Positions 1-64,000 of a stretch of 64,000 bases of DNA are shown piece by piece. The stretch is from Chiloscyllium plagiosum (Eukaryota). The stretch is from positions 78,365,960-78,429,959 of the forward strand of contig NC_057710.1 in NCBI RefSeq assembly GCF_004010195.1. Direction: 5' to 3'. Each line of letters begins with the position of its first letter. Positions within the stretch are counted from its first letter, which is position 1. Position numbers and translations under genes: made by a program. Under the pieces are notes generated by a model. It did not search any database, was not told the DNA's origin, and saw only the letters and a program-made list of their open reading frames with translations.

Positions 1-337
1 GTGAACCTTTTTCCGCGTATGGAGTCGGGTATTACAAGAGGGCATAGCTATAAATTAAGGTGGGGGGGGTAGATATAGGACTGAAGTTGGGGTAGGTTCT
101 TCACTCAGCGAGTCGTCAGTTCATGGAATGCCTTGCCAGTAGCAGTGGTGGACTCTCCCTCTTTATGGGCATTTAAGCGGGCATTGGATAGGTATATGGA
201 GGATAGTGGGTTAGTATAGGTTAGGTGGGCTTGGATCGGCGCAACATCGAGGGCCAAAGGGCCTGTACTGCGCTGTATTGTTCTATGTTCTATGTTCTAT
301 GTTCTATGTTCTATGTTCTATGTTCTATGTTCTATGT
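1..337 (+). mobile_element. CR1/HER1-type LINE 3' end with (GTTCTAT)n tail
   Basis: Encodes a CR1 ORF2 C-terminus (TRGHSYKL..RFFTQRVVSSWNALPVAVVDSPSLWAFKRALDRYM), then the 3'UTR motif GAGGGCCAAAGGGCCTGTACTG and a heptamer tail at ~280-337. Confidence 0.9.
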
Positions 338-641
338 ACATGCACTAGACCGGTGTGACCAGCTCCTTGTCATCGGCACCCACGTTTACTTCAATGATTT
401 GGGCTAGCTGCAGCAATTTGACTCTGGGTAAAGGTTAGTGCTCTGAATGGGGAAATATCCTGAATCCATCTATGTTCTATGTTCTATGTTCTATGTTCTA
501 TGTTCTATGTACATGCACTAGACCGGTGTGACCAGCTCCTTGTCATCGGCACCCACGTTTACTTCAATGATTTGGGCTAGCTGCAGCAATTTGACTCTGG
601 GTAAAGGTTAGTGCTCTGAATGGGGAAATATCCTGAATCCA
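296..641. repeat. 173-bp tandem duplication (296-468 / 469-641)
   Basis: (TCTATGT)n-ACATGCACTAGACC...GAAATATCCTGAATCCA occurs twice with period 173 and appears identical by eye. Confidence 0.9.
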
Positions 642-689
642 GCTGAGTGATCAGAAGCTCAGCAGTGTTATGTTATGTATTGGTTAGTA

Positions 690-782
690 TACATTTATGT
701 AGTTAGGCTACAGATCAACCATGATTTCATTAAATGGCAGAACAGGCTCGAAGGGCTGATGGTCTACTCCTGCTCCCATGGC
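690..782 (+). mobile_element. Old CR1-type LINE 3' UTR fragment
   Basis: GATCAACCATGAT..ATGGCAGAACAGGCTCGAAGGGCTGATGGTCTACTCCTGCTCC resembles the CR1 3' end seen at 18275-18340. Confidence 0.6.
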
Positions 783-2348
783 TGATGATATCATCACTGT
801 ATTATAACATGTGATCGGAAGGTAAAGAGATCTCTTACTCAATCTTCCTTCAGATCACTTGACATTCTACTGGATGTCTACTCCTTTATTGTCAACTAAT
901 GGCTTACTATTAGTCCAGACACTTATGTATCTAGGGAGTGTAATGTTTGTACAAAATAGTTAGCTTTAATAAATAAATAAAGGATTTTCTACTTCCACAT
1001 TATCCATGCTCAATTTCTTACAAAATGTCAGATAGCATTAGCATTGCCCGATCAGGTAAAATACACAGCTGACGGCACTGGTGGCTATCTGCAACTGACT
1101 CCAATGTCTTGGTGGCAGATATTTGGAACATGTATTGAAGTCCCATTGGACAACAGCTTCATACAACAGAGAGTTAATCAGTAACCATTTCTGAGTATAA
1201 AAACATTTATAGTTCTCGAAACAGAAATTATTTAATTTTAATAACAGTATAAGTTTTTCAAGATAAAGTAAATCTCTAAGATTGCTTAATTTAAAAAGGA
1301 AAAACTGTGGTGTGCCCTTTTGAGGTGCAACATAATACTAGTGCAGTACAATGCTGAAACCTTGCAGGAACTGGAAGAGGCAGCACAGACCACTTGCAAA
1401 CTGTCTAGCCAGCACACAAGACCCTCTGATGTCACAATTATATCCCACCAAGCATGTATCATTTTCTAAGCATCGCAGATAAACAATTAAGTGCAGAGCT
1501 ATACTGAGAAAGGAGAAGGGTATGACCAGTTAAACACCATCATACTGTATGGATGTGATGACTTGGGAGATTTGTGTTTCTCATCTCATGTTCAGACAGC
1601 CCATAGTTGCAAATGGGTTCCATTCTTAAGTCTGTTCACAAGTTGGAACATAATGCAGGACAATTTAAAATAACTATTTTGTAAGTACAGGAAAAGTTCG
1701 AAAGTCAGACCTTTAAAATTACACCCCTGTAAGGAATTGCATTCATATGTAGAAGTGTTTGTAAGTCAGACATTCATAAATCAAGGACCCCATCCCCTGT
1801 AGTACTGATATGGCTGGTGTTAAATGGGAGCTGTCTTTTTCTTAATTAACTACAAGCTAAAGGTCATAAGTTAATTGTATTCAAGACCAGGTAAGGTTTA
1901 TTAATTTGGAAATGAATCCAAGCATGGCAGCTTTGTTGCAAGTGCTAATTAAATTGTACACAGCCAAGGCATTAACAGATCCTTGGAAACCAGATAATGA
2001 ATGATCGATCACTGCTCATCACAGCTCTACCCAACAATTCACGCCATCACGGGTGATTAACTGCCCTGAGTTCTGTTTAAATGTTGAGACAGTCTCATGT
2101 GAAACTTTATATATAGGCAAGTGACTTATTGGTAAAAGCCTGCATTTTGGCTCTCGCTCTTTGGGACAGTACTCTGGGTTCTCCTTACTTTTGTCTTTGT
2201 GATCTTAGTGAATACTAGAACCTTGTCTTTAATCTAAAAGGCTGCATTTGAACCTGGTGTGCAAATGTGGTTTGTGGTGCCAATATGGGTTTAGTAAACT
2301 GTTTTTAATCTGCAGTGTGAAACCTGCAAAAATCCTTTGAAGTTCATA

Positions 2349-2675
2349 TTAGATTAGATTCCCTACAGTGTGGAGACAGGCCCTTTGGCCCGACAAGTCC
2401 ACACCAACTCTCCGAAGAGCAACCCATCCAGACCCATTCCCCTACCTTTACCCCTGACTAATGCATCTAACACTACAGGCAATTTAGCATGGCCAATTCA
2501 CCTGCCCTGTACATCTTTGGACTGTGGGAGGAATCCGGAGCACCTGGAGGAAACCCACGCAGACACGGGGAGAATGTGCAAACTCCACACAGACAGTTGC
2601 CCAAGGCGGGAATTGAACCCAGGTCCTTGGCGCTGTGAGGCAGCAGTGCTAACCACTGATGCACCATGCCATCCC
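2349..2675 (-). mobile_element. HE1-type tRNA-derived SINE
   Basis: Minus strand shows a tRNA-like head (TGGTGCATCAGTGGTTAGCACTGCTGCC..GGGTTCAATTCCC), a central V-type domain, a HER1-like tail and a (TCTAA)n end. Same family as 21393, 24817 and 37895. Confidence 0.92.
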
Positions 2676-3488
2676 TGATGACTCTTTCCTGAAGCTGGAA
2701 GGGATGATGCAGAGACTGATGGACAGATGTGGGAAATCACGCAGTTGTCAATTTCTACTGCATAACATAGTACCTGAAAAGGTTAACTGATATCATGACA
2801 TAATCCCCTCTATCAAGATATAAAAGACTGTTTTTTGAAATTTCTTTTTAAAATTTTTGTTCTAGAACTAGATCTAGAACAAGAATTCATTCTTACTCAA
2901 GTTGAGCCTGGTGTCTCCCAAGAGACTGTCACATAGCTTAGTTGTGTGGTACCTGTTATGTACTACATCATAAACTGACTGGTATCAAGATTGGGATTAA
3001 CTTTTCCTGAGGACTTTGTGTGGACATCCTTTCCCATTTGTTAGAATAATACCACAAACAAGGATTGGAGGCAGTGGATTTGGTTCCTCCTAAAGCATAT
3101 AGAGAAAGCTTATAAAATCTGAAAAGACATATGGACTTTATATTATTTAAGTCATTCTTGAAGCACTGCAGTCAGTGTAGTGAATGTGTTGCCATAGTGT
3201 TCTATAGAGAGTTCTCGGCTATTGACCCAGCAATTGCACCACCCCCCACCTTTTCCTCCGCTACATCGATGACTGTATCGGCGCTGCCTCGTGCTCCCAC
3301 GAGGAGGTTGAACAGTTCATCCACTTTACCAACACCTTCCACCCTGACCTCAAATTCACATGGACCGTCTCAGACTCCTCCCTCCCCTTCCTAGACCTTT
3401 CCATTTCTATCTCGGGTGACCAAATCGACACGGACATCTACTATAAACCGACTGACTCCCACAGCTACCTAGACTACACCTCCTCCCA

Positions 3489-4224
3489 NNNNNNNNNNNN
3501 NNNNNNNNNNNNNNNNNNNNNNNNNNNNNNNNNNNNNNNNNNNNNNNNNNNNNNNNNNNNNNNNNNNNNNNNNNNNNNNNNNNNNNNNNNNNNNNNNNNN
3601 NNNNNNNNNNNNNNNNNNNNNNNNNNNNNNNNNNNNNNNNNNNNNNNNNNNNNNNNNNNNNNNNNNNNNNNNNNNNNNNNNNNNNNNNNNNNNNNNNNNN
3701 NNNNNNNNNNNNNNNNNNNNNNNNNNNNNNNNNNNNNNNNNNNNNNNNNNNNNNNNNNNNNNNNNNNNNNNNNNNNNNNNNNNNNNNNNNNNNNNNNNNN
3801 NNNNNNNNNNNNNNNNNNNNNNNNNNNNNNNNNNNNNNNNNNNNNNNNNNNNNNNNNNNNNNNNNNNNNNNNNNNNNNNNNNNNNNNNNNNNNNNNNNNN
3901 NNNNNNNNNNNNNNNNNNNNNNNNNNNNNNNNNNNNNNNNNNNNNNNNNNNNNNNNNNNNNNNNNNNNNNNNNNNNNNNNNNNNNNNNNNNNNNNNNNNN
4001 NNNNNNNNNNNNNNNNNNNNNNNNNNNNNNNNNNNNNNNNNNNNNNNNNNNNNNNNNNNNNNNNNNNNNNNNNNNNNNNNNNNNNNNNNNNNNNNNNNNN
4101 NNNNNNNNNNNNNNNNNNNNNNNNNNNNNNNNNNNNNNNNNNNNNNNNNNNNNNNNNNNNNNNNNNNNNNNNNNNNNNNNNNNNNNNNNNNNNNNNNNNN
4201 NNNNNNNNNNNNNNNNNNNNNNNN
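3489..4224. other. Assembly gap (N run)
   Basis: Run of N. Confidence 1.
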
Positions 4225-4295
4225 CATTTCCAAAGCCCCTCCCCCAAGTCCCTCCTCCCTACCTTTTATCTTAGCCTGCTGGACACACTTTCCTC

Positions 4296-4331
4296 ATTCC
4301 TGAAGAAGGGCTTATGCCCGAAACGTCGATT
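4296..4331 (+). ncRNA. Minimal type I hammerhead ribozyme motif (PLE family A), core intact
   Basis: ATTC-CTGAAGA-A-GGGC TTAT GCCC-GAAAC-GTC-GATT. Catalytic core is conserved, stem II is GGGC/GCCC, stem III is the palindrome ACGT; predicted cut after 4327. Confidence 0.85.
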
Positions 4332-4544
4332 CTCCTGTTCCTTGGATGCTGCCTGACCTGCTGCGCTTTTCCAGCAACACATTTTCACCCAGCAATTGCA
4401 GGAGAATGGTAAAATAAGTCTTCATTAGATTGCATGTGATTTTGAGAGGAATTTGAAGATAATGCTGCTCCCAAGCAAACCTGCTCTCTTTCTTCTAGGT
4501 CGTAAAAGTCATGAATTTGGAAAGTACTAATAAAAGCCTGTCTC

Positions 4545-4695
4545 CACTCCTGCTGGTTGATAAATCAATTTCAAGTCATGACTTAAGTGGAAGATAATTT
4601 CTAATCAATCTGTTCAGTGATGCTATAAAACACCTCAGGAGCAGGTGGGTCAGACCTCCTGGCTCAGAGGGAGGGACACTACCACTGTGCCACAA
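4545..4695 (-). mobile_element. Degenerate tRNA-derived SINE 5' portion
   Basis: Minus strand begins TGTGGCACAGTGGTAGTGTCCCTCCCTCTGAGCCAGGAGG (A-box-like head). Confidence 0.5.
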
Positions 4696-5321
4696 AGGTC
4701 CTTACGATTTGTGTAATGGGAGTTAAGTTAATGTTAGAATCAGAGTTACATTGTCAGGTTCCTATATTTAAATATGGCTGATGTATCCATTAACCTGTTT
4801 TGGGTGACCTTGATGCTGTTGAAAACATCGGAGTCAAGGTGGTGAGAGCTGCTTTGGGGTGTGGGGATAGGTTGTGTTGGTGGGCAGGACGACCAGTATT
4901 GGTGGGAGCAGTAGAATTCTATGGAGCATCAATGAGCAGCACATGTCCCATCTTTTTAAACAAGTAACAATCTGTCCTGCTGTTCAAGTGGTGTTAAAAC
5001 ACATGCAAAACTTCCACATTTCCTGACATAGCATGATGGGATTATTACGTTTACTCACATTGGTTCACAACCAGGTTAAGGTATCAAAGATCAAATGAAG
5101 ATGTTGATTTCTGTATATTAAGAATAAAAAAAATTCTAACACCTCCCTCGCATGGTACAATCGATTAGTACAACCAGTCGCATAAGCAAAAGCAGCAGCT
5201 TTTAGCATGGTGCAATTTTGACACTTATCCTTAAACACAACACTACATAGACAGCCGCAAATTCACTCCAAACAGGACCAGTTATGGCTAATAGCAACCA
5301 ATATCACTGCCATCCTCAAAT

Positions 5322-5440
5322 GAACATAGAACATAGAACGTTACAGCACAGTACAGGCTCTTCTGCCCTCGATGTTGTGCCAACCTGTGAAAATAATCTG
5401 ATGCCCGTCTAACCTACACCATTTCAGTATTATCCATATG
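5322..5440 (-). mobile_element. CR1/HER1 3' end fragment
   Basis: (AGAACAT)n followed by TACAGCACAGTACAGGC..GCCCTCGATGTTG, the reverse complement of the 3' end at 225-337. Confidence 0.8.
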
Positions 5441-5544
5441 TAAATGTTACACCGCTAACTCTCTTCAGGTTGATGCAGCATTTATTTCGGATAATTTGCT
5501 GCCCACTGATATACCAACAGCAATTTGCCACTGTACAGAGCCAA

Positions 5545-5860
5545 GACAGTTGATTTAGATCAAAACTTATATTATAAAGTATTTGACACTGAGCCACATA
5601 AGTGGTTATTGGGACAAGTGACCCACTGTTTGATAGAAAAGGTCGACTTTAAAGAGGGTCCTAAAGAAGGAGCGATGATAGAGAGGCAATTAGGTCACGG
5701 GGGAAGAGCAGAACTGACTACCCAGGCAGCAGTTAAAGAGAAAGGTACCCATTGCAGAGTGAAATCACTCAAGGACACACAAAGATTAGAGTTGGAGGAA
5801 CATCGAGGTTTTGTCAGTTGGAAAATAGGGAAAAGCTATGGAGGGATTTGAAAATAAAAA
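5545..5860 (-). mobile_element. Degenerate L2-type LINE 3' fragment
   Basis: Similar by eye to the L2-type fragment at 10480-11010 (TATTTGACACTGAGCCACAT..., GGAGGGATTTGAAAATAA). Confidence 0.5.
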
Positions 5861-5874
5861 AAAATAAATTTAAT

Positions 5875-6005
5875 GAAAGCAAAATACTGCGGAAACTAGA
5901 AATCTGAAATAGAAACAGTAAATGTTTGAAAAATTCAACAGGCCTGGCAGCATCTTTGGAATGAAGTTCAGAGTTAATTCTTTGAGTTTGATATGGCTAT
6001 TAAAG
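5875..6005 (-). mobile_element. PLE terminal fragment (family B), degenerate HHR
   Basis: AAAGCAAAATACTGCGG..GAAATCTGAAA..CAGGCCTGGCAGCATCT..CAGAGTTAA matches the left arm at 42170-42310. Confidence 0.65.
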
Positions 6006-9000
6006 AGGGTAAATTTAAAATCAAGTATTTACTTGCCTGAGCAGGAGACAGTGTTGGGCTGTGTCTACTGTTATAACGTGAAGACAGGCAGCTGAATCAA
6101 ATCAGCCTTTCTAACTCTGTATTCATAACACTTTAAAAACAAAAACTTCAAAGATATTCAAAATTGTCCCCAGTGTTTCCTAACCAGACATTTTGAATAA
6201 CTAATCCCAAACTTTGCGAATAATCAATTCTTGACACCATTTTGTAGCTTTAACACAACAATCTATTAACTTAAGCAGAATGGTAGTCTGCTGAAAAAAA
6301 GAAGCTTCCCAATTCAATTTGCCTGTTTCTGGAAAAGAACTCATATTTGGATGCAGAGAGGGGCCTGGAGCTGTTGTCCAGCTGCTTTGACATGAGAAAC
6401 CCATGAGTTTGTCGATATCTCTTGAATGATTCCATTTGCAAAAGATCCCCAGCAGCTACCGCATGAGATCAGCGACATCCATCTTTGTGTGCCAGAATGT
6501 TAAACAACACCCATCCAAACATCACAAAACTCATGCTCCTACCTTCAAGAACTAAGAGGTTTTGGCCAAAAATGAATTCATGGTGGAATACATATCTTTC
6601 CTTTCACTAGTTACGTTTATCTGTATTTCAGGATACCGAGAGGGATAAACATATTTTCATGATACAAACAATACAATAAATGTTTTCATGTATTTTTACA
6701 GAAAAACTTATTTTTATAATAATTCAATAATTTTGCTATATTTTAAAAGCTTGATGGAACTTTATTTTAAATCTAATATGATAAAAGCATACAATCAGCC
6801 ATATGAAGAACATGGTGAAACAATTAAAATTATGTTGTGACCCATGGAATAGTGTGACTAGAGAAAGATGGTGCACTCCTTATATCTCATGTCCTAACAA
6901 TATACACAGAAAAGAAAGGAGTACTTTTTTTTTTACAGAGGTGGAAGGTAGGTGGTCATGCTGGTAGAGAATGTATATGGTTGCAGTTGTAGTTAAGAGT
7001 TGCAATGGATGATGGGTTTATGAAGCATCTGGATTACCCTCAGGCAGTATCTGCATAAACATAATCAGAAAACACCCGGTGGGAGGCAAACAAACACCTG
7101 TTGTAGCTTGAATGGGGTCGTTGTTGGTCATGGCAATGGATGGTGTACAATGAAGGACCTTATGGCTGCCTGTCGTCCCACATGCCTGTAGCTTCTTAAA
7201 GGTGTCTTTTGCTGCTTTCATTCTTCTCCAACCTCCATTCTTCCATTGCTGGCTGTCAAAAAGTTAACATCAAACTCTTTGCAAAACAAATGATCTATTG
7301 TGCTTACACACAAGAGCATTGAAATGGGTTTTGACCTTTTTCTTTGTATGAAATATTTGAAATATTTAAGTGGGAAGGTGAATTGTGACCAGTCTGAGCC
7401 TGGAATTTATGCAACCATTCTTCTCTATCAGTTGTGTAGAAAATGATAGCATTCTAGGCGTCAATGAAATTAAAAATCACATTAATGTATTAATTGGCTT
7501 ATAAAATATAAATGCATTATTCATTCAATATTACAATATTAACATTCAGTGTTGCATTGCATTAAATCTTACATTGAAAATACTTTTAAAATTCATTCTT
7601 AATATTTCATCCTCAGTAAGTATAATGTGATAGTAAACATTCTATTTTTCCAGAGCGCCCTCAGCAATAGATGGTGCCTTATATTTAATTAAACACTTTG
7701 GTTTGTATCCTTGGCATTTAGTGTCTTCAAGAACTACATATTATCTTAAATAATGATGACAAGTTGAAGTTAAGGTCAGAGTAGGAAGTTGTGTTAGATT
7801 GAACACAGTCATGCTTAGAATTTTAAATAGCCACCTAAAATTCAGAAATATATTCATAAATGTGAAATGCCACTGACAATTAGTGATTATTGGTTAATCG
7901 GGGTCAGACCCCAGATTGTGGTAATATCTACAGGCAAGTCTTAATGAATTTTTGAATTTATGGAATGAGTGCAATGTAGTCCTAATGGACCTTTTGCTGT
8001 AGTCATTGTCCATGATTAATTGGTTAAATCTCCAAAAGATTCCTCGTCCAGCACTGAGTTGTATATCACAGCTCCATATGGAATTATTAAAAAACTGTTC
8101 AACTTAATTTTATAGTCAGAGACCTTCATACATATGATATAGCCTAAACCATTGCCCTTTATATAACACCTCATGATTATCAGTGAGATGGAGAATTTGA
8201 TGCCAGTTTTGATTATAATTAAAAGGATAATGTTAGGTAAGTTTTGCGGAAAATGCAGAGTTAATTTTAGTTGTCATAAATCAAAGTTTGTATTTTTCAT
8301 CTTAATGTGTAAATAATCATGGTTAACCATGATAGAAACAGGAAGGAAGCAATCATAATTTAAATCTAATTATCTTTATTGATGATGCATGAATATTGAA
8401 TTAAAGGAAGTAATTTGAATATCTACAAAGGATATGTCTTTGAAGATTCAAATGTTGATACGTGATCCTTAATTCTAACTTCCATTGGTTAAACATATTA
8501 TTTGGTTTTTTTTCCCTCCTAATCCAAGCTGATTCATTTTGAATCTGGTCTTTTGGATAAGGAAAGGAAAATTGGTTGATTAGTAGACAGGCATAGGTGG
8601 ATTAAAACTGTTACTGTCAAGAGGTCATACAGTTCAGAGTTATGCAAGATAACACCAAATATTTGATTTGAACTGTTTGGCTTGATGTGGTCAACTAAGA
8701 GGCTATTTATGATCTCAAAATTATGAGCAGCTCAAAGAGCTGCCAAGTAACTTTTACAGTTGTAAACAGATTCACACAGGTTGTATTATTATTCTAATTA
8801 CAATACTGCGATGAATTAAAACCTCCTGGTCCATCTTTAAAATTATTGACAGTGAACCTATAACTGGAAGAAATCAGAATGCTTATTGGTTTTCCGAGTT
8901 GATTGTATAATTCAAAGTTACATCAGAATGAAGTTTAAGAAGAACATGCCACACACACACTGGAGGACTGCATTAATTTTGGAACATTAGATTTCTAGGT

Positions 9001-10479
9001 GTCCATTAAGTTTAAGGGTAATATTAACATTATAGTTCAATGATATTTCAAATGATGGGACAGAATATAACTCAATGTAAAATAAGATGAACTTTAAAAA
9101 AATGTGAAGTTATATTTCAGGATTTATTTTCAACAATTCTTGGAAGGGCCATCACTATCACGGTAATGATTCATGTTAAATTCCAGTTACGATTAAGAAA
9201 TACTCATGTACAAGCAACTACTCCCTCCTTGACATTTATTTTCAAAGACATTTAATCAGGTCTATGGTGTACCAGATGTAATTACAGTGTAATTTTTACA
9301 GAGCTGTTAGCATAAATCCTCATCAATACTTAATCTTTTGTTTGAAAATTGTACGCTTGTCATCAGCAATATTACCAAAGAATTACATAGTTTTCAAACT
9401 AATAGTAATATTTGATTTCAGTTTTCAATAAAACAATTGCATTTAGAATAATACAGACTATAGCCAGGGGAAACATACTTAAATTTACATAAGAAGATTA
9501 AACAGAATATTTCACCAACCTAGAACATTATTGTTTTCATGGAATATCCAGCAAACATAAAATGTATAAAATTACCTTTTCTGGAAAATTGTTACGAATT
9601 GGAGAAAAAGTAAATGCAAATAAAACAATAGGTTTGCATGATTTTGGTTTTTATAGATGTGACCTTTCAGTAGCTTTTAAAATGGTCTTGTTTTACATCT
9701 ATACATGACACACTTGTTTTGCATTTAAATAGTAAAGGCATGGTAAAATTAAGGAGAAAAGACTCCAATAAGATACAGAACAAACAGACTACAACTCAGT
9801 TCATAATAAAGGTCAGAATGTGTGTACAGTATTTGAGAATTTGATGAACTCGATCTGAGTATAATCCTCAACCTCCATATAATCCACGGACTTTCGTTCA
9901 AAATGCAGAGTGCTATAAACTTTTCATTTTCATTCATTAAAATAAAGAAGGGCAACACATTTCAACATATTATAATTATTTGAATGCTGGAATGTTCCTA
10001 ATTATGCTATTGTTTTATAACTTAGATTTATTTTAATGGTCATCTATAATTATGTTACAACAAATAATTTCTTGTTTCATTTGTATACTAAGCACAATTC
10101 AGCACCTGATGATTTTCAATAAACCAATTAACCACTTTTCTCATGTCTGGTGAAATTTAGAATTCTGAAGTGTATATTATCAAATCATTTTCATACCCTA
10201 TCTTCAATATTTATAGCATAATTAGGCCATAAATTGAATGTTACAAAGTTACAAAAGGTAGTTGTGAATGAGAATGTGAAGGTAAAATCTATTCTGTTAA
10301 AATTGTGACTTGCAATATGTCTGCCTTGACTTGCAAACAATCAACATTATTTTATAATGACCCAAAAATAAGGCAAGAACAAAATTTTGTATAATGTTAA
10401 ACTGAATAACTTGTATTCAAAGCAACTGATATTGGAAATGTTTCAAAAGACTCCACAACAGAATGATTGACAATATTTG

Positions 10480-11010
10480 ATATAGAGCAATGAAAATATG
10501 GAGCAATGGGATAATTGGGTTAATAAACAATGGTTTGGTCAAATGGATAAGTTTGCAGTAACATTATAATGGAGGGTGGTGATGAAATTACAGACAGAAG
10601 TTTAGGAAAGGATCTTCAGAGTTGAGAACTTTGGCATCAGAAAAATTGTTTCTGAGTGTTGGGGAGATGCAGGAGGCGATGTGGTAGTGGAGAGTTGGGG
10701 ATGTGTAATTCAATCCTGAGTGCTTAGGAGGTCAGATTTGGAATCATGCAGATGTCTTGGTGTGTTGCAGGTCTGGAAAATATTACAGAGATAATGAGAG
10801 ATGAGGCCATGGAAGGGTTTGTAAACAAGGATGAGAGATTTAAAGTTGAAATTTAAAGAACTGTAAAGCTGTTCAGTCAGGAGCCAGTGCAGGCAAGTGA
10901 GCAAAGGAGTGTTTACCAATAGGATTTGGTGTGGTTCAGGACATAGGCTGATGAGGTTTGGATGATCTTCACTTTACAGAAGATAGTCAGACTTGCTGCA
11001 CTGAGTGCAT
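10480..11010 (-). mobile_element. L2-type LINE ORF2 C-terminus / 3' end
   Basis: ORF 10710-10919 (TPLLTCLHWLL..FKSLILVYKPFHGLISHYL..TPRHLHDSKSDLL) fits the L2 motif TP.L..LHWLP..RI.FK.L.L.YK..HGLAP.YL. Confidence 0.8.
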
Positions 11011-11014
11011 AGAA

Positions 11015-13570
11015 TATCCAGCTTTTGCCAGACTAAAGCTGTATAGACTTTCATCATAACATCCTTGTTCTTTTATTCAATGCCTTGACTAATAAAAGCA
11101 AGTATCCCATCTGCACTCTTATTATCACCTTACCCACCTGTCTTACTACCCTCAAGAATCTATGGAAAGCACATCAAGGTCCTTTGTGTATTCCCTTCCC
11201 TTGTTAGTAATGCCAAAATACATCACCTTATACTTTTCAGAATTAAATTTCACTTGCCACTGTTCTGCTCAGCTGACCAGTCCATCTGTGTTACCCTGTG
11301 ATGTAAGAGTTTTCCCCACACTGTTTGCCACAGCATTAATTTTTGTCATCTGTGAAGTTACTGATCGTACCTACCACAATCACGTCTAGATCATTAATGT
11401 ACATAACAAACAACAAGGGACCCAGCACTGAACTCTAGTATTTCATTGGACACAGGGTTCAAGTCATAAAAAAACTACCTTGGACCATCACTCTTTGCCT
11501 ACTGACATTAAGCCAATGTGGATCCAATTTGCCCAAGTGTCTAGGATCCAGTGGGTTGGTATCTTCTTGCAAAGTTTTCCATATGTGACCTTGACAAAAG
11601 CCTTACTAAAGTTCAGGTAAACAACATCAACTGCACTAACCTCAAGTCCCCTTCTTGAAAATGCCTGTTAGATGTGATCTCTCACTGACAAAGCCATGCT
11701 GACTCTCTATGATTCATCTTTGCCTCTCCAACTGAAGATTAATTTGGTCCCTCAGAATTTCTTTCTAATATAGGTCCCTATCATTGATACACATTTCACG
11801 GACTTGTAGTCTAATGGTTTATCTTTACTATTTTTCTTGAATAATGGCACAACATTAGCTGCCCCCTTGACCTCTGGCATATCTGCCAGGCCAGAGAATA
11901 CTTGAAAATTAATGTTAGTGGGCATGCAATCACGTATTTATTAAGTTTTAATTATTAATCTCTTGCCTCCCAAAATGGCAGTCTGTGATAAATTTAGTCT
12001 GGGCCTGGTGATTATTTAGCCCACCAAAACATCTATTATCTCCTTCTTCACAATGCCATTTTTCAAGTATACCATAGACCCTTCTTTATTTCTAAATCTA
12101 CATTATACTTTCCTATAGTCATGACAGATGCAAAGTACTCATTTAAAGTCTCATCTATATCCTCCAGCTCCAAACACACATTACCATTTTGCACCAAAAC
12201 TTTGGACTCTTAGTGTGGTTAGCAGCTTACCCCTAATATCCTAATAAAGCATCTAGGGATTGTCATTTACTTTAACTGTCAGCGTCTTTTTCATGCACCT
12301 TCTTTGCTCTCTTTATTTACTTCTTAAGGAACCTGCCATACTTCCTGAACTACCTATAGATCTTCCACTGTATCGTACCCTTGGTACGTGCCATAAGCTT
12401 CTCCCTAATTAATTTTGTACATCCTCTGACATTCAGGTTTCCAGGACATTTTGGTTCCACCCTTTACCTTTGCAGGAATATGCTCACTCTGCTCTCTTAC
12501 TGTTTCCTTTTTGAAAGACTCCCACTGCTTGTAGATAGATTTTCCAATAAGTATCTGCTTCAGTTCACTTAGGCCAGATCCAGTCTTAAAATAATCAAAT
12601 CAACCTTCTCAGAATTCAGAACCTTCACTTCCAAGTCCAGCTTGGTCCACTTCCAATGACTACCTTAATCTTATTGTGTTATGAGTGTGAGAAATTCTTT
12701 CCCACTGACAATTGTACCACAAATCTAGGTTAGTTCACTATATCATTTCAGTTGCATGGCACTGTAATATTTTACTATAAATTCCGTGTCTTATGGTCCT
12801 GCTTCACAGCTACCTGATGTGTAGCTAGTACTTCCAAATGAACTGTTGGACAAAAACCTGGTGTTGTGTGATTTTTAACATTGTCCACACCAGTCCAAAA
12901 CCGGCTCCTCCACATCAGTTAATCTTGGTGAAGTTGAAAACCAATCACATTATTACCTTGCTATTTTTACACTAACTTGAAATTTGTCGACATATTTATC
13001 TCTCTGGCTGCTGAGGGTCTTTAGTACAGCTAAAACTATGATTGCCCCTTTTTTTCATTTTACGTTCTAACCATATGGCCTCAACTGAGGAACATTTTAA
13101 GAAACATCTTTTCTTATTGCAGTAATTGTCTCCTTAATTAATATTGTGATGTCACCTTCTCTTTTACATCTATTTCCATCCTCCTTGAAGATTCTGTACC
13201 CTGGAATGTTGAGGTGCTGATCCAGCCCCTCCTTCAAACATCTCTCTGTGACAGCAATGATATCACATCCCTATGTGTTAATCAGTGTCCTCAAGACATC
13301 AGTCTTGCTCATAAGACTCCTTGCAATAAAATAAATGCAATCCAGATTTACCACGCTCCCTTTTGCCTTATTTTGCTCTGCCTTCCAGATTGACTTGTTT
13401 TTTTTACAACACATATCTGTACATCACGCCCTATTGTACCTCCACTCTGTATCATAACACCTTCCTAAATTAGGTTAAAGCTCCACCGATGCCACCAGCA
13501 AATCTCCCCACAAGGATATTGGACTTGTTGAAGGACAACTTCTACAGGTCCCACCTTCCCCAGAAATGCA
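11015..13570 (-). mobile_element. Long decayed CR1-clade LINE (ORF1 end, APE, RT remnants)
   Basis: Minus strand shows CR1 RT remnants (VDVVYLNFSKAFVKV at ~11590-11630, SVLGPL at ~11415-11432) with many stops and indels. Confidence 0.75.
12725..12917 (+). mobile_element. PLE terminal repeat (fourth family), HHR with stem II deleted, nested in the CR1
   Basis: CACAGCTAC-CTGATG..AGCTAG-TACTTCCAAATGAACTGTTGGAC..AACCTGGTGTTGTGTG..CCAGTCCAAAACCGGC interrupts the CR1 sequence. Family assignment is from recalled PLE termini. Confidence 0.55.
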
Positions 13571-13579
13571 CTTAATGAT

Positions 13580-13628
13580 CCACATTTCAGCTCTGATCGC
13601 CAGCATCTGCAGACCTCACTTTCTCCTA
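13580..13628 (+). mobile_element. PLE family A tail-only fragment
   Basis: CACATTTCAGCTCTGATCGCCAGCATCTGCAGACCTCACTTTCTCCTA matches 15862-15911. Confidence 0.75.
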
Positions 13629-13719
13629 TGCTGAAAGCAACCCATGTCATGACAGGACCTGGCTTGTGTGTTGAGCAAAGGACAGAGAAGGAATTGTTTA
13701 GGCTCTAAAATTAGTAAAC

Positions 13720-13945
13720 ACAATATTGAGTCCTGAGGTGGAAAATGAGGTATAGTTCTTCCAGCTTACACTGAGCTCCGCTGGAGCAATGGAGCCAGCT
13801 TGAGACAGAGATGTTGGCCAGGGAACAGGGTGGTGTGTTGAAGTGGCAGGCAGGTGGAAGCACAGGATCTTTTTTATAGACAGAATGTAGGTGTTTCACA
13901 AAACAGTTGTTCAGTCTATGTTTCATCTTCTCAACATAGACAAGA
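13720..13945 (-). mobile_element. PLE GIY-YIG endonuclease fragment
   Basis: VYVEKMKHRLNNCFVKHLHSV..PPACHFNTPPCSLANISVSSWLHCSSGAQCKLEELYLIFHLRT is the C-terminal half of a PLE GIY-YIG domain. Confidence 0.8.
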
Positions 13946-14320
13946 CCAATTGCGAGCCCTCCAAAAGTTTTTGGCAAGTTTGTTGCAAGATGCCACAGGA
14001 AGATCCATGAGTGTGATTTCTCTAAAGACGCCCTCTCACAGAGGCTAATCAAATTAGTAACCTTGATGCATCAACTAAAGCCTATGAAGGATCCTATGGT
14101 TAAGTAAAAGGGCCATACGATTGCACATTGCTTGAAGATGAAGCCACAGTGGCAAGCGAAAAAGAATTACATGCTGTAGGCACAACCAATGACATTGTCA
14201 CTGTGAGCAAACCAACCAGATCTGAAACAGATTCATCTTCTCAAATCTACCCAAATACTGACCAGTTTAGCTTGATATCTGTGAAGCATGAGACTGTAAG
14301 GAGCATTGGGCGAACATTGA

Positions 14321-14725
14321 GACATAGAGTCATAGAGTCATATAGCACAGAAATATATCCTTAGATCCAACCAGTCCATGCTGAACATTTTCCCAAACTA
14401 AACTAGTCCCACCTGTCTTCTCCTGGCCCATTTTCCTCCATATCTTTCCTATTCATGTATCCATCCAAATGTCTTTTAAACATTGTATTTGTACCCGCAT
14501 CTACCACTTTCTCAGGAATTTCATTCCACACAGGAACCACCCTCTGTGTAAAAGATTTGCCTTTTTTAAATCTCTCTTCTTCATAAAAATGTGCTCTTTA
14601 GTCTTGAAATTCCCCACCTTAGGGAAAAGACAGCTATCATTAACTCTATCTACACCTCTCATTATTTTATAAAATTCTATCAGGTCACCTCTCAACCTCC
14701 TATGCTCCAGTGAAAAAAGTCCCAT
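14321..14725 (-). mobile_element. HER1/CR1 LINE 3' fragment
   Basis: LFSLEHRRLRGDLIEFYKIMRGVDRVN..LFPKVG, with a (GACTCTAT)n tail at ~14323-14342. Confidence 0.9.
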
Positions 14726-15298
14726 GTAGAAAATCAGTTTCTAAATACCCAGGCAGAGCCAAGAAAAAAGCACAGGTGACCAACAGTATGGTACAACAGC
14801 ACCATACTGGCAGAAATAAGGTAAACAAACACAAATGTATTGATGAAGTGAACAGTCAGCTGAGTGATAGGCAAAGTAAGAAAGATAACTGAGCATTCAA
14901 TGTTGTTTACCTCACAAACTATTCCAATGGTAGAAGGCAATCAGAAGCTTTTACAGCTATGAACAACATACGGCCCAAAAAGGCAGGATGACACATCTTA
15001 AAGCTATAAATGAAAAAAGGAGCTAGTAACAAAATATTACCATTACACATGTAGCCCAGCAAGTGGTGCAACATGGTAGAGTCTATGAGAGACTATCACA
15101 CAGCATATCATCAATTCCCTGCAAAGGTGTAATCACACTGCAATATGCATGCTTATTTTGACTTCCTGAATCTTCTACCAGGTAGATACCAATGATCCAA
15201 CAGTGACTGGAATATCTGAACGCCCAGATTTCAGCACAGCCACAACTGGTGGGATTCAAACTACATTCGCTATATTGAACAGGCCAGATGTAACTCCA

Positions 15299-15910
15299 TC
15301 GCCAGACCATGGCAACCATGCAGGTCCTTGGCCTGCTCCATCGCCAGACCATGGCAACCCCTGCAACCGCAAGAAATGAAAAATTTGCACCCACACCTCC
15401 CCCCTCACTTCCCTCCAAGTCCCCAAGGGATCCTTCCATATCCATTTCAAATTCACCTGCACCTCCACACACATCATTTACTGCATCCACTGCACCCGAT
15501 GTGGCCTCCTCTACATTGGGGAGACAGGCCGCCTACTTGCGGAACGTTTCAGAGAACACCTCTGGGACANNNNNNNNNNNNNNNNNNNNNNNNNNNNNNN
15601 NNNNNNNNNNNNNNNNNNNNNNNNNNNNNNNNNNNNNNNNNNNNNNNNNNNCTGTCCCCACCCCCTCTCCGGCCTATCACCCTCACCTTAACCTCCTTCC
15701 ACCTATCTCATTCCCAATGCCCCTCCCCCAAGTCCCTCCTCCCTACCTTTTATCTTAGCCTGCTTGGCACACCCTCTTCATTCCTGAAGAAGGGCTTATG
15801 CCCGAAACATCGATTCTCCTGCTCCTTGGATGCTGCCTGACCTGCTCCGCTTTTCCAGCAACACATTTTTCAGCTCTGATCTCCAGCATCTGCAGTCCTC
15901 ACTTTCTCCT
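15299..15910 (+). mobile_element. Penelope-like element (GIY-YIG to terminal repeat; spans an N gap)
   Basis: PCNRKK*KICTHTSPLTSLQ..FTCTSTHIIYCIHCTRCGLLYIGETGRLLAERFREHLWD. HHR at 15780-15815 (GTC decayed to ATC). 13-bp TSD AGATGTAACTCCA at 15286-15298 and 15911-15923. Confidence 0.92.
15570..15651. other. Assembly gap (N run)
   Basis: Run of N. Confidence 1.
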
Positions 15911-17420
15911 AGATGTAACTCCACCAAATCAATCAAGGTTTAAGATATTCTTCAGGTAAATGAGTGATACTTTGGCCAAAGCCAGTCTGAATAGTAATGA
16001 AATCAGCAACTTCTGAAGATTAGTAACTATAAGCAACAATGAGCAACTATCACTATCTAGGGATGGCCTGACAGAATTAAAGTTCTTGAGAACATTTGTT
16101 CATTTTGGCCACGCAGAGATATTACAACAGATTATTTTTCAATGGTACTCAAGTCCTAATGCCAAAATATCCTTTATACAAGGATATTATGATCTTTTAA
16201 ACACCAAGATACAGGAAAATCAACACATAAATTTGTGCACTGGCCTGGAAAGGGATAGGATATTCAATAAATAATGAAAGAATGGGAACATGTGAAACAT
16301 ACCAATCCCAGTAGTAAAGGCATCCTCTTCAACTACATAATTCTTCAGTCACAACTTCGATAAAAATAGGAACAGATCAGTTTATAGTGCATGAAGATAT
16401 TTACATCCATGTGATCAATTACTTTTCCAAATTTTCCCATAGCTCAAACATTAGCAACACAGTGAGGACAATCATATTTGAAAAAATGGCTGCTATTTTC
16501 AGTTTATTTACCATACTAGAATGAACAGTGTATGACAATGGACTCCAGTTCAAATAATTTCAAGGAATGTGTACTGAGTGGGGAGTGACCCATACCACAT
16601 TGTCATTAGCCTTGCCTCAATGGTCTAGCAGAATGTATGCTACATTCTATCATATATACAGCCTTGAGTTGAACCACAAATCAATATTTTCCACATTGCA
16701 TTGTTGCAACATCGAAGATGAGATTACCATCCGCTACACAATTTATGCTCCAGAAGTGAGTGTAAACATCCTTGCCCAGAAGCCAATTATTGATCCTTAT
16801 TGAAACATAAGGTATCCTTCTTCAAAGGCAAAGGAGAATGAAAGAGACACATGGCCAGCAAACAGGTTAAAAAACAAACTAATGTATGGGTCAGGTATCC
16901 AAGTCTAAATACAGCAAAGATTTCAAACTTACGTAACCACAACATGTTTGTGATCACGGTTATATATTACAAAGGAACAGAGGGCAACTCACAACAATGT
17001 ACAATCTGGCATGAAGAATGAGAGATAATTGTGCAGAGATTTTGAGAGACCGCAAACAGCAGCAAGACTGTCAGATTGTCAACCAAGAGCAACCAAACAC
17101 AACAGGTAAATGGCTATATGATCACCAGAATAAGACAAGTTGTCAAACATCTAAAACATTATGTAAACTCTGTTTCTACCTATTTTTATAATTAACAAAT
17201 TCACAATATCTGCCCATGTATAACCATGTTTAATTGTTTGGGATTTCTTTTTCTCTTTGGAGAAAAAGGTGGCTGTTTTGTTATGTCTCACAGCTCATTT
17301 GTAGTTTACCTTTAAGAGCGATACTAATTATGTCACCATATCATATCATATGACATGAGGACATAAAGGGAGAAGTCTCCATCTTAACTGGGGTCACATT
17401 AAGCATGACATGGCAAAAGC

Positions 17421-18385
17421 ATCCAAAAACGATGAACTGGGAGTGTTGGAAATCAGCAACAAAAATAGGTCCAGCGACCCTTCTTCTGTTCTGATATGAA
17501 ATGTTAACTGTCCTTTCTCTCTACACATACTGCCAGATGACATGCCATGTGAGAAAATGTGAGGTCATGCACTTTGGTAGGAAGAATAGAAGTATGGACT
17601 ATTTTCTAAGTGGGGAGAAAATTCAGAAATCGGAAGTTCAAACGTATTTTGGGAGTCCTAGTCCAGGATTCTCTTAAGATAAACTTGCAGGTTGAGTTGG
17701 TAGTTAGGAAAGCAATACAATGTTGTCAGTCATCTTGAGAGGACTATAATATAAAAGCAGGGAAGTATTTCTGAAGCTTTATTAGGCTCTGGTCAGACCA
17801 CATTTACAGTATTATGAGCAATTTTGGGCCCCATATCTTAGGAAAGATGAATTGGACCTGGAGTGGGTCCAGAGGAGGTTCCTGAGAATGATCCCAGGAA
17901 TGAAAGGCTTAACATATGTGGAATGTTTGAGGACTTTTGGACTATACTCGATGGAGTTTACAAGGTTGAGGGGGATCTAATTAAAACTTACTGAATGGCC
18001 TGGACAGAGTGGATGTTGGGAAGACGTTTCCGTTGGTAGGAGAGATGAGGACCCAAGGTCATAGCCTTAGAGTAAAGGGAAGACCTTTTAGAATGGAGAT
18101 AAGGAGAAACTTGTTTTGGCAGAGATTGGTGAATCTGTGAAATTCATTGCTGCAGAAGGCTATGGAGGCCAGATCATTGAGTGTCTTTAAAACTGAGATA
18201 AATAAGTTTTTGATTACCAAGGGGGATCAAAGATTACAGGGAGAAAGTGGGAAAATGGGGTTGAAAAGCCCATCCGCCATGATTGAATGGCAGAACGGAC
18301 TCAATGGGTTGAATGGCCGAATTTCTGATCCTGTCATATGATCTTAGATCCACTGAGTTTTTCCAGCAATTTCTGTTTTTGTTTG
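17421..18385. mobile_element. Inverted PLE terminal hairpin element (family B) split by a CR1 insertion
   Basis: 10-bp TSD TGGCAAAAGC at 17411-17420 and 18386-18395. HHR remnants GGTCCAGCGACCCTTCTTC (-) and GAAATGTTAACT (+). The tail resumes at ~18348 after the CR1. Confidence 0.7.
17540..18347 (+). mobile_element. CR1 LINE 3' portion
   Basis: KCEVMHFGRKNR..ALVRPHLQYYEQFWAPYLRKD..LEWVQRRFLRMIPGMKGL..., ending in a CR1 3'UTR. Confidence 0.9.
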
Positions 18386-20284
18386 TGGCAAAAGCTTGCT
18401 CCTGTTTGTAACTAAAGAGCTTAATACTAACCCAACTTTGAATTGCCTATGACTAATATATACATGTTGATTGAATCTTTTTGTACCATATTAGTCATAT
18501 TCAGGTATAATGTTATGTGAGATAGCATAGGTATAGCCTCATCAAGTACAAGTCCCTGCTAGAACCGAAAGCCCTTGTCCCATTGGTGGATCAGGAAGCT
18601 AAGTGGGCAGGGCAAGCACAATACATCTCCAATTAAGAGTGGTCACCACTAACAATACTGACCCTCGTCAGAGCATCCAGTCTATCAAGACTATAACTGG
18701 AATTGCATGCACCATGGGATTCTGTGGGGCCTGTTGGTTTGTTACTATTTATGTTAATCCAACACATGTTAAAGAACAGAATCATTGAGTGACTGCAGTA
18801 GAAGAAATTGATTGGCCCTTTATGTCCCCATCAGCTGTTTTCAAGAGCAAAGCCATTCTTCCCACTCTCCCACCATTTCCCATAGGCCTGCCATTTCTCA
18901 CTTGATCTAACTGAAGGAAAAAAAAACTACATGTGCAAGCCTGCAGTGCAGCAGCCTCGCTACCAATCAGCAATCTGCCCACAACGGTGGCAATTCATCA
19001 TGCATACTCGACAGTAAACAACACTTTGATTATATTTATTTCTCAGCTGGAAACATGTGTATGAATGGTTTACAGCTGAATGCAGCCTACTAACCTGCTA
19101 CGGGGAAAAAAATTCATAGAACCTGTCAGAGAAACGAACTCAACAGGGGTTGAGGTCAGAATTATATTGAGCTAAGCTGTTATGAGCAGATATACTTTAA
19201 CAGCCACTGTCAATGATGGACGCATTAAGAACAGGATATTTATTTTACCTATCTGCTTCTAAAATGAAAGGAACTTTGACATGAATGTACATTCTTGTGA
19301 ATGTAGACCTTGGTCTTTGCTGATTACTTACTGTTATCCAGCCTCCTGGAATGCAAAGCTCTGAATTTGTAATGCTTGAAAAATGTGCTCTGCCTCATTG
19401 CAACTCCTAATCGCTACAAGTGTACCCTTGTCCTAAAAATCACATCAGTATATTAGGGGTCACCTCATAAATACTTACTGCATGAAAGTCAATTACATTT
19501 CATCCTGTAGATAACAATAATTGGCTCTAAGATAACAAAATGAGTGTAGACAAAATAAATAGGGCAACTGCATTCCCAGACAAGCAATTTCTGTAGAAAG
19601 CATGGAGTTGCTTGAAAATTCTGGTGTTTGTAAATGAAATGTGCCAAGCAATTACATTTATATAAATGTAGAAGTAAAAAAAAACTTTTAGTAAGTACGA
19701 TAATGCTTTTCTATAAATAACACACTCTCAAATTATCTGAAGAAAAAAACTTTTTTCATGGAAACACAATGTGGAATAATGAATCATATGCAATGGCAAT
19801 CATGCTAATGAAGTCAAACCAAAATCTAGTTATAAGAAAAAGCAGGAATGAGAAAAGGTCTTTCTGCAAATTGAATCTCAAACCCAACGTAATACATTCT
19901 ATGCAAATAAATAACTATTTTGAACAATCTCAGTATTTGTGTTCTTATAGCTCAGCCAAGTAGATTATTCCAAATTGTGGAGATTGTGCATTTATTTCAA
20001 ATCAGCATTTTGAATGGGTTGTGTGCCAGGACTACCATTTGAGGATCAACATAGTGTGCTGTGCTAATACACACATACTTTACATGTTGTGAATCATGCC
20101 AGATGCCAACTTGGTAAAAGTCAATGTCAACATTTTACTCCTTAATGAAACAGGTTTTAATTGCTTTGTATTTGAAAATAAGATCCTGGACACCTGCATC
20201 TGATCCCTGCTGCAATGTTAGTTTGCCCTGAAACTAGCAGCACTCTCTCTGGTTGCATTCAAGAAAGAAAACGTTGCCATTAAA

Positions 20285-20770
20285 TAAAAAAAAAACAATA
20301 TAGCACAGAAACTAGCTTTTTAACCCAACAAGCCTGTGCTGATTCATGATGTTTTTTTAAAACTAGAGATCTTTTGTATCGAAACGGTCTATATTCCTCT
20401 ATTCTGTGCCAATTCATGCATTTACCTCTGGCAGCATATTCTAGGCAATTATTATGCTCTGTGTAAAACAAAAAGTGCCTCTCACATCTCTTTTAAACTT
20501 ATCTCTTTTATCTTAGACTGATGTCCCCTAGTTATTGACATTTCTCCCCTGGGACAAAAACTCTGAGTATTTAGTCTTGAGGAGGGGTCTCTGGATCCAA
20601 AAGGTTAACACTGATTTCCTCCACAGATGATCTCAGACCTGCTGAGCTTTTCCAATAATTTCTGTTTCTGTTTCTGACTATCCATTCCATTCTACGTGTT
20701 TCATAATCATGTAAACTTCCATCAGGTCGCCCCCTCCCCCACCCACCTCATCTTTCAACGTCAACTGAAA
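20285..20770 (-). mobile_element. Decayed CR1 3' fragment containing a PLE insertion
   Basis: CR1-like reverse strand (TGTCCCCTAGTTATTGACATTTCTCCCCTGGGACAAAA..CTTCCATCAGGTCGCCCCTC). Confidence 0.65.
20572..20672 (+). mobile_element. Short PLE family B HHR+tail insertion (degenerate)
   Basis: TTGAGGAGGGGTCTCTGGATCCAAAAGGTTAAC..CCACAGATG..GACCTGCTGAGCTTTTCC, flanked by imperfect repeats TCTGAGTAT / TCTGACTAT. Confidence 0.7.
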
Positions 20771-20771
20771 C

Positions 20772-20870
20772 AAACTGAGGGAGGGTCTTTGGACCTGAAA
20801 CATTAACTCTGGTTTTTCTTCACAGATGCTGCCAGACCTGCTGAGCTTTTCCAGCAGCTTCTGTTTTTAT
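20772..20870 (+). mobile_element. Short PLE family B HHR+tail insertion
   Basis: CTGAGGG-A-GGGTC TTTG GACCT-GAAAC-ATT-AACT, followed by CACAGATGCTGCCAGACCTGCTGAGCTTTTCCAGCA. Confidence 0.75.
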
Positions 20871-21165
20871 TACCACACCAGCCTCCCACATGCACATACA
20901 CACACAATATAATGCTCAACCTTCTTGAGGTCCACGATTTTACTAGCATTCAAGTCCCAACTCTTCCATCAATATCCCACACTTGGCATTCATCTTACTT
21001 ATTCTCTAAGTGTGATATTATCACAAACTCCTAGGCCCAAACTTTCTTTTTCCAGATTTCAGGAATCCAAGCCAATTGCATACCTGGAAACTAGAGTAGA
21101 TCTAGTTCAGCCTGTTACCATACTGCCATCTATATTATAATGAAATCTGAGATCCAAAATGGTGG

Positions 21166-21883
21166 TGTTATGGACCAGACTCCCTCAAAATACTGTAAGA
21201 AGGTAGCCTAGGTACTAGCTTTGACTTATTTTAAATGCAAATGTAAAGTTCCATGTTCTGAATGCAATGCTACTGGTCAAGCTACACAACATTAAGCAAA
21301 ACAAAGTTTATTTAAACACTATAGTTAAAATATAGCAAAGAAAGAGGAATTTAGAATAACTTCACTTATTTTTTTTTGGAAAACTTAACAGAATGGGAGG
21401 CATGGTGGCACAGTGGTTAGCACTGCTGTCTCACAGCGCCAGAGACCTGGGTTCAATTCCCACCTCAGGCGAATGACTGTGTGGAGTTTGCACATTCTCC
21501 CCGTGTCTGCGTGGGTTTCCTCCGGGTGCTCCAGTTTCCTCCCACAGTCCAAAAATGTGCAGGTTAGGTGAATTGGCCATGCTAAATTGCCCGTAGTGTT
21601 AGATGTAGGGGAATTGGTCTGGGTGGGTTGCACTTCAGCGGGTCGGTGTGGACTTGTTGGGCCGAAGGGCATGTTTCCACACTGTAAGTAATCTAATCTA
21701 AACAAATACAATACAACTGTTCCAATGTAGTAACATCCCATAAACACACCCCTTGGCAAAAAGACAAATTCAGTAAAACCAATTTTGTCTCATGTGCAAT
21801 CTAGCAGCCTAGGAAGAGAACCCCCGGCTTCAGGCTGTACTTGAGAAAGGGAAAAATAGCTTCTACTTCTTCAAGCCCACACC
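21166..21883 (-). repeat. 3' LTR of the Gmr1-like element (inner end lost, HE1 inserted)
   Basis: TGTTATGGACCAGAC..CTCCCTCAAAATA..AAGAAGGTAGCCTAG aligns with 26602 onward, up to ~27022. Confidence 0.88.
21393..21700 (+). mobile_element. HE1-type SINE inserted in the LTR
   Basis: GGCATGGTGGCACAGTGGTTAGCACTGCTG..GGGTTCAATTCCC..GGGCCGAAGGGCATGTTTCCACACTGTAAGTAATCTAATCTAA. Confidence 0.93.
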
Positions 21884-21884
21884 A

Positions 21885-22207
21885 CCACGGAGAATGGGTA
21901 AACTCCACACACAGAGTCCAGATTCGAGTGTTGCTGGAAAAGCACAGCAGGTCAGGCAGCATCTGAGGAGCTGGAAAATCGATGGCTCAGGAACAGAAGG
22001 GCTTTTGCCCGAGGCGTAGATTTTCCGGCTCCTCGGATGCTGCCTGACCTGCTGTGCTTTTCCAGCACCACTCTAGTCTGGACTCCAGCATTTGCAGCCC
22101 TTGTTTTTACCTAAACTCTACACACAGTCGCCCAAGTCTAGAATCAAACCTGGGTCCCTAGCACTGTGAGGCTGCAGTGTTAACCACTGGACCACCATGC
22201 TGCCCCA
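21885..22207 (-). mobile_element. HE1 SINE head fragment at the LTR/RT deletion junction, split by a PLE hairpin
   Basis: GAGAATGGGTAAACTCCACAC..CAGTCGCCCAAG..AACCTGGGTCCC..GCAGTGTTAACCACTGGACCACCATGCTGCCC. Confidence 0.8.
21915..22111. mobile_element. Hairpin PLE mini-element (inverted family A termini plus tail)
   Basis: Arm 21915-21980 is the reverse complement of ~22018-22085. HHR remnant GAAGGGCTTTTGCCCGAGGCGTAG. 16-bp TSD TAAACTC(C/T)ACACACAG at 21899-21914 and 22112-22127. Confidence 0.88.
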
Positions 22208-24816
22208 ATCGCTTTTTGAACCTGTGCCAACTTTAGAGAGTTAATTCTATAAGGATGTTGCTTAATTGGAAGAGCATTTCATTCCCACATGGCTCCCCAT
22301 GTGATTGCAATAACCCTTTCAGGTCATTTCAATTTTCCCCTGGAAGGTAACTCAGTCATCTATCCCAATGTTTGAGCACTTCCTCATTGTCCAATTTAAT
22401 TTGAGGGATGTCCAAGTATGAATCCTCTGAATTTGGTTCTTTACTCTGACTTGTAACCAATAACACAATCAATACATCACATGACACACTCAGATTTCTT
22501 TCTATCTGGCATTCTTATCAATTAGTTCACCTCACTCAATCTCCTTTCAATTTGATAAAGTCTACTGACCCAACCACTGGAAGTAACACTGACACTTTAC
22601 CTCAACTAGCAAAATTGCAAATTTTTGATTTTTTTTTACTTCCTGTTTTATCACATGCTGTACTACTTTTGAATGCTGTCGAGCCTACTCACCTGATCCA
22701 TTTAAACTTTCCCGCAAAAAAGATACATTGTCCAAATGTGTGAGCTCTGACTCACCAAGTTCTTCTTAATTTCTGTGGTCCTCTCACCTTGTGACCAAAA
22801 ACTAATTCAAATGGAATGAATTTGGTAGGTTCATTTGGTGCAATTCTAATTCCAAAAAATATAAATGGAATTCCTTTATCCCAGTCCTCTGGATAGTCTT
22901 GACTATAAGCCATTAACATGTTCTTTAAAATTTGATGGCACAGTTCTAAATGCTCCGTGATTCTGGATGGTATGCAATGGATTTGAATTGTTTTATTCCT
23001 AAGCTGTCCATAACTTCCCTGCAAAATTGGATGCAAAATTTGACCCTTGTTCTGCTTATATGTCTGTAGGTAGTCTATATCTCAAAAAACATTGAGTAAC
23101 TCTTCTACAATCCTTTTAGCCTTAGTACAGCATAATGGAATGTCCTCTGGAAATCTAGTACATGTATCCATTATTGTCTCCAAATACTGATTCCCACTTT
23201 TTGGCTTAAACAGAGTCCTATGCAATAAATTTAGACTGTTGTAAAAGGTTCCTCAAATGCAGGAATGGGTATTAAAGATGCTGATTTTAATTGCTGCCTG
23301 AGGTATTACAATTACTTGACATGTACAACATGTCCAGCAAAATATAATCATCCTCATTTAGTCCAGGCTAGTTTTCCTTATTCTCAAATGACCTCCTACT
23401 GATAATTCATGTGCTACCTGCAACACCTCCTTTCTATAACCCACTGGTATCACAACTTGATGAATTTCATCCCATTTCTCATCCATCCAAACATGTGACA
23501 TTTTCCATTTCCTCATCAAGATGCCATTTTTAAGATAGTAACATTCTGGAATACACTCAGATTTTTTTTCTGTGTATGCTTTTTGATACAACTGCTTCGT
23601 TTTTCTGTTGTAATTTAGTAAAGTTCTCTGAAGTAACACTTTGACTTCCACCTGTTCTTGTTTTATTTTCTCAACCATTTGATCAAACAGGGTCTCTGAT
23701 AAATTGTATTTCAACATCCTTATCTTTAATCTTTCATTTCTCCACCTGTTTCAACTGGTGGCTTTGTGACCTTGTTATCACACATTCAGGAAAAATCCCA
23801 GGACATATTTGCTGTAATATTCCATTTCCTCAACTTCAACCACACTAGGCAGCACTCCTACCTGTGATCAAGCTATATCATTACCAAGCACTAATTGTAT
23901 TCCTGGAAATTAAAGTTCCTCCAGGAATTTTCACTGTAGAATTTTCTCAACTTTTCACTGGACACCCCAACCTCACTCTTTATAATGGAGCACTTCACGT
24001 CACACCATAAATTCCACGTATTGCCACTTTTTCTGGCAATAGTCTTTCTGAATTACATATCTCCTCATCTCTCAATATTAAAGATTAACATGCTTCCATA
24101 TCACTTAAATTTTTAATTTCTTTACCTGCTGCTCCTGGCATATTTACCATCACAAGTAAATTCTTTAAGGCGATCTGGAACTTTCTTCTCAACCACCCCT
24201 AATCAGGTTGAGCATTCTGTTGCAGCTTTTTAGCTTCTACTGTGTTTTCCTTTACCACTTCAACAAAACCCACTGACCCATCCTGTTGTCCCACATCTGT
24301 CTTCCTACCTACACTGTGATTTCATGTTGCGTACTTTATTGCAGCAAAAACATCCAAGCTTTTTTACTTTTCTTTCCCTCTCATGGGTTTCCTTTTTAGC
24401 TTGTGGCAAACTATTATCTTCAATGAGATCTCCTTTCCCCTTACCACTTGAGGATTCCTCTTTCCCCAATTTTATCCCTCACAGATTGAAATTGATGTTG
24501 GAAGCCAAACTTTGATTTATGAATCAACACATAATCATCAGCCATTTCAACTGCCAATTTTGCAGTTTTAACTCTCTGCTCTTCTGCATGAGTTCTAACT
24601 ACTTCAGGAAGTGATTTTTTGAACCCTTCCAAAATAATCACCTCTCTACGAACATCATATGTTTTATCTATTTTCAATGCCCTTATCCACCTATCAAAAT
24701 TACTTTGATTCTTTCAGACTCAACATATGTTTGATCAGGTCCCTCCTTAGATTCCTGAAACTTTGTCTATAGGCTTCTGGCACTTTCGCAGGTTCACTTT
24801 AGATGGTCTTTTTCAC

Positions 24817-25135
24817 CTAGATTGGATTAGATTACTTACAGTGTGGAAACAGGCCCTTCGGCCCAACAAGTCCACACCGACCCGCCGAAGCACAACCCAC
24901 CCATTCCCCTACATTTACCCCATTTACCTAACACTACGGGCAATTTAGCATGGCCAATTCACCTGACCTGCACATCTTTGGACTGTGGGAGGAAACCGGA
25001 GCACCCGGAGGAAACCCACGCAGACACGGGGAGAATGTGCAAACTCCACACAATCAGTCGCCTGAGTCGGGAATTGAACCCGGGTCTCTGGCGCTGTGAG
25101 GCAGCAGTGCTAACCATTGTGCCACCATGCCACCC
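24817..25135 (-). mobile_element. HE1-type SINE inserted in gag
   Basis: Full tRNA head, central domain and (TCTAA)n tail on the minus strand. Confidence 0.93.
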
Positions 25136-25183
25136 ACTCATAATACTCTCCAGATATCTCCTCTAATGGTAATGCAAATACCT

Positions 25184-25724
25184 AGCGAGTTTTGAGAAGA
25201 TTTGTAGCTCTGGTTAAGGTTCTGAATGTAGGTTTGCTCGCTGAGCTGGAAGGTTCATTTTCAGACATTTTGTCACCATACTAGATAACATCTTCAATGA
25301 GCCTCCAAATGAGGCACTGGTGGTGTAGCCCGCTTTCTAATTACGTGTTTAGATTTCCTTGGGTTGGTGATGTAATTTCCTGTGGTGAAGCCATTTTATG
25401 GTGATGTCATTTCCTGTTCATTTTCTCAGGGGGTTGTAAATGTGATCCAAGTCAACATGATTGTTGATAGAGTTCTGGTTGGAATGCCATGCGTCTAGAA
25501 TTCTCAATCGTGTCTTTGTTTGGCTTGTCCTAGAATGGATGTGTTGTTCCAGTTGATGTCGCTACACGAAATGGCATCACCAATTCAAGGAAACCCAAAC
25601 ACATAAATAGAAAGTGGGCTACACTACCGGTGCTTCATCCGGAGGCTCACTGAAGATGTTACCTAGTATGGTGACAAAACATCTGAAGATGAATCTTCCG
25701 GCTCAGTGAGCAAACCTAATCCAG
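25184..25724 (-). mobile_element. Penelope-like element (family C) with inverted termini and GIY-YIG C-terminus
   Basis: 13-bp TSD AATGCAAATACCT (25171-25183, 25725-25737). ~25220-25375 is inverted relative to ~25570-25724. Middle reads INWNNTSILGQAKQRH..FLDAWHSNQNSIN on the minus strand. HHR-like motif in both arms. Confidence 0.88.
25646..25687 (+). ncRNA. Hammerhead motif (PLE family C), CpG-decayed; mirror copy at ~25260-25302 (-)
   Basis: CTCA-CTGAAGA-T-GTTACC TAGTAT GGTGAC-aAAAC-aTC-TGA. Stem II is GTTACC/GGTGAC, stem I is TCA/TGA; the G12 position is mutated. Confidence 0.7.
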
Positions 25725-26579
25725 AATGCAAATACCTCACTAGCTCTACCTAAGAAATTTGTTTGGATCAACAATACTTAGATGGTCACCAGCCATTTCA
25801 ATATTTCAGCTACTTTTTCAAATGAAATGAAAAAGTCTTCTACATCCTTTTCATCATATTTAGGCAACACTTGGACATATTTAAACAGATTCCCCAACAT
25901 GCCTTTGGGTACTGTGATTTTGCTCATCATCACTATCCTACTTACCAAGCCTGCCTTCTACCTTCACCCCTTCCCCTTTTAAGTGCACTCCCTCCTCTCT
26001 GATTACCAATTTCTGAAGTTCAAACTTGCATGCTTTCTGCATTTCTTGTCTCTCTTTCTGATTTTCTTCTCTCAATTTCCACTTTCCTTCCCTCTCTCTC
26101 TCTTTCTTCTGTCAGAGCCTTCCTCTCCTTATCTTTTTTCTCTATTTTGGTTATTCTTGCCCTTTCTCCTTCCTCTGCTTTTAAGCATAATTCAAACTGT
26201 TTTGTTTCTTATTCACGTTCAAGCTGTTGGATTTGCAATTGAATTTTAGCCATTTTCAAAGACTCTGATAGCATTTCTGGCAATCATAAATGTCGAGCAA
26301 TTGCTGCAAATATCTCCTGTTTTCGAAAAGACAAAGACGACAACAACTCAAGCTGGTCTGCCAATTCTAACAACTTTGTCTTGCTCACTTTCAGTATACT
26401 CCTGCAGTGACTTCATCCATCCTCAGAAAACTCATGGTGAATAAAATAGCCATTACTACACAAGGCACACCCTATTTCAACCAATCAAATTCAAAACTTG
26501 AAACAAAAGACATTTACACCTACCACTTGCTGCCTTTGAGTCCAATAGTTCTAAACCCAACATGGAATTAGGAACTTTG

Positions 26580-26598
26580 ATCCTGGTAACAGCCCCCA
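26580..26598 (-). promoter_or_regulatory. Primer-binding site, tRNA-Pro-like
   Basis: Minus strand TGGGGGCTGTTACCAGGAT, 3 nt after the 5' LTR, versus the canonical tRNA-Pro PBS TGGGGGCTCGTCCGGGAT. Confidence 0.75.
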
Positions 26599-26601
26599 AT
26601 A

Positions 26602-27255
26602 TGTTATGGACCAGACAAGGCTCCCTCAAAATATTATAAGAAGGTAGCCTAGACCCTAACATTCTATTTTAAAGGCAATTGTAATGTGCCATGTTCCAGA
26701 TACAATGTGATTCATCAAATTACACAATGTTAAGCAAAACACAATGTATACAAACACTACAGTTAAAATAAAGCAAAAAAAGAGGAATTTAGAACAATGT
26801 AACTCTATTGGAAAACCTAACACAAAAATTAGATTCAGTAAATATTACTAATTGACTGTTCCAAACTAGTAATACCTCATAAACACACTGCTTGGCAAAA
26901 AGGTAAATTCAGTAAAACAGATTTTTTGTCTCACATGCAATCTAGTAAACCAGGAAGAGAACCCCCAGCTTTTTGCTGCAATCGAGAGAAGGAAAAATAG
27001 CTTCAACTTCTTCCAGCCCACAACAGTAACCGCTCAATCTCAAAGCTAAAAAAAAGGAAAAACAAAACTAGAAATCCTGGTATGTCAGAGCTGACCACAC
27101 CCAGCCAGTCTGCTTTTATTGTTCCAACTTAAAAAAACAAAACCCAAGGCCTCCAATCGGTTTACTCTAGTGGTTTTGGTGTTCAGCAACTCTGCCTTGC
27201 ATCTTATCTTTAAAAAAAGGACAAAGTAACCTCTTAAAGCCACAGCATCATCACA
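26602..27255 (-). repeat. 5' LTR of the Gmr1-like element (~650 bp)
   Basis: TGTTATGG...CATCACA; homologous to 21166-21883 and adjacent to the PBS and TSD. Confidence 0.9.
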
Positions 27256-28619
27256 GTGGCCTTCTTAGACTTTATCATATAATTATAAGCTGTTAACACA
27301 ACGCAAATGAGAAACACACAACAAGATGAAGGTACATATTTCAGGGGCCATTCTCTCCAATATGTGGTTTATATTAGGTTAACTCAATACCTCTTATGAT
27401 TCTTGTTTTATTTTTCTAGATTTGCCTTACCTACACATTTTATTAACATCAATGAGGCACTCCCTATAACTTTCTTTTTTTCATACTTTGAAGCATCTTT
27501 TAATATCCTTTCCGATGTCCGTACATAATTGTTACAGAGCAGAACTTGACCGAGCATTGTTTTTAAAATCTAGCCTCTACAGATGTGTACCCTAATAGCA
27601 ATAAAATCCAACTGTTACTAGATATGAGGAAAGTACTTGGAAACAAGATCAGTGTAAATATATCCTACAGAATGCTGGCACTAACTGTTTAATATCATTG
27701 CCAAATTTCTGGACATTAAAAGTGACAAGTCGACTAATGCTGACAGATTTCTCTCCACATCTACATATGTTCACTGACTGGAATTCCATTTGCATCTTTT
27801 TTCAGCCAAAGTCCATTACTTTGTAAGAGTAATTTTTCATTTCTGTACTGTTGGTGGGGAGTCTTGACATTAGAAGCAATTGTTGGAAATTTAGTTGAGA
27901 GTTGCCAATGATTTATGGGCAATTAAAATTAAATATAACTTTGTATATTCAATCTAGTTTAGAATGCTCCACAAGTTTAATAAATTTCACATGGTAAGTA
28001 TTTTCCTGTGGCAAGTCTCAGTTCTGATGTCACTGATGATACATTCTAGCTATTAGCAAGGCAGTATTTAATCCTTTATACTACACCTTTCCAGAGTTTC
28101 GCATTCTACCTGTAAACGATACATTTTAATCATATTTCTACACCTACCTCCACTCCCAGCTCAAGCCCAGCCTGAAATCACTATCAGCGTCTCTAAATCA
28201 GAGAGAACGATGATGCATTGACTTGTCTACTCTATCTGACTATGTGATCTTCTCTCTCAGGACAAATAATAGAAAACATGTATAGCCTGTGAAGGAGATA
28301 CCCTCCTCCACTGGATACACTGGAGATGGCCATCTTCCCTTTCATCTGGAAAGGCAATCCAGGCCTGGAAAGACATCTTTCTGGTGCATATCAACATTAA
28401 TCTTTAGTGTTGAAGGACATCCTGTCCAATGCGGAATCCTATTCCAGGAGGCAACTACATCCTGCCTTTAGGGTCTTCTGATTTGGTCAGGAAAAGGAGG
28501 GTGTGACTGCAAGTGAAACAGGTAAAGGGATCTCGAGAAAAGGAGTACAGGATCCTCAGCCTTTGCGTTCGTTCAGTATATCTGATGTTTTATCAGCTTA
28601 TTGAGATAAGAATGAGCGT

Positions 28620-29090
28620 TGAACAATGGGATGGATTAATTGAATGTCAGAATCTTCAAAGAGCCAAATGTCTGGAATATTCTGCCACATGAATCTTCAA
28701 TATTTTTATTAGAATCTTGCCAGACCATATCTTTTGCAATATCCAGTGCCTTCAGCCATTTCTTGATATCATGTGAACTGAAAGAAATTGGCTGAAGATG
28801 ATATCTTTGATTCTGAAACGCTAAGAAGAGGTTGAGATGGATCATCCACATGATATAACTGACATTCTGAGTACTCCTGTCATTGAAGATGGGGAGGTTT
28901 GTGGAGTCTCCACACCTGTAGGTTATTTAATTGTTCACTATTACTCATGGATTAGATGTGGCATAACTGAAGAGTTTAGATCTGATTTGCTGATTGTGGG
29001 ATCACTGAGCTGTGTTTAGAGCACACTGCTTATTCGGTTTGGTATACAAGTAGTCCTGCATAGTACCCTCAGCAGGTTGACACCTCATAG
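28620..29090 (-). mobile_element. CR1/L2-group LINE fragment (pre-RT region)
   Basis: LQPISFSSHDIKKWLKALDIAK fits the I.F...DI...L..LD..KA motif that precedes the RT domain. Confidence 0.65.
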
Positions 29091-29569
29091 GCTGGCTAAG
29101 AACATATCTAATTAGGTAACCATTTCCATAAAATACTGAAGTTTGTTGACTTTGCAGGGCAGTGGAAATTTCTTGATGGTCAATTTTTTTTTGGAAATCC
29201 AACTTGACAACACATGCGTCAACAATGTCGCCCAGGAAGTTGACAGTTGGCTCGAACAACTGACATGTGGTTTAGTGTCAGGGCTGCAGCCTGTGTAAAC
29301 ATTGTAGCTCCATCCATACTGTGTAAAAAACATTGAATTTAGGAAATTTATTTAAATTAGATTAAATTATACTAAACTAACCTAATTTAACTTAGATTAG
29401 ATCAAATTAGATAAAATCAACTTAAATTAATTTCAATTAAATTAAATGACACCACCCAACACACTCCCACCAAGGCTCCCATCTGAGGGAGCATCAGTTA
29501 CTATACCCGTATTTATTCAAGCTTCCTTCCCCTAAGGCCCCTGGGCCACCAAATCCAGCCTTCACGGCT

Positions 29570-32500
29570 ATATAAAGGCCCTGGTCAATATGGCTGACAA
29601 GTCTGTGTTGATGTAATTTTAAAAGGGCCGCCACGTCTTATAGAATAGCTCAGTTTTCTGGTGCACGACATTCGTAAGAAAATCCAGGGGAACATGCTCC
29701 ATCACTAATATACACCACCCCATGAGACCTCCACAGACACGTCATGTGGAGGCTTAGTGGCTGGCTTGGATCCTTCATTTGGTGTCATTGGTGCCCTCTT
29801 ATTAAATTCACCAAGTTGCAACTCCCACAGGGTATGCCAGGGAAGGGGTAGATCTGGGGTTTTTTCTGAGGTCCAGCTCATTAAAATGTTCTTCCTTGCA
29901 CAATACATGAGAATGTTGAATAATCCCTTTCCATGTTCATCTAGAGATTCAGCAGTCCCAAAAGAAGGATACTGGATCCGCCTTAACTTCAATTCCCAGA
30001 ATCTCCTCCACCTCATTCACTATAACAACCCAGTACCTACGGATCTTATGGCATGACCACAGACAATGTGTCAGGGTGCCGGTGCTTGTTTTACATTTAG
30101 GGCACCCTGGAAATGTTCGTTTCTTGAATTTTGCTAATCGCTCCAGGGCCATATGGGCTCTATGGAGAATCTTCAACTGTATAGCCTGCTCTTTATTGCA
30201 TATTGAGATCTTTTTCACATTCTCCCATATGTACTCCCATGTTTCAGATAAAATTTCTACCCCTAGTTCCCAACTCCAGATTCCGTAGATTCTTTCCATA
30301 TCTTCCAAGGTGACCCCTCTCTGTAAATGGTAGAAAATACTGACTGAGCACTGGGCGCACTCTTCTCTCCATGTTGGACTTGTAGGGCTGAGCTAAAAGC
30401 GTGGTCCTTCTCTGTATATAACCTTTAATCTGAAAATAACGGAAGAGGTCCCTACCAGGTCGCCCATGTTTGTGACTCAGCTGGTGAAAAAACATTAGGA
30501 CCTCTCCTTCAAATAGCTCTTCCAAACTGGAAACTCCCTTGACTTCCCACACTTTAAAGCTGGAATCCATTGACCCTGGCCCGAATCCTGGGGCTCCATC
30601 TAAGGGGGTAAATGGTGAGGTCGTATGCAGGTTACCCTCGCGCTGCCATATCATACTGCACGTTTTAACCGTGCTGATGACAATCGAGATTCTACAATGC
30701 TTTCATCTGATCCATAAACAGCAATTTGCGGAGGGGACACCTTGCCTGGAAGGCCTCGATGTCAAGCCATATCGACCTTGGGTCCTTCCGCACCCAGTCA
30801 CTCACATAGGACAATAAGGTGCTTATTGGTATTGCTTAAAGTCTGAGAGATCTACCCCTCACCCCCATACACTGTGGGAGTTGCAACTTGGTGAATTTAA
30901 TAAGAGGCCACCTAAGACACCAAAGGAAGGATCCAAGCTAGCCACTGAGCCTCTGCATGACGTGTCTGCACAACAACAGGAGCATTCTCATGGGACATAG
31001 TCGCTGGTATGGTAGCTGAGGAAGAACATCCATATTAATCAGAGCTATTCAGCCTAACCATGATATTGGTAACGCCTCTCAGCGTAGAGAGTAATTTTGG
31101 CCTCTTCCATTCTTGCCTTTGGGGCAACTATTTTAGAGTCCTTCCAAATAGCCTCTGCCAATGGTTTGATTACTTAGGTGAATAGCAGAGACGAGAGAGG
31201 ACACCCTTGTCAGCTGCCTCTCCCAGTGCTAAAATAATCTGATTTTATAACTTTTGTAGGATTGTCAGCATAGGGTCATTATACTGCACAGCCACCCACT
31301 AGCGAAAGCAACCCCAAGGCCAAACTGTTCCGGTCACCAAAAGGAGATGGCCACTCCACCCAGTCAAATGCCTTTTCCCTGTCCAAGGAGACCACCATGT
31401 CAAACTGACTTCTCCTGATATACCTGTACTATATTCAACACTCTCCTGATATTATTGGAAGAGGTATGACCCTTAATGCTACCTGTCTGCTCTTCCTTTA
31501 CAATAGTGTGCAGTACCTTTTCTAATCTCAAAGCTAGCATTTTACACAGGATTTTAAAATCTACATTCAGCAGCGAGATAGGTCTATACAAGGCACAGTC
31601 CTCAGGACCTTTCCCTGTCTTTAGAATAAGGGAGATTTTGGCCTCCCAAAGAGAGGGCGGAAGGCAGTCCTGGCTGTATGTGTGATTGTACTTACCCAAT
31701 AATGGCTCGGCCAACATGTTTATGAACTCCTTGTAGAACTCACACAGAAACCCGTCCAGGCCAGGGCTTTGCCACTTTGGAGCTGCCTTCTTGCCTCTTG
31801 AATTTCTTGTATTGTTAAGGGTGCATTCAACAGGGTGGCGTTTATATTGGGAAGATCCAGATTTCAGAAAAGAATTCCATCCTTGCTACTCCACCCTCAC
31901 AACCATCCGACTGGTACAACTCTGTGTAAAATTTCCTGAATATTGCATTAATCTTTTTAGACTCTGAGTGATAGCACCAGTTCTCTCCCTAATGGACACA
32001 ATGGACTGCAGGGCACTTTTCTTCCTGGCCAAATATGCCACGTACCTGCCTGGCTTATCCCCATATTCAAATAACCTTTGTTTCACACAGGAGACTTCAC
32101 TCTTCACCACAGAGAGCTGTGACCTGCTGTAGCTTAGCCACAAATGGTCTATCATAATATGCCGATTCGGCTGCCTTCAGCCAGGCCTTAAACATACGTT
32201 GCTGTTCTCATCTCTGCGTCTTCCTGGTTGCTGAGTACGAAATGATTAAGCCCCTTAAATAAGCCTTGGTTGTCACCCAAAGCATCAATAAATTACTGGC
32301 TGTACCTGAGTTAATGTCCCAGAAGGTCCTAAACTCCCTTGTGAAGTGCTCTATAAACTTGCTTTCTTTCAAAAGAAATGGATCCATGTGCCAATGCCAC
32401 GTATCTATTCCACTATCTTTGATCTTAACATCCAAGTACATTGCCGCATGGTCCGAAATGGCTATATTCCCAATCCTGCAGGATAATACCGAAACCTGAC

Positions 32501-33935
32501 GGATCGATGGAACAAAGAGCATATCAATTCTCATGTGGCACTTGTGCTGGTTGGAGTAAAAGGTAAAATCCCTACCATTAAGGTGGAGACTGCTTTGTCC
32601 TCTACTTTTTGTCATTTACATAAATGATTTGGATGCGAGCATAAGAGGTACAGTTAGTAAGTTTGCAGATGACACCAATATTGGAGGTGTAGTGGACAGC
32701 GAAGAGGGTTACCTCAGATTACAACAGGATCTGGACCAGATGGGCCAATGGGCTGAGAAGTGGCAGAAGGAGTTTAATTCAGATAAATGCGAGGTGTTGC
32801 ATTTTGGGAAAACAAATCTTAGCAGGACTTATACACTTAATGGTAAGGTCCTAGGGAGTGTTGCTGAACAAAGGGACCTGAGAGTGCAGGCTCATAGCTC
32901 ATTGGAAGTGGAGTCGCAGATAGATAGGATAGTGAAGAAGGCGTTTAGTATGCTTTCCTTTATTGGTGAGAGTATTGAGTACGGTAATTGAGAGGTCATG
33001 TTGCGGCTGTACAGGACATTGGTTAGGCCACTGTTGGAATATTGCGTGCAATTCTGGTCTCCTTCCTATCGGAAAGATGATGTGAAACTTGAAAGGGTTC
33101 AGAAAAGATTTACAAGGATGTTGCTAGGGTTGGAGGATTTGAGCTATAGGGAGAGGCTGAACAGGCTGGGGCTGTTTTCCCTGGAGCATTGGAGGCTGAG
33201 GGGTGACCTTATAGAGGTTTACAAAATTATGATGGGCAACATTTAAGAGGCATTTGGATGGGTATATAAATAGGAAGGGTTTGGAGGGATATGAGCTGGG
33301 TGCTGGCAGGTGGGACGAGATTGGGTAGGAATATCTGGTTGGCAATACGGGTTGGACCGAAGGCTCTGTTTCCATGCAGTACATCTCAATAATTCTATGA
33401 CATCTCCACATATCCACCAACCCCAACTCCCCATATAAGTCCACCAATTGTCAGGATTGTGGAGAAATCCCCAAGAGACCCCTTTTCATGTTGTCTGTCT
33501 TGGGGTCCATGAGATGATTGAAGTCTCCTCCTATATGTACGATGCACCCCAAGAGCCATCAATTTGATTAAGAATTTAAGGGGGTGAGCCGGAAGGCAAT
33601 ACTCATTCAGGCTGCCATACTCTTCCCCATGTATTAAGGCCTTCTGGATGATGAACCACCCATGTTCATCCTTTATTTGGTCTATTATCTGAAGTGGGAG
33701 GTTCCTCTATATTAGTATGGCCACTCCTCTGCTTTTAGGATTGAAAAAGGAAAAGAATACCCTACCAAACCCTCTCTGTTGTAATTTCAAATGTTCCTTG
33801 TCATTCAAGTGTGTTTCTTGTAGTAGGGTGATGTAACCCTCTCCTTTCTGAGGTTTCAGAACACCTCCTTTCTTTTGATCGGGGAATGACTCCACTTTAT
33901 GTTCCAGGTGCATCATCTAAACAAACCACTAGCCA
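29570..33935 (-). pseudogene. L1-type ORF2 (APE-RT-CCHC), frameshifted and interrupted
   Basis: LLQETHL..SRGVAILI; DFTFYS..RIDMLFV..ISDHAAM; YRPISLLNVDFKIL.K.LA.RL; RGSRQGCPLS; CPKCKTSTGTLTHCLWSC. Confidence 0.9.
32591..33398 (+). mobile_element. HER1/CR1 LINE 3' portion inserted in the L1 APE domain
   Basis: SKFADDT..LQQDLD..WQKEFNSDKCEVLHFG; LYRTLVRPLLEYCVQFWSP. The host L1 reads VDMWRC|LHLNGRDF across the site, with GAC at both junctions (32588-32590, 33399-33401). Confidence 0.93.
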
Positions 33936-34272
33936 TCATTGTCTAATGCAGCCCACGGCCCCCCAAGGGGGAAGAAGCATATTTGTGGTGCACCGACTGG
34001 AGAAAAGACAGGATTTATAAAAGCTAAAAACTACTGCTACAGATACAACAAAAGCCAAAGAAAAACCCCACTATTAAAGTAAACAAACAAATATACAAAC
34101 AACAGATAACTGGAGATTTACCACTCACCCATAGGGGGCACTCATCCCAATCCCTTCTACCAGCATGGTTCCTTCCAGCTAAAGCTGCATCCCAAACCCA
34201 AGAAGGACAGCGACAAAGAAAACCTATTATTTACACATGTGAAAATTACAAGTGGACGCCCAATCCAACCCC

Positions 34273-34398
34273 TCATTCCTGAATGAGGTCTTTTGCCCAA
34301 AATGTTGATTCTCCTGCTCCTCAGATGATACCTGACCTGTGCTTTTCCAGCACCACACACTTGACTCTAATCGTCAGCATCTGCAGTCCTCACTTTCA
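34273..34398 (+). mobile_element. Short PLE family A HHR+tail insertion in the L1 inter-ORF spacer
   Basis: CATTCCTGAATGAGGTCTTTTGCCCAAAATGTTGATTCTCCTGCTCC..CAGCATCTGCAGTCCTCACTTTC, with flanks CAACCCCT / CATCCCCT. Confidence 0.8.
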
Positions 34399-34594
34399 TC
34401 ATCCCCTTCGTATGTCAACCCCATTTGTCTTTAATAAAAGAGACAACCACCCCACACCCAGAGGAAACAAAGGAATAGCAGGAATGAGTAATAAAAGGGA
34501 ATTTAATATCAAAGCAATGCCAAGTGGATAAAACCAACAACCAAGAGAGCAAAGGATATACCATTGCCCAATGTTTTTTTCTGACCCAGACCAT

Positions 34595-35405
34595 TTATTT
34601 CAAAGAGTCTAGGAAATCCATTGCTTTCTCTGCTGAGTCAAAGTTGTAAACAGACCCTCCATGGTTGAAGCGCAGTACTGCTGGGTACCTCACAGAGTAC
34701 AGGATACTTAGGTCGCTCAAACTCTTCCTGACTTCATCAAAAGATTTTCTCTTGATTATAGCCCCTGAGAATGCTTGAAAGAACATAATTATTGACCCCT
34801 TGTACACCAAGGCCCGTGAGTCTTTACCCAGCCTTCTGTAGGCTTCCATTATCACTTACTTCTCCTTGCAACACTGGCATTGCAGCAGGACCGGGCCGGG
34901 GCGCTGATCCGACCCAGACCTGCACATTGTGATCTGGTGGGCCCGCTCCACACCCACCCAGCCCGATTTGACTCCCAGCCCCAGGAGCTGTGGGAGCCAC
35001 TTTTCCAGGAACCTAACCAGGTTCTCACCTTCTTCATGTTTCGGGAGCCCGATTATCTGTAAGATTTTCTTCGACCTGTTCCAGCAGGGCCTGAAACTGG
35101 CATTGCAGTGTTCGGATCCTCCCTTCTGAATTCTCCGCCGTGGTCTCCAATGGTGCGGTCCTTTGTTCGACCGCCTCGATGCATCAATCACGCATTTGGA
35201 TCTCCTGCTCGTTCTTTCGTAGCATGGCAGAAATCAGTTCCAGCACAAACCCGATTTTCTCTCGGAGATTTACAAACTCCGAGACTAAGTTCTGTTGCTC
35301 CAGTAGTTCAAAGGTGCCACTGTGGGAGTCGGGGCTGAGGCCGCGGGCATGCCCACACTGTAGGGGAGTGCCCTGCTCGCTGTGATCCTCAAACTCCCTT
35401 TCCAT
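34595..35405 (-). pseudogene. L1-type ORF1, frameshifted
   Basis: Coiled-coil region, then LQIIGLPKHEEGENLVRFLEKWLPQLLGL..VERAH..RPGPVLL; LVYKGSIIMFFQAFS..RKSFDEVRKSL..YSVRYPAVLRF. Confidence 0.88.
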
Positions 35406-37229
35406 TGTTTGTCTTTATCTTCTTCCCAAAACATTAGGATCGGTATTTAAAAGATTCTAGGGGTTTTGTTTTACTATTTTTCCCAATTTTTCTTATAGAT
35501 GGCTAGTGAGGAGTGAGTAGGGGGCACTACTTTGCTTGGGTTATGGTGCAGAGCCCAACACAGCAGAGCTGTCAGATCGCCGCCATCTTGGATTCCCCCA
35601 ATAAGACATATTTTTATGCATAAACAGCAGGTCAGTAAGGAGAAGTCCTGATTGTGGATGGCATAAAGCATTTTACGTTACAAAGGGGGATAATTTGCTA
35701 GAGTGGTAAACATCTAGCAGAGCACTTTGAGTGGTGTGACCCCTGGATCATGGAATCAAAAGGATGATGGCTGAAAAAGGTGATAGGGTAAGGGATGAAG
35801 GGCAAGTGATTGTGGAGGATGGGGTAGGGACAGGGGTAAAGACTGTAATAATGGATAGGGTAAGGGATCGTGGAGGGGGAACAGTAGTGATGGAGGGTAG
35901 GGTTGAAGGTACAAGGTGCAGTGTGAGAGAAGTGTGAAAGTAGTGGAGTTGGGTGGAGGAGAGGGCTATTTAATTCAGAGAATCTTTAAGTAATCAGGAC
36001 CTTTGAACCAGCTTACTTAGGTCACAATTCAGGCCTCAAGAATTAGGCAATCAGTCCATACCCATTACTGAATAAAAGTGTTAAACTTAAAGAGGATAGT
36101 CATCTGTCAGCACTCACTCGGATCTCCATCAGCCATTGTTAGCTCAGATATTGCAGCCTCAAAATTTCAGCTGGGGACACCACAGAGGCTTATGATGAAC
36201 AGTTTGGGAGCATTGTATTAACCCCCAATGTTACTGTTCAAAGATGGTACATGAGAATGAATCTTTTTTATAAAATCTCTTAGCTCAAAGAACATTGTCA
36301 TATCAAATAAAGTGTGATTGCATCTAAAAAAAAGATCCTTCATTGCTCATAAAGCACTTCGGAAAACCTTGAGGTCATAAATCTTGCTGCTTAAATAGAT
36401 TTACTTTTTTTCATTATCTAAATGCCCCACATAAACATTGGGCCTTTTCATAGTTCCTTCCGCTTCAGCCCCAATGAAATGTGCAATCTACAGTTCCTAC
36501 TGTTTCCATCTACCAAAGCCTTCCCTTAGGTACCAGATGTTTGTCTCTGTTATGTTGCCCTGTTGTTGAAAACATCACCTAACAACCTTAAACTGCTATG
36601 ATAGCTTCCAATTTGTTCCATTTTGTGGATGGAGTTTGACGGACTGTGGAAATACCTGGATTTTAAAAGAAAAGTCTCTATAAAAGGAATCGCTGGATTT
36701 TTTTTAAACAAGGCATTTATTGGAATCCCCATAGTTGCAGGGAATTGCTGGTCTTTGTTGCTTGATCACATTTCAGGGAGAGTACCTGACTGCTTTCACA
36801 CTAGGATTTATGGTTGTTCTGTTTGAAGAGTGTTTTTCAGGTTTGGAGATGGCATGGATTTTCAGTTCATGGGCAAATCAGAGAATAAAAAATGTTTTCC
36901 AGCCCAGCTCGCCTGTTTCTGAAGAACCCGTGTGGTGAACCCAATCTGAACTCATTGGGTGTCCACAGAAGTCTCAAAATTTATAAGGATCTGAGTGATA
37001 TGAGCAATGATGAAAGTTGCACAAGAAGTCTGGAGATTCCTATCTTGATGTCAGGAGCATCTCACTGCACCTTTTATACATTTTTCATGCAGCAAGCTGA
37101 TATTCTCATGAGGCAGCAGCAAGCTTCCAATTAAAGAAGATTCTTGTTTGTTAATCACCTCATTAATTCAACTCATTAATATTCAGTTTCCTTATTTACA
37201 AAAGATGCTGAATGAGCTTGATATTGAAA

Positions 37230-37845
37230 ATTCTTGACATGGAATTCCGAGCAGGTCCCTGGCAAGGGTAGTTCTGTTGTTATCTCATGGACTACTCCTA
37301 TCTCGTGGCCACCTCCTCCTATCTCACTCTGGACCATGACCCAATCATTGAACACAAAGCTATTGTGCTCACAATGGTTACTCATTTCATCTGGTGATCT
37401 CCCCTTCATTTTCCACTTAACAACCCTCCAGCTTCAGGACTCAATGTCGAGTTCAATAATTTTAGGGTTTGAGCACTTTCTTCCATGTCATTACCGTAAC
37501 ACCCACATACCACGTCTTATCATCACATGCCAACACAAACAATCCATTGTTAGATACTATTGGTCCCCATTAGCAGCTATTCATTCTCCCAGGCTAACCT
37601 TTACCCATTCCTTTGTCTACCCAACTGTGTGTGTATGCCTCTCTCTCTCTGCCTTTCTGGGCTCCATCTCCATTTGTTATTGACTCCTTCACTCTCTCCC
37701 ATTCCATGTTCATGATAGGTACCAGTTTTTTCCTAGCTACAATCAGTTCTGAAGAAAGGTCACTGGACCTGAAACATTAACTCTGGCTTCTCTACACAGA
37801 TGCTGCCAAACCTGCTGAGTTTTTCCAACAATTTTTGTCTTAGCT
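37230..37845 (+). mobile_element. Internally deleted PLE (family B) with terminal HHR
   Basis: Pre-RT remnant (..LISSGDLP) fused to a GIY-YIG end (SGLNVEFNNFR ~37433-37465), followed by the terminal repeat. Confidence 0.75.
37745..37782 (+). ncRNA. Hammerhead motif (PLE family B), near intact
   Basis: AGTT-CTGAAGA-A-AGGTC ACTG GACCT-GAAAC-aTT-AACT. Stem I AGTT/AACT and stem II AGGTC/GACCT are both perfect. Confidence 0.8.
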
Positions 37846-37894
37846 TTGGGTGCTTGGCAAATTAAGCTTGCCACTTGCTCCACGTGACCTTTTT

Positions 37895-38200
37895 TTTTAG
37901 ATTAGATTCCCTACATTGTGGAAACAGGCCCTTCAGCCCAACCAGTCCACACCGACCCTCCAAAGAGTAACCCACCCACGACCCATTTCCGTCTGACTAA
38001 TGCACCTAACACTGCGGGCAATTTAGCACGGCCAATTCACCTGACCTGCACATCTTTGGACTGTGGGAGGAAACCGGAGCACCTGGAGGAAACCCACGCA
38101 CACACGGGGAGAATGTGCAAACTTCATACAGACAGTCACCCAAGGCTGGAATCAAACTTGTGAGGCAGCAGTGCTAACCACTGAGCCACCGTGCTGCCCT
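37895..38200 (-). mobile_element. HE1-type SINE
   Basis: Same family as 2349-2675, with a small deletion in the B-box region. Confidence 0.92.
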
Positions 38201-38379
38201 TAAACCTTTATGTTGGATATCAGACATTGCCATCTCAGGGCACACTGCATGGGCACCAATCACACACAACCCACATCCAACATGTGCCAACCTGTAAGAA
38301 CCCTCATGACACTTCTCCGTTCCACTTACAGTAAGCTTTGACTCTTCAGTTTTTCACGTCCAGCCAGTTCACTTCCTGT

Positions 38380-39115
38380 CATAACGCTCACTAACTAAAC
38401 CTTCCTTGAAGTGCATAACATTCCTGCCTTGCATTGCCTTACCTTGCTCTTTTGTGCTTTGTCTCCATCAGCCAGAGATACCAAGCCCCTAGCACTGCTG
38501 TGTTGCCATGCCATTAACACAGACACAATGTCAAGATGCTTATCATGAAGTGATAGGGTATGACTCTTTGTTGAAGTTGAGCACATTAGCAGAGATACAG
38601 TGAGTGGGAGGTATCTGAGAGAAGATGGAGGCATGTATGCTGAGAGGAGAGAAACTCACTGACATTCATTCTTTATGACTACATTCCTACACATTGCTGA
38701 GGCTACATTTAACTGGATGGCAACCTCAGACCAGGCTGGTATTGTCCAGTGTTGTGACCTCTACTGCTGGTCCTGTACAGAAGAGGACATCCTGCCTGTG
38801 CACTACCCTATCCAGTTGAACATCCAGGTCCCTGTCCACAAAGCAGAGTGTCATTTCTCTGTTATTGGCCATGCCAAGGGCAAATGGCTGAAACTGTGAT
38901 GGGTAGCTGCAGATTGTCAGTACTTGTCTAGGTGTTTTTAAAAATGGCCAACCTTTCTGTGAGGGCCAATTTGTTCTAGGAACAGTATGTAGTAGGATGG
39001 GACATAGTAATATATAAGGAACAACAGAGGATCAGGCTGGGTAGTGAATCAGGTGATTGTGGTAAGACATGGTGAGAAATCTCCCTTTCGCCAAAATAAT
39101 GTAAGATTCAACCTG
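38380..39115 (-). mobile_element. Possible PIF/Harbinger Myb/SANT-gene remnant
   Basis: Minus strand reads PAWSEVAIQLNVASAMCRN..KRMN (~38660-38740), a trihelix/Myb-SANT-like motif, followed by GTGAGT and later GTAAGG donor-like sites. Confidence 0.4.
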
Positions 39116-42100
39116 GCATTTATATAGATCCTGGTGACATTTGCCTGCATTTGGTGACACCCATCTACACATGTCAGAATTTCAGGCTGACAGCCATCTC
39201 AACATCTCAACCCTTATCCTCTTTGTTTTCAATAATTAAGACTTGCAGTAAGTGTTTTTTTTTAAATCCCCAAAATATATCTCTGTAGAGATAAATCTGT
39301 TTTTCCTTTATTTGGAATGTGTGTTTTGAATTATTTGCAAAGATTAACATTTATATTTTTATTATACAGAATGTACATATTAATCAATTCTGTATATTCA
39401 ATGAATGCATTTTGTTTTAAAGGAATTCAATAATTTTGTGTTTATTAGAGAAACCTGTTTGACAGATTCCTTTTTTTCTTTTCAGTCCATTGTAAAGAAT
39501 ACAATTGGCTATATTGGGAATCAGAGTAAAACAATTTATGTAGCAATCTGCAGAACTAAAGAAAAATCATGCACTCGACTATCTTGATCATAATGAGACA
39601 CTAAATCTACTATTGCCACACATTATTTTCAACAGGATCCGGTGTGAATGTTCTCCCTTCCAACTTTAATGACATTAATCTGATGGGTTGACTGTGAGAG
39701 AAAATGAATTTAATTGAAAAATGTGCAATAGGGACAGAATAAAATGTTAAGATAAACAGAGTGCAGATAGTAAACGATATGAGTTTGATTGACAATTCTT
39801 GGACAAGATACAAAATTATTTGGAATAAAATTAGGGTTAACTAATGTACAAGTAAAGAAGGTAATATACGTGAAGGTTGAAAATGTACATATGTTTCATC
39901 TTATCATAACATTAATTTCTGAATTATAATATAGTACCTGCAACTTTCACAAATATATTTATTTTTGTTTTGCAAAGTCTTTCATAAACTACTTGAATCC
40001 ATGATCAAAACATTTAATAAAGTCAAAACCTGATAAAGAACTTCCCAATGTCACATTGTAAGTCTGTCGGAACTAATCTAACATAATTCCTCCTATGATC
40101 TTGAAAACAAACAAATGCACATTGGGTGGTCTGTGTGAATGTCTACTGATAGCAGTACCAAATCATTACATAACATGGTGGGAGATGATACAGTTAAGAA
40201 CAACGGTCTTGTTACATTTCAGCTGATTGAGTTAATTTAATATCTAGCAGTATATTCACTTTTTACTAATGCAATGAAGCAACAAAACAAATAAATCTCC
40301 ATTGTGAACAAATTTGAATGATGTTGATTTTACTGTCATTTACATTTAATTCCATCTGAAGATGTATAAAGAGCTTGCTTGTTAAATCAGTTTCTAAACT
40401 TGGTGAGAACACACCCTATTTGGCAAGATATTTTATACTTTTCAGTATGGGAACAATTTTTTCCCTAAAATAGTTTATCTTAATTTGCTGGTATGCAATT
40501 TGTTGCCAAATTTTCTATTGAGAATTTAGTGGATAAAAATAACTACATTACTTCACTATTTACTCAAGGACTCTGGAAAGACTTTCCTGTATGCTAGTTG
40601 AACAGGGGTCGGGGTTGGTGAGAGGTTTGAAGGTGTGATTCGATCATTTGACTGGATGACTAGCACTTCACGTAGAAAATGGCAACAGTGTGGGTTTGAC
40701 TATCATTCCAGAACCCACTCCTCAAGCCTGGCCCTGAGATTTGGAAGCAATGGCAAACAACAGCTGACAAGAGAACTGACAAGAAAATATTTCGGAGCAA
40801 AGCATCTTCAGCAGTCAATGAGTCAAAAACCTGCTTTCAGGGAAAGCATATACAAATGAATAAAAGAATTTAGTCAGAGATATTATTGAACAAACATTTC
40901 AATGATTTGCCTGAGTTTGTTTAGTTCACCAAAACTTTGGTCCATGATTCCTTAACACGGTCATCCGAAATTCTTTTCCTTCTGTGTCGGCAATTTCACA
41001 GACCCAGCTTAGAGAGGAATTTGAAATGACTGTGTTGTGTGTGTTAATAAACTAACATAACGTCATTTCTGAATCCTTATGTGAAATCGCAACAAAATGT
41101 TTTTAAGAAAGTAGACATGGAGCAGATTTTTTGTGATACATTATTTAATTTTGGGAGGGCACTTCCACGAGGTTTCTTACTCACAAGGTGAACAGCACAG
41201 GGGAGAAACAACATTTGGGTTAGACGTTATTCAGCCACTTCGGAATAGAGCTCTGTTCAGGACTAAATGGTATAAAGGCCAGAAATTAATTCAGAAAATT
41301 AGCCATATGCTTATTTAAATCCTATAGCTGTTGAGGCCAGGATTGCGCTGGGTCACTTGATCAGTTGTTGTAGTTACAGGAAGTGGTTTTAACTTAGGAG
41401 TTCACAGAATTTGCTGAATCATCTAGTTAGTAAAAACAATGAACAATAGAGTATCTAGGTGATAGTTTCTATTTAATAGGCTATAAAATGAGGAATATGA
41501 AATTGGCTAATCATTAAACATCGCCCTTAAATTTCCTTTTCATTGAATTATACTATGCAGATGCCCCTGCTTGAAGTTGAAAGATTCAGGATATATTTTG
41601 AAGCTGTGATGCCTCTCTAGTTAATCACTAACTGAATGTGCTGATAGCTGTTACATAGTGTCTTTCAGATTTACATGGAGCTCTGGAGCTCATTGTATAC
41701 CAATTCCTAAGACAATGACGAAGTCAAAAGGTGAGGACTCCTCTGCCAGATCTGCATCTCCCAGAAACCATGCTCATATTTCTGATCATGGATTATGCGA
41801 CATCTAAAGGCAGGACTATGAACAATATAATTTAACAAACAATGTAACTAGCCTGGTGCATTGGTTTGCTTTAATCCCACTGGATATGGACCTCATAAAC
41901 TGGGCTCTCAGTTTCTTTACATTTTAAGTCAAAATCTGACAAATTTAAAGAGCAAAGCAACAACTGGAAAAGAGAGGGAGGAATTGATGTTTGTTCACCG
42001 AGGCATTTCAAACCATTGAAGTTGCTATTGAAGTATGACTGCACTGTAGGTCAAGACAGGAATTTTTACTACGATAACTACACCACCAGCAAAATGAAAG

Positions 42101-42169
42101 CTGCTTTGAGATTCATTTATTCCTTCACCAATTGAAAGATGAGAAGGATAAGAAAGAAGTATCTTTGCG

Positions 42170-42420
42170 CAAATAAAAGCAAAATGCTGCAGTTGCTTGA
42201 AATCTGAAACAAGCTCAGAGAATGTTGGAGAAACTCAGCAGGCCTAGCAATGACTGGGAAGTGAGAAACAGAGTTGACGTTTCAAATCTTGTGTGACTCT
42301 TCTTCAGAACTGAGTTCAGTTCTGAGGAAGAATCATGTCAGACTTAAAATCTTGGCTCTGTTTCTCACTCCATAGATGGTGCCAGCCTTGCAGTGTTTCC
42401 CAGCATTCCCTGTTTTTGAA
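42170..42420. mobile_element. Hairpin PLE mini-element (family B), back-to-back HHRs
   Basis: Arms are inverted about CAGAACTGAGTTCAGTTCTG (42305-42324). The minus-strand HHR is intact; the plus-strand HHR is decayed. Confidence 0.8.
42272..42311 (-). ncRNA. Minimal hammerhead ribozyme motif, core intact
   Basis: AGTT-CTGAAGA-A-GAGTC ACACAA GATTT-GAAAC-GTC-AACT. Stem I is perfect; stem II pairs fully with two G.U wobbles. Confidence 0.8.
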
Positions 42421-42939
42421 GCAAGTTTGCATTTTCAGGAGTCAATCATCATCATAGGTCAGGTAGAGGATTCCTCTCGATCATTACATTCCCATCCTCA
42501 TATACCAAACCAAGTTATTTTTTCAACCGAACATAGGGCTGATTCTATCAAAAGGCAGCATCAGGAAACTGTGATTTCTTTTTGCAAATACCAACAGCCT
42601 AGAGCAGATTCCATGGCAGCTGTGCAACCATTAGAGTAAATCTAGATGATGAAAATGCCTTAAACACTTTTGCCCTAGGCTCTTTCCAGAGCATTAGTGA
42701 AAGCAAGAAGAAATAACTTGTGTTGGCATTGTGCAGCAGGACGTCAGCACATGGCAAAGAGCTTCACAAAGATCCTTTGAAGGTTAGTAATAACTGCATT
42801 GTAGGTAAACACAACAAATGATTAACAATCTGCATCTCTACAAACAAGCTATGAAATAAATTATCAGACATTCCTTCATAGTTGGAAATCTTGGGCCTTG
42901 TTCGCTTCAGCCTTCCCACCATTTTCCTCATACCCAACA

Positions 42940-43965
42940 TATGGAAAGATGGTTGCAGTTGTTAGAGGTCAGTCATCTCAGCTCCAGAACATGTCTGCAG
43001 GAGTTCCTTAATGCAGTGTCTTAGGCCTAAACATCTTCAGCTGCTTCATCAATGACCTTCCCTCTATCACAAGGTCAGCAGTGGGGATGTTCGCCAATGA
43101 TTGCAAAATGTTCAGCACCAGTCGTGGCTCCTCAGATACGGAAGCAAACCAAATTCAAATAAAACAATATTTGGATGGTAGGGCTGACAATTGGCAAGCA
43201 ACATTCAAGTTAAACAAATGCCCAGCAATAATAATCTCCAATAAGAAACAATCTAACTATTGTCTCATGACATTTAATAGATTTACCATCACTGAATCCC
43301 CCATTGTCAACATCTTAGCATTACCATTGACCAGAAATTGAGCTATATTAGCCATATAAATTTAGTGGCTACAAGAGGAGGTTAGAGGCTAGGAATAACT
43401 GCAACGAATAACTCACTTCCTGGTTCCCCAAAGCCTATCCAACATATACAAGGTTCAAGTGGGGATTATGATAAAATACTTCTCACTTGCCTGGATGGGT
43501 GCAGCTCCAACAATATTCAAGAAGCTTAGCACCATCCAAAATAAAGCAGCTCACATAATTGGCACCACATCCATACAAGATCCACTCCCTCCACCACCGA
43601 TGCTTAGTAATAGCATCATGTACTATCTGCAAGATGCACTGCAGAAATTCACCAAAGATCCTCAGACAGCATCTTCCAAACCCACAGTCACTCTCATCTA
43701 GAAGGACAAGAGCGGCAGATACATAAGAACACCACCATCTGTCATGTTCCCCACCAAACCATCTTAGCTTGGAAATATATGGCCATTCCTTCATTGTCAC
43801 TGGATCAAAATCCTGGAATTCTCTGTCTAATAGCATTGTCAAGATACATATGAACTGCAGCAGTTCTACAAGGCAGCTCATCACCAACATCTCAAGGGCA
43901 GCTAGGGACAGGCAGTAAATGCTGATCCAACCAGTGACACCCATATCCCATGAATGAATAATGAA
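42940..43965 (+). mobile_element. CR1/L2-group LINE, RT to 3' end, with (TGAA)n tail
   Basis: AGVP*CSVLGLNIFSCFINDLPSITRSAVGMFAND..WQATFKLNKC, ending in CCCATGAATGAATAA. Confidence 0.85.
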
Positions 43966-44859
43966 CAAAAGTCAACAATTCCAGGTCTTATGTGTCTACT
44001 TACCTGATACCTGGAACTCTTGTTCCCCAATCCCAATCTCCACCTATAGTCAATTTTACTTGAAACCACTGCCACCTCTTGATGCCATACTGCCATATTG
44101 TATGCAAAACTGGACATTAATATTAACTGTATTTTACTTTTATTCTGACTGCTATGTGCACTGCCTGCTTAGACTCCTGTTCATTGATTTCATTACAAGT
44201 TAAAACATCCTTTGATTCAACTTTCCACAGGGCCCTTGGATGTATCCCATCAAGGGTAATACTCTAAATCTTACTGTCTTATATTTGGCCGTTTGCTTGA
44301 TGCTGATATTGAGTGCTTGAAATGACATCTGCTCCTTTCCTCAACACTAAATCTACCTTGATCTTTGTACAACTGATTTAAAAAACAGTTTTCAAAACCT
44401 ACTTGTTACTGATAAGCTGAAAACGGAAAAGCTTTCAGCATAAATTTATAAGTTCGAATAGAGCTGGAGCAGGACTTACTTTGACTGACAACATAATAAC
44501 TTGAGAAAGCAAAATAAATTAGACCTGGTTTTCTATTTTAATGCATCTTTGCTGGCAGGTGAAATGTGTGACAGCTGCTTCAAAGGATCCAGTAGTAAAA
44601 TATGGTTTAAATGCATTTTCATATGTACATAAAACTAATGACCACTTCTAACAAAAGCTTATTACAATCCACTATTATCTGTCAAAGAGGTAATTAAAAT
44701 TAGATATGTCAATACAGAACATGTATCAGCAATTTTGAACCTTGAACTAATCCACTCTAAACTGTAAGTTCAGGAAAATTAAGCTTGTTAACAATTAGCT
44801 TTATAACCCTGGTCGACAACGCTAATGTTCTATACATGCTATCACAACTGCTTGCCAAC

Positions 44860-46160
44860 CTCAGGAATATGAACATCTATTCTTACCAGATTTCTCGTAT
44901 TGTACATAATGAAACTTACATTCACGTCTGTATTTAGACTGTCCCCCAATATCCGTTGCAAATCTACCAAATTCCGCAGATAAATTGGCTACACTCACAT
45001 TCTGCTTCCTACAAGGACTCCATTCCATTCTCCCAGTTTCCCCATCACCGTTGCCTCTGTTCCAATGATGCCATCTTCCAGGGCTTTTGACATGTCCTCT
45101 TTTTCTCCTCAATCAAGGCTTTTCACCCATTAGGGTCCTCAGCTGTGTCCAACCCAATTACCACACTTCGGCCTTCATCTCTTTCCAGAACAATGTGTTC
45201 TTCATGTCCTCATTTTCCACCATCAGTCTCCATATTCAACAGATCATCCTCTGGCAAATCCAGCACCTCTGTTGAATATCACAGCCATCATATCTTACCT
45301 CCACCTCTTGTCAGCATTTCACAGGAACCTTTCTCTCTGAGACACTCATATGCACTCTTATGATCTCCTAACACTTTGTTATGTCCCAAAATTGTACATT
45401 CCCATGTAATTGTAGAAGGTGTAACACTTGCCCTTTCACCTCCTCCCTGCTCACCATACTCAAAATACACCTTCCAGATGAAGTAAAATTGTACTTGTAC
45501 TTTTTCCAATCTAGTCAGCTGCATTCACGGCTCACAATGTGGTGTACTCTACACTGGGGGAAGCCTAAATGTAAACTGGGTGACTGCTTTGCAAAACACC
45601 CTTGGTCAATTCATGGGTATGATCCCATTCTTCCAGCTTCTTGCCATTTGATCGCACTACCTTGTGCTTAAAGTGAACATTTCTATCCTAGGCCTGTGGC
45701 AGTGCTCCACCAAAACCCAGTGCAATCTGAAGGAAGAGCACTTCTCTTTCCACTTAGGCAGTTTATAGGCTTCAGGACTCGACTTTGAGTTTAATCATTT
45801 CAGACACGAATGCTGTCCTGCATTTAGATTATACCATCTCCTCATACTGCTGTCCTGATGGCATGGGTTTGCTCGGATCAAAGGTGACCTATTTTCTACT
45901 ATTCAACCCTATCATTAACAATGGCTATTTTGCATCTACAAGTCTCCTTTCCTACCATTAGCATTCCCTTTATCTTGTGCTTTAGATGTCCTCAGCATCT
46001 GTTCTACTCATTCTTCTTCCTCTTTGTCAACTGCAAAGCAATCATCAATTTCATGCCAACTTCAGTTCCTAAAGAAGAGTAATTTTCGTCAAAATGCTAA
46101 CTCTGTTTCTCTTTCCACAGACGCAGCTAGACCTGCTGAATTACTCCAACAGTTTCTATC
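44860..46160 (+). mobile_element. Decayed PLE (RT thumb, Zn finger, GIY-YIG, terminal repeat)
   Basis: IPFSQF (~45022-45040); FPCNCRRCNTCPFTS; KCKLGDCFAKH..LPASCHL; SGLDFEFNHFR. Family B tail with a decayed HHR at ~46062-46103. Confidence 0.8.
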
Positions 46161-46311
46161 TTTAAATGCATCTGTGCTAATTAAAAAAAAATGCTACATG
46201 CAAAGAATAAAGGGAGGGTAATAATGGCAGCTAGTTCTCAAGAACACTATTGATTTGCAATTTCCTCCAAGACATCTGCTATTATAGTTATAATAAATAA
46301 AAATTCACTGT

Positions 46312-46982
46312 TCTTGAAAATGAAGTCACAGATAGATAGGATAGTGAAGGCGATGTTTGGTATGCTTGCCTTATTGATCAGTGCATTGAATATAGGATTT
46401 GGCAGGTCATGTTGTGGCTGTACAGGACATTGGTTAGGCCACTTTTGGAAAACCGTATGCAGTTCTGGTCTCCTTGCTTTGAGAAGAATGTTGTGAAACT
46501 TGAAAGGGTTCAGAAAGGATTTACAAGGATGTTGCTAGGGTTAGAAGGTTTGAGTTATAGGGAGAGGCTAAATAGACTAGGGCTGTTTTCCCTGAAGTGT
46601 CAGAGGCTGAGGGGTGACTTTATAGAGGTTTACAAAATCATAAGGGGCATGGTTAGGGTGAATAGACAAGGTCTTTTAGCTGAGGTGGGGGAGTCAAGAA
46701 CTAGAGGGCATAGATTTAAGGTGAGTGGTGAAAGATTTAAAAGGGACCTAAGGGGTGACTTTTTCACACAGAGGTGGTGTGTATATGAAATGAACTGCCA
46801 GAAGAAATGGTGAATTTTGGTACAATTACAATATTTAAAAGGCATTTGGATGTGTATATGAATAGGAAGGGTTTAGAGGTATATGGACCTAATGTTGGCA
46901 AATGGGACGAGAATTATTCAGGATATATGGTCGGCATGGACAGGAAGGGTCTGTTTCCATGCTGCATATCTCTATGATTGTA
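46312..46982 (+). mobile_element. HER1/CR1 LINE 3' portion
   Basis: LYRTLVRPLLE..FWSP..LERVQKGFTRML..LRGDFIEVYKI..RTRGHRFKV. Confidence 0.93.
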
Positions 46983-49009
46983 AGACTGTATCTATAAACA
47001 GGTCCTTAATTTATTAACTTGAAGTTTGAATAATTCAATTTTACAGATTCCATATTCAAGTTTACATCTGAATCCCATCTTCATTGTTATCTCTTATACA
47101 AAGACAGTGACATCTTATGGATGTTTGAGACAACTGTTGTAATAGGAACAATCACTGCTTATCAAACAAAGCACATACAAATCAGTGCAGCTTTATCATT
47201 CTGAGAGGAATTGTTACATATTCAATAGCAGTTTATTTTGAATCATTGTACAGGAGAATGATTATAAATTGTAGTTCATTTCTGATAGTCCTATGCTATG
47301 ACACTTCATTCAAGCATATCTATTCTGTGCATTTTCAGCAACAATTATATGTTTTGCCTGGATGTTTGGACTGTTTGATTATGGGGCAGGTTGTAACGTA
47401 GCTTGGATGATAATGATAACTGGAACCATCAACTAACCTCCTGGAATTATATTCTAAGCTTTGCACTGTCACTATACTGACCCAATAATGACAGATTGGA
47501 GGAATGGAGGTCATGATAAAATACTATTAAGCCTTTGGAAGATTATATGGTGACACAAGCCTGGTTTTAAAAACAAAACTAAATTGCATAGAGGCACTTG
47601 ATTGCATCTAAGGAGCCAATATTTTGACTATGTTTTTAATTTTTCTTGCAGGAGAAATAGTAGACTAGATAACAATAAATATTCACCAGAAGGAAAGCCA
47701 TTGAAAAGAAAATATTTTTGGCATAACTGAAAGGTTTGGAAAATAACACAGAAACATTTTGAAAGTCATTGATTAATGTTGAAACATGTTAAAGAAAAGA
47801 AGAATCACACAAGGATAAAGTTCCATGAAAATCAGTATGAAATCATGATGGCTCCAGGAATATTTGTACTAATGTGGAAAATATTCAGACTGCCTTCCCG
47901 TACTCTAGCTGAAACAAAGGGCAGACAATTACTGTTCTAGTTTACTGTAGCTAAACATCAATGAAAACAATTCTATACCAATTAGGTTGCTACTCGTCCT
48001 TACAAATCTATTCGAGCTGGTGGAGTACATCAACTCTTGCTTACTGTTGCCAGATACAAATGGCTTAGTTTAATTTTGCTGCTCAGTACTATGTCTAGTA
48101 ATTGCTAACCAGAAACTCGAGTGAATAATGTGGCCCCAGGTAAGATAAAGGAGTCAAAAATAAGAGAGCTTGAAATGTAGTTGGATGGATGGATGTCTTA
48201 GAGGAATATGCTCAATGGGCTGAGCAACTTCAAGGGGTTCTGAAATAGATACAATTCTCACTGGTCATTTGTCAGAATATTCCCAGAGGCCTTTTTTCAT
48301 TGGCATTGCACTTTAACAGAGTATTAGCATTAATTGCCACTTTGAGAAATTAGAGGTATTTAAGGGAGTTTGGGAATCTGCTGTCTTCATGCACTGTACA
48401 TACAATGCACTAATCCTGCTCCAAATGAAATGGGAATTAAAGCACAGCCAGGCTGTCAAGTGTTGGAATCTGGAAGCATATCGACAGCTGCATCTACTGT
48501 TTCCTTTCGTCAGCAGGTAACTCACAGGGAAAGCAATTGCTTTCATTGCTTGTTAACAATTGATTCCCTGAAGGGGGATGAGTAAGAACAAGAAGGGTAA
48601 CCTGGGCATTCAAGAAAGGACATACTGTCCAAACATGATATCCTGCCATCTACTGTGTTTACTGGTGCAGGCATACCAACCTGGCAGACTGAGGAGGAAT
48701 GTTTGCAGAGGGTCAGGCTGTGTGGGGAAGTTCTCTTCTGCCATGATCAAGAAAGCATATAATCCTTCAACCAACTATGAAGGCAGCAATGGCTCTCAAT
48801 ATTTAGAGCTTTGATCTGCTTTCAGGGTAATGCTGGAATCATCAACTTTAACAAACAAGCTGATGTCAATAAAAAGAAATGTTCAATGTTCTATTTGGCA
48901 CACTTAAAATCCAATTTCGTTTTCATTGATCAGCAGTTCTCTACTGTTGCGTAATTTCACTACACTGCTATACATTATTTTACCATGGTTCAAAGAGGTG
49001 AATGCGCCT

Positions 49010-49878
49010 GTTATAGAGTCAAAGAGTCATACAGCATGGAAAGAGACCTCCAGTCCAATCGGTCCATGCCGACCACAATCCCAAACTAAACTAGCCCTGT
49101 TTGCCCCATATTCCTCCAAACATTTCTTATTCATGAATTTATCTAAATGTCTTTTAAATATTGTAACTGTACTTGCATCCACCACTTCCTCTGGAAGTTC
49201 ATTCCACGGACAATAAACCGTGTTAAAAAAAAAATTATCTCCATGTCTTTTATGGGTCTTTCTCATCTTGAAATCTTCTATCCTGGGGAAAAGACAGTTA
49301 CCATTAACTCTATCTATACCCCTCATTATTTTTATAAATTTCTATAAATCCCCACCCTGGGGAAAAGACACCTGCCATTCACCTTATCTTTGTCCCTCAT
49401 AATTTTATAAACCTCTATAAAGTTACTGCTCAGCCTCCTACACTCCAGTAAAAAATGTCCCAGCTTATTCAGCCTCTTCTTATAGCTCAAACCCTCCATT
49501 CCAGCAACATCCTGGTCAATTTCTTCTGAATTCTCTCCAGCTTTAATAATATTCTTGCTATATCAGGGCACCCAAAATTGCACACAATATTCCAGAAGAG
49601 ACCTCACCAACCTGACGTCCCAACTCCTATTCTCAAAGGTCTGAGCAATGAAGGTAAGCATGCTACACATCTTCTTAATCACCCTGACTATATGTGATGC
49701 AAACTTCAAAGAATTATGTGCCTGATCCCCAGGTCTCTCTGTTCTTCAACATTATCCAAGGCCTTTGAATTTTATAAGTCCTGCCTTGTTTGTTTTATCA
49801 AAATGCAATACTTTGCATTTATCCAAATTAAACTCCATCTGCCACCCTTCACCCCATTAACCCAACTGATCAGGATCA
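49010..49878 (-). mobile_element. HER1/CR1 LINE 3' portion (composite of two copies)
   Basis: RGIDRVNGNCLFPR..WNELPEEVVDAST..FKRHLDKFM. The segment at 49282-49348 is repeated in diverged form at ~49356-49420. Confidence 0.88.
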
Positions 49879-49984
49879 ATGTTGAAAGAGCAATGTAAAG
49901 AATGTGAAACAAGTTTGCTCAAAGTTCATTTGTTGATTGTAATTTCTAGAGTTTGGATTGTTGGTGAGAGCCTGCTTAGAATAT

Positions 49985-50392
49985 TCAACCTGGAAATTCA
50001 AACTGGAAATTTGGGATTAATGATAAAAGAAAATTGCAGCACAGGAAGAGACTACTTAGACATCATGTCTGCACTATCTAAATAAATCAGGCATTGTTTC
50101 TCATTCAATTTGCCAGCAGTTGGCCTGTAACTTGAAGGTAATAGCATTTTAGATACAGATCCAGGTTCCTTTTTAAATGAGTTGAGCGTTTCCACCTTAA
50201 CCATCAAACTGGTCAATGAATTCCAGATACCCATCATGCTCTGGGCTTCTCATGTCTCATCTTCTACCTTACACCTTGATTCTGTGTCTCTTGGTAATTG
50301 ACATTTCTGGTAAGATAAGTAGGCCATTCCTCTTGGCTCTATCCAAACCCCTCATTATTTTATACACCTCAGATAAGTCACCCCTCAGCCAT
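49985..50392 (-). mobile_element. Older CR1 3' fragment
   Basis: GIWNSLTSLMVKVETLNSFKK, and ACCCCTCATTATTTTATACACCTCAGATAAGTCACCCCTCAG. Confidence 0.7.
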
Positions 50393-50394
50393 TT

Positions 50395-50855
50395 TCTTAA
50401 TTCATGGGATGTGGCATCACTGGCTGGGTCAGCATTTATAGCCTATTGCTAGTTGCCTTTGAGAAGGTGCTGATCAGCTTCCTTAAAACACTGCAGTCCA
50501 TTTGGTAGGTAGACATATAATGCCATTAGGAAGGAAGTTCTCAGATTTTGACCCAACAACAAGTGAAGGAACTAAGTCAGATTCTAGGTCAGGATGGTAA
50601 ATATCTTTGTGGGGGTCCCTTGTTCCAATGCATCTTCCAAACCCATGCCTTTGTCCTTTGAGATAGTAGAGGCCATGGGTTTGGAAGATGCTGTTGGAGA
50701 AGCCTTGATGAATGTTTGTAGTGCATCTTGTGAACATACACATTGCTGCTACTGAGAGGTGGTGATGAGGATAGTGAATATTTGGGGATGTGGTGCCAAT
50801 GAAATAGGTTGCTTTCTCCTGCATGGTGTCAAGCTACTTCAGTGTTGGCACAGTT
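50395..50855 (-). mobile_element. CR1/L2-group LINE 3' end (family of 42940-43965)
   Basis: Reverse-complement match to 43500-43960 (TTCATGGGATGTGGCATCACTGGCTGGGTCAGCATTTA..). Confidence 0.8.
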
Positions 50856-51880
50856 GTATTCATTCTCCTTTCTTATAGGAATAGAGGAACAGGAGAAGGC
50901 CATTCAGTTCATCAAGCCTGCTCGATTATTTAGTATGACCTTAGCTGATTGAGCAGTTCAAGGCATTTTACATACACTATCCCCATAACACTTTACATCA
51001 TTGATAATCTTAAATCCATCAATCACTACTTTGAATGTATTCAAAGACTAAGCTTCCACAGCCCTCTGGGGTACAGTATTCTAAAATTCCTCTGCTTAAA
51101 TAAACGATTTCATCTTAAACATAAATGACATTCCCCTTATTTTAAAATTATGCCCCGGTTCTCGAATCTCCAACCAGGGGAAACATCTTATCTCCATCTA
51201 TCCCTTAAAATATTATGTGTTTTTCAGTGTGATCTCCTCTCATTCTTATCTCTGGACAAACAGGTCCAGTTTGCTCGATCTGTCTTCATGGAAGTGTTCC
51301 ACTAACCTGGGAACAAATCTTACAATCCTTCACTGTACTCCATCTGTGGCAATAATAACTTTAAGATACAGGGATAAAATCCACACATAGTTCTCTAGGT
51401 CAGATCTAACAAAGCCCCCACTCCTCCTGATGCTTAAATCTCTTGCGAAAAAGGCAAATGTTTCATTGAATTTTTCAATTGCTAGCTACACCTGTATATT
51501 AGCCTTTGGTAACTCATCGACAAGATTACACCAGTCCTTTTGTACACGTACACTTTCCAACTTCATACCATTTATGAAGTACTCTGCATATTTATTTCTC
51601 CTACCAAAGTGGATGATCTCACATTTTCTATGTTTTGTTACATTATGCTCTTGCTCAATCCCTAAACTTGTCGAAATCCCTTTGAAACTGCTTTATGTCT
51701 TTCTCATAATATACACAACCACTTAACTTTTTATCATCCAAAAATGTGGAAACATTGCTTTTGATCCCCACTTCCAAATCATTGATATATTTTGTGAATA
51801 ACTGGGATTCTACTGGTACCCCACTAATCACAGCCTGCCAATGGTAGAATTGCCCATTTATTTCTGCTTTCTGTTTTCTG

Positions 51881-51943
51881 TCTGTTAGCCATACAATCTG
51901 TTAGCCATACAATCTGTTAGCCATACAATCTGTTAGTCATCAA
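51881..51943. repeat. 16-bp tandem repeat (TCTGTTAGCCATACAA) x ~4
   Basis: Three exact units at 51881-51928 plus a degenerate fourth. Confidence 0.9.
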
Positions 51944-52827
51944 TGTTGGTTCATTGCCACATATCCCTTGTGCTTTAATTTTGCTAACTGAAATCCTGTG
52001 AGGGGACTTTATTGAAAGCTTTCTGGCAATCCAAGAATACTATTTCTATCAAATCCACTTTATCAATTTATTTAGTAACATCCTCAAAAAAACTCCAAAA
52101 AACCAAATACAATTGTGCATTCACAAACCCATACTGACTGTGCCCAATCAGATTATTTTTTGTCCAAATGTTCATTTACCACATGCTTTATGGTAAATGC
52201 TAGCACTCTCCACACTACTGATGTAAGGCTGGAGGATTTCTCCTTTGCTCCTTTCTTAAATAGTATGGTAACATTAGATTCTAATCTGCAGGAATCATTC
52301 CAGAATCTGTGGAAATTTAGAAAGTGATACATTAACTATCTCTGCAGCCATCTACTTTAACATGCTGGGATGTAGATCATCAAAACCTGATCAATTAGTA
52401 CTTTTCATCTCTGCAGAGTTTTCCTTCTTACTAATTTCCTTAAACTCCTCATTCTCCGTGGATCCTTTATTCTCTACATTGGGAGATTTTTGGCATCTTT
52501 CTCAGTGAAAACAAAATAATAACTTTCAATTCCATTACATTTTCCATTACAATCATTTTAATGATGCTACTTTCCTTCAAATACTCATTCTCTGGAGCCA
52601 TTTGGATCTTTAATTCTGGGAGATTTCATCCTCATTTGCTTTAACACTGATGATTTATTGACTTTTAATCCCTCTTGTACTTCTCTTTTGATTATGCTTA
52701 TTTTATCAAATACTTTGCACTCTTCTTCGTCAGCTAGAATGGCTGTACCATTCCTCCTCTTTGTGAAAATAGAGACAAATCTTCCCATATCTTCCCAAAT
52801 TTGCCCATATCTTCTGCATCTACACAC

Positions 52828-53240
52828 TTAGAGTCATACAACTTGGAAAAACACCCTTCAATCCAACCAGTCCATGCCAAATATAATCCCAAACTAAACT
52901 AGTCCAATCTGCTTGCTTCTGGTCCATATTCTTCCAAACCTTCCCTATTCATGTACTTATCCAAGTGTCTTTTAAATATTGTAATTTTACCTGCATTCCC
53001 CACTTCCTCAGGAAGTTCATTCCACATGTGAACTACTCTCTGTGTAAAGTATTTGCCCTCATGACTTTTTTTAAATCACTCTCCACTCACCTTAAAAAAT
53101 TGCCCCATAGTCTTGATATCCCCCATTCAAGGGAAAAGACAACTACCATTAACTCTATCTATACCCCTCATTATTTTGTAAACTTCTATAAGGTCACCTC
53201 TCAACCTGCTACATTCCAGCCTATCCTGACTTCCCTCCTA
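52828..53240 (-). mobile_element. HER1/CR1 3' fragment nested in the older CR1
   Basis: Closely similar to 14321-14725 (CCAACCAGTCCATGC..CCCAAACTAAACTAGTCC..). Confidence 0.88.
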
Positions 53241-55329
53241 ACCCACATCTTCCATAGATCTCACTTTTATGAAATGTCAAATGCTTTCCTTAATCATCCA
53301 TTTTATAATGTCTTATAAAACAATTTTGGAATTTCCTTAATTTTATTTGTGTTTTTTAAAATTCTTTCTCTGCTTTCTTTATTTTTTCCATTTCATTCGT
53401 CTACTTTCTCCACTCCTCTTTATTATTCATTATTTTGAGATATCCACGAGTTCTATTTTTCTACCTTAACTTCCCCATTATTCTCCTGGACAACCAGAGA
53501 GCTCTAGATTTGGCAGTGCCATCCTTTTCATTTCTGGAGAATTATCTACACTGTGGTTGCAGAATTTTGTCTTGAAAGGCTCCCATTGATTTGCCACTGA
53601 CTTTCCTTCAAGTAGCTCCAACCAGTCCACCAGTAAATAAGAAAATATCACAAAAATAATTCAGTTGCAAATTATGTTGTTTCAATTCACCTTCGTGGAA
53701 AATAACAAAATCCTCATCAGTTAGGCCATTTGCGTATTGGGGAACATAAATGATTGTTCAAATCAGAGAACTGAAACACTCTGAGCAACCAAATGGAAAA
53801 ACAAATGAATAATTTAACAAACCTGGAGTCGTTACTTCTGAGATTTAGTTGGCATTTGATGTGACCGTGGGGTTAACAACACTCAAGACTACTTTTAGCA
53901 GATACGTCTAGCATCTCGGACAAAATGCAATCATCAATTGTGACCTTATCAAATCGAAAGTGCAACATTTTTTCAGTGTTATGCTAATAACAAGAGTTGG
54001 AGTTTAGAAGATACATAAAATGATGGTTTAACAGAAAGCTGAAGAGTCTGTTGCATTGAATTAAACAAAAAATATACAGAAAATGTGTGCCATATTTCAA
54101 TTTAGATGTTAACAAAACTAAAATTACAGATAAATATGCATGTCAAATTGAGACATTTGCCCATGCTGTAAACAAAAATTGTTTCAACACAGAGAGTTTC
54201 ATGATTAGAGCCCTGCCTCTTTTAAAAATAAGAAGGGATAAGGAAGGGGCAATTTTAGCTTAGCTAACCTGCTGAGGACAGGGGGTGCGAGTAGACAATG
54301 GGCAATCCAAAACGTGGATCTTCCCTAGCTGCAAGATGTAGCCTTTCAACAAGTTTCCCATCAGCTACTGCCCAAATGAACAGCAAGTCAGAAAAGGTCA
54401 CAGGGACACAAATCCGATGGTGGTGAAAGTAGGAGTAAAGGCCTCCACGTGCAATTGGATGCCCGGTGTGAGACATGCTGTGGTGTTTAAAGACTTTTCA
54501 GAGTAAGACAGGAATTGGATTGGGTGCCCAATTTTGGTGAAAGTAGAGACCTCTAGAGGGTCAGATGTCTCTCACTAGTTTGAGGTTGTTGGAAGAATGA
54601 AGAATGGACAAGGGGAGGGAAATGGAGGCTGTCAGAATAGGCAAGGTCCAAGGACATGTCAGAGAAGTATCGAGAGTGGAGCAAAACCCTTGCTTGTGAG
54701 TTGTTGGAGATCTGGAGGGAGAGGGAGGCAGGAGAGAATTGGAAAAATCTATGAGGGGATTGGAGGTTGAGGTGGAGGCATGTTGTACACCTTGGAGGAA
54801 GATTGAAAAGGTTGAGAAGGAGAGGCTGTTATCCAATTACAGGGAAGCATGTCAGTAATTCCAGAATTTAAACTGGAAAGGCACTGTTCTTGATGCAATA
54901 ATCTCTCTCCTGGGTTTGACTGCAAGGTTTCAAGATCTACCAATTGAAGGAAGTTGTCCTTGTAAAGTTTGAACTTGTAAAAGGCTGGATTTAATTTCAC
55001 AGTGATCTGAATTTTATTTCCTCCAAACCTGCAACACACTTGTTTACAAGTGCTCCTCTACAGACTAAACTTTTGCGTCTTCTGGAACTCTGCAATGCTA
55101 TTTGATGGAATATGAACTGAGGAATGTCTCACTTACAGTGAGTATGATTTCCATGTGTGTGTAGCAGCAGATGAAATGGCGACTTTACTACTGAGAGCAT
55201 CTCAGCCTAGCAACAGGGCTTTCTGGCTACTGGCACTTTCCAAATTTTTTTTAACACATTGAAATGATTTCTATCTACTGATTACTTGTTAATAAATTTA
55301 CTATCATGCCTTGGATGTAAACGATTGCC

Positions 55330-55580
55330 AAGGCATTTTTGCTAAGAGAAGTAGGGCAGTTCCCTCTGGTGACCTGGTCGATGTTTATCTCTCCGTTAAT
55401 GTCACAGAAGCAGATTTTTTGATCATTAGCATGTTGTGGGACTTTGATGTACACTAACTGGATTCAGTGCTTCCCACATTACAGCAGAATTTTATTTTCC
55501 AAAGTAGATTGATTAAAAATGCCTTGCGATATCTGTTGGTCATTAAAAGCTTACGTAAGTGCAAGTCTGTATTTCTTGAC
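55330..55580 (+). mobile_element. Deu-domain SINE (SacSINE1/AmnSINE1-like) 3' half
   Basis: GGCAGTTCCCTCTGGTGACCTGGTCGATGTTTATC..CAGATTTTTTGATCATT..TGTGGGACTTTG..TTCCCACATTACAGCAG resembles the recalled Deu domain. Confidence 0.65.
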
Positions 55581-55737
55581 TGCAATTCCTAATAGTACCA
55601 TATGGATTTTCTTTTCTCACATAATGCCAGTTGATGAGCAAGAAGCAGCAGTAAACCTTAAATCAGTGACAAACCGCAAATATTCCTCAAGTAACTGTGT
55701 TTTCAGCAACACTGCATCGACACAGCAATGATATGAA

Positions 55738-56285
55738 GTAGATTTACATTTAAATGGCACCTTTCCCAAACACCTGATCTTGCAAAGAACTTTACAGCCA
55801 ATAAAGTGATTTTTTTTTAAGCATAGTGTAATGTGGGAAGCTCAACAACCAATTTGCATCCTGCAAGGCTTCGCAAATAGTCATGTGATCATGGCTGAAA
55901 ATGTGTTGCTGGAAAAGCGCAGCAGGTCAGGCAGCATCCAAGGAGCAGGAGAATTGATGTTTCGGGCATGAGCCCTTCTTCATGATATGTGATCATGACC
56001 AAGTAATCTGTCATGATGTCAGTGGAGGGATGAATATTGGCCAACACACCAGGATAATTCTGCTGGCTTTTGAAGTAGTGCAATGGAATCTTTTATATCC
56101 ACTTAAGAGGTTAGGCAGGTGTCATTTCAAAGTCTCATCCAAAAGGTGACTCTTTCAACAATCTGGCATTCCATTAGGACAGGATTGTATATTTCTGAGC
56201 CTGAACTGTTGTGTTTAAACCCGAGAGAGCAACTTGAATGCACAACCTTCACTTGCAGTGGTGAGTACCACTGCTGACTGCTACC
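55738..56285 (-). mobile_element. Deu-domain SINE, near full length, containing a PLE insertion
   Basis: Reverse complement of a Deu SINE (TGTAATGTGGGAAG..CCAATTTGCA..GAGGGATGAATATTGGCCAACACACCAGG..TCTCATCCAAAAG). Confidence 0.7.
55894..55986 (-). mobile_element. Short PLE family A HHR+tail insertion
   Basis: 11-bp TSD ATGTGATCATG (55883-55893, 55987-55997). Minus strand starts ATCaTGAAGA-A-GGGC TCAT GCCC-GAAAC-aTC. Confidence 0.9.
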
Positions 56286-56672
56286 AATTAAAGCAAACTA
56301 AGCAACTGCAGTAGGAAGGCAGTGTCAGCTAATTCTACACCAATTTGCTGTCTCTTTGGATATTACCATTGAAAAAAAAAGCCCAGGAGCAGAGTGACCT
56401 TCTGCCTGGGACTCAGAAGATGACACTCAATTTTTGTGTCAGATAGTCACTTCTACAGAAGCACCAGCCATACAAACAGGCCACTTCAAGCAAGTAAAAA
56501 CAGTCCTAGATATTGCATGCTCTGACAAGCTACACTGTGAGGGAGGTCCAGTAGGAGATTGGCAGATATCAATCCCAATGTGAATTGTACATATATGTTC
56601 CACATGTAATCATACAATGTAGAAAGGCAGCAAGATTCTACACCCACCTTAAGTTGACGCAATTCAAGGTCG

Positions 56673-56707
56673 TTCCTGATGAAGGGCTTACGCCCGAAAC
56701 GTCGATT
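56673..56707 (+). ncRNA. Minimal type I hammerhead ribozyme motif, canonical core
   Basis: TTC-CTGATGA-A-GGGC TTAC GCCC-GAAAC-GTC-GATT; predicted cut after 56703. Confidence 0.88.
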
Positions 56708-56784
56708 TCCCTGCTCCTCGGATGCTGCCTTTCCAGCACCATACTCTTGACTCTGATCTCCAGCATCGGCAGTCCTCACTTTCT
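56673..56784 (+). mobile_element. 112-bp PLE family A HHR+tail insertion
   Basis: Perfect 14-bp TSD GCAATTCAAGGTCG (56659-56672, 56785-56798). The insertion begins at the HHR 5' arm. Confidence 0.93.
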
Positions 56785-57520
56785 GCAATTCAAGGTCGGT
56801 ATGATTTATAAAACATCCACATCTGAAAGCGTTCAGACTCTGCAGGCAGCGAGAACTGGTGCCAATAGGAAAAAGTGACCATTCACCTGCAAGGCTATCT
56901 GTAAAATCTTTATGTAACTCCCGAACTCCATCTCCCCTTGAAAACCCCCACTTGGCACTCACCTCTGTTGCATGGTGATCTTCTAATGTGCTCCTTTCAC
57001 TCAACACCCACTCCTTCCTCTTCTCAGTTCACAAAGAGGCCATTCCAAAAACAAAGACAAAATATGGTTTAGTATTGACTCCCTGCAGGTGTTCCTTCCA
57101 GCTGCCTAGGGAAAATGGGATGTTCTTTTCCCCAGAGCTGAGAATAGGAGACATCCTACTTTATCAAGGCAGCCTATATGGAGATCCTGAACACCAGTGG
57201 TATCCAGTGCCACCAATCGATGAACTAACCTTCTCAATGCAGTCAGTGTGAGTGGCAATGTGGCGTCGCATCAAAGGGTTTTTCCTGAGAGTATTAAGCC
57301 AGAGACATTTGCAAATGAGGAAAAAAGGCTCATTTTCACTATCATATGGCAAACGTAGTGCATGATAAGGTAATGGGATACCATTATATGGCAAAGATAA
57401 AGCATGGGCATGCAAGTGGGCAAGGGAGGTAGGTGTCTCTTCATGTGTTAATATCACATCAATTTGTCAAACAGAATAAAGAGACAGCCAATGCTAAGGA
57501 TGGGGCCAAGGCTGGTGGAA

Positions 57521-58251
57521 GAATGTGTGTTGCTGGAAAAGCACAGCATGTCAGGCAGCACCCGAGGAGCAGGAAAATTGATGTTTCGGGCTGGAGCCCT
57601 TCATCAGGAATGATGCTGGGAGCTACATTGGGAGACTGAACTCCTCTATATTGGTGAGACTAGACACCTTCTCGCAGAACATTTTAGAGAACATCTCCAG
57701 GACATCCGCACCAATCAACCACACCACCTCGCGGCCGAACATTTCAACTCCTCCTCCCACTCTGCCAAGAACATGCAGGTCCTGGGCTTCCTCCATCACC
57801 ACTCCCTCGCCACCCAATGTCTGGAGGAAGAATGCCTCATCTTCCGTCTCGGGACCCTTTAACCCCATGGCATCAATGTGGACTTCACACAGTTTCCTCA
57901 TTTTTCCTCCCCCCACCTTATTCCAGTTCAAAACTCCCAGCTCAGCACCATCTTCATGACCTGTCCCACTTATGAATCTTCCTTCCCACCTATCTGCTCC
58001 ACCCTCTTTACCAACCTGTCACCTTTACCCCCCACCTCCATCCACCTATTGCACTCTCAGCTACCTTCTCCCCAGATCCACACCCCCTCCCATTTATCTC
58101 TCCATCCCCGAGGCTCCCAGACACATTCCTGATGAAGGGCTCTGGCCCAAAACATCAATTTTCCTGCTACTCAAATGCTGCCTGACCTGTTGTGTTTTTC
58201 TAACAACACATTCTCAACTCTGATCTCCGGCATCTGCAGTCCTCACTGTCT
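57521..58251 (+). mobile_element. PLE with inverted 5' terminal repeat, GIY-YIG fragment and 3' terminal repeat
   Basis: LLYIGETRHLLAEHFREHLQDIRTNQPHHLAAEHFNSSSHSAKNMQVLG..LEEECLIFRLG. HHR on - at ~57576-57612 and on + at ~58125-58160. TSD GCTG(G/A)TGGAA at 57511-57520 and 58252-58261. Confidence 0.92.
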
Positions 58252-59944
58252 GCTGATGGAAAAGTGGCTGAGCTGAGAGTAATCACTTTGGAGAAGGAGG
58301 CCTTAGAGTTTTCAGATAATAGGGAGGGCATTGCAGATAATAAGGTTGGACCAGTCAAACAGAAGAGTGGGTCATTAGCATGTTAAAATGCATATTTGTC
58401 TGTTAAGCTAAGTTGCACATTAATGTCTTTCTGTAAATCATTCTACCAGACTGAGAGGCTAAAGTGGATCGAGCTGTAAGATGATTCCAGTTCTGATAAA
58501 GATGAATGACAGCCAGAAGGTGCACCGCCATCTGCCTTTCCCTCAATCTACACCAGTATTGTTACACTCCGAGGCCTTTCCAAGGATCTGGGTTTAGAAC
58601 TGAAGGCCCATGCATATGATCACTTCACTGGCTTGAGTGTTACAGCAGTGCTTGTGTCATCGGGGGATGTCATCTCCTTTCACCTTACATGGAGAGCATC
58701 CACTCCTCTTGGTATAGTGAGGGGTTGAGGTTGTAGAGAGTGAGGCAGCTGGAGATGGAGGCTGGCAGAGATGGATGTACAACCCAGATGGCATAGGTTT
58801 ACAGATGACAGTCAGGCAGGTACATGATTCATGAGTAAAATGAGTGATGTTATCCTGGTCTGTCTCTGCATGGCCCTGGCACCTGAATTGGTGAATCGTG
58901 AAGCTGAATTCGTGCTTTTTAGACAGATGTCAACAGATTTTACAGACCTCTTTGTGAACGGATGCAGAGCTTATTAGATGACTTTTCAGATGTGGAGCTA
59001 ATAAGTGAACTCAGTGAATTGGTAATTTCAGTTAAAGTACTTTTCGGAAATATTTGCAAACTAAACTGAAGACTTATAGTATCAATGAGCTGCAGAAGGA
59101 CAGATTTAAATACAATCTAATCTTTACAAGTCAACAAACTCAACTGTTGACAAAATCACTCGAACACTCAGGTATAGCACGACATATTGAAGGGCCAAGA
59201 AAAAACGCATCTCAGTCATTTTTTTTAATGCATGTGGCATTAAATATCATTGGCAGAGGTAGTGCCCGAGAGTATAAAAACTGAGGACCATCCCAACCAA
59301 ACTACATCCAAGTAGTAACTTCCAGCTTCAATAAAGACCTTCTGATATCCTGCCAGAGGGAGAAACATGCAGTGATCAACAAACCAGAAGCTATGTGCAC
59401 AGCAGGAAAAAAAGTGGTGACTGCATGTTCACATTGTCAATTATATGGAAAATATCAATATCATCATAACATTTTAAGTGTTTGCAGAACTTCTAATTAA
59501 TTTGCCCTTCAGTAAACTGGAGGCTATTCATTATTGCCGAAGACTGACTCTTGGGCAAATTGGTGTGCTCACTCTGTGAATTCTAAAAAGCATGTATCCA
59601 CAGACATGGGGAGCTATGACAAAACCTATAAGTATAAGTCTTTCAGCATGTAATCATTCACCAATGAGTCAATTGTTTGTCCTAAACTTCAGTATTACCG
59701 ATAAAAGATGCAATTCATGAAGCTATTCCTCTTTCATCCACCAGGACAGTTCGGAAAAATAGCAAATCATGAGGAAAACCTGCAATTCTGCTCCATAACA
59801 GTTAAAGACCAAGTAATTAGCAAGTGATTGGTAGATATGTTACCACAGAGAATGCCCAAATTAATGACAATCGACGATTAACTGCCAGATTTTGTTTAAA
59901 TTTAAAATCATTCAAGTTGGCTCTGATTGGTCAAAGACATTGTC

Positions 59945-60165
59945 AAAATGTGTGGTGCTGGAAAAGCACAGCAGGTCAGACAGCATCGAAGGAGTACGAG
60001 AGTCGACGTTTCAAGCAAAAACCCTTCATCACGAATTCCTGATGAAGAATGTATGCCTGAAACTTGGACTCTCCTGCTCCTCAGATGCTGCCTGACCTGC
60101 TGCATCTTTCCAGCACCACACTTTGCAAGTCTGACTCTCCAACATTTGCCGTCCTCATTTCTTCC
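59945..60165. mobile_element. Hairpin PLE mini-element (family A), HHR-derived motif on both strands
   Basis: ~170-bp imperfect palindrome centred on GAATTC (60033-60038) plus a 3' tail. TSD TTGGTCAA(A)GACATTG at 59927-59942 and 60166-60180. Confidence 0.9.
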
Positions 60166-61864
60166 TTGGTCAAGACATTGCCCTGAGAAATGGATATTTT
60201 GGTGAGTGGAAACAGGTGTTCTTTATGTATGTGTTCTTTATGTCTGCAAAAAACAGGGACTTGGATACGAATATATGTGGCTTTCAGTGCATGCAAGTAT
60301 ACCACACATAGAGCTCAACTGACAATATTAAAATGGTTTTTAGCATACATCTTCTCACACTCAGAAAATGTTGTCCAGTTGCAGAATCACATCCAGTACT
60401 GGATACTGTGTCACTGGTTTTTCAGGCATATACAGGTTAGACATGGGCAATCCCTTGCTTATTGCAAATAGCTAGGAATATGTTGTTTGATATGACCCAC
60501 TAGTCTTTGCCATGTATAACCTAACACCTGGCATCAAAGTGACACTGAAAATCGTATACTATGTTACACATTTTGTGATAGACAGAACACCTTTTTGGTT
60601 TAGTAGTAGCATTCACTTAGAGACTAATCACACCCATATTGCTACTACATTGTAGCAAATTGTACAGCTAGCTTCACCTGATTTAAGTATGACTTGATAG
60701 ATGATATTTTGGTTCATTTTTATTTAATAAGGTGGTCTTTAACTGAAACACAGGTATGTAATGTTACAGCTTTGTTTTAAACAATAGAACAAAAGCTATC
60801 TTGCAAAAACAATGAAGACAAAATAGAAAAAAAAAACCAAGTAAGTTACATATATCACAATTTGAGAGACTTCAAACATTAAAAGTAAAATGTCCTTTCA
60901 GTCACAACAGTGTACTTTTACAGTACTCAAATACAAGAGAGAATTCCCTCCTCAAATCTATGGTTTGACTTGACTGTTGTTTCAATTCCCAGTCTTGAGA
61001 GTTTGATAGCCTCTTTCTTGAGTATTCAAACAAACAGGTTAAAATTTCTCAGTTTCAAATAACCCCTTCAGGGTTCTAACCAAACATTTCTGGTCTGGAA
61101 TTTTCAAACTGGAACACTTACCCTGAACTAACTCCATTGCCTAGGAGACCCTGTTTCATACATACAACTTCAAACAGGACATCTGTGAACTGAAAATTAA
61201 AAGCTTTACAAGTTAACAGTTTTTATCCCTAAGCAAAAATAAGTCAATTGCTGATTCTTTTAACTTAAAGTAAACTAGTACTCTTCTTCAATATTTGTTC
61301 TGTTGCTTATGAAATTCTCCAATTGCAAACAAATTCCCATTACTATTCCAGGAAGCTTCTCTCTCTTAAAATAGTCCCTTCCTGCACAAATACTGATAAG
61401 TTTATCATTAAACCCTTCATACATACCAAGACCCAAGGCCACTAATTTAAAAATCAATTTCTAAACTAAATAATTAAAATATACATAAATCACCCACCTT
61501 ACACCACAGTTGTCAATTGAGTTCACAGTATGGTGTATTTGTGTATGCTGGAAGATACATGTATGAATAAACAAGGTCCAGTTATTTGTATACACAAAGA
61601 ACACCTATATGCACCATACCTCTTTCAACTCAATAAAACATGTAATAGCCATTTACTGATTCATTTGTCAGGGAAATGCCTTGATCAATCAGAATAATTC
61701 TGCCTGGTTTAAACTTTAAACATAGCCTGGCACTTAATTGTCAATAATAATTAATTCGTAGGTTCACTATGAAAATACCCTTAACAATCAGAAGTCAATT
61801 GCCATCCCATCAGCACTCCTGTTTCATGTAACTTTTGTAAATTGTTATGAAAAGTGCATGTAAA

Positions 61865-62340
61865 CATTTGAAGAAGGAACAAAATAAGGCCACTTGGCCC
61901 TTTGAGTCTGCTATGCCATTTAATAAGTTTATGGCTAGTTTGATTTGAACCTCAGCTTTGTATTCCTGCCTATCCCCAATAATTATTCATTCCTTTGGTA
62001 ATCAACCATTTCTTTCCCTCTGCTTTAAAATACTTAAATATTCTGCATCCACTACCTTTTGAGAAGTGAAATTCTAAAGAGCTACAATTCTGTGAGAGAA
62101 AAATTGTTTCCTTATCTCTTTTTTAAAACTGGTGTCCCCATATTTTTAAACTATCATCCCCAGTTTTCCCAAAAGAGGAAACATCATTTCAGCATCCATC
62201 TGGTCAAGTTCCCTCAGAATCTTATAATGATTCAATTCAATCGGGACTACATACTTTCGAGGATATAGTCCTACCCTGTCGAGCCTCTTCTCATAAGGTA
62301 ATTCACTCATTCTGGTTATCAGTTTAGTAAACTTTTGAGA
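61865..62340 (-). mobile_element. Decayed CR1 3' fragment
   Basis: FTKLITRMSELPYEKRLDRVGLY..YKILRELDQMDAEMMFPL. Confidence 0.8.
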
Positions 62341-62499
62341 TGAAAATATTTGACAAAATGTTTCAGTAATATTCATTAATTCCACGTGCAAGATCAATAG
62401 TCTTAGAGTGCAAATACAATCAATCAGCCAGGATGTCACAGATGTTCCATGTTGTACATGCTGATAATTGCGGATATCTTGGTACTCCATGACCTAGCA

Positions 62500-62822
62500 A
62501 TAGTCCCAATCCAAGAAATCAGTCAAGTTCCTGAATGTAAAATTAAAACAGACTACTGAAGCAAAACTCGCAGAATTGAATTTGAAGGAAAAACAGAACA
62601 CATCACTTGTATCTGAATTAGTGGGGCTAAAATCATAGCTGGAAAAATTTGAACTGCTCAAAAATAATTTGGGAATGGAATCGGATCATGGCTAATCTGA
62701 TACAAACTGTGACTGCAGAGCATCAAGATGTGCAAAACGTGGAACGGCAACTATAGTCCATGAAATAAAATTTGAACAACACAAGCAGGAACAACCTGCG
62801 CATTATAGAGACTCATAAGCTG
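62500..62822 (+). mobile_element. Possible LINE ORF1 remnant
   Basis: Coiled-coil-like stretch followed by SRNNLRII (AGCAGGAACAACCTGCGCATT), matching the L1-type ORF1 motif SRRNNLRI. Confidence 0.4.
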
Positions 62823-63156
62823 CTATTATAAATAATTAAACTTTATGTTGATGTGAGGGGTGTCTTTTACATGTAGATTGCTTTTAAGAGATTTTCCCTC
62901 TAAGGACTCCTTATGTGCAGTGTGTATACAATGTTGTGACTTTTCCAAGCAGTTAGACTGCTGTGAGTTTGCAAGTTCAGCAACAGAAACTAAATTTTGA
63001 TGTAATGTCTGCCTCACATCTGAAAGCGAGTTTTGTTGTTTTAAATAAACCAACCTATGGAGTTCATCAATCCCTGACAATGACGAGTGATTGATTATTA
63101 AACAGTTATCATTAATTTACCATCTGCACCTATTATTTTCATGCAGTAAACTATAT

Positions 63157-63265
63157 GATTAGATTAGATTACTTAGCTTAGATTACTTACAGTGTGGAAA
63201 CAGGCCCTTCGGCCCAACTAGTCCACACCGACCTGCTGAAGCGCGACCCATTCCCCTACATTTAC
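63157..63265 (-). mobile_element. HE1 SINE 3' fragment
   Basis: (TTAGA)n TTACTTACAGTGTGGAAACAGGCCCTTCGGCCCAAC..CCATTCCCCTACATTTAC. Confidence 0.88.
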
Positions 63266-64000
63266 ATATCTTCTTGTTAAGATTTGTACGCTGTCTCATT
63301 AAGATTCAATAGTAATTTATCCTCTACCACTGCTGGTTAGACAAGCCCTTAGACTCCATATAGGTTTGAGAATTGTGGCAACAATTCACTTGAGCCACAG
63401 TACACCAGTGGGGATGGGTACAGTAAATTATAGCAGCAATGATTATGTGAAATTTGGAAGCTGCAGCAGATTTCAAAGGGATAGCTATAGAATTCTGTTG
63501 CCTTTTCACATTGATGTTTCTGGACAGGGATAAAGACATTTACTTTCCTGAAACCTCGTGGCCCATCAGCCGCAATTATACTGCTGACAGAGCTGGGATG
63601 CAGCCTGAGGCAATAAAAATGGAGGGCAGTTGTCAAACTGGCAGTGACTGGCATCACTGCCCTAACAATTAGGATTGCCTGCTGATTTAGTTGAATAACT
63701 ATCTCCCTGATGTATCTCAGATTCCAGAGGCAGTATCCGACATTGCAAAGGAGCATTCCCTGAGCTATTAATGTGGAAATCTTTGACGTCTTTGACATTG
63801 TTTTTTGCCACTGCCTTGAACTTTTAGTCTGCATGAACTGATTGCTGCAATTGCTTTCTAATTCTGAGCTGATGAGAACTGAACACTGTTGCTCATTTCC
63901 TGTGAATAGCATTAATGTATTACAGGTGTAATGTATGAAGGCGACTATTAGCTGGGCTTGTCAATTCAAACTGACCCCTAACTTTTTAAAAATGTAGAAC

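What the first reader, a model, noticed from the sequence alone, without database searches (positions are those of the whole stretch)
4296..60070. Hammerhead ribozyme motifs throughout the window, with stem covariation across three PLE families
Seen in sequence: about 18 intact or decayed CTGANGA-(extra nt)-stem II-GAAAC-GTH motifs. Family A has stem II GGGC/GCCC and stem I ATTC/GATT (4296, 15780, 56673, 57576-, 58125). Family B has stem II AGGTC/GACCT or GAGTC/GATTT and stem I AGTT/AACT (37745, 42272-). Family C has stem II GTTACC/GGTGAC and stem I TCA/TGA (25646, 25260-). The core is constant while both stems change in a compensatory way. Established knowledge: PLE terminal repeats carry minimal type I HHRs whose palindromic ACGU stem III favours dimeric cleavage. 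Inference: this lineage holds a large, probably unannotated HHR population, and 4296, 42272(-) and 56673 may still be cleavage-competent.
Basis: partly seen in the sequence, partly recalled or inferred. Interest (0 to 1): 0.75.

Follow-up and report, generated by a model that had tools for sequence, protein, structure and literature searches.

The report
Worn hammerheads in shark Penelope retroelements
The window holds 21 remnants of a small hammerhead-ribozyme motif, only 3 of them undamaged, in the end repeats of Penelope-like jumping genes of what is likely a shark; this is a known arrangement, and the motif likely cuts RNA only in the active parent elements while these scattered copies decay.

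Summary
The motifs are real. All nine cited coordinates check out. I count 21 remnants: 11 of family A, 8 of B, 2 of C. A strict descriptor gives 5 hits against 0 in 40 shuffles. They match the published consensus for minimal type I hammerheads of Penelope-like elements (PMC4209133). A and B sit behind Neptune-type RT/GIY-YIG remnants; the closest named RT relatives are from carpet sharks.

Corrections: only 3 of 21 keep both core and ACGU palindrome. Compensatory changes occur between families, not within A (0 of 7 pairs). Family A stem I has a U·U mismatch. Copies decay by CpG loss at the same rate as neighbouring DNA. The three intact copies lack a nearby intact partner, and 42272(-) is predicted buried in a long hairpin, so cleavage in place is unlikely. 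A weak RNA test showed no ends at the cut.

Side result: 11 of 14 short copies begin 3-9 nt before the core, none at the cut, so the copied RNA was likely uncut. The scan has reported this kind repeatedly elsewhere in this genome. New member of a known kind.

The parts
3239..4386 (+). 5'-truncated Neptune-type PLE insertion, family A: RT piece (YIDD), 736-nt N run at 3489-4224, 3' pLTR without tail; 14-bp target duplication at 3225-3238 and 4387-4400
4296..4331 (+). Family A hammerhead, core and ACGT intact; C3 4300, predicted cut after 4327; stem II GGGC/GCCC; stem I 2 bp + U·U + 1 bp
5909..6010 (-). Heavily decayed family B pLTR; hammerhead barely readable
13570..13626 (+). Family A tail-only fragment, no hammerhead (not counted among the 21)
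   Evidence: (D10)
15299..15910 (+). 5'-truncated family A PLE: remnant of the CX2-5CxxC linker (one Cys now a stop), GIY-YIG piece (Pfam PF01541), 82-nt N run, pLTR with tail; 13-15-bp target duplication at 15286 and 15911
15780..15815 (+). Family A hammerhead, core boxes intact, palindrome broken (G16.2>A)
17460..17545 (.). Family B1 hammerhead split by an inversion: 5' half (C3 at 17488) on the - strand, GAAA half on the + strand from about 17498
18335..18387 (+). Family B distal fragment, no hammerhead (not counted)
   Evidence: (D14)
20573..20672 (+). Family B1 pLTR, hammerhead broken (C3>T, G12>A, C15.2>G)
20771..20872 (+). Family B1 pLTR, hammerhead broken (A9>G, G16.2>A, stem I lost)
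21915..22111 (.). Head-to-head pair of family A pLTRs in a 16-bp target duplication (21899, 22112); - copy lacks the middle of the hammerhead, + copy starts inside the core; tail on the + copy
25184..25724 (.). Family C inverted pair in a 13-bp target duplication (25171, 25725); the - strand carries a short frameshifted stretch resembling a Poseidon-type endonuclease end (recalled motif, not confirmed by search)
   Evidence: (I4)
25260..25301 (-). Family C hammerhead, broken (C3>T, G12>A, C15.2>T); 6-bp stem II, 3-bp stem I
25646..25687 (+). Family C hammerhead, broken (G12>A, G16.2>A)
34270..34400 (+). Solo family A pLTR with tail, hammerhead broken (first box altered, G12>A, C15.2>T); no target duplication found
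37743..37846 (+). Solo family B1 pLTR; hammerhead 37745-37782 with core boxes intact, palindrome broken, closing pair A-U instead of G-C
42170..42420 (.). Head-to-head pair of family B2 pLTRs, predicted long RNA hairpin; no target duplication found
42272..42311 (-). Family B2 hammerhead, core and ACGT intact; stem II has two G-U pairs including 10.1-11.1; predicted cut after 42276
42318..42357 (+). Family B2 hammerhead, broken (G12>A, C15.2>T, G16.2>C)
44980..46164 (+). Old PLE body (RT thumb, CxxxxCxxC linker, GIY-YIG remnant; tblastn E 7e-13) ending in a decayed family B2 hammerhead at 46065-46102: ties family B to a Neptune-type PLE
55894..55986 (-). Solo family A pLTR without tail in an 11-13-bp target duplication; hammerhead broken (C3>A, G16.2>A)
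56673..56784 (+). Solo family A pLTR with tail in a 14-bp target duplication (56659, 56785); starts 3 nt before C3; hammerhead core and ACGT intact, predicted cut after 56703
57521..58251 (.). Family A inverted unit: - strand pLTR (hammerhead 57576-57611, G16.2>A, first stem I pair lost), GIY-YIG piece 57641-57895 (+), + strand pLTR with tail (hammerhead 58125-58160, G12>A, G16.2>A); weak 10-bp target duplication
59943..60165 (.). Head-to-head family A pair joined at the stem I strands (hammerheads 60001-60036 on -, C3>G; 60035-60070 on +, stem II and cut triplet broken); tail on the + copy; target duplication on both sides

Best explanation
The motifs are minimal type I hammerheads carried in the terminal repeats of Penelope-like retrotransposons; they likely cut RNA only as protein-assisted dimers in tandem transcripts of active parent elements, and the copies in this window are likely inert passengers that decay like the DNA around them. 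Shown: the motif and its place at the head of the pLTR, behind RT and GIY-YIG remnants for families A and B; target duplications, inverted pairs and one-sided tails; CpG-driven decay. Inferred: selection acts in the parent lineages, because family and subfamily differences fall in N7, loop II and paired stem positions and spare the core. Inferred from other PLEs: two hammerheads on one RNA pair through ACGU to make helix III, and the element's own protein helps them fold. Inferred: most short copies were reverse-transcribed from uncut RNA, since they keep the whole motif and start 3-9 nt upstream of it.
For: Matches the published consensus NNN CUGANGAH GNNNNN...NNNNNC GAAAN-palindrome-NUH NNN (PMC4209133 supplement file 2 part 2). 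RT piece is 83-90% identical to Chiloscyllium punctatum proteins; P0003 matches both the RT at 3226 and the endonuclease at 15287-15568; distant relatives carry RVT_1 plus C-terminal GIY-YIG (2 of 4 proteins scanned). Pfam GIY-YIG at 15395-15568, at the curated cut-off. Target duplications scoring 11 or more in 6 of 16 zones, against 1 of 150 random zone pairs. Inverted copies with a tail at one end match PMC8557442 section 6. Decay: 19 of 48 changes at the 3 CpG core sites against 7 of 160 at the other 10 (p 6e-9); non-CpG core plus stem II 7 of 128 against 11 of 160 downstream (p 0.81, 8 gap-free A copies of 11). Genome-wide reads agree: G12>A 8.6% of depth, a downstream CpG 10.1% (run X1). 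Constraint at source: loop II and N7 vary in 13 of 40 cells against 7 of 128 (p 3e-5); the 10 listed variants inside 4296-4331 are 5 in N7 or loop II, 4 CpG transitions and 1 at the U·U mismatch (31 rows of that table were hidden). Between family majorities the stems change on both sides and keep pairing at 2.1-1.1, 2.2-1.2, 2.3-1.3, 10.2-11.2 and 10.4-11.4. In the Anolis PLE the hammerhead cut only with protein, and uncut RNA was the main insertion substrate (PMC11167929 parts 1-2).
Against: No cleavage was measured, so catalysis in the parents rests on analogy. The double-hammerhead fold is 12-16 kcal/mol above the best predicted dimer for all three intact copies (the model ignores core and tertiary energies). 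Family A stem I (2 bp + mismatch + 1 bp) is weaker than in most published examples, so family A may cut poorly even as a dimer. The block downstream of the motif is also shared between A and B, so conservation is not unique to the hammerhead. The neutrality test has little power (8 copies). No intact parent element or tandem is in the window. Eight of nine natural Xenopus dimers did not cut in vitro (preprint 10.64898/2026.07.22.740005, part 3). Family C has no confirmed protein link.
Confidence: 0.72

Rival explanations
1. The fold is kept for something other than cutting: it marks the start of the element's RNA and serves as a protein-binding, promoter or translation element, with catalysis vestigial in these families.
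For: None of 14 short copies starts at the cut; 11 start 3-9 nt before C3 (by eye). 4296 is the top listed 5' loose end in all three informative runs. Hammerhead mutants did not affect insertion in vitro (PMC11167929). Naiad PLEs spread without canonical hammerheads (PMC8557442 passages).
Against: The positions spared across families are the catalytic ones, including G8, G12, U16.1 and a non-G at 17. The homologous Anolis motif does cut, with C3G/G8C rescue.
Confidence: 0.15
2. The short copies are a non-autonomous, retrozyme- or SINE-like family that spreads from its own tandem transcripts by dimer cleavage and circularisation.
For: Solo copies of about 93-112 nt sit in their own target duplications (55894-55986, 56673-56784). 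Joints from 4387 back to 4296 in 18 contigs of X1 and 13 of X13 point to head-to-tail pLTR tandems elsewhere. Retrozymes are reported for one chondrichthyan.
Against: No head-to-tail tandem in the window; all close pairs are head-to-head. Solo copies are 94-95% like the pLTRs attached to PLE bodies (I12-I13). A circle cut at C17 would not give starts just before C3. Tandem joints are rare among about 80,000 contigs, though counting was incomplete for X1.
Confidence: 0.1
3. Some dispersed copies (4296, 56673, 42272-) are working ribozymes that cut host transcripts and are kept by host selection.
For: These three keep core, palindrome and stem II. Family A sequence is present in RNA: 2,770 reads in run X21, both orientations.
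Against: Intactness tracks youth: 4296 and 56673 have exact 14-bp target duplications. No intact partner nearby. Predicted stem I pairing probability is 0.05 or less in all three. 42272(-) is predicted sequestered (z -5.9). 96% of the RNA reads run on into unlike sequence, so they come from other copies, and no pile-up of ends was listed (a polyA single-cell library, hence a weak test).
Confidence: 0.05
4. The motifs are chance matches to a short, relaxed pattern.
For: CTGANGA alone is only modestly enriched (62 against 39.6). A relaxed pattern without stems picks up many unrelated sites (20 hits). Rfam finds no hammerhead. Isolated motifs mostly fold no better than shuffles.
Against: 5 strict hits against 0 in 40 shuffles, all inside repeat families at the same place in the pLTR.
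Confidence: 0.01

Closest known systems
Minimal type I hammerheads (min-HHR) in pLTRs of metazoan Penelope-like elements (Cervera and de la Pena 2014, PMC4209133; main text parts 1-2 of 4 and supplement file 2 part 2 of 3 read)
   Same: CUGANGA, one extra nucleotide before stem II, G10.1-C11.1, no helix III, palindromic 15.2-16.2 (C-G), short stem I, thousands of solo copies in consensus families, close pairs on opposite strands.
   Different: No cartilaginous fish found in the supplement files searched (file 1 not searched). Family A has a 4-bp stem II and an interrupted stem I, at the small end of the published range.
Neptune-clade endonuclease-bearing PLEs (PMC8557442; passages and section 6 read)
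   Same: [quoted passage not shown]
   Different: Only fragments here; no full ORF and no partial tandem in the window. No tree was built, so Nematis, which shares the linker, is not formally excluded.
Poseidon element of Anolis carolinensis, PAc (PMC11167929; parts 1-2 of 4 read)
   Same: Two alternative 3' ends (with and without tail), insertions on both strands, no RNA reads ending at the cut site.
   Different: PAc is Poseidon-clade and was tested in vitro; A and B are Neptune-type and untested. Family C may be the Poseidon-type member, from a recalled motif only.
Animal non-LTR retrozymes (bioRxiv 10.64898/2026.07.22.740005; parts 1 and 3 of 5 and passages read; its supplements could not be seen)
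   Same: pLTR-derived, non-coding, type I hammerhead, reported in one chondrichthyan.
   Different: Retrozymes are defined by head-to-tail tandems with a hammerhead in each unit; none in this window.

Membership tests
PLE min-HHR (type I) | Core boxes CUGANGA and GAAA, with UH at the cut | tested here: met
   Complete with palindrome in 3 of 16 registered copies; majority state at 12 of 13 positions, 16.2 tied G 7 / A 7
PLE min-HHR (type I) | Extra nucleotide between A9 and 10.1; G10.1-C11.1 closing pair | tested here: met
   Extra base in 16 of 16; G-C in 10, G-U in 5, A-U in 1
PLE min-HHR (type I) | No helix III; palindromic 15.1-16.1 | tested here: met
   ACGT in 4 of 16; most others are CpG-type transitions of it
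PLE min-HHR (type I) | Stem I closes the motif, about 3-5 bp in published cases | tested here: inconclusive
   B 4 bp, C 3 bp, A 2 bp + U·U + 1 bp; a variant that repairs the mismatch has 40% of depth in organism B run X13 and 3.5% in X1
PLE min-HHR (type I) | Located in the pLTR of a PLE | tested here: met
   A: behind RT and GIY-YIG pieces. B: behind the remnant at 44980-45804. C: architecture only
PLE min-HHR (type I) | Self-cleavage as a dimer | not testable with these tools
   Folding models do not favour the active dimer; RNA-end test weak and negative
Neptune-type EN+ PLE (families A, B) | PLE-type RT with C-terminal GIY-YIG in one ORF | tested here: met
   Shown through homologues: P0003 matches both window pieces; P0091 and P0093 carry RVT_1 and GIY-YIG. 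No single intact ORF in the window
Neptune-type EN+ PLE (families A, B) | CX2-5CxxC linker before the GIY-YIG | tested here: met
   CNRKK*KIC at about 15362-15388; CNCRRCNTC at about 45405; definition from PMC8557442
Neptune-type EN+ PLE (families A, B) | Placement in an RT phylogeny, to separate Neptune from Nematis | not tested
   No reference PLE set on hand
Penelope/Poseidon PLE (family C) | Protein homology to a Poseidon endonuclease | tested here: inconclusive
   Short frameshifted remnant; no candidate, a weak search; the resemblance is recalled
Penelope/Poseidon PLE (family C) | Inverted pair in one target duplication with a tail at one end | tested here: met
   13-bp exact duplication, 160-nt arms at 84%
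Non-LTR retrozyme | At least two head-to-tail units, each with a complete hammerhead | tested here: not met
   None in the window; such joints exist in a few contigs elsewhere
Rfam hammerhead families | Match to a covariance model | tested here: not met
   No hammerhead family among 4 matches at E<=1; this does not lower the claim that it works like one

The most novel reading that the evidence does not exclude
The thousands of short copies are a fossil map of the transposing RNA. Reverse transcription starts inside the first pLTR and runs to a fixed RNA 5' end 3-9 nt before the hammerhead core, so the template is uncut; head-to-head pairs record two such copies made on the two nicked strands and joined at that end. 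The hammerhead would then not make the template's ends at all, but switch the RNA between an uncut form that transposes and a cut form with another fate. With tens of thousands of copies in two organisms, sharks would make the open question of what PLE hammerheads are for directly testable.
Probability: 0.3. Interest if true: 0.55.

Novelty: new member of a known kind. Interest (0 to 1): 0.25.

Why it matters
As an annotation it extends a known class to a shark-type genome, where pLTR remnants cover about 3% of this window (2,051 bases) and are invisible to Rfam. It also warns against counting motif hits as active ribozymes: 18 of 21 are broken. The more useful point is mechanistic. The role of PLE hammerheads is described as unclear in PMC8557442, and the clustering of copy starts just upstream of the core, never at the cut, is in vivo evidence consistent with the in vitro result that uncut RNA is the insertion substrate (PMC11167929).

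Tried and rejected
No whole genome is held for this window, so no genome-wide descriptor search or subfamily alignment was possible. Rfam scan: no hammerhead. A MAFFT alignment across families misplaced family C and was not used; pairs were counted in core-anchored register instead. In one search the 46069 row was one base out of register, and the rows 34279, 21992, 20578, 46070 and 6008 were; one search replaces the pair and core counts. The frame I gave for the 57660 piece was wrong, so its blank Pfam result means nothing; the right frame is shown. Pfam found nothing on the 87-aa RT piece. The protein search for family C found no candidate. Sequencing runs: no RNA holder listed, which is no evidence; run X22 laid 0 reads and is no test. 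Two extra descriptor hits at relaxed settings (45142-, 34377-) were rejected: they are outside the hammerhead position of any family. No target duplication was found for family B zones (best scores 0-7; one score of 10 in a much wider zone, not at an edge) or for 34279 and 13570. A splice acceptor just before the core was considered, as in Drosophila virilis Penelope, but solo B copies start upstream of the AG, so it was left unsupported. The 2016-17 dimer-cleavage paper by Lunse et al. is not held; I saw only its title and a summary in the review PMC6765202 (passages). Not-in-print checks: 1 paper, where 'shark' refers to the motif's shape; 0; 1; 0. Repbase and Dfam could not be searched, so 'unannotated' is unproven.

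Full report
Observation. A strict structural descriptor finds 5 sites against 0 in each of 40 dinucleotide shuffles, and 7 against a mean of 0.075 with one core mismatch. Rfam finds no hammerhead.

State of the copies. Sixteen of the 21 can be set in register without gaps. Damage is concentrated at CpG sites: 19 of 48 cells at G12, C15.2 and G16.2, against 7 of 160 at the other ten positions (p 6e-9). In 8 gap-free family A copies, non-CpG core and stem II positions changed as often as downstream DNA (7 of 128 against 11 of 160, p 0.81), while loop II and N7 changed far more (13 of 40, p 3e-5). Reads from all family A copies agree: G12>A has 8.6% of depth and a downstream CpG 10.1% in run X1. 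So inserted copies decay without visible selection, and the excess variation in free positions is best read as subfamily differences fixed in parent elements (inference).

Covariation. Within family A no pair of 7 changes on both sides (10 copies). Within family B 2 of 9 do; one is the B1/B2 split and one a single copy (covariation score reached by 3 of 500 shuffles, which ignore relatedness). Between family majorities, pairing is kept while both sides change at 2.1-1.1 (C-G, U-A, A-U), 2.2-1.2 (U-A, U-A, C-G), 2.3-1.3 (U·U, G-C, U-A), 10.2-11.2 (G-C, G-C, A-U, U-A) and 10.4-11.4 (C-G, U-A, A-U). This is a real pattern but rests on four lineages, one with two copies.

What carries them. The 4296 motif ends an insertion that starts with an RT piece (YIDD) 83-90% identical to Chiloscyllium punctatum proteins, with further hits from Rhincodon, Stegostoma, Hypanus and Leucoraja (95 hits of 114 candidates); the host is therefore likely a carpet shark (inference). 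The 15780 and 58125 motifs follow GIY-YIG pieces, the first preceded by a worn CX2-5CxxC linker, which PMC8557442 gives as the mark of Neptune and Nematis. One shark protein matches both the RT and the endonuclease piece. Family B is tied to an older body of the same type at 44980-45804 and shares a downstream block with A. Family C sits in an inverted pair with a short remnant that resembles a Poseidon endonuclease end; that resemblance is recalled and a protein search found nothing. Target duplications score 11 or more in 6 of 16 zones examined, against 1 of 150 random zone pairs; two more are weak. Five pairs are inverted; in four the tail lies on one copy only and in the fifth (21915-22111) it is clear on the + copy. 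This is the layout drawn in PMC8557442 Fig. 2. The N runs at 3489-4224 and 15570-15651 hide part of two bodies; the long ORFs that span them are open only because of the Ns.

Abundance and RNA. On the 240-base stretch 4225-4464, 80,037 contigs of run X1 (organism A) and 72,660 of run X13 (organism B) were laid, nearly all on the repeat part. The tool states that depth is not a copy number, so I give none. RNA run X21 gave 2,770 reads in both orientations, 96% running on into unlike sequence, as expected for copies embedded in other transcripts. No place with many molecule ends was listed. The library is polyA single-cell, so this is a weak test; X22 gave no reads.

Can the three intact copies cut? 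Minimal hammerheads lack helix III and are thought to need a second copy on the same RNA (PMC4209133, where a monomer was inactive and dimers weak; review PMC6765202). The nearest same-strand family partners are 11.5 kb, 1.45 kb and 24.8 kb away, and all are damaged. Stem II forms in the two A copies (probability 0.93-1.00) but stem I does not (0.05 or less), and the double-hammerhead fold lies 12-16 kcal/mol above the best dimer fold for the short constructs (the model omits core and tertiary energies). 42272(-) is predicted to pair with its inverted twin in a -51 kcal/mol hairpin (z -5.9). Cleavage in place is unlikely; cleavage of an engineered dimer remains open.

Where copies start. Of 14 copies not joined to a PLE body and with a readable edge, 11 begin 3-9 nt upstream of C3, one at about -16, one at about -90 and one inside the core; none begins at the cut, about 28 nt downstream of C3 (by eye except where a target duplication fixes the edge, as at 56673). 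Left out were 5 body-linked copies and 2 unclear ones (20775, 6005). Position 4296 is the top listed 5' loose end in X21 (201 reads), X1 (308 contigs) and X13 (322), with low agreement among the flanks (567 rows hidden). Earlier scan reports on other parts of this genome gave me this lead. It fits the Anolis result that reverse transcription starts inside the RNA and uses uncut template (PMC11167929). A transcription start, a splice-derived end or a stall of the RT could each explain the edge; I could not separate them.

Mechanism. Most likely (0.72): the hammerhead is maintained in active parent elements, where two copies in a tandem transcript pair through ACGU and cut after C17 with help from the element's protein; dispersed copies are inert and decay. 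Rivals: a non-catalytic role at the RNA start (0.15), an independent retrozyme-like family (0.10), active host-selected copies (0.05), chance (0.01).

Comparison and verdict. The motifs fit the 2014 consensus for PLE minimal hammerheads, a class reported in thousands of copies in coelacanth and Xenopus. I found no paper describing these shark families, but a 2026 preprint reports hammerhead retrozymes in one chondrichthyan; its supplements, file 1 of the 2014 supplement, Repbase and Dfam could not be seen and may list them. The scan has followed up this kind many times in this genome (147 notes fit the look-up, 8 shown). New member of a known kind; interest 0.25.

Noticed in passing
window 17460-17545: A family B1 hammerhead is split by an inversion exactly between stem II and the GAAA box; the inverted 5' piece ends about 6 nt before C3, the same edge as the solo copies.
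   Followed up: partly
window 4345-4378 and equivalents in families A and B: A block downstream of the hammerhead is shared by A and B and holds a small inverted repeat (TGCTG ... CAGCA); in tailed copies part of it can pair with the tail. It may be the protein-binding or RT-start structure.
   Followed up: no
joints on 4225-4464: Joints from 4387 back to 4296 (18 contigs in X1, 13 in X13) suggest head-to-tail pLTR tandems elsewhere; joints from about 4327-4331 back to 4296 suggest short tandem duplications of the hammerhead itself.
   Followed up: no
window 4330: A T>A variant that turns family A stem I into a perfect 4-bp helix has 40% of depth in organism B run X13, 3.5% in organism A run X1 and about 9% of RNA reads in X21.
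   Followed up: partly
protein P0072: A protein labelled Proteus mirabilis, on a 474-base contig, is 100% identical over 55% of the shark-type RT piece: likely a contaminated bacterial assembly.
   Followed up: no
protein P0051: An Amblyraja radiata model named nicotinamide riboside kinase 1 isoform X1 matches the PLE RT piece at 69%: likely a gene model that swallowed a retroelement.
   Followed up: no
window 13729-13944 (-): A further GIY-YIG remnant (tblastn E 2e-21) with no hammerhead found next to it.
   Followed up: partly
window 29734-30968: 114-nt inverted arms (88%) flank about 1 kb; not a pLTR family. A LINE-like endonuclease/RT remnant lies at 31400-31885 (-).
   Followed up: no
window 21915-22111: The head-to-head pair appears to have inserted into another short repeat (the family of D2/I1), whose sequence continues on both sides.
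   Followed up: no
window 296-641: Exact 173-nt tandem duplication next to a (TGTTCTA)n tract; possibly recent or an assembly artefact.
   Followed up: no
window 50628-50692: A near-perfect 64-nt hairpin inside a repeat gives sub-threshold Rfam microRNA matches; treated as chance.
   Followed up: no

Follow-up and report, generated by a model that had tools for sequence, protein, structure and literature searches.

Short hammerhead-bearing copies of a Penelope-like element in Chiloscyllium plagiosum share a 5′ edge at helix I

In a 64,000-nt stretch of Chiloscyllium plagiosum DNA (here called the window), short inserts correspond to that end of an endonuclease-positive Penelope-like element (PLE) which carries a minimal hammerhead and a tail, and their 5′ ends cluster at the outer edge of helix I of the ribozyme. 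Nearly the same edge is found in a related family from a second, likely animal, source. The explanation that we slightly favour is that reverse transcriptase (RT) initiates within the tail and copies up to a fixed RNA 5′ end, where it runs off; this end, likely a transcription start, would lie at the outer edge of helix I.

The window consists of repeat-rich vertebrate DNA. High among the 463 matches of an RT fragment at 3247–3486 are named shark and ray proteins with 71–91% identity; a Chiloscyllium punctatum protein is 91% identical. A GIY-YIG domain is located at 15446–15568 (E value 5.6e-5), and the long copies encode RT followed by a C-terminal GIY-YIG domain, also by tblastn. A zinc-finger-like cysteine linker lies between RT and endonuclease in the homologues P0006, P0044, and P0097 and is of the same type as a broken remnant near 15365 in a long A1 copy of the window; passages of Craig 2021 (PMC8557442) describe this linker as a feature of endonuclease-positive PLEs. 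The RT fragment, the GIY-YIG domain, and the cysteine linker of the homologues together point to an endonuclease-positive PLE as the source element, which may tentatively be called Neptune-type, a name resting on the linker. The copies also show a hammerhead in the terminal repeat, an optional tail, an inverted 5′ partner, and target-site duplications (TSDs), as expected of PLEs. Elsewhere in the window, 13729–13947 (−) holds a GIY-YIG remnant of a more distant PLE family, with no hammerhead found adjoining. The stretches 31400–31885 (−), 46340–46813 (+), and 279–641 hold LINE-RT-like open frames and an exact 173-bp tandem duplication that is accompanied by a short-unit microsatellite and is possibly an assembly artefact.

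Positions are numbered from C3 of CUGANGA (position 0), which places the predicted cut after +27 in family A. The ribozyme has every part of a minimal type I hammerhead: CUGANGA, helix II, GAAA, the palindromic positions 15.1–16.1, NUH, and a short helix I (three of four pairs in family A, four of four in two family B copies). The core is intact in the copies at 56676 and 4300 and decayed in several others of the 13 copies tabulated. CTGATGA occurs in the window no more often than chance predicts (15 copies against 15.0), and an Rfam search of the window gave 0 matches at the gathering score; identification of the motif thus rests on the whole minimal fold, whose self-cleavage as a dimer is predicted.

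The focal copy is a solo insert of family A at 56673–56784 (+), 112 bp in length, with a minimal hammerhead and the full tail; it has a 14-bp internal deletion relative to its relatives. Identical 14-bp TSDs at 56659–56672 and 56785–56798 (both +) border the insert, with a score that was reached in 0 of 398 null trials anchored at the junction. The predicted core at 56676–56703 (+) follows the architecture described in parts of Cervera and de la Pena 2014 (PMC4209133) and consists of CUGAUGA, an unpaired A, a 4-bp helix II, GAAA, palindromic ACGU, and C17 at 56703, so that the cut is predicted at 56703/56704. The initial annotation, made from the sequence, had described this insert as beginning 3 nt before CTGATGA inside a perfect 14-bp TSD, and this is exactly what we find (start −3). 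Its second example, 55986 (−) with an 11-bp TSD, also stands: the solo insert of subfamily A1 at 55894–55986 (−) starts at −4, ends at the near 3′ site, and has a perfect TSD, with the core damaged at C3. The boundary placed at 34273 does lie near the ribozyme, but this old family A solo copy (34271–34397, +) starts somewhat further out, at −6 to −8, and no TSD better than the null expectation could be assigned to it (P ~0.12). Likewise, the family B solo copy at 20572–20672 (+) starts at −4/−5 as described, but its TSD is borderline (9 bp with 1 mismatch; P ~0.05). The boundary given as 20772 (−3) has to be withdrawn; family B similarity begins at 20775 (position 0) in a solo copy (20775–20871, +) that has no TSD. 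These copies, like the two dimers described below, keep the upstream ribozyme half, with the predicted cut lying after +27, which supports the proposal that they derive from uncleaved RNA.

A profile census of the window gave 20 arms in 16 insertion units, 12 arms belonging to family A and 8 to family B; 5 of the 20 are long. The profile was built from 16 of the 20 arms, and a reversed control gave 0 matches. Ten arms (8 of the 16 units) start between −8 and 0, 30 nt upstream of the predicted cut site, with the main piles at −4/−3 in A and about −6 to −4 in B. If the count is limited to those non-long units, 4 of 11, in which a strong TSD or the centre of a palindrome pins down the junction, P is 6e-5 (3e-3 after correction for 47 windows). 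The clustering of 5′ starts near the ribozyme, claimed in the initial annotation, is therefore more than chance; the set of boundaries on which the claim was built was incomplete, having missed two head-to-head dimers, both arms of which are among the ten. One is a family A dimer at 59943–60165 (centre 60035/60036), in which both arms start at −3/−4, one arm being tailed and the other tail-less, with a TSD that is perfect over 9 bp and extends to ~15 bp with one gap. The other is a family B dimer at 42171–42440 (centre 42312–42315; no TSD found), both arms of which start at about −6; one family B row (42321), anchored one base off, was left out. The 3′ ends in the window fall in two places, ~35 nt apart. 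The census contained no head-to-tail array.

The remaining family A copies start at other positions. A further head-to-head dimer (21915–22111) has arms starting near +4 and +16 and a 16-bp TSD with 1 mismatch. At 57516–58251, a compound insertion with a weak TSD consists of an inverted short arm, running from 57620 down to ~57516 (start ~−17), that abuts a 5′-truncated long copy with a GIY-YIG fragment. Two 5′-truncated long A1 copies are located at 3239–4386 (+; RT fragment, hammerhead at 4300, 14-bp TSD) and at 15299–15910 (+; linker remnant and GIY-YIG, hammerhead at 15784, 13-bp TSD). The 5′ start of the latter (15284–15377) is a rearranged, duplicated piece of the endonuclease region in front of the colinear part. 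A tail-only piece lies at 13581–13625 (+; no TSD found). Family B further includes a decayed solo copy at 5874–6009 (−) with a 9-bp TSD and an approximate start of ~−6, an old long copy with a PLE ORF remnant at 44980–46167 (+), a likely long, internally deleted copy at 37302–37832 (+; weak RT match at 37302–37391, hammerhead at 37749), and a tail-only piece at 18338–18384 (+).

The edge was also followed in shark sequencing runs. Contigs and reads of four runs were aligned to 15652–15951, the 3′ part of a long A1 copy, at 88% likeness; the raw single-cell RNA run X22 contributed 0 aligned reads and so has no bearing on transcription. Summed contig depth steps up between 15672–15771 and 15802–15861 by 5.8-fold in run X1 and 12.4-fold in run X13, and still by 2.5-fold or more if read as conservatively as possible, and upstream of the step the depth has no steady slope; such depth does not equal copy number, since it is inflated by fragmentation and by other subfamilies with the same tail. 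No A>T difference reaches 3% in the alignment, so the depth over the core is of A1 type. The step is 65-fold in run X16, which is only presumed to be RNA; contigs cannot show RNA level, and we read this step neither as expression nor as an RNA start. Among the joints listed, the tail end is joined to the head at 15780 (−4) in 22 and 13 contigs and at 15781 (−3) in 12 and 7, and one joint row runs from 15912 to 15812 (+28). These head-to-tail joints imply a unit of 129–131 nt and are rare in genome-wide contigs. In X16, the top 5′-side loose end is at 15781 (−3), with 21 contigs whose flanks are unlike (agreement 0.38), as compared to 419 over the four 3′-end positions 15909–15912; some loose ends in X1 and X13 fall outside the counts.

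Related elements were retrieved by protein alignment from metagenomes and from the genome bin G001; a scan of metagenome contigs with the shark tail pattern gave 0 matches. The bin is titled bacterial and is likely heavily contaminated with animal host DNA. Its contigs carry many PLE copies of several families (loci L081–L088) and are for this reason likely animal host DNA, perhaps from a coral to judge by the motif. The RT of the main G001 family is ~60% identical to that of the shark family. Arms were found through matches to the core or the far tail, all of which were mapped; a duplicate partial row (C15), a duplicate insertion (C243, 2 arms), and, as an event, a contig-edge arm (C643) were dropped. 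The interval −10..0 contains the starts of 25 of the 70 arms, whereas the density at −120..−11 would predict 1.3 (0.055 versus 0.003 starts per nt); sub-peaks lie at −10..−7 and −3..−1. Arms that reach the far 3′ site form a subset without bias in 5′ position, and 13 of these 38 start at −10..0. Long copies match the reference upstream of the edge and short copies stop there. Nine solo copies start at −10..0, none of the nine with a TSD above null level; TSDs of 10–17 bp were found in 12 of 17 compound rows, one of them within a microsatellite. Two clusters of 3′ ends are seen, at +90..99 and at +143..150; the last base of the reference is +150. A second G001 family has five long copies, 0 short copies among the five, and one core-only match; a third has four long copies and six tentative short matches. 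Both are sparse, and a further G001 query retrieved only the main family again.

A smaller pile of six arms in five insertions starts at +27..+32 in G001, around the predicted cut (+28); among them is a solo with a 13-bp TSD whose first base is +28 itself. Short arms lacking both core and far tail are under-counted downstream of +5, which weakens the +27..+32 excess and leaves the upstream comparison unaffected. Copies starting at or just after the predicted cut include L141 (G001 C383), L142, L140, L139, and L143. The G001 copies starting at +27/+28, with the shark joint at +28, are a possible genomic trace of cleavage in vivo.

These data bear directly on whether the edge is a product of ordinary random 5′ truncation, with the peak created by detection limits and by subfamily divergence upstream of the ribozyme. 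Subfamilies A1 and A2 do diverge upstream of about −8, and the edges of family B copies without TSDs are uncertain. The junctions in the strict count are, however, fixed by TSDs and palindromes, the core depth in the shark runs is of A1 type, and in G001 the reference continues to match long copies upstream of the edge but not short ones, with 25 starts at the edge where 1.3 are expected; random truncation is largely refuted and we regard it as scarcely credible. The assertion that the 5′ edge is non-random thus holds in the window and in G001.

The initial annotation proposed as one reading that the short inserts are a non-autonomous hammerhead-headed family, SINE-like or retrozyme-like, mobilised by PLE proteins; an independent family of this kind would have its own master copies. 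Mobilisation by the PLE RT and GIY-YIG endonuclease is supported. The short copies are very abundant, the depth step is larger in X16 than in the DNA runs, head-to-tail joints of a 129–131-nt unit exist, and non-autonomous PLE derivatives are known (MRC1, in sections of Craig 2021, PMC8557442, and retrozymes), all of which would suit such a family. Against it, the short copies align end to end, with every base colinear, with the 3′ end of ORF-bearing long copies, and have no foreign head. In G001, comparison of 24 short with 21 long arms gave no diagnostic column among 12 variable columns (lowest p 0.61) and a net divergence of −0.001 (permutation p 0.91), over 90 nt, with both dimer arms counted and limited power. 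Short copies occur in A1, A2, B, and G001, always beside long copies, and a tree of 10 window arms groups the short copy at 55986 with two long A1 copies. Identical dimer centres are found within different TSDs. Since short and long copies carry the same variants, the data argue against a separate SINE or retrozyme lineage, and an independent family is improbable. Of the two patterns that the initial annotation had named as contrary to its proposal, interspersion of short and long copies was found, and the lack of a 5′ peak was not, the peak being real. Assignment to a SINE was rejected as well: in place of a small-RNA-derived 5′ head with its own promoter, the inserts align with long PLEs and have no Rfam match, and an own lineage with diagnostic mutations was seen neither in the G001 arms nor in the window tree, within their limited power. 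Non-LTR retrozymes have canonical type I ribozymes and cut-site-bounded units; the present copies have a minimal ribozyme, and most start ~30 nt upstream of the cut.

The head-to-head pairs show a second regularity. In 13 of 16 distinct G001 pairs one arm ends at +143..150 and the other at +91..102, and 0 of 16 have two far 3′ ends. Over seven segregating sites, the two arms of a pair agree completely in 6 of 12 cases, whereas only 8% of unrelated pairings do (p 5e-5). A tailed arm is joined to a tail-less arm in nearly all pairs (G001 C85, C491, C539, C10, C334, and others), and the window pairs at 59943–60165, 42171–42440, and 57516–58251 are of this kind. The tailed/tail-less pairing and the common variants suggest that both start sites of a single template are used in a coordinated way; the shared haplotypes could alternatively come from one dominant source locus or from later conversion. 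At L115 (G001 C728), L122, and L131, the arm junctions hold short repeated scraps of the helix II region, as if RT had repeatedly re-primed at the template end.

Run-off from a fixed RNA 5′ end would proceed as follows. With the short copies colinear with the 3′ end of ORF-bearing long copies, copying would begin at either of two internal sites bracketing the tail, seen here as the two 3′-end clusters and described in vitro for the anole PLE in sections of Frangieh 2024 (PMC11167929). The 5′-end piles near helix I in A, B, and G001 and the smaller +27..+32 pile in G001 would be RNA 5′ ends, the main piles representing uncleaved RNA that begins at a sequence resembling an initiator (family A, TCATTCC; family B, TCAGTTC; the A at −4) and the minor pile ribozyme-cut RNA. 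A transcript beginning at the edge would have hammerhead and tail at both ends, so that long or truncated copies would result if RT started in the 3′ tail, and a run-off of 90–130 bp if it started in the 5′ tail. A head-to-head dimer would likely be a single event on a single template, with one arm from each start site. The model needs a 5′ module, and loci L027 and L028, in which a hammerhead lies ~800–1050 nt upstream of the ORF match, supply it. Among the options of the initial annotation, the one that agrees best with the data is that the boundary is simply where the terminal repeat normally ends, provided that this edge is the RNA 5′ end.

The RNA start is inferred from DNA copies, as contigs cannot show RNA starts, and the evidence for it is mixed. 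The edge in A and B resembles the initiator consensus, YYANWYY; the match is weak, as two of its pyrimidines belong to the ribozyme itself and the two families are relatives. The edge is not a single base, there being two sub-peaks in G001 and a family B dimer that reaches 2 nt past the initiator A. None of 19 near-full-length loci inspected begins at the helix edge. The lack of TSDs above null level in the nine G001 solos, the 0 short copies in the second G001 family, and the small number of −3 loose ends in X16 (21, far below the 419 at the 3′ side) also count against the model. An untemplated cap-type G is not consistent: the G at −8 in G001 is templated, and one shark joint row has a lone G. 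In favour of the model, start sites within the pLTR are described for Penelope and Chlamys-3 in parts of Schostak 2008 and Craig 2021 (PMC8557442). For Drosophila Penelope, passages in Cervera 2014 (PMC4209133) and Schostak 2008 describe a 75-bp intron that ends at helix I and a start 46 nt ahead of this intron; that start is ~120 nt upstream and not at the helix, which counts against run-off from the helix edge.

The Drosophila arrangement also suggested a splice acceptor as origin of the edge, which was rejected, with no AG before −4 (A) or −8 (G001) and with the AG of family B lying inside the copies. The far tail end of family A (15873–15912) has a pyrimidine tract and AG, with a branch-point-like CTGAT ~32 nt upstream; the near 3′ end is also beside an AG, and G001-type tails (L003, L050, L085) are similar and ~17 nt longer. 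The tail end may be a conserved splice acceptor.

In the main rival explanation, which takes in the fold-directed RT termination considered in the initial annotation, the ribozyme fold could itself set the edge, either through 5′-to-3′ trimming of a longer RNA that stalls at helix I, or at the RT step, through release by the cDNA mirror of helix I or through a helix I paired in a two-copy hammerhead. The edge follows the length of helix I in three families, which fits a fold-set edge equally well: family A has a 4-bp helix I and an edge at −4/−3, family B 4 bp with a bulged extension to ~−6, and G001 3 bp with a bulged extension to −7/−8 that matches its sub-peaks at −3 and −8/−7 (both extensions read by eye). 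On the other hand, RT would melt the 3′ arm first, making a monomer helix unlikely as a stop at its far edge, and helix I of family A has a U–U mismatch. Whole inserts fold no better than shuffled sequences (z −1.6 to +0.6) and have no stable global fold, and the predicted snap-back pairs, ~(−8,+40) or (−3,+31), occur in 0 of 16 pairs. We consider trimming and the RT variants, taken together, rather unlikely. A cause at the DNA level is very improbable; here the element's endonuclease would cleave the insertion intermediate at ATT, or the cDNA would fold back on itself at a short palindrome. The anole PLE endonuclease prefers 5′-ATT-3′ according to sections of Frangieh 2024 (PMC11167929), and ATT is found at −4 in A and −7 in G001; G001 dimer centres lie on short palindromes at −10..−7 and +32, and the tail-to-head joints could be insertions into an older copy. 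Neither family B nor the −3 peak of G001 has ATT at the edge, though, and the TSDs have no fixed ATT end. The same 4-nt palindrome at +17..+20 gives no peak, and solos need no palindrome.

If run-off is extended to the whole cycle of this PLE lineage, the RNA would start at helix I and be terminally redundant, like a retroviral R region. Internal priming would then regenerate the terminal repeat on each full-length copy and shed 'strong-stop' pieces made of hammerhead and tail as the commonest product, a dimeric RT would build inverted pairs from both sites on one RNA, and copies starting at +28 would record cutting in vivo. We offer this fuller scheme as a possibility that is more doubtful than not.

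Much of this has precedents. Published work, in the parts that concern these elements, already describes solo and opposite-strand minimal hammerheads, inverted partners, tails, solo pLTRs, and retrozymes as PLE derivatives. Sections of Frangieh 2024 (PMC11167929) report for the anole Poseidon element PAc internal RT starts at two sites bracketing the tail, extension of both target strands, a shorter product from a 5′-shortened template, and uncleaved RNA as the dominant template. The two internal starts, the uncleaved template, and the extension of both strands are likenesses to the present copies. PAc belongs to another clade, the text in these sections does not discuss genomic 5′ edges, and no RNA reads are given there at the cut site, whereas here a few genomic copies begin at it. 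Truncated and inverted PLE units in passages of Arkhipova 2013 (PMC3846280) and Craig 2021 (PMC8557442) resemble ours in 5′ truncation, inverted neighbour, one-end tail, solo pLTRs, and TSDs; variable truncation and the pLTR problem of PLEs are also described in parts of Schostak 2008. In the former accounts, upstream copies are variably truncated and TSD-less solo pLTRs are ascribed to recombination or deletion, in contrast to the TSD-flanked solos and dimers with a fixed helix I edge seen here.

The minimal hammerheads of metazoan PLEs in Cervera and de la Pena 2014 (PMC4209133) have, in the sections concerned, the same core, with an unpaired base before helix II and palindromic positions replacing helix III; single motifs are widespread and opposite-strand pairs lie 100–700 bp apart. 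These sections contain no mapping of the 5′ edges of single motifs, and their prediction is that the RNA is cleaved and that circles serve as templates; in most of our short copies, by contrast, the ribozyme is uncut. Non-LTR retrozymes, as treated in parts of Cervera 2020 (PMC7229834) and Li 2026 (bioRxiv 10.64898/2026.07.22.740005), are likewise non-coding, hammerhead-bearing, and related to PLE pLTRs, and are tandem repeats with mostly canonical type I ribozymes and circular RNAs. Our copies, in contrast, occur largely as scattered monomers or inverted pairs; their ribozyme is minimal, and they contain no sequence that is theirs alone. Our search, whose scope lay outside Repbase, Dfam, and subscription journals, found no published 5′-end clustering at helix I; Fig. 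S2 of Frangieh 2024 (PMC11167929), in the part that plots genomic coverage over this region, could show it. We regard the fixed 5′ edge as a real regularity of a known element class that was not found in print.

For annotation, the most abundant PLE-derived repeat of this region (20 arms in 64 kb) should be recorded as PLE end modules and not as a SINE. The 5′ edge common to the shark and the second source, the minor edge at the cut site, and the paired arms from one template lend themselves to simple tests. How PLEs replicate can be addressed directly through these three features. If true, run-off from a fixed RNA start would explain how PLEs make their end repeats.
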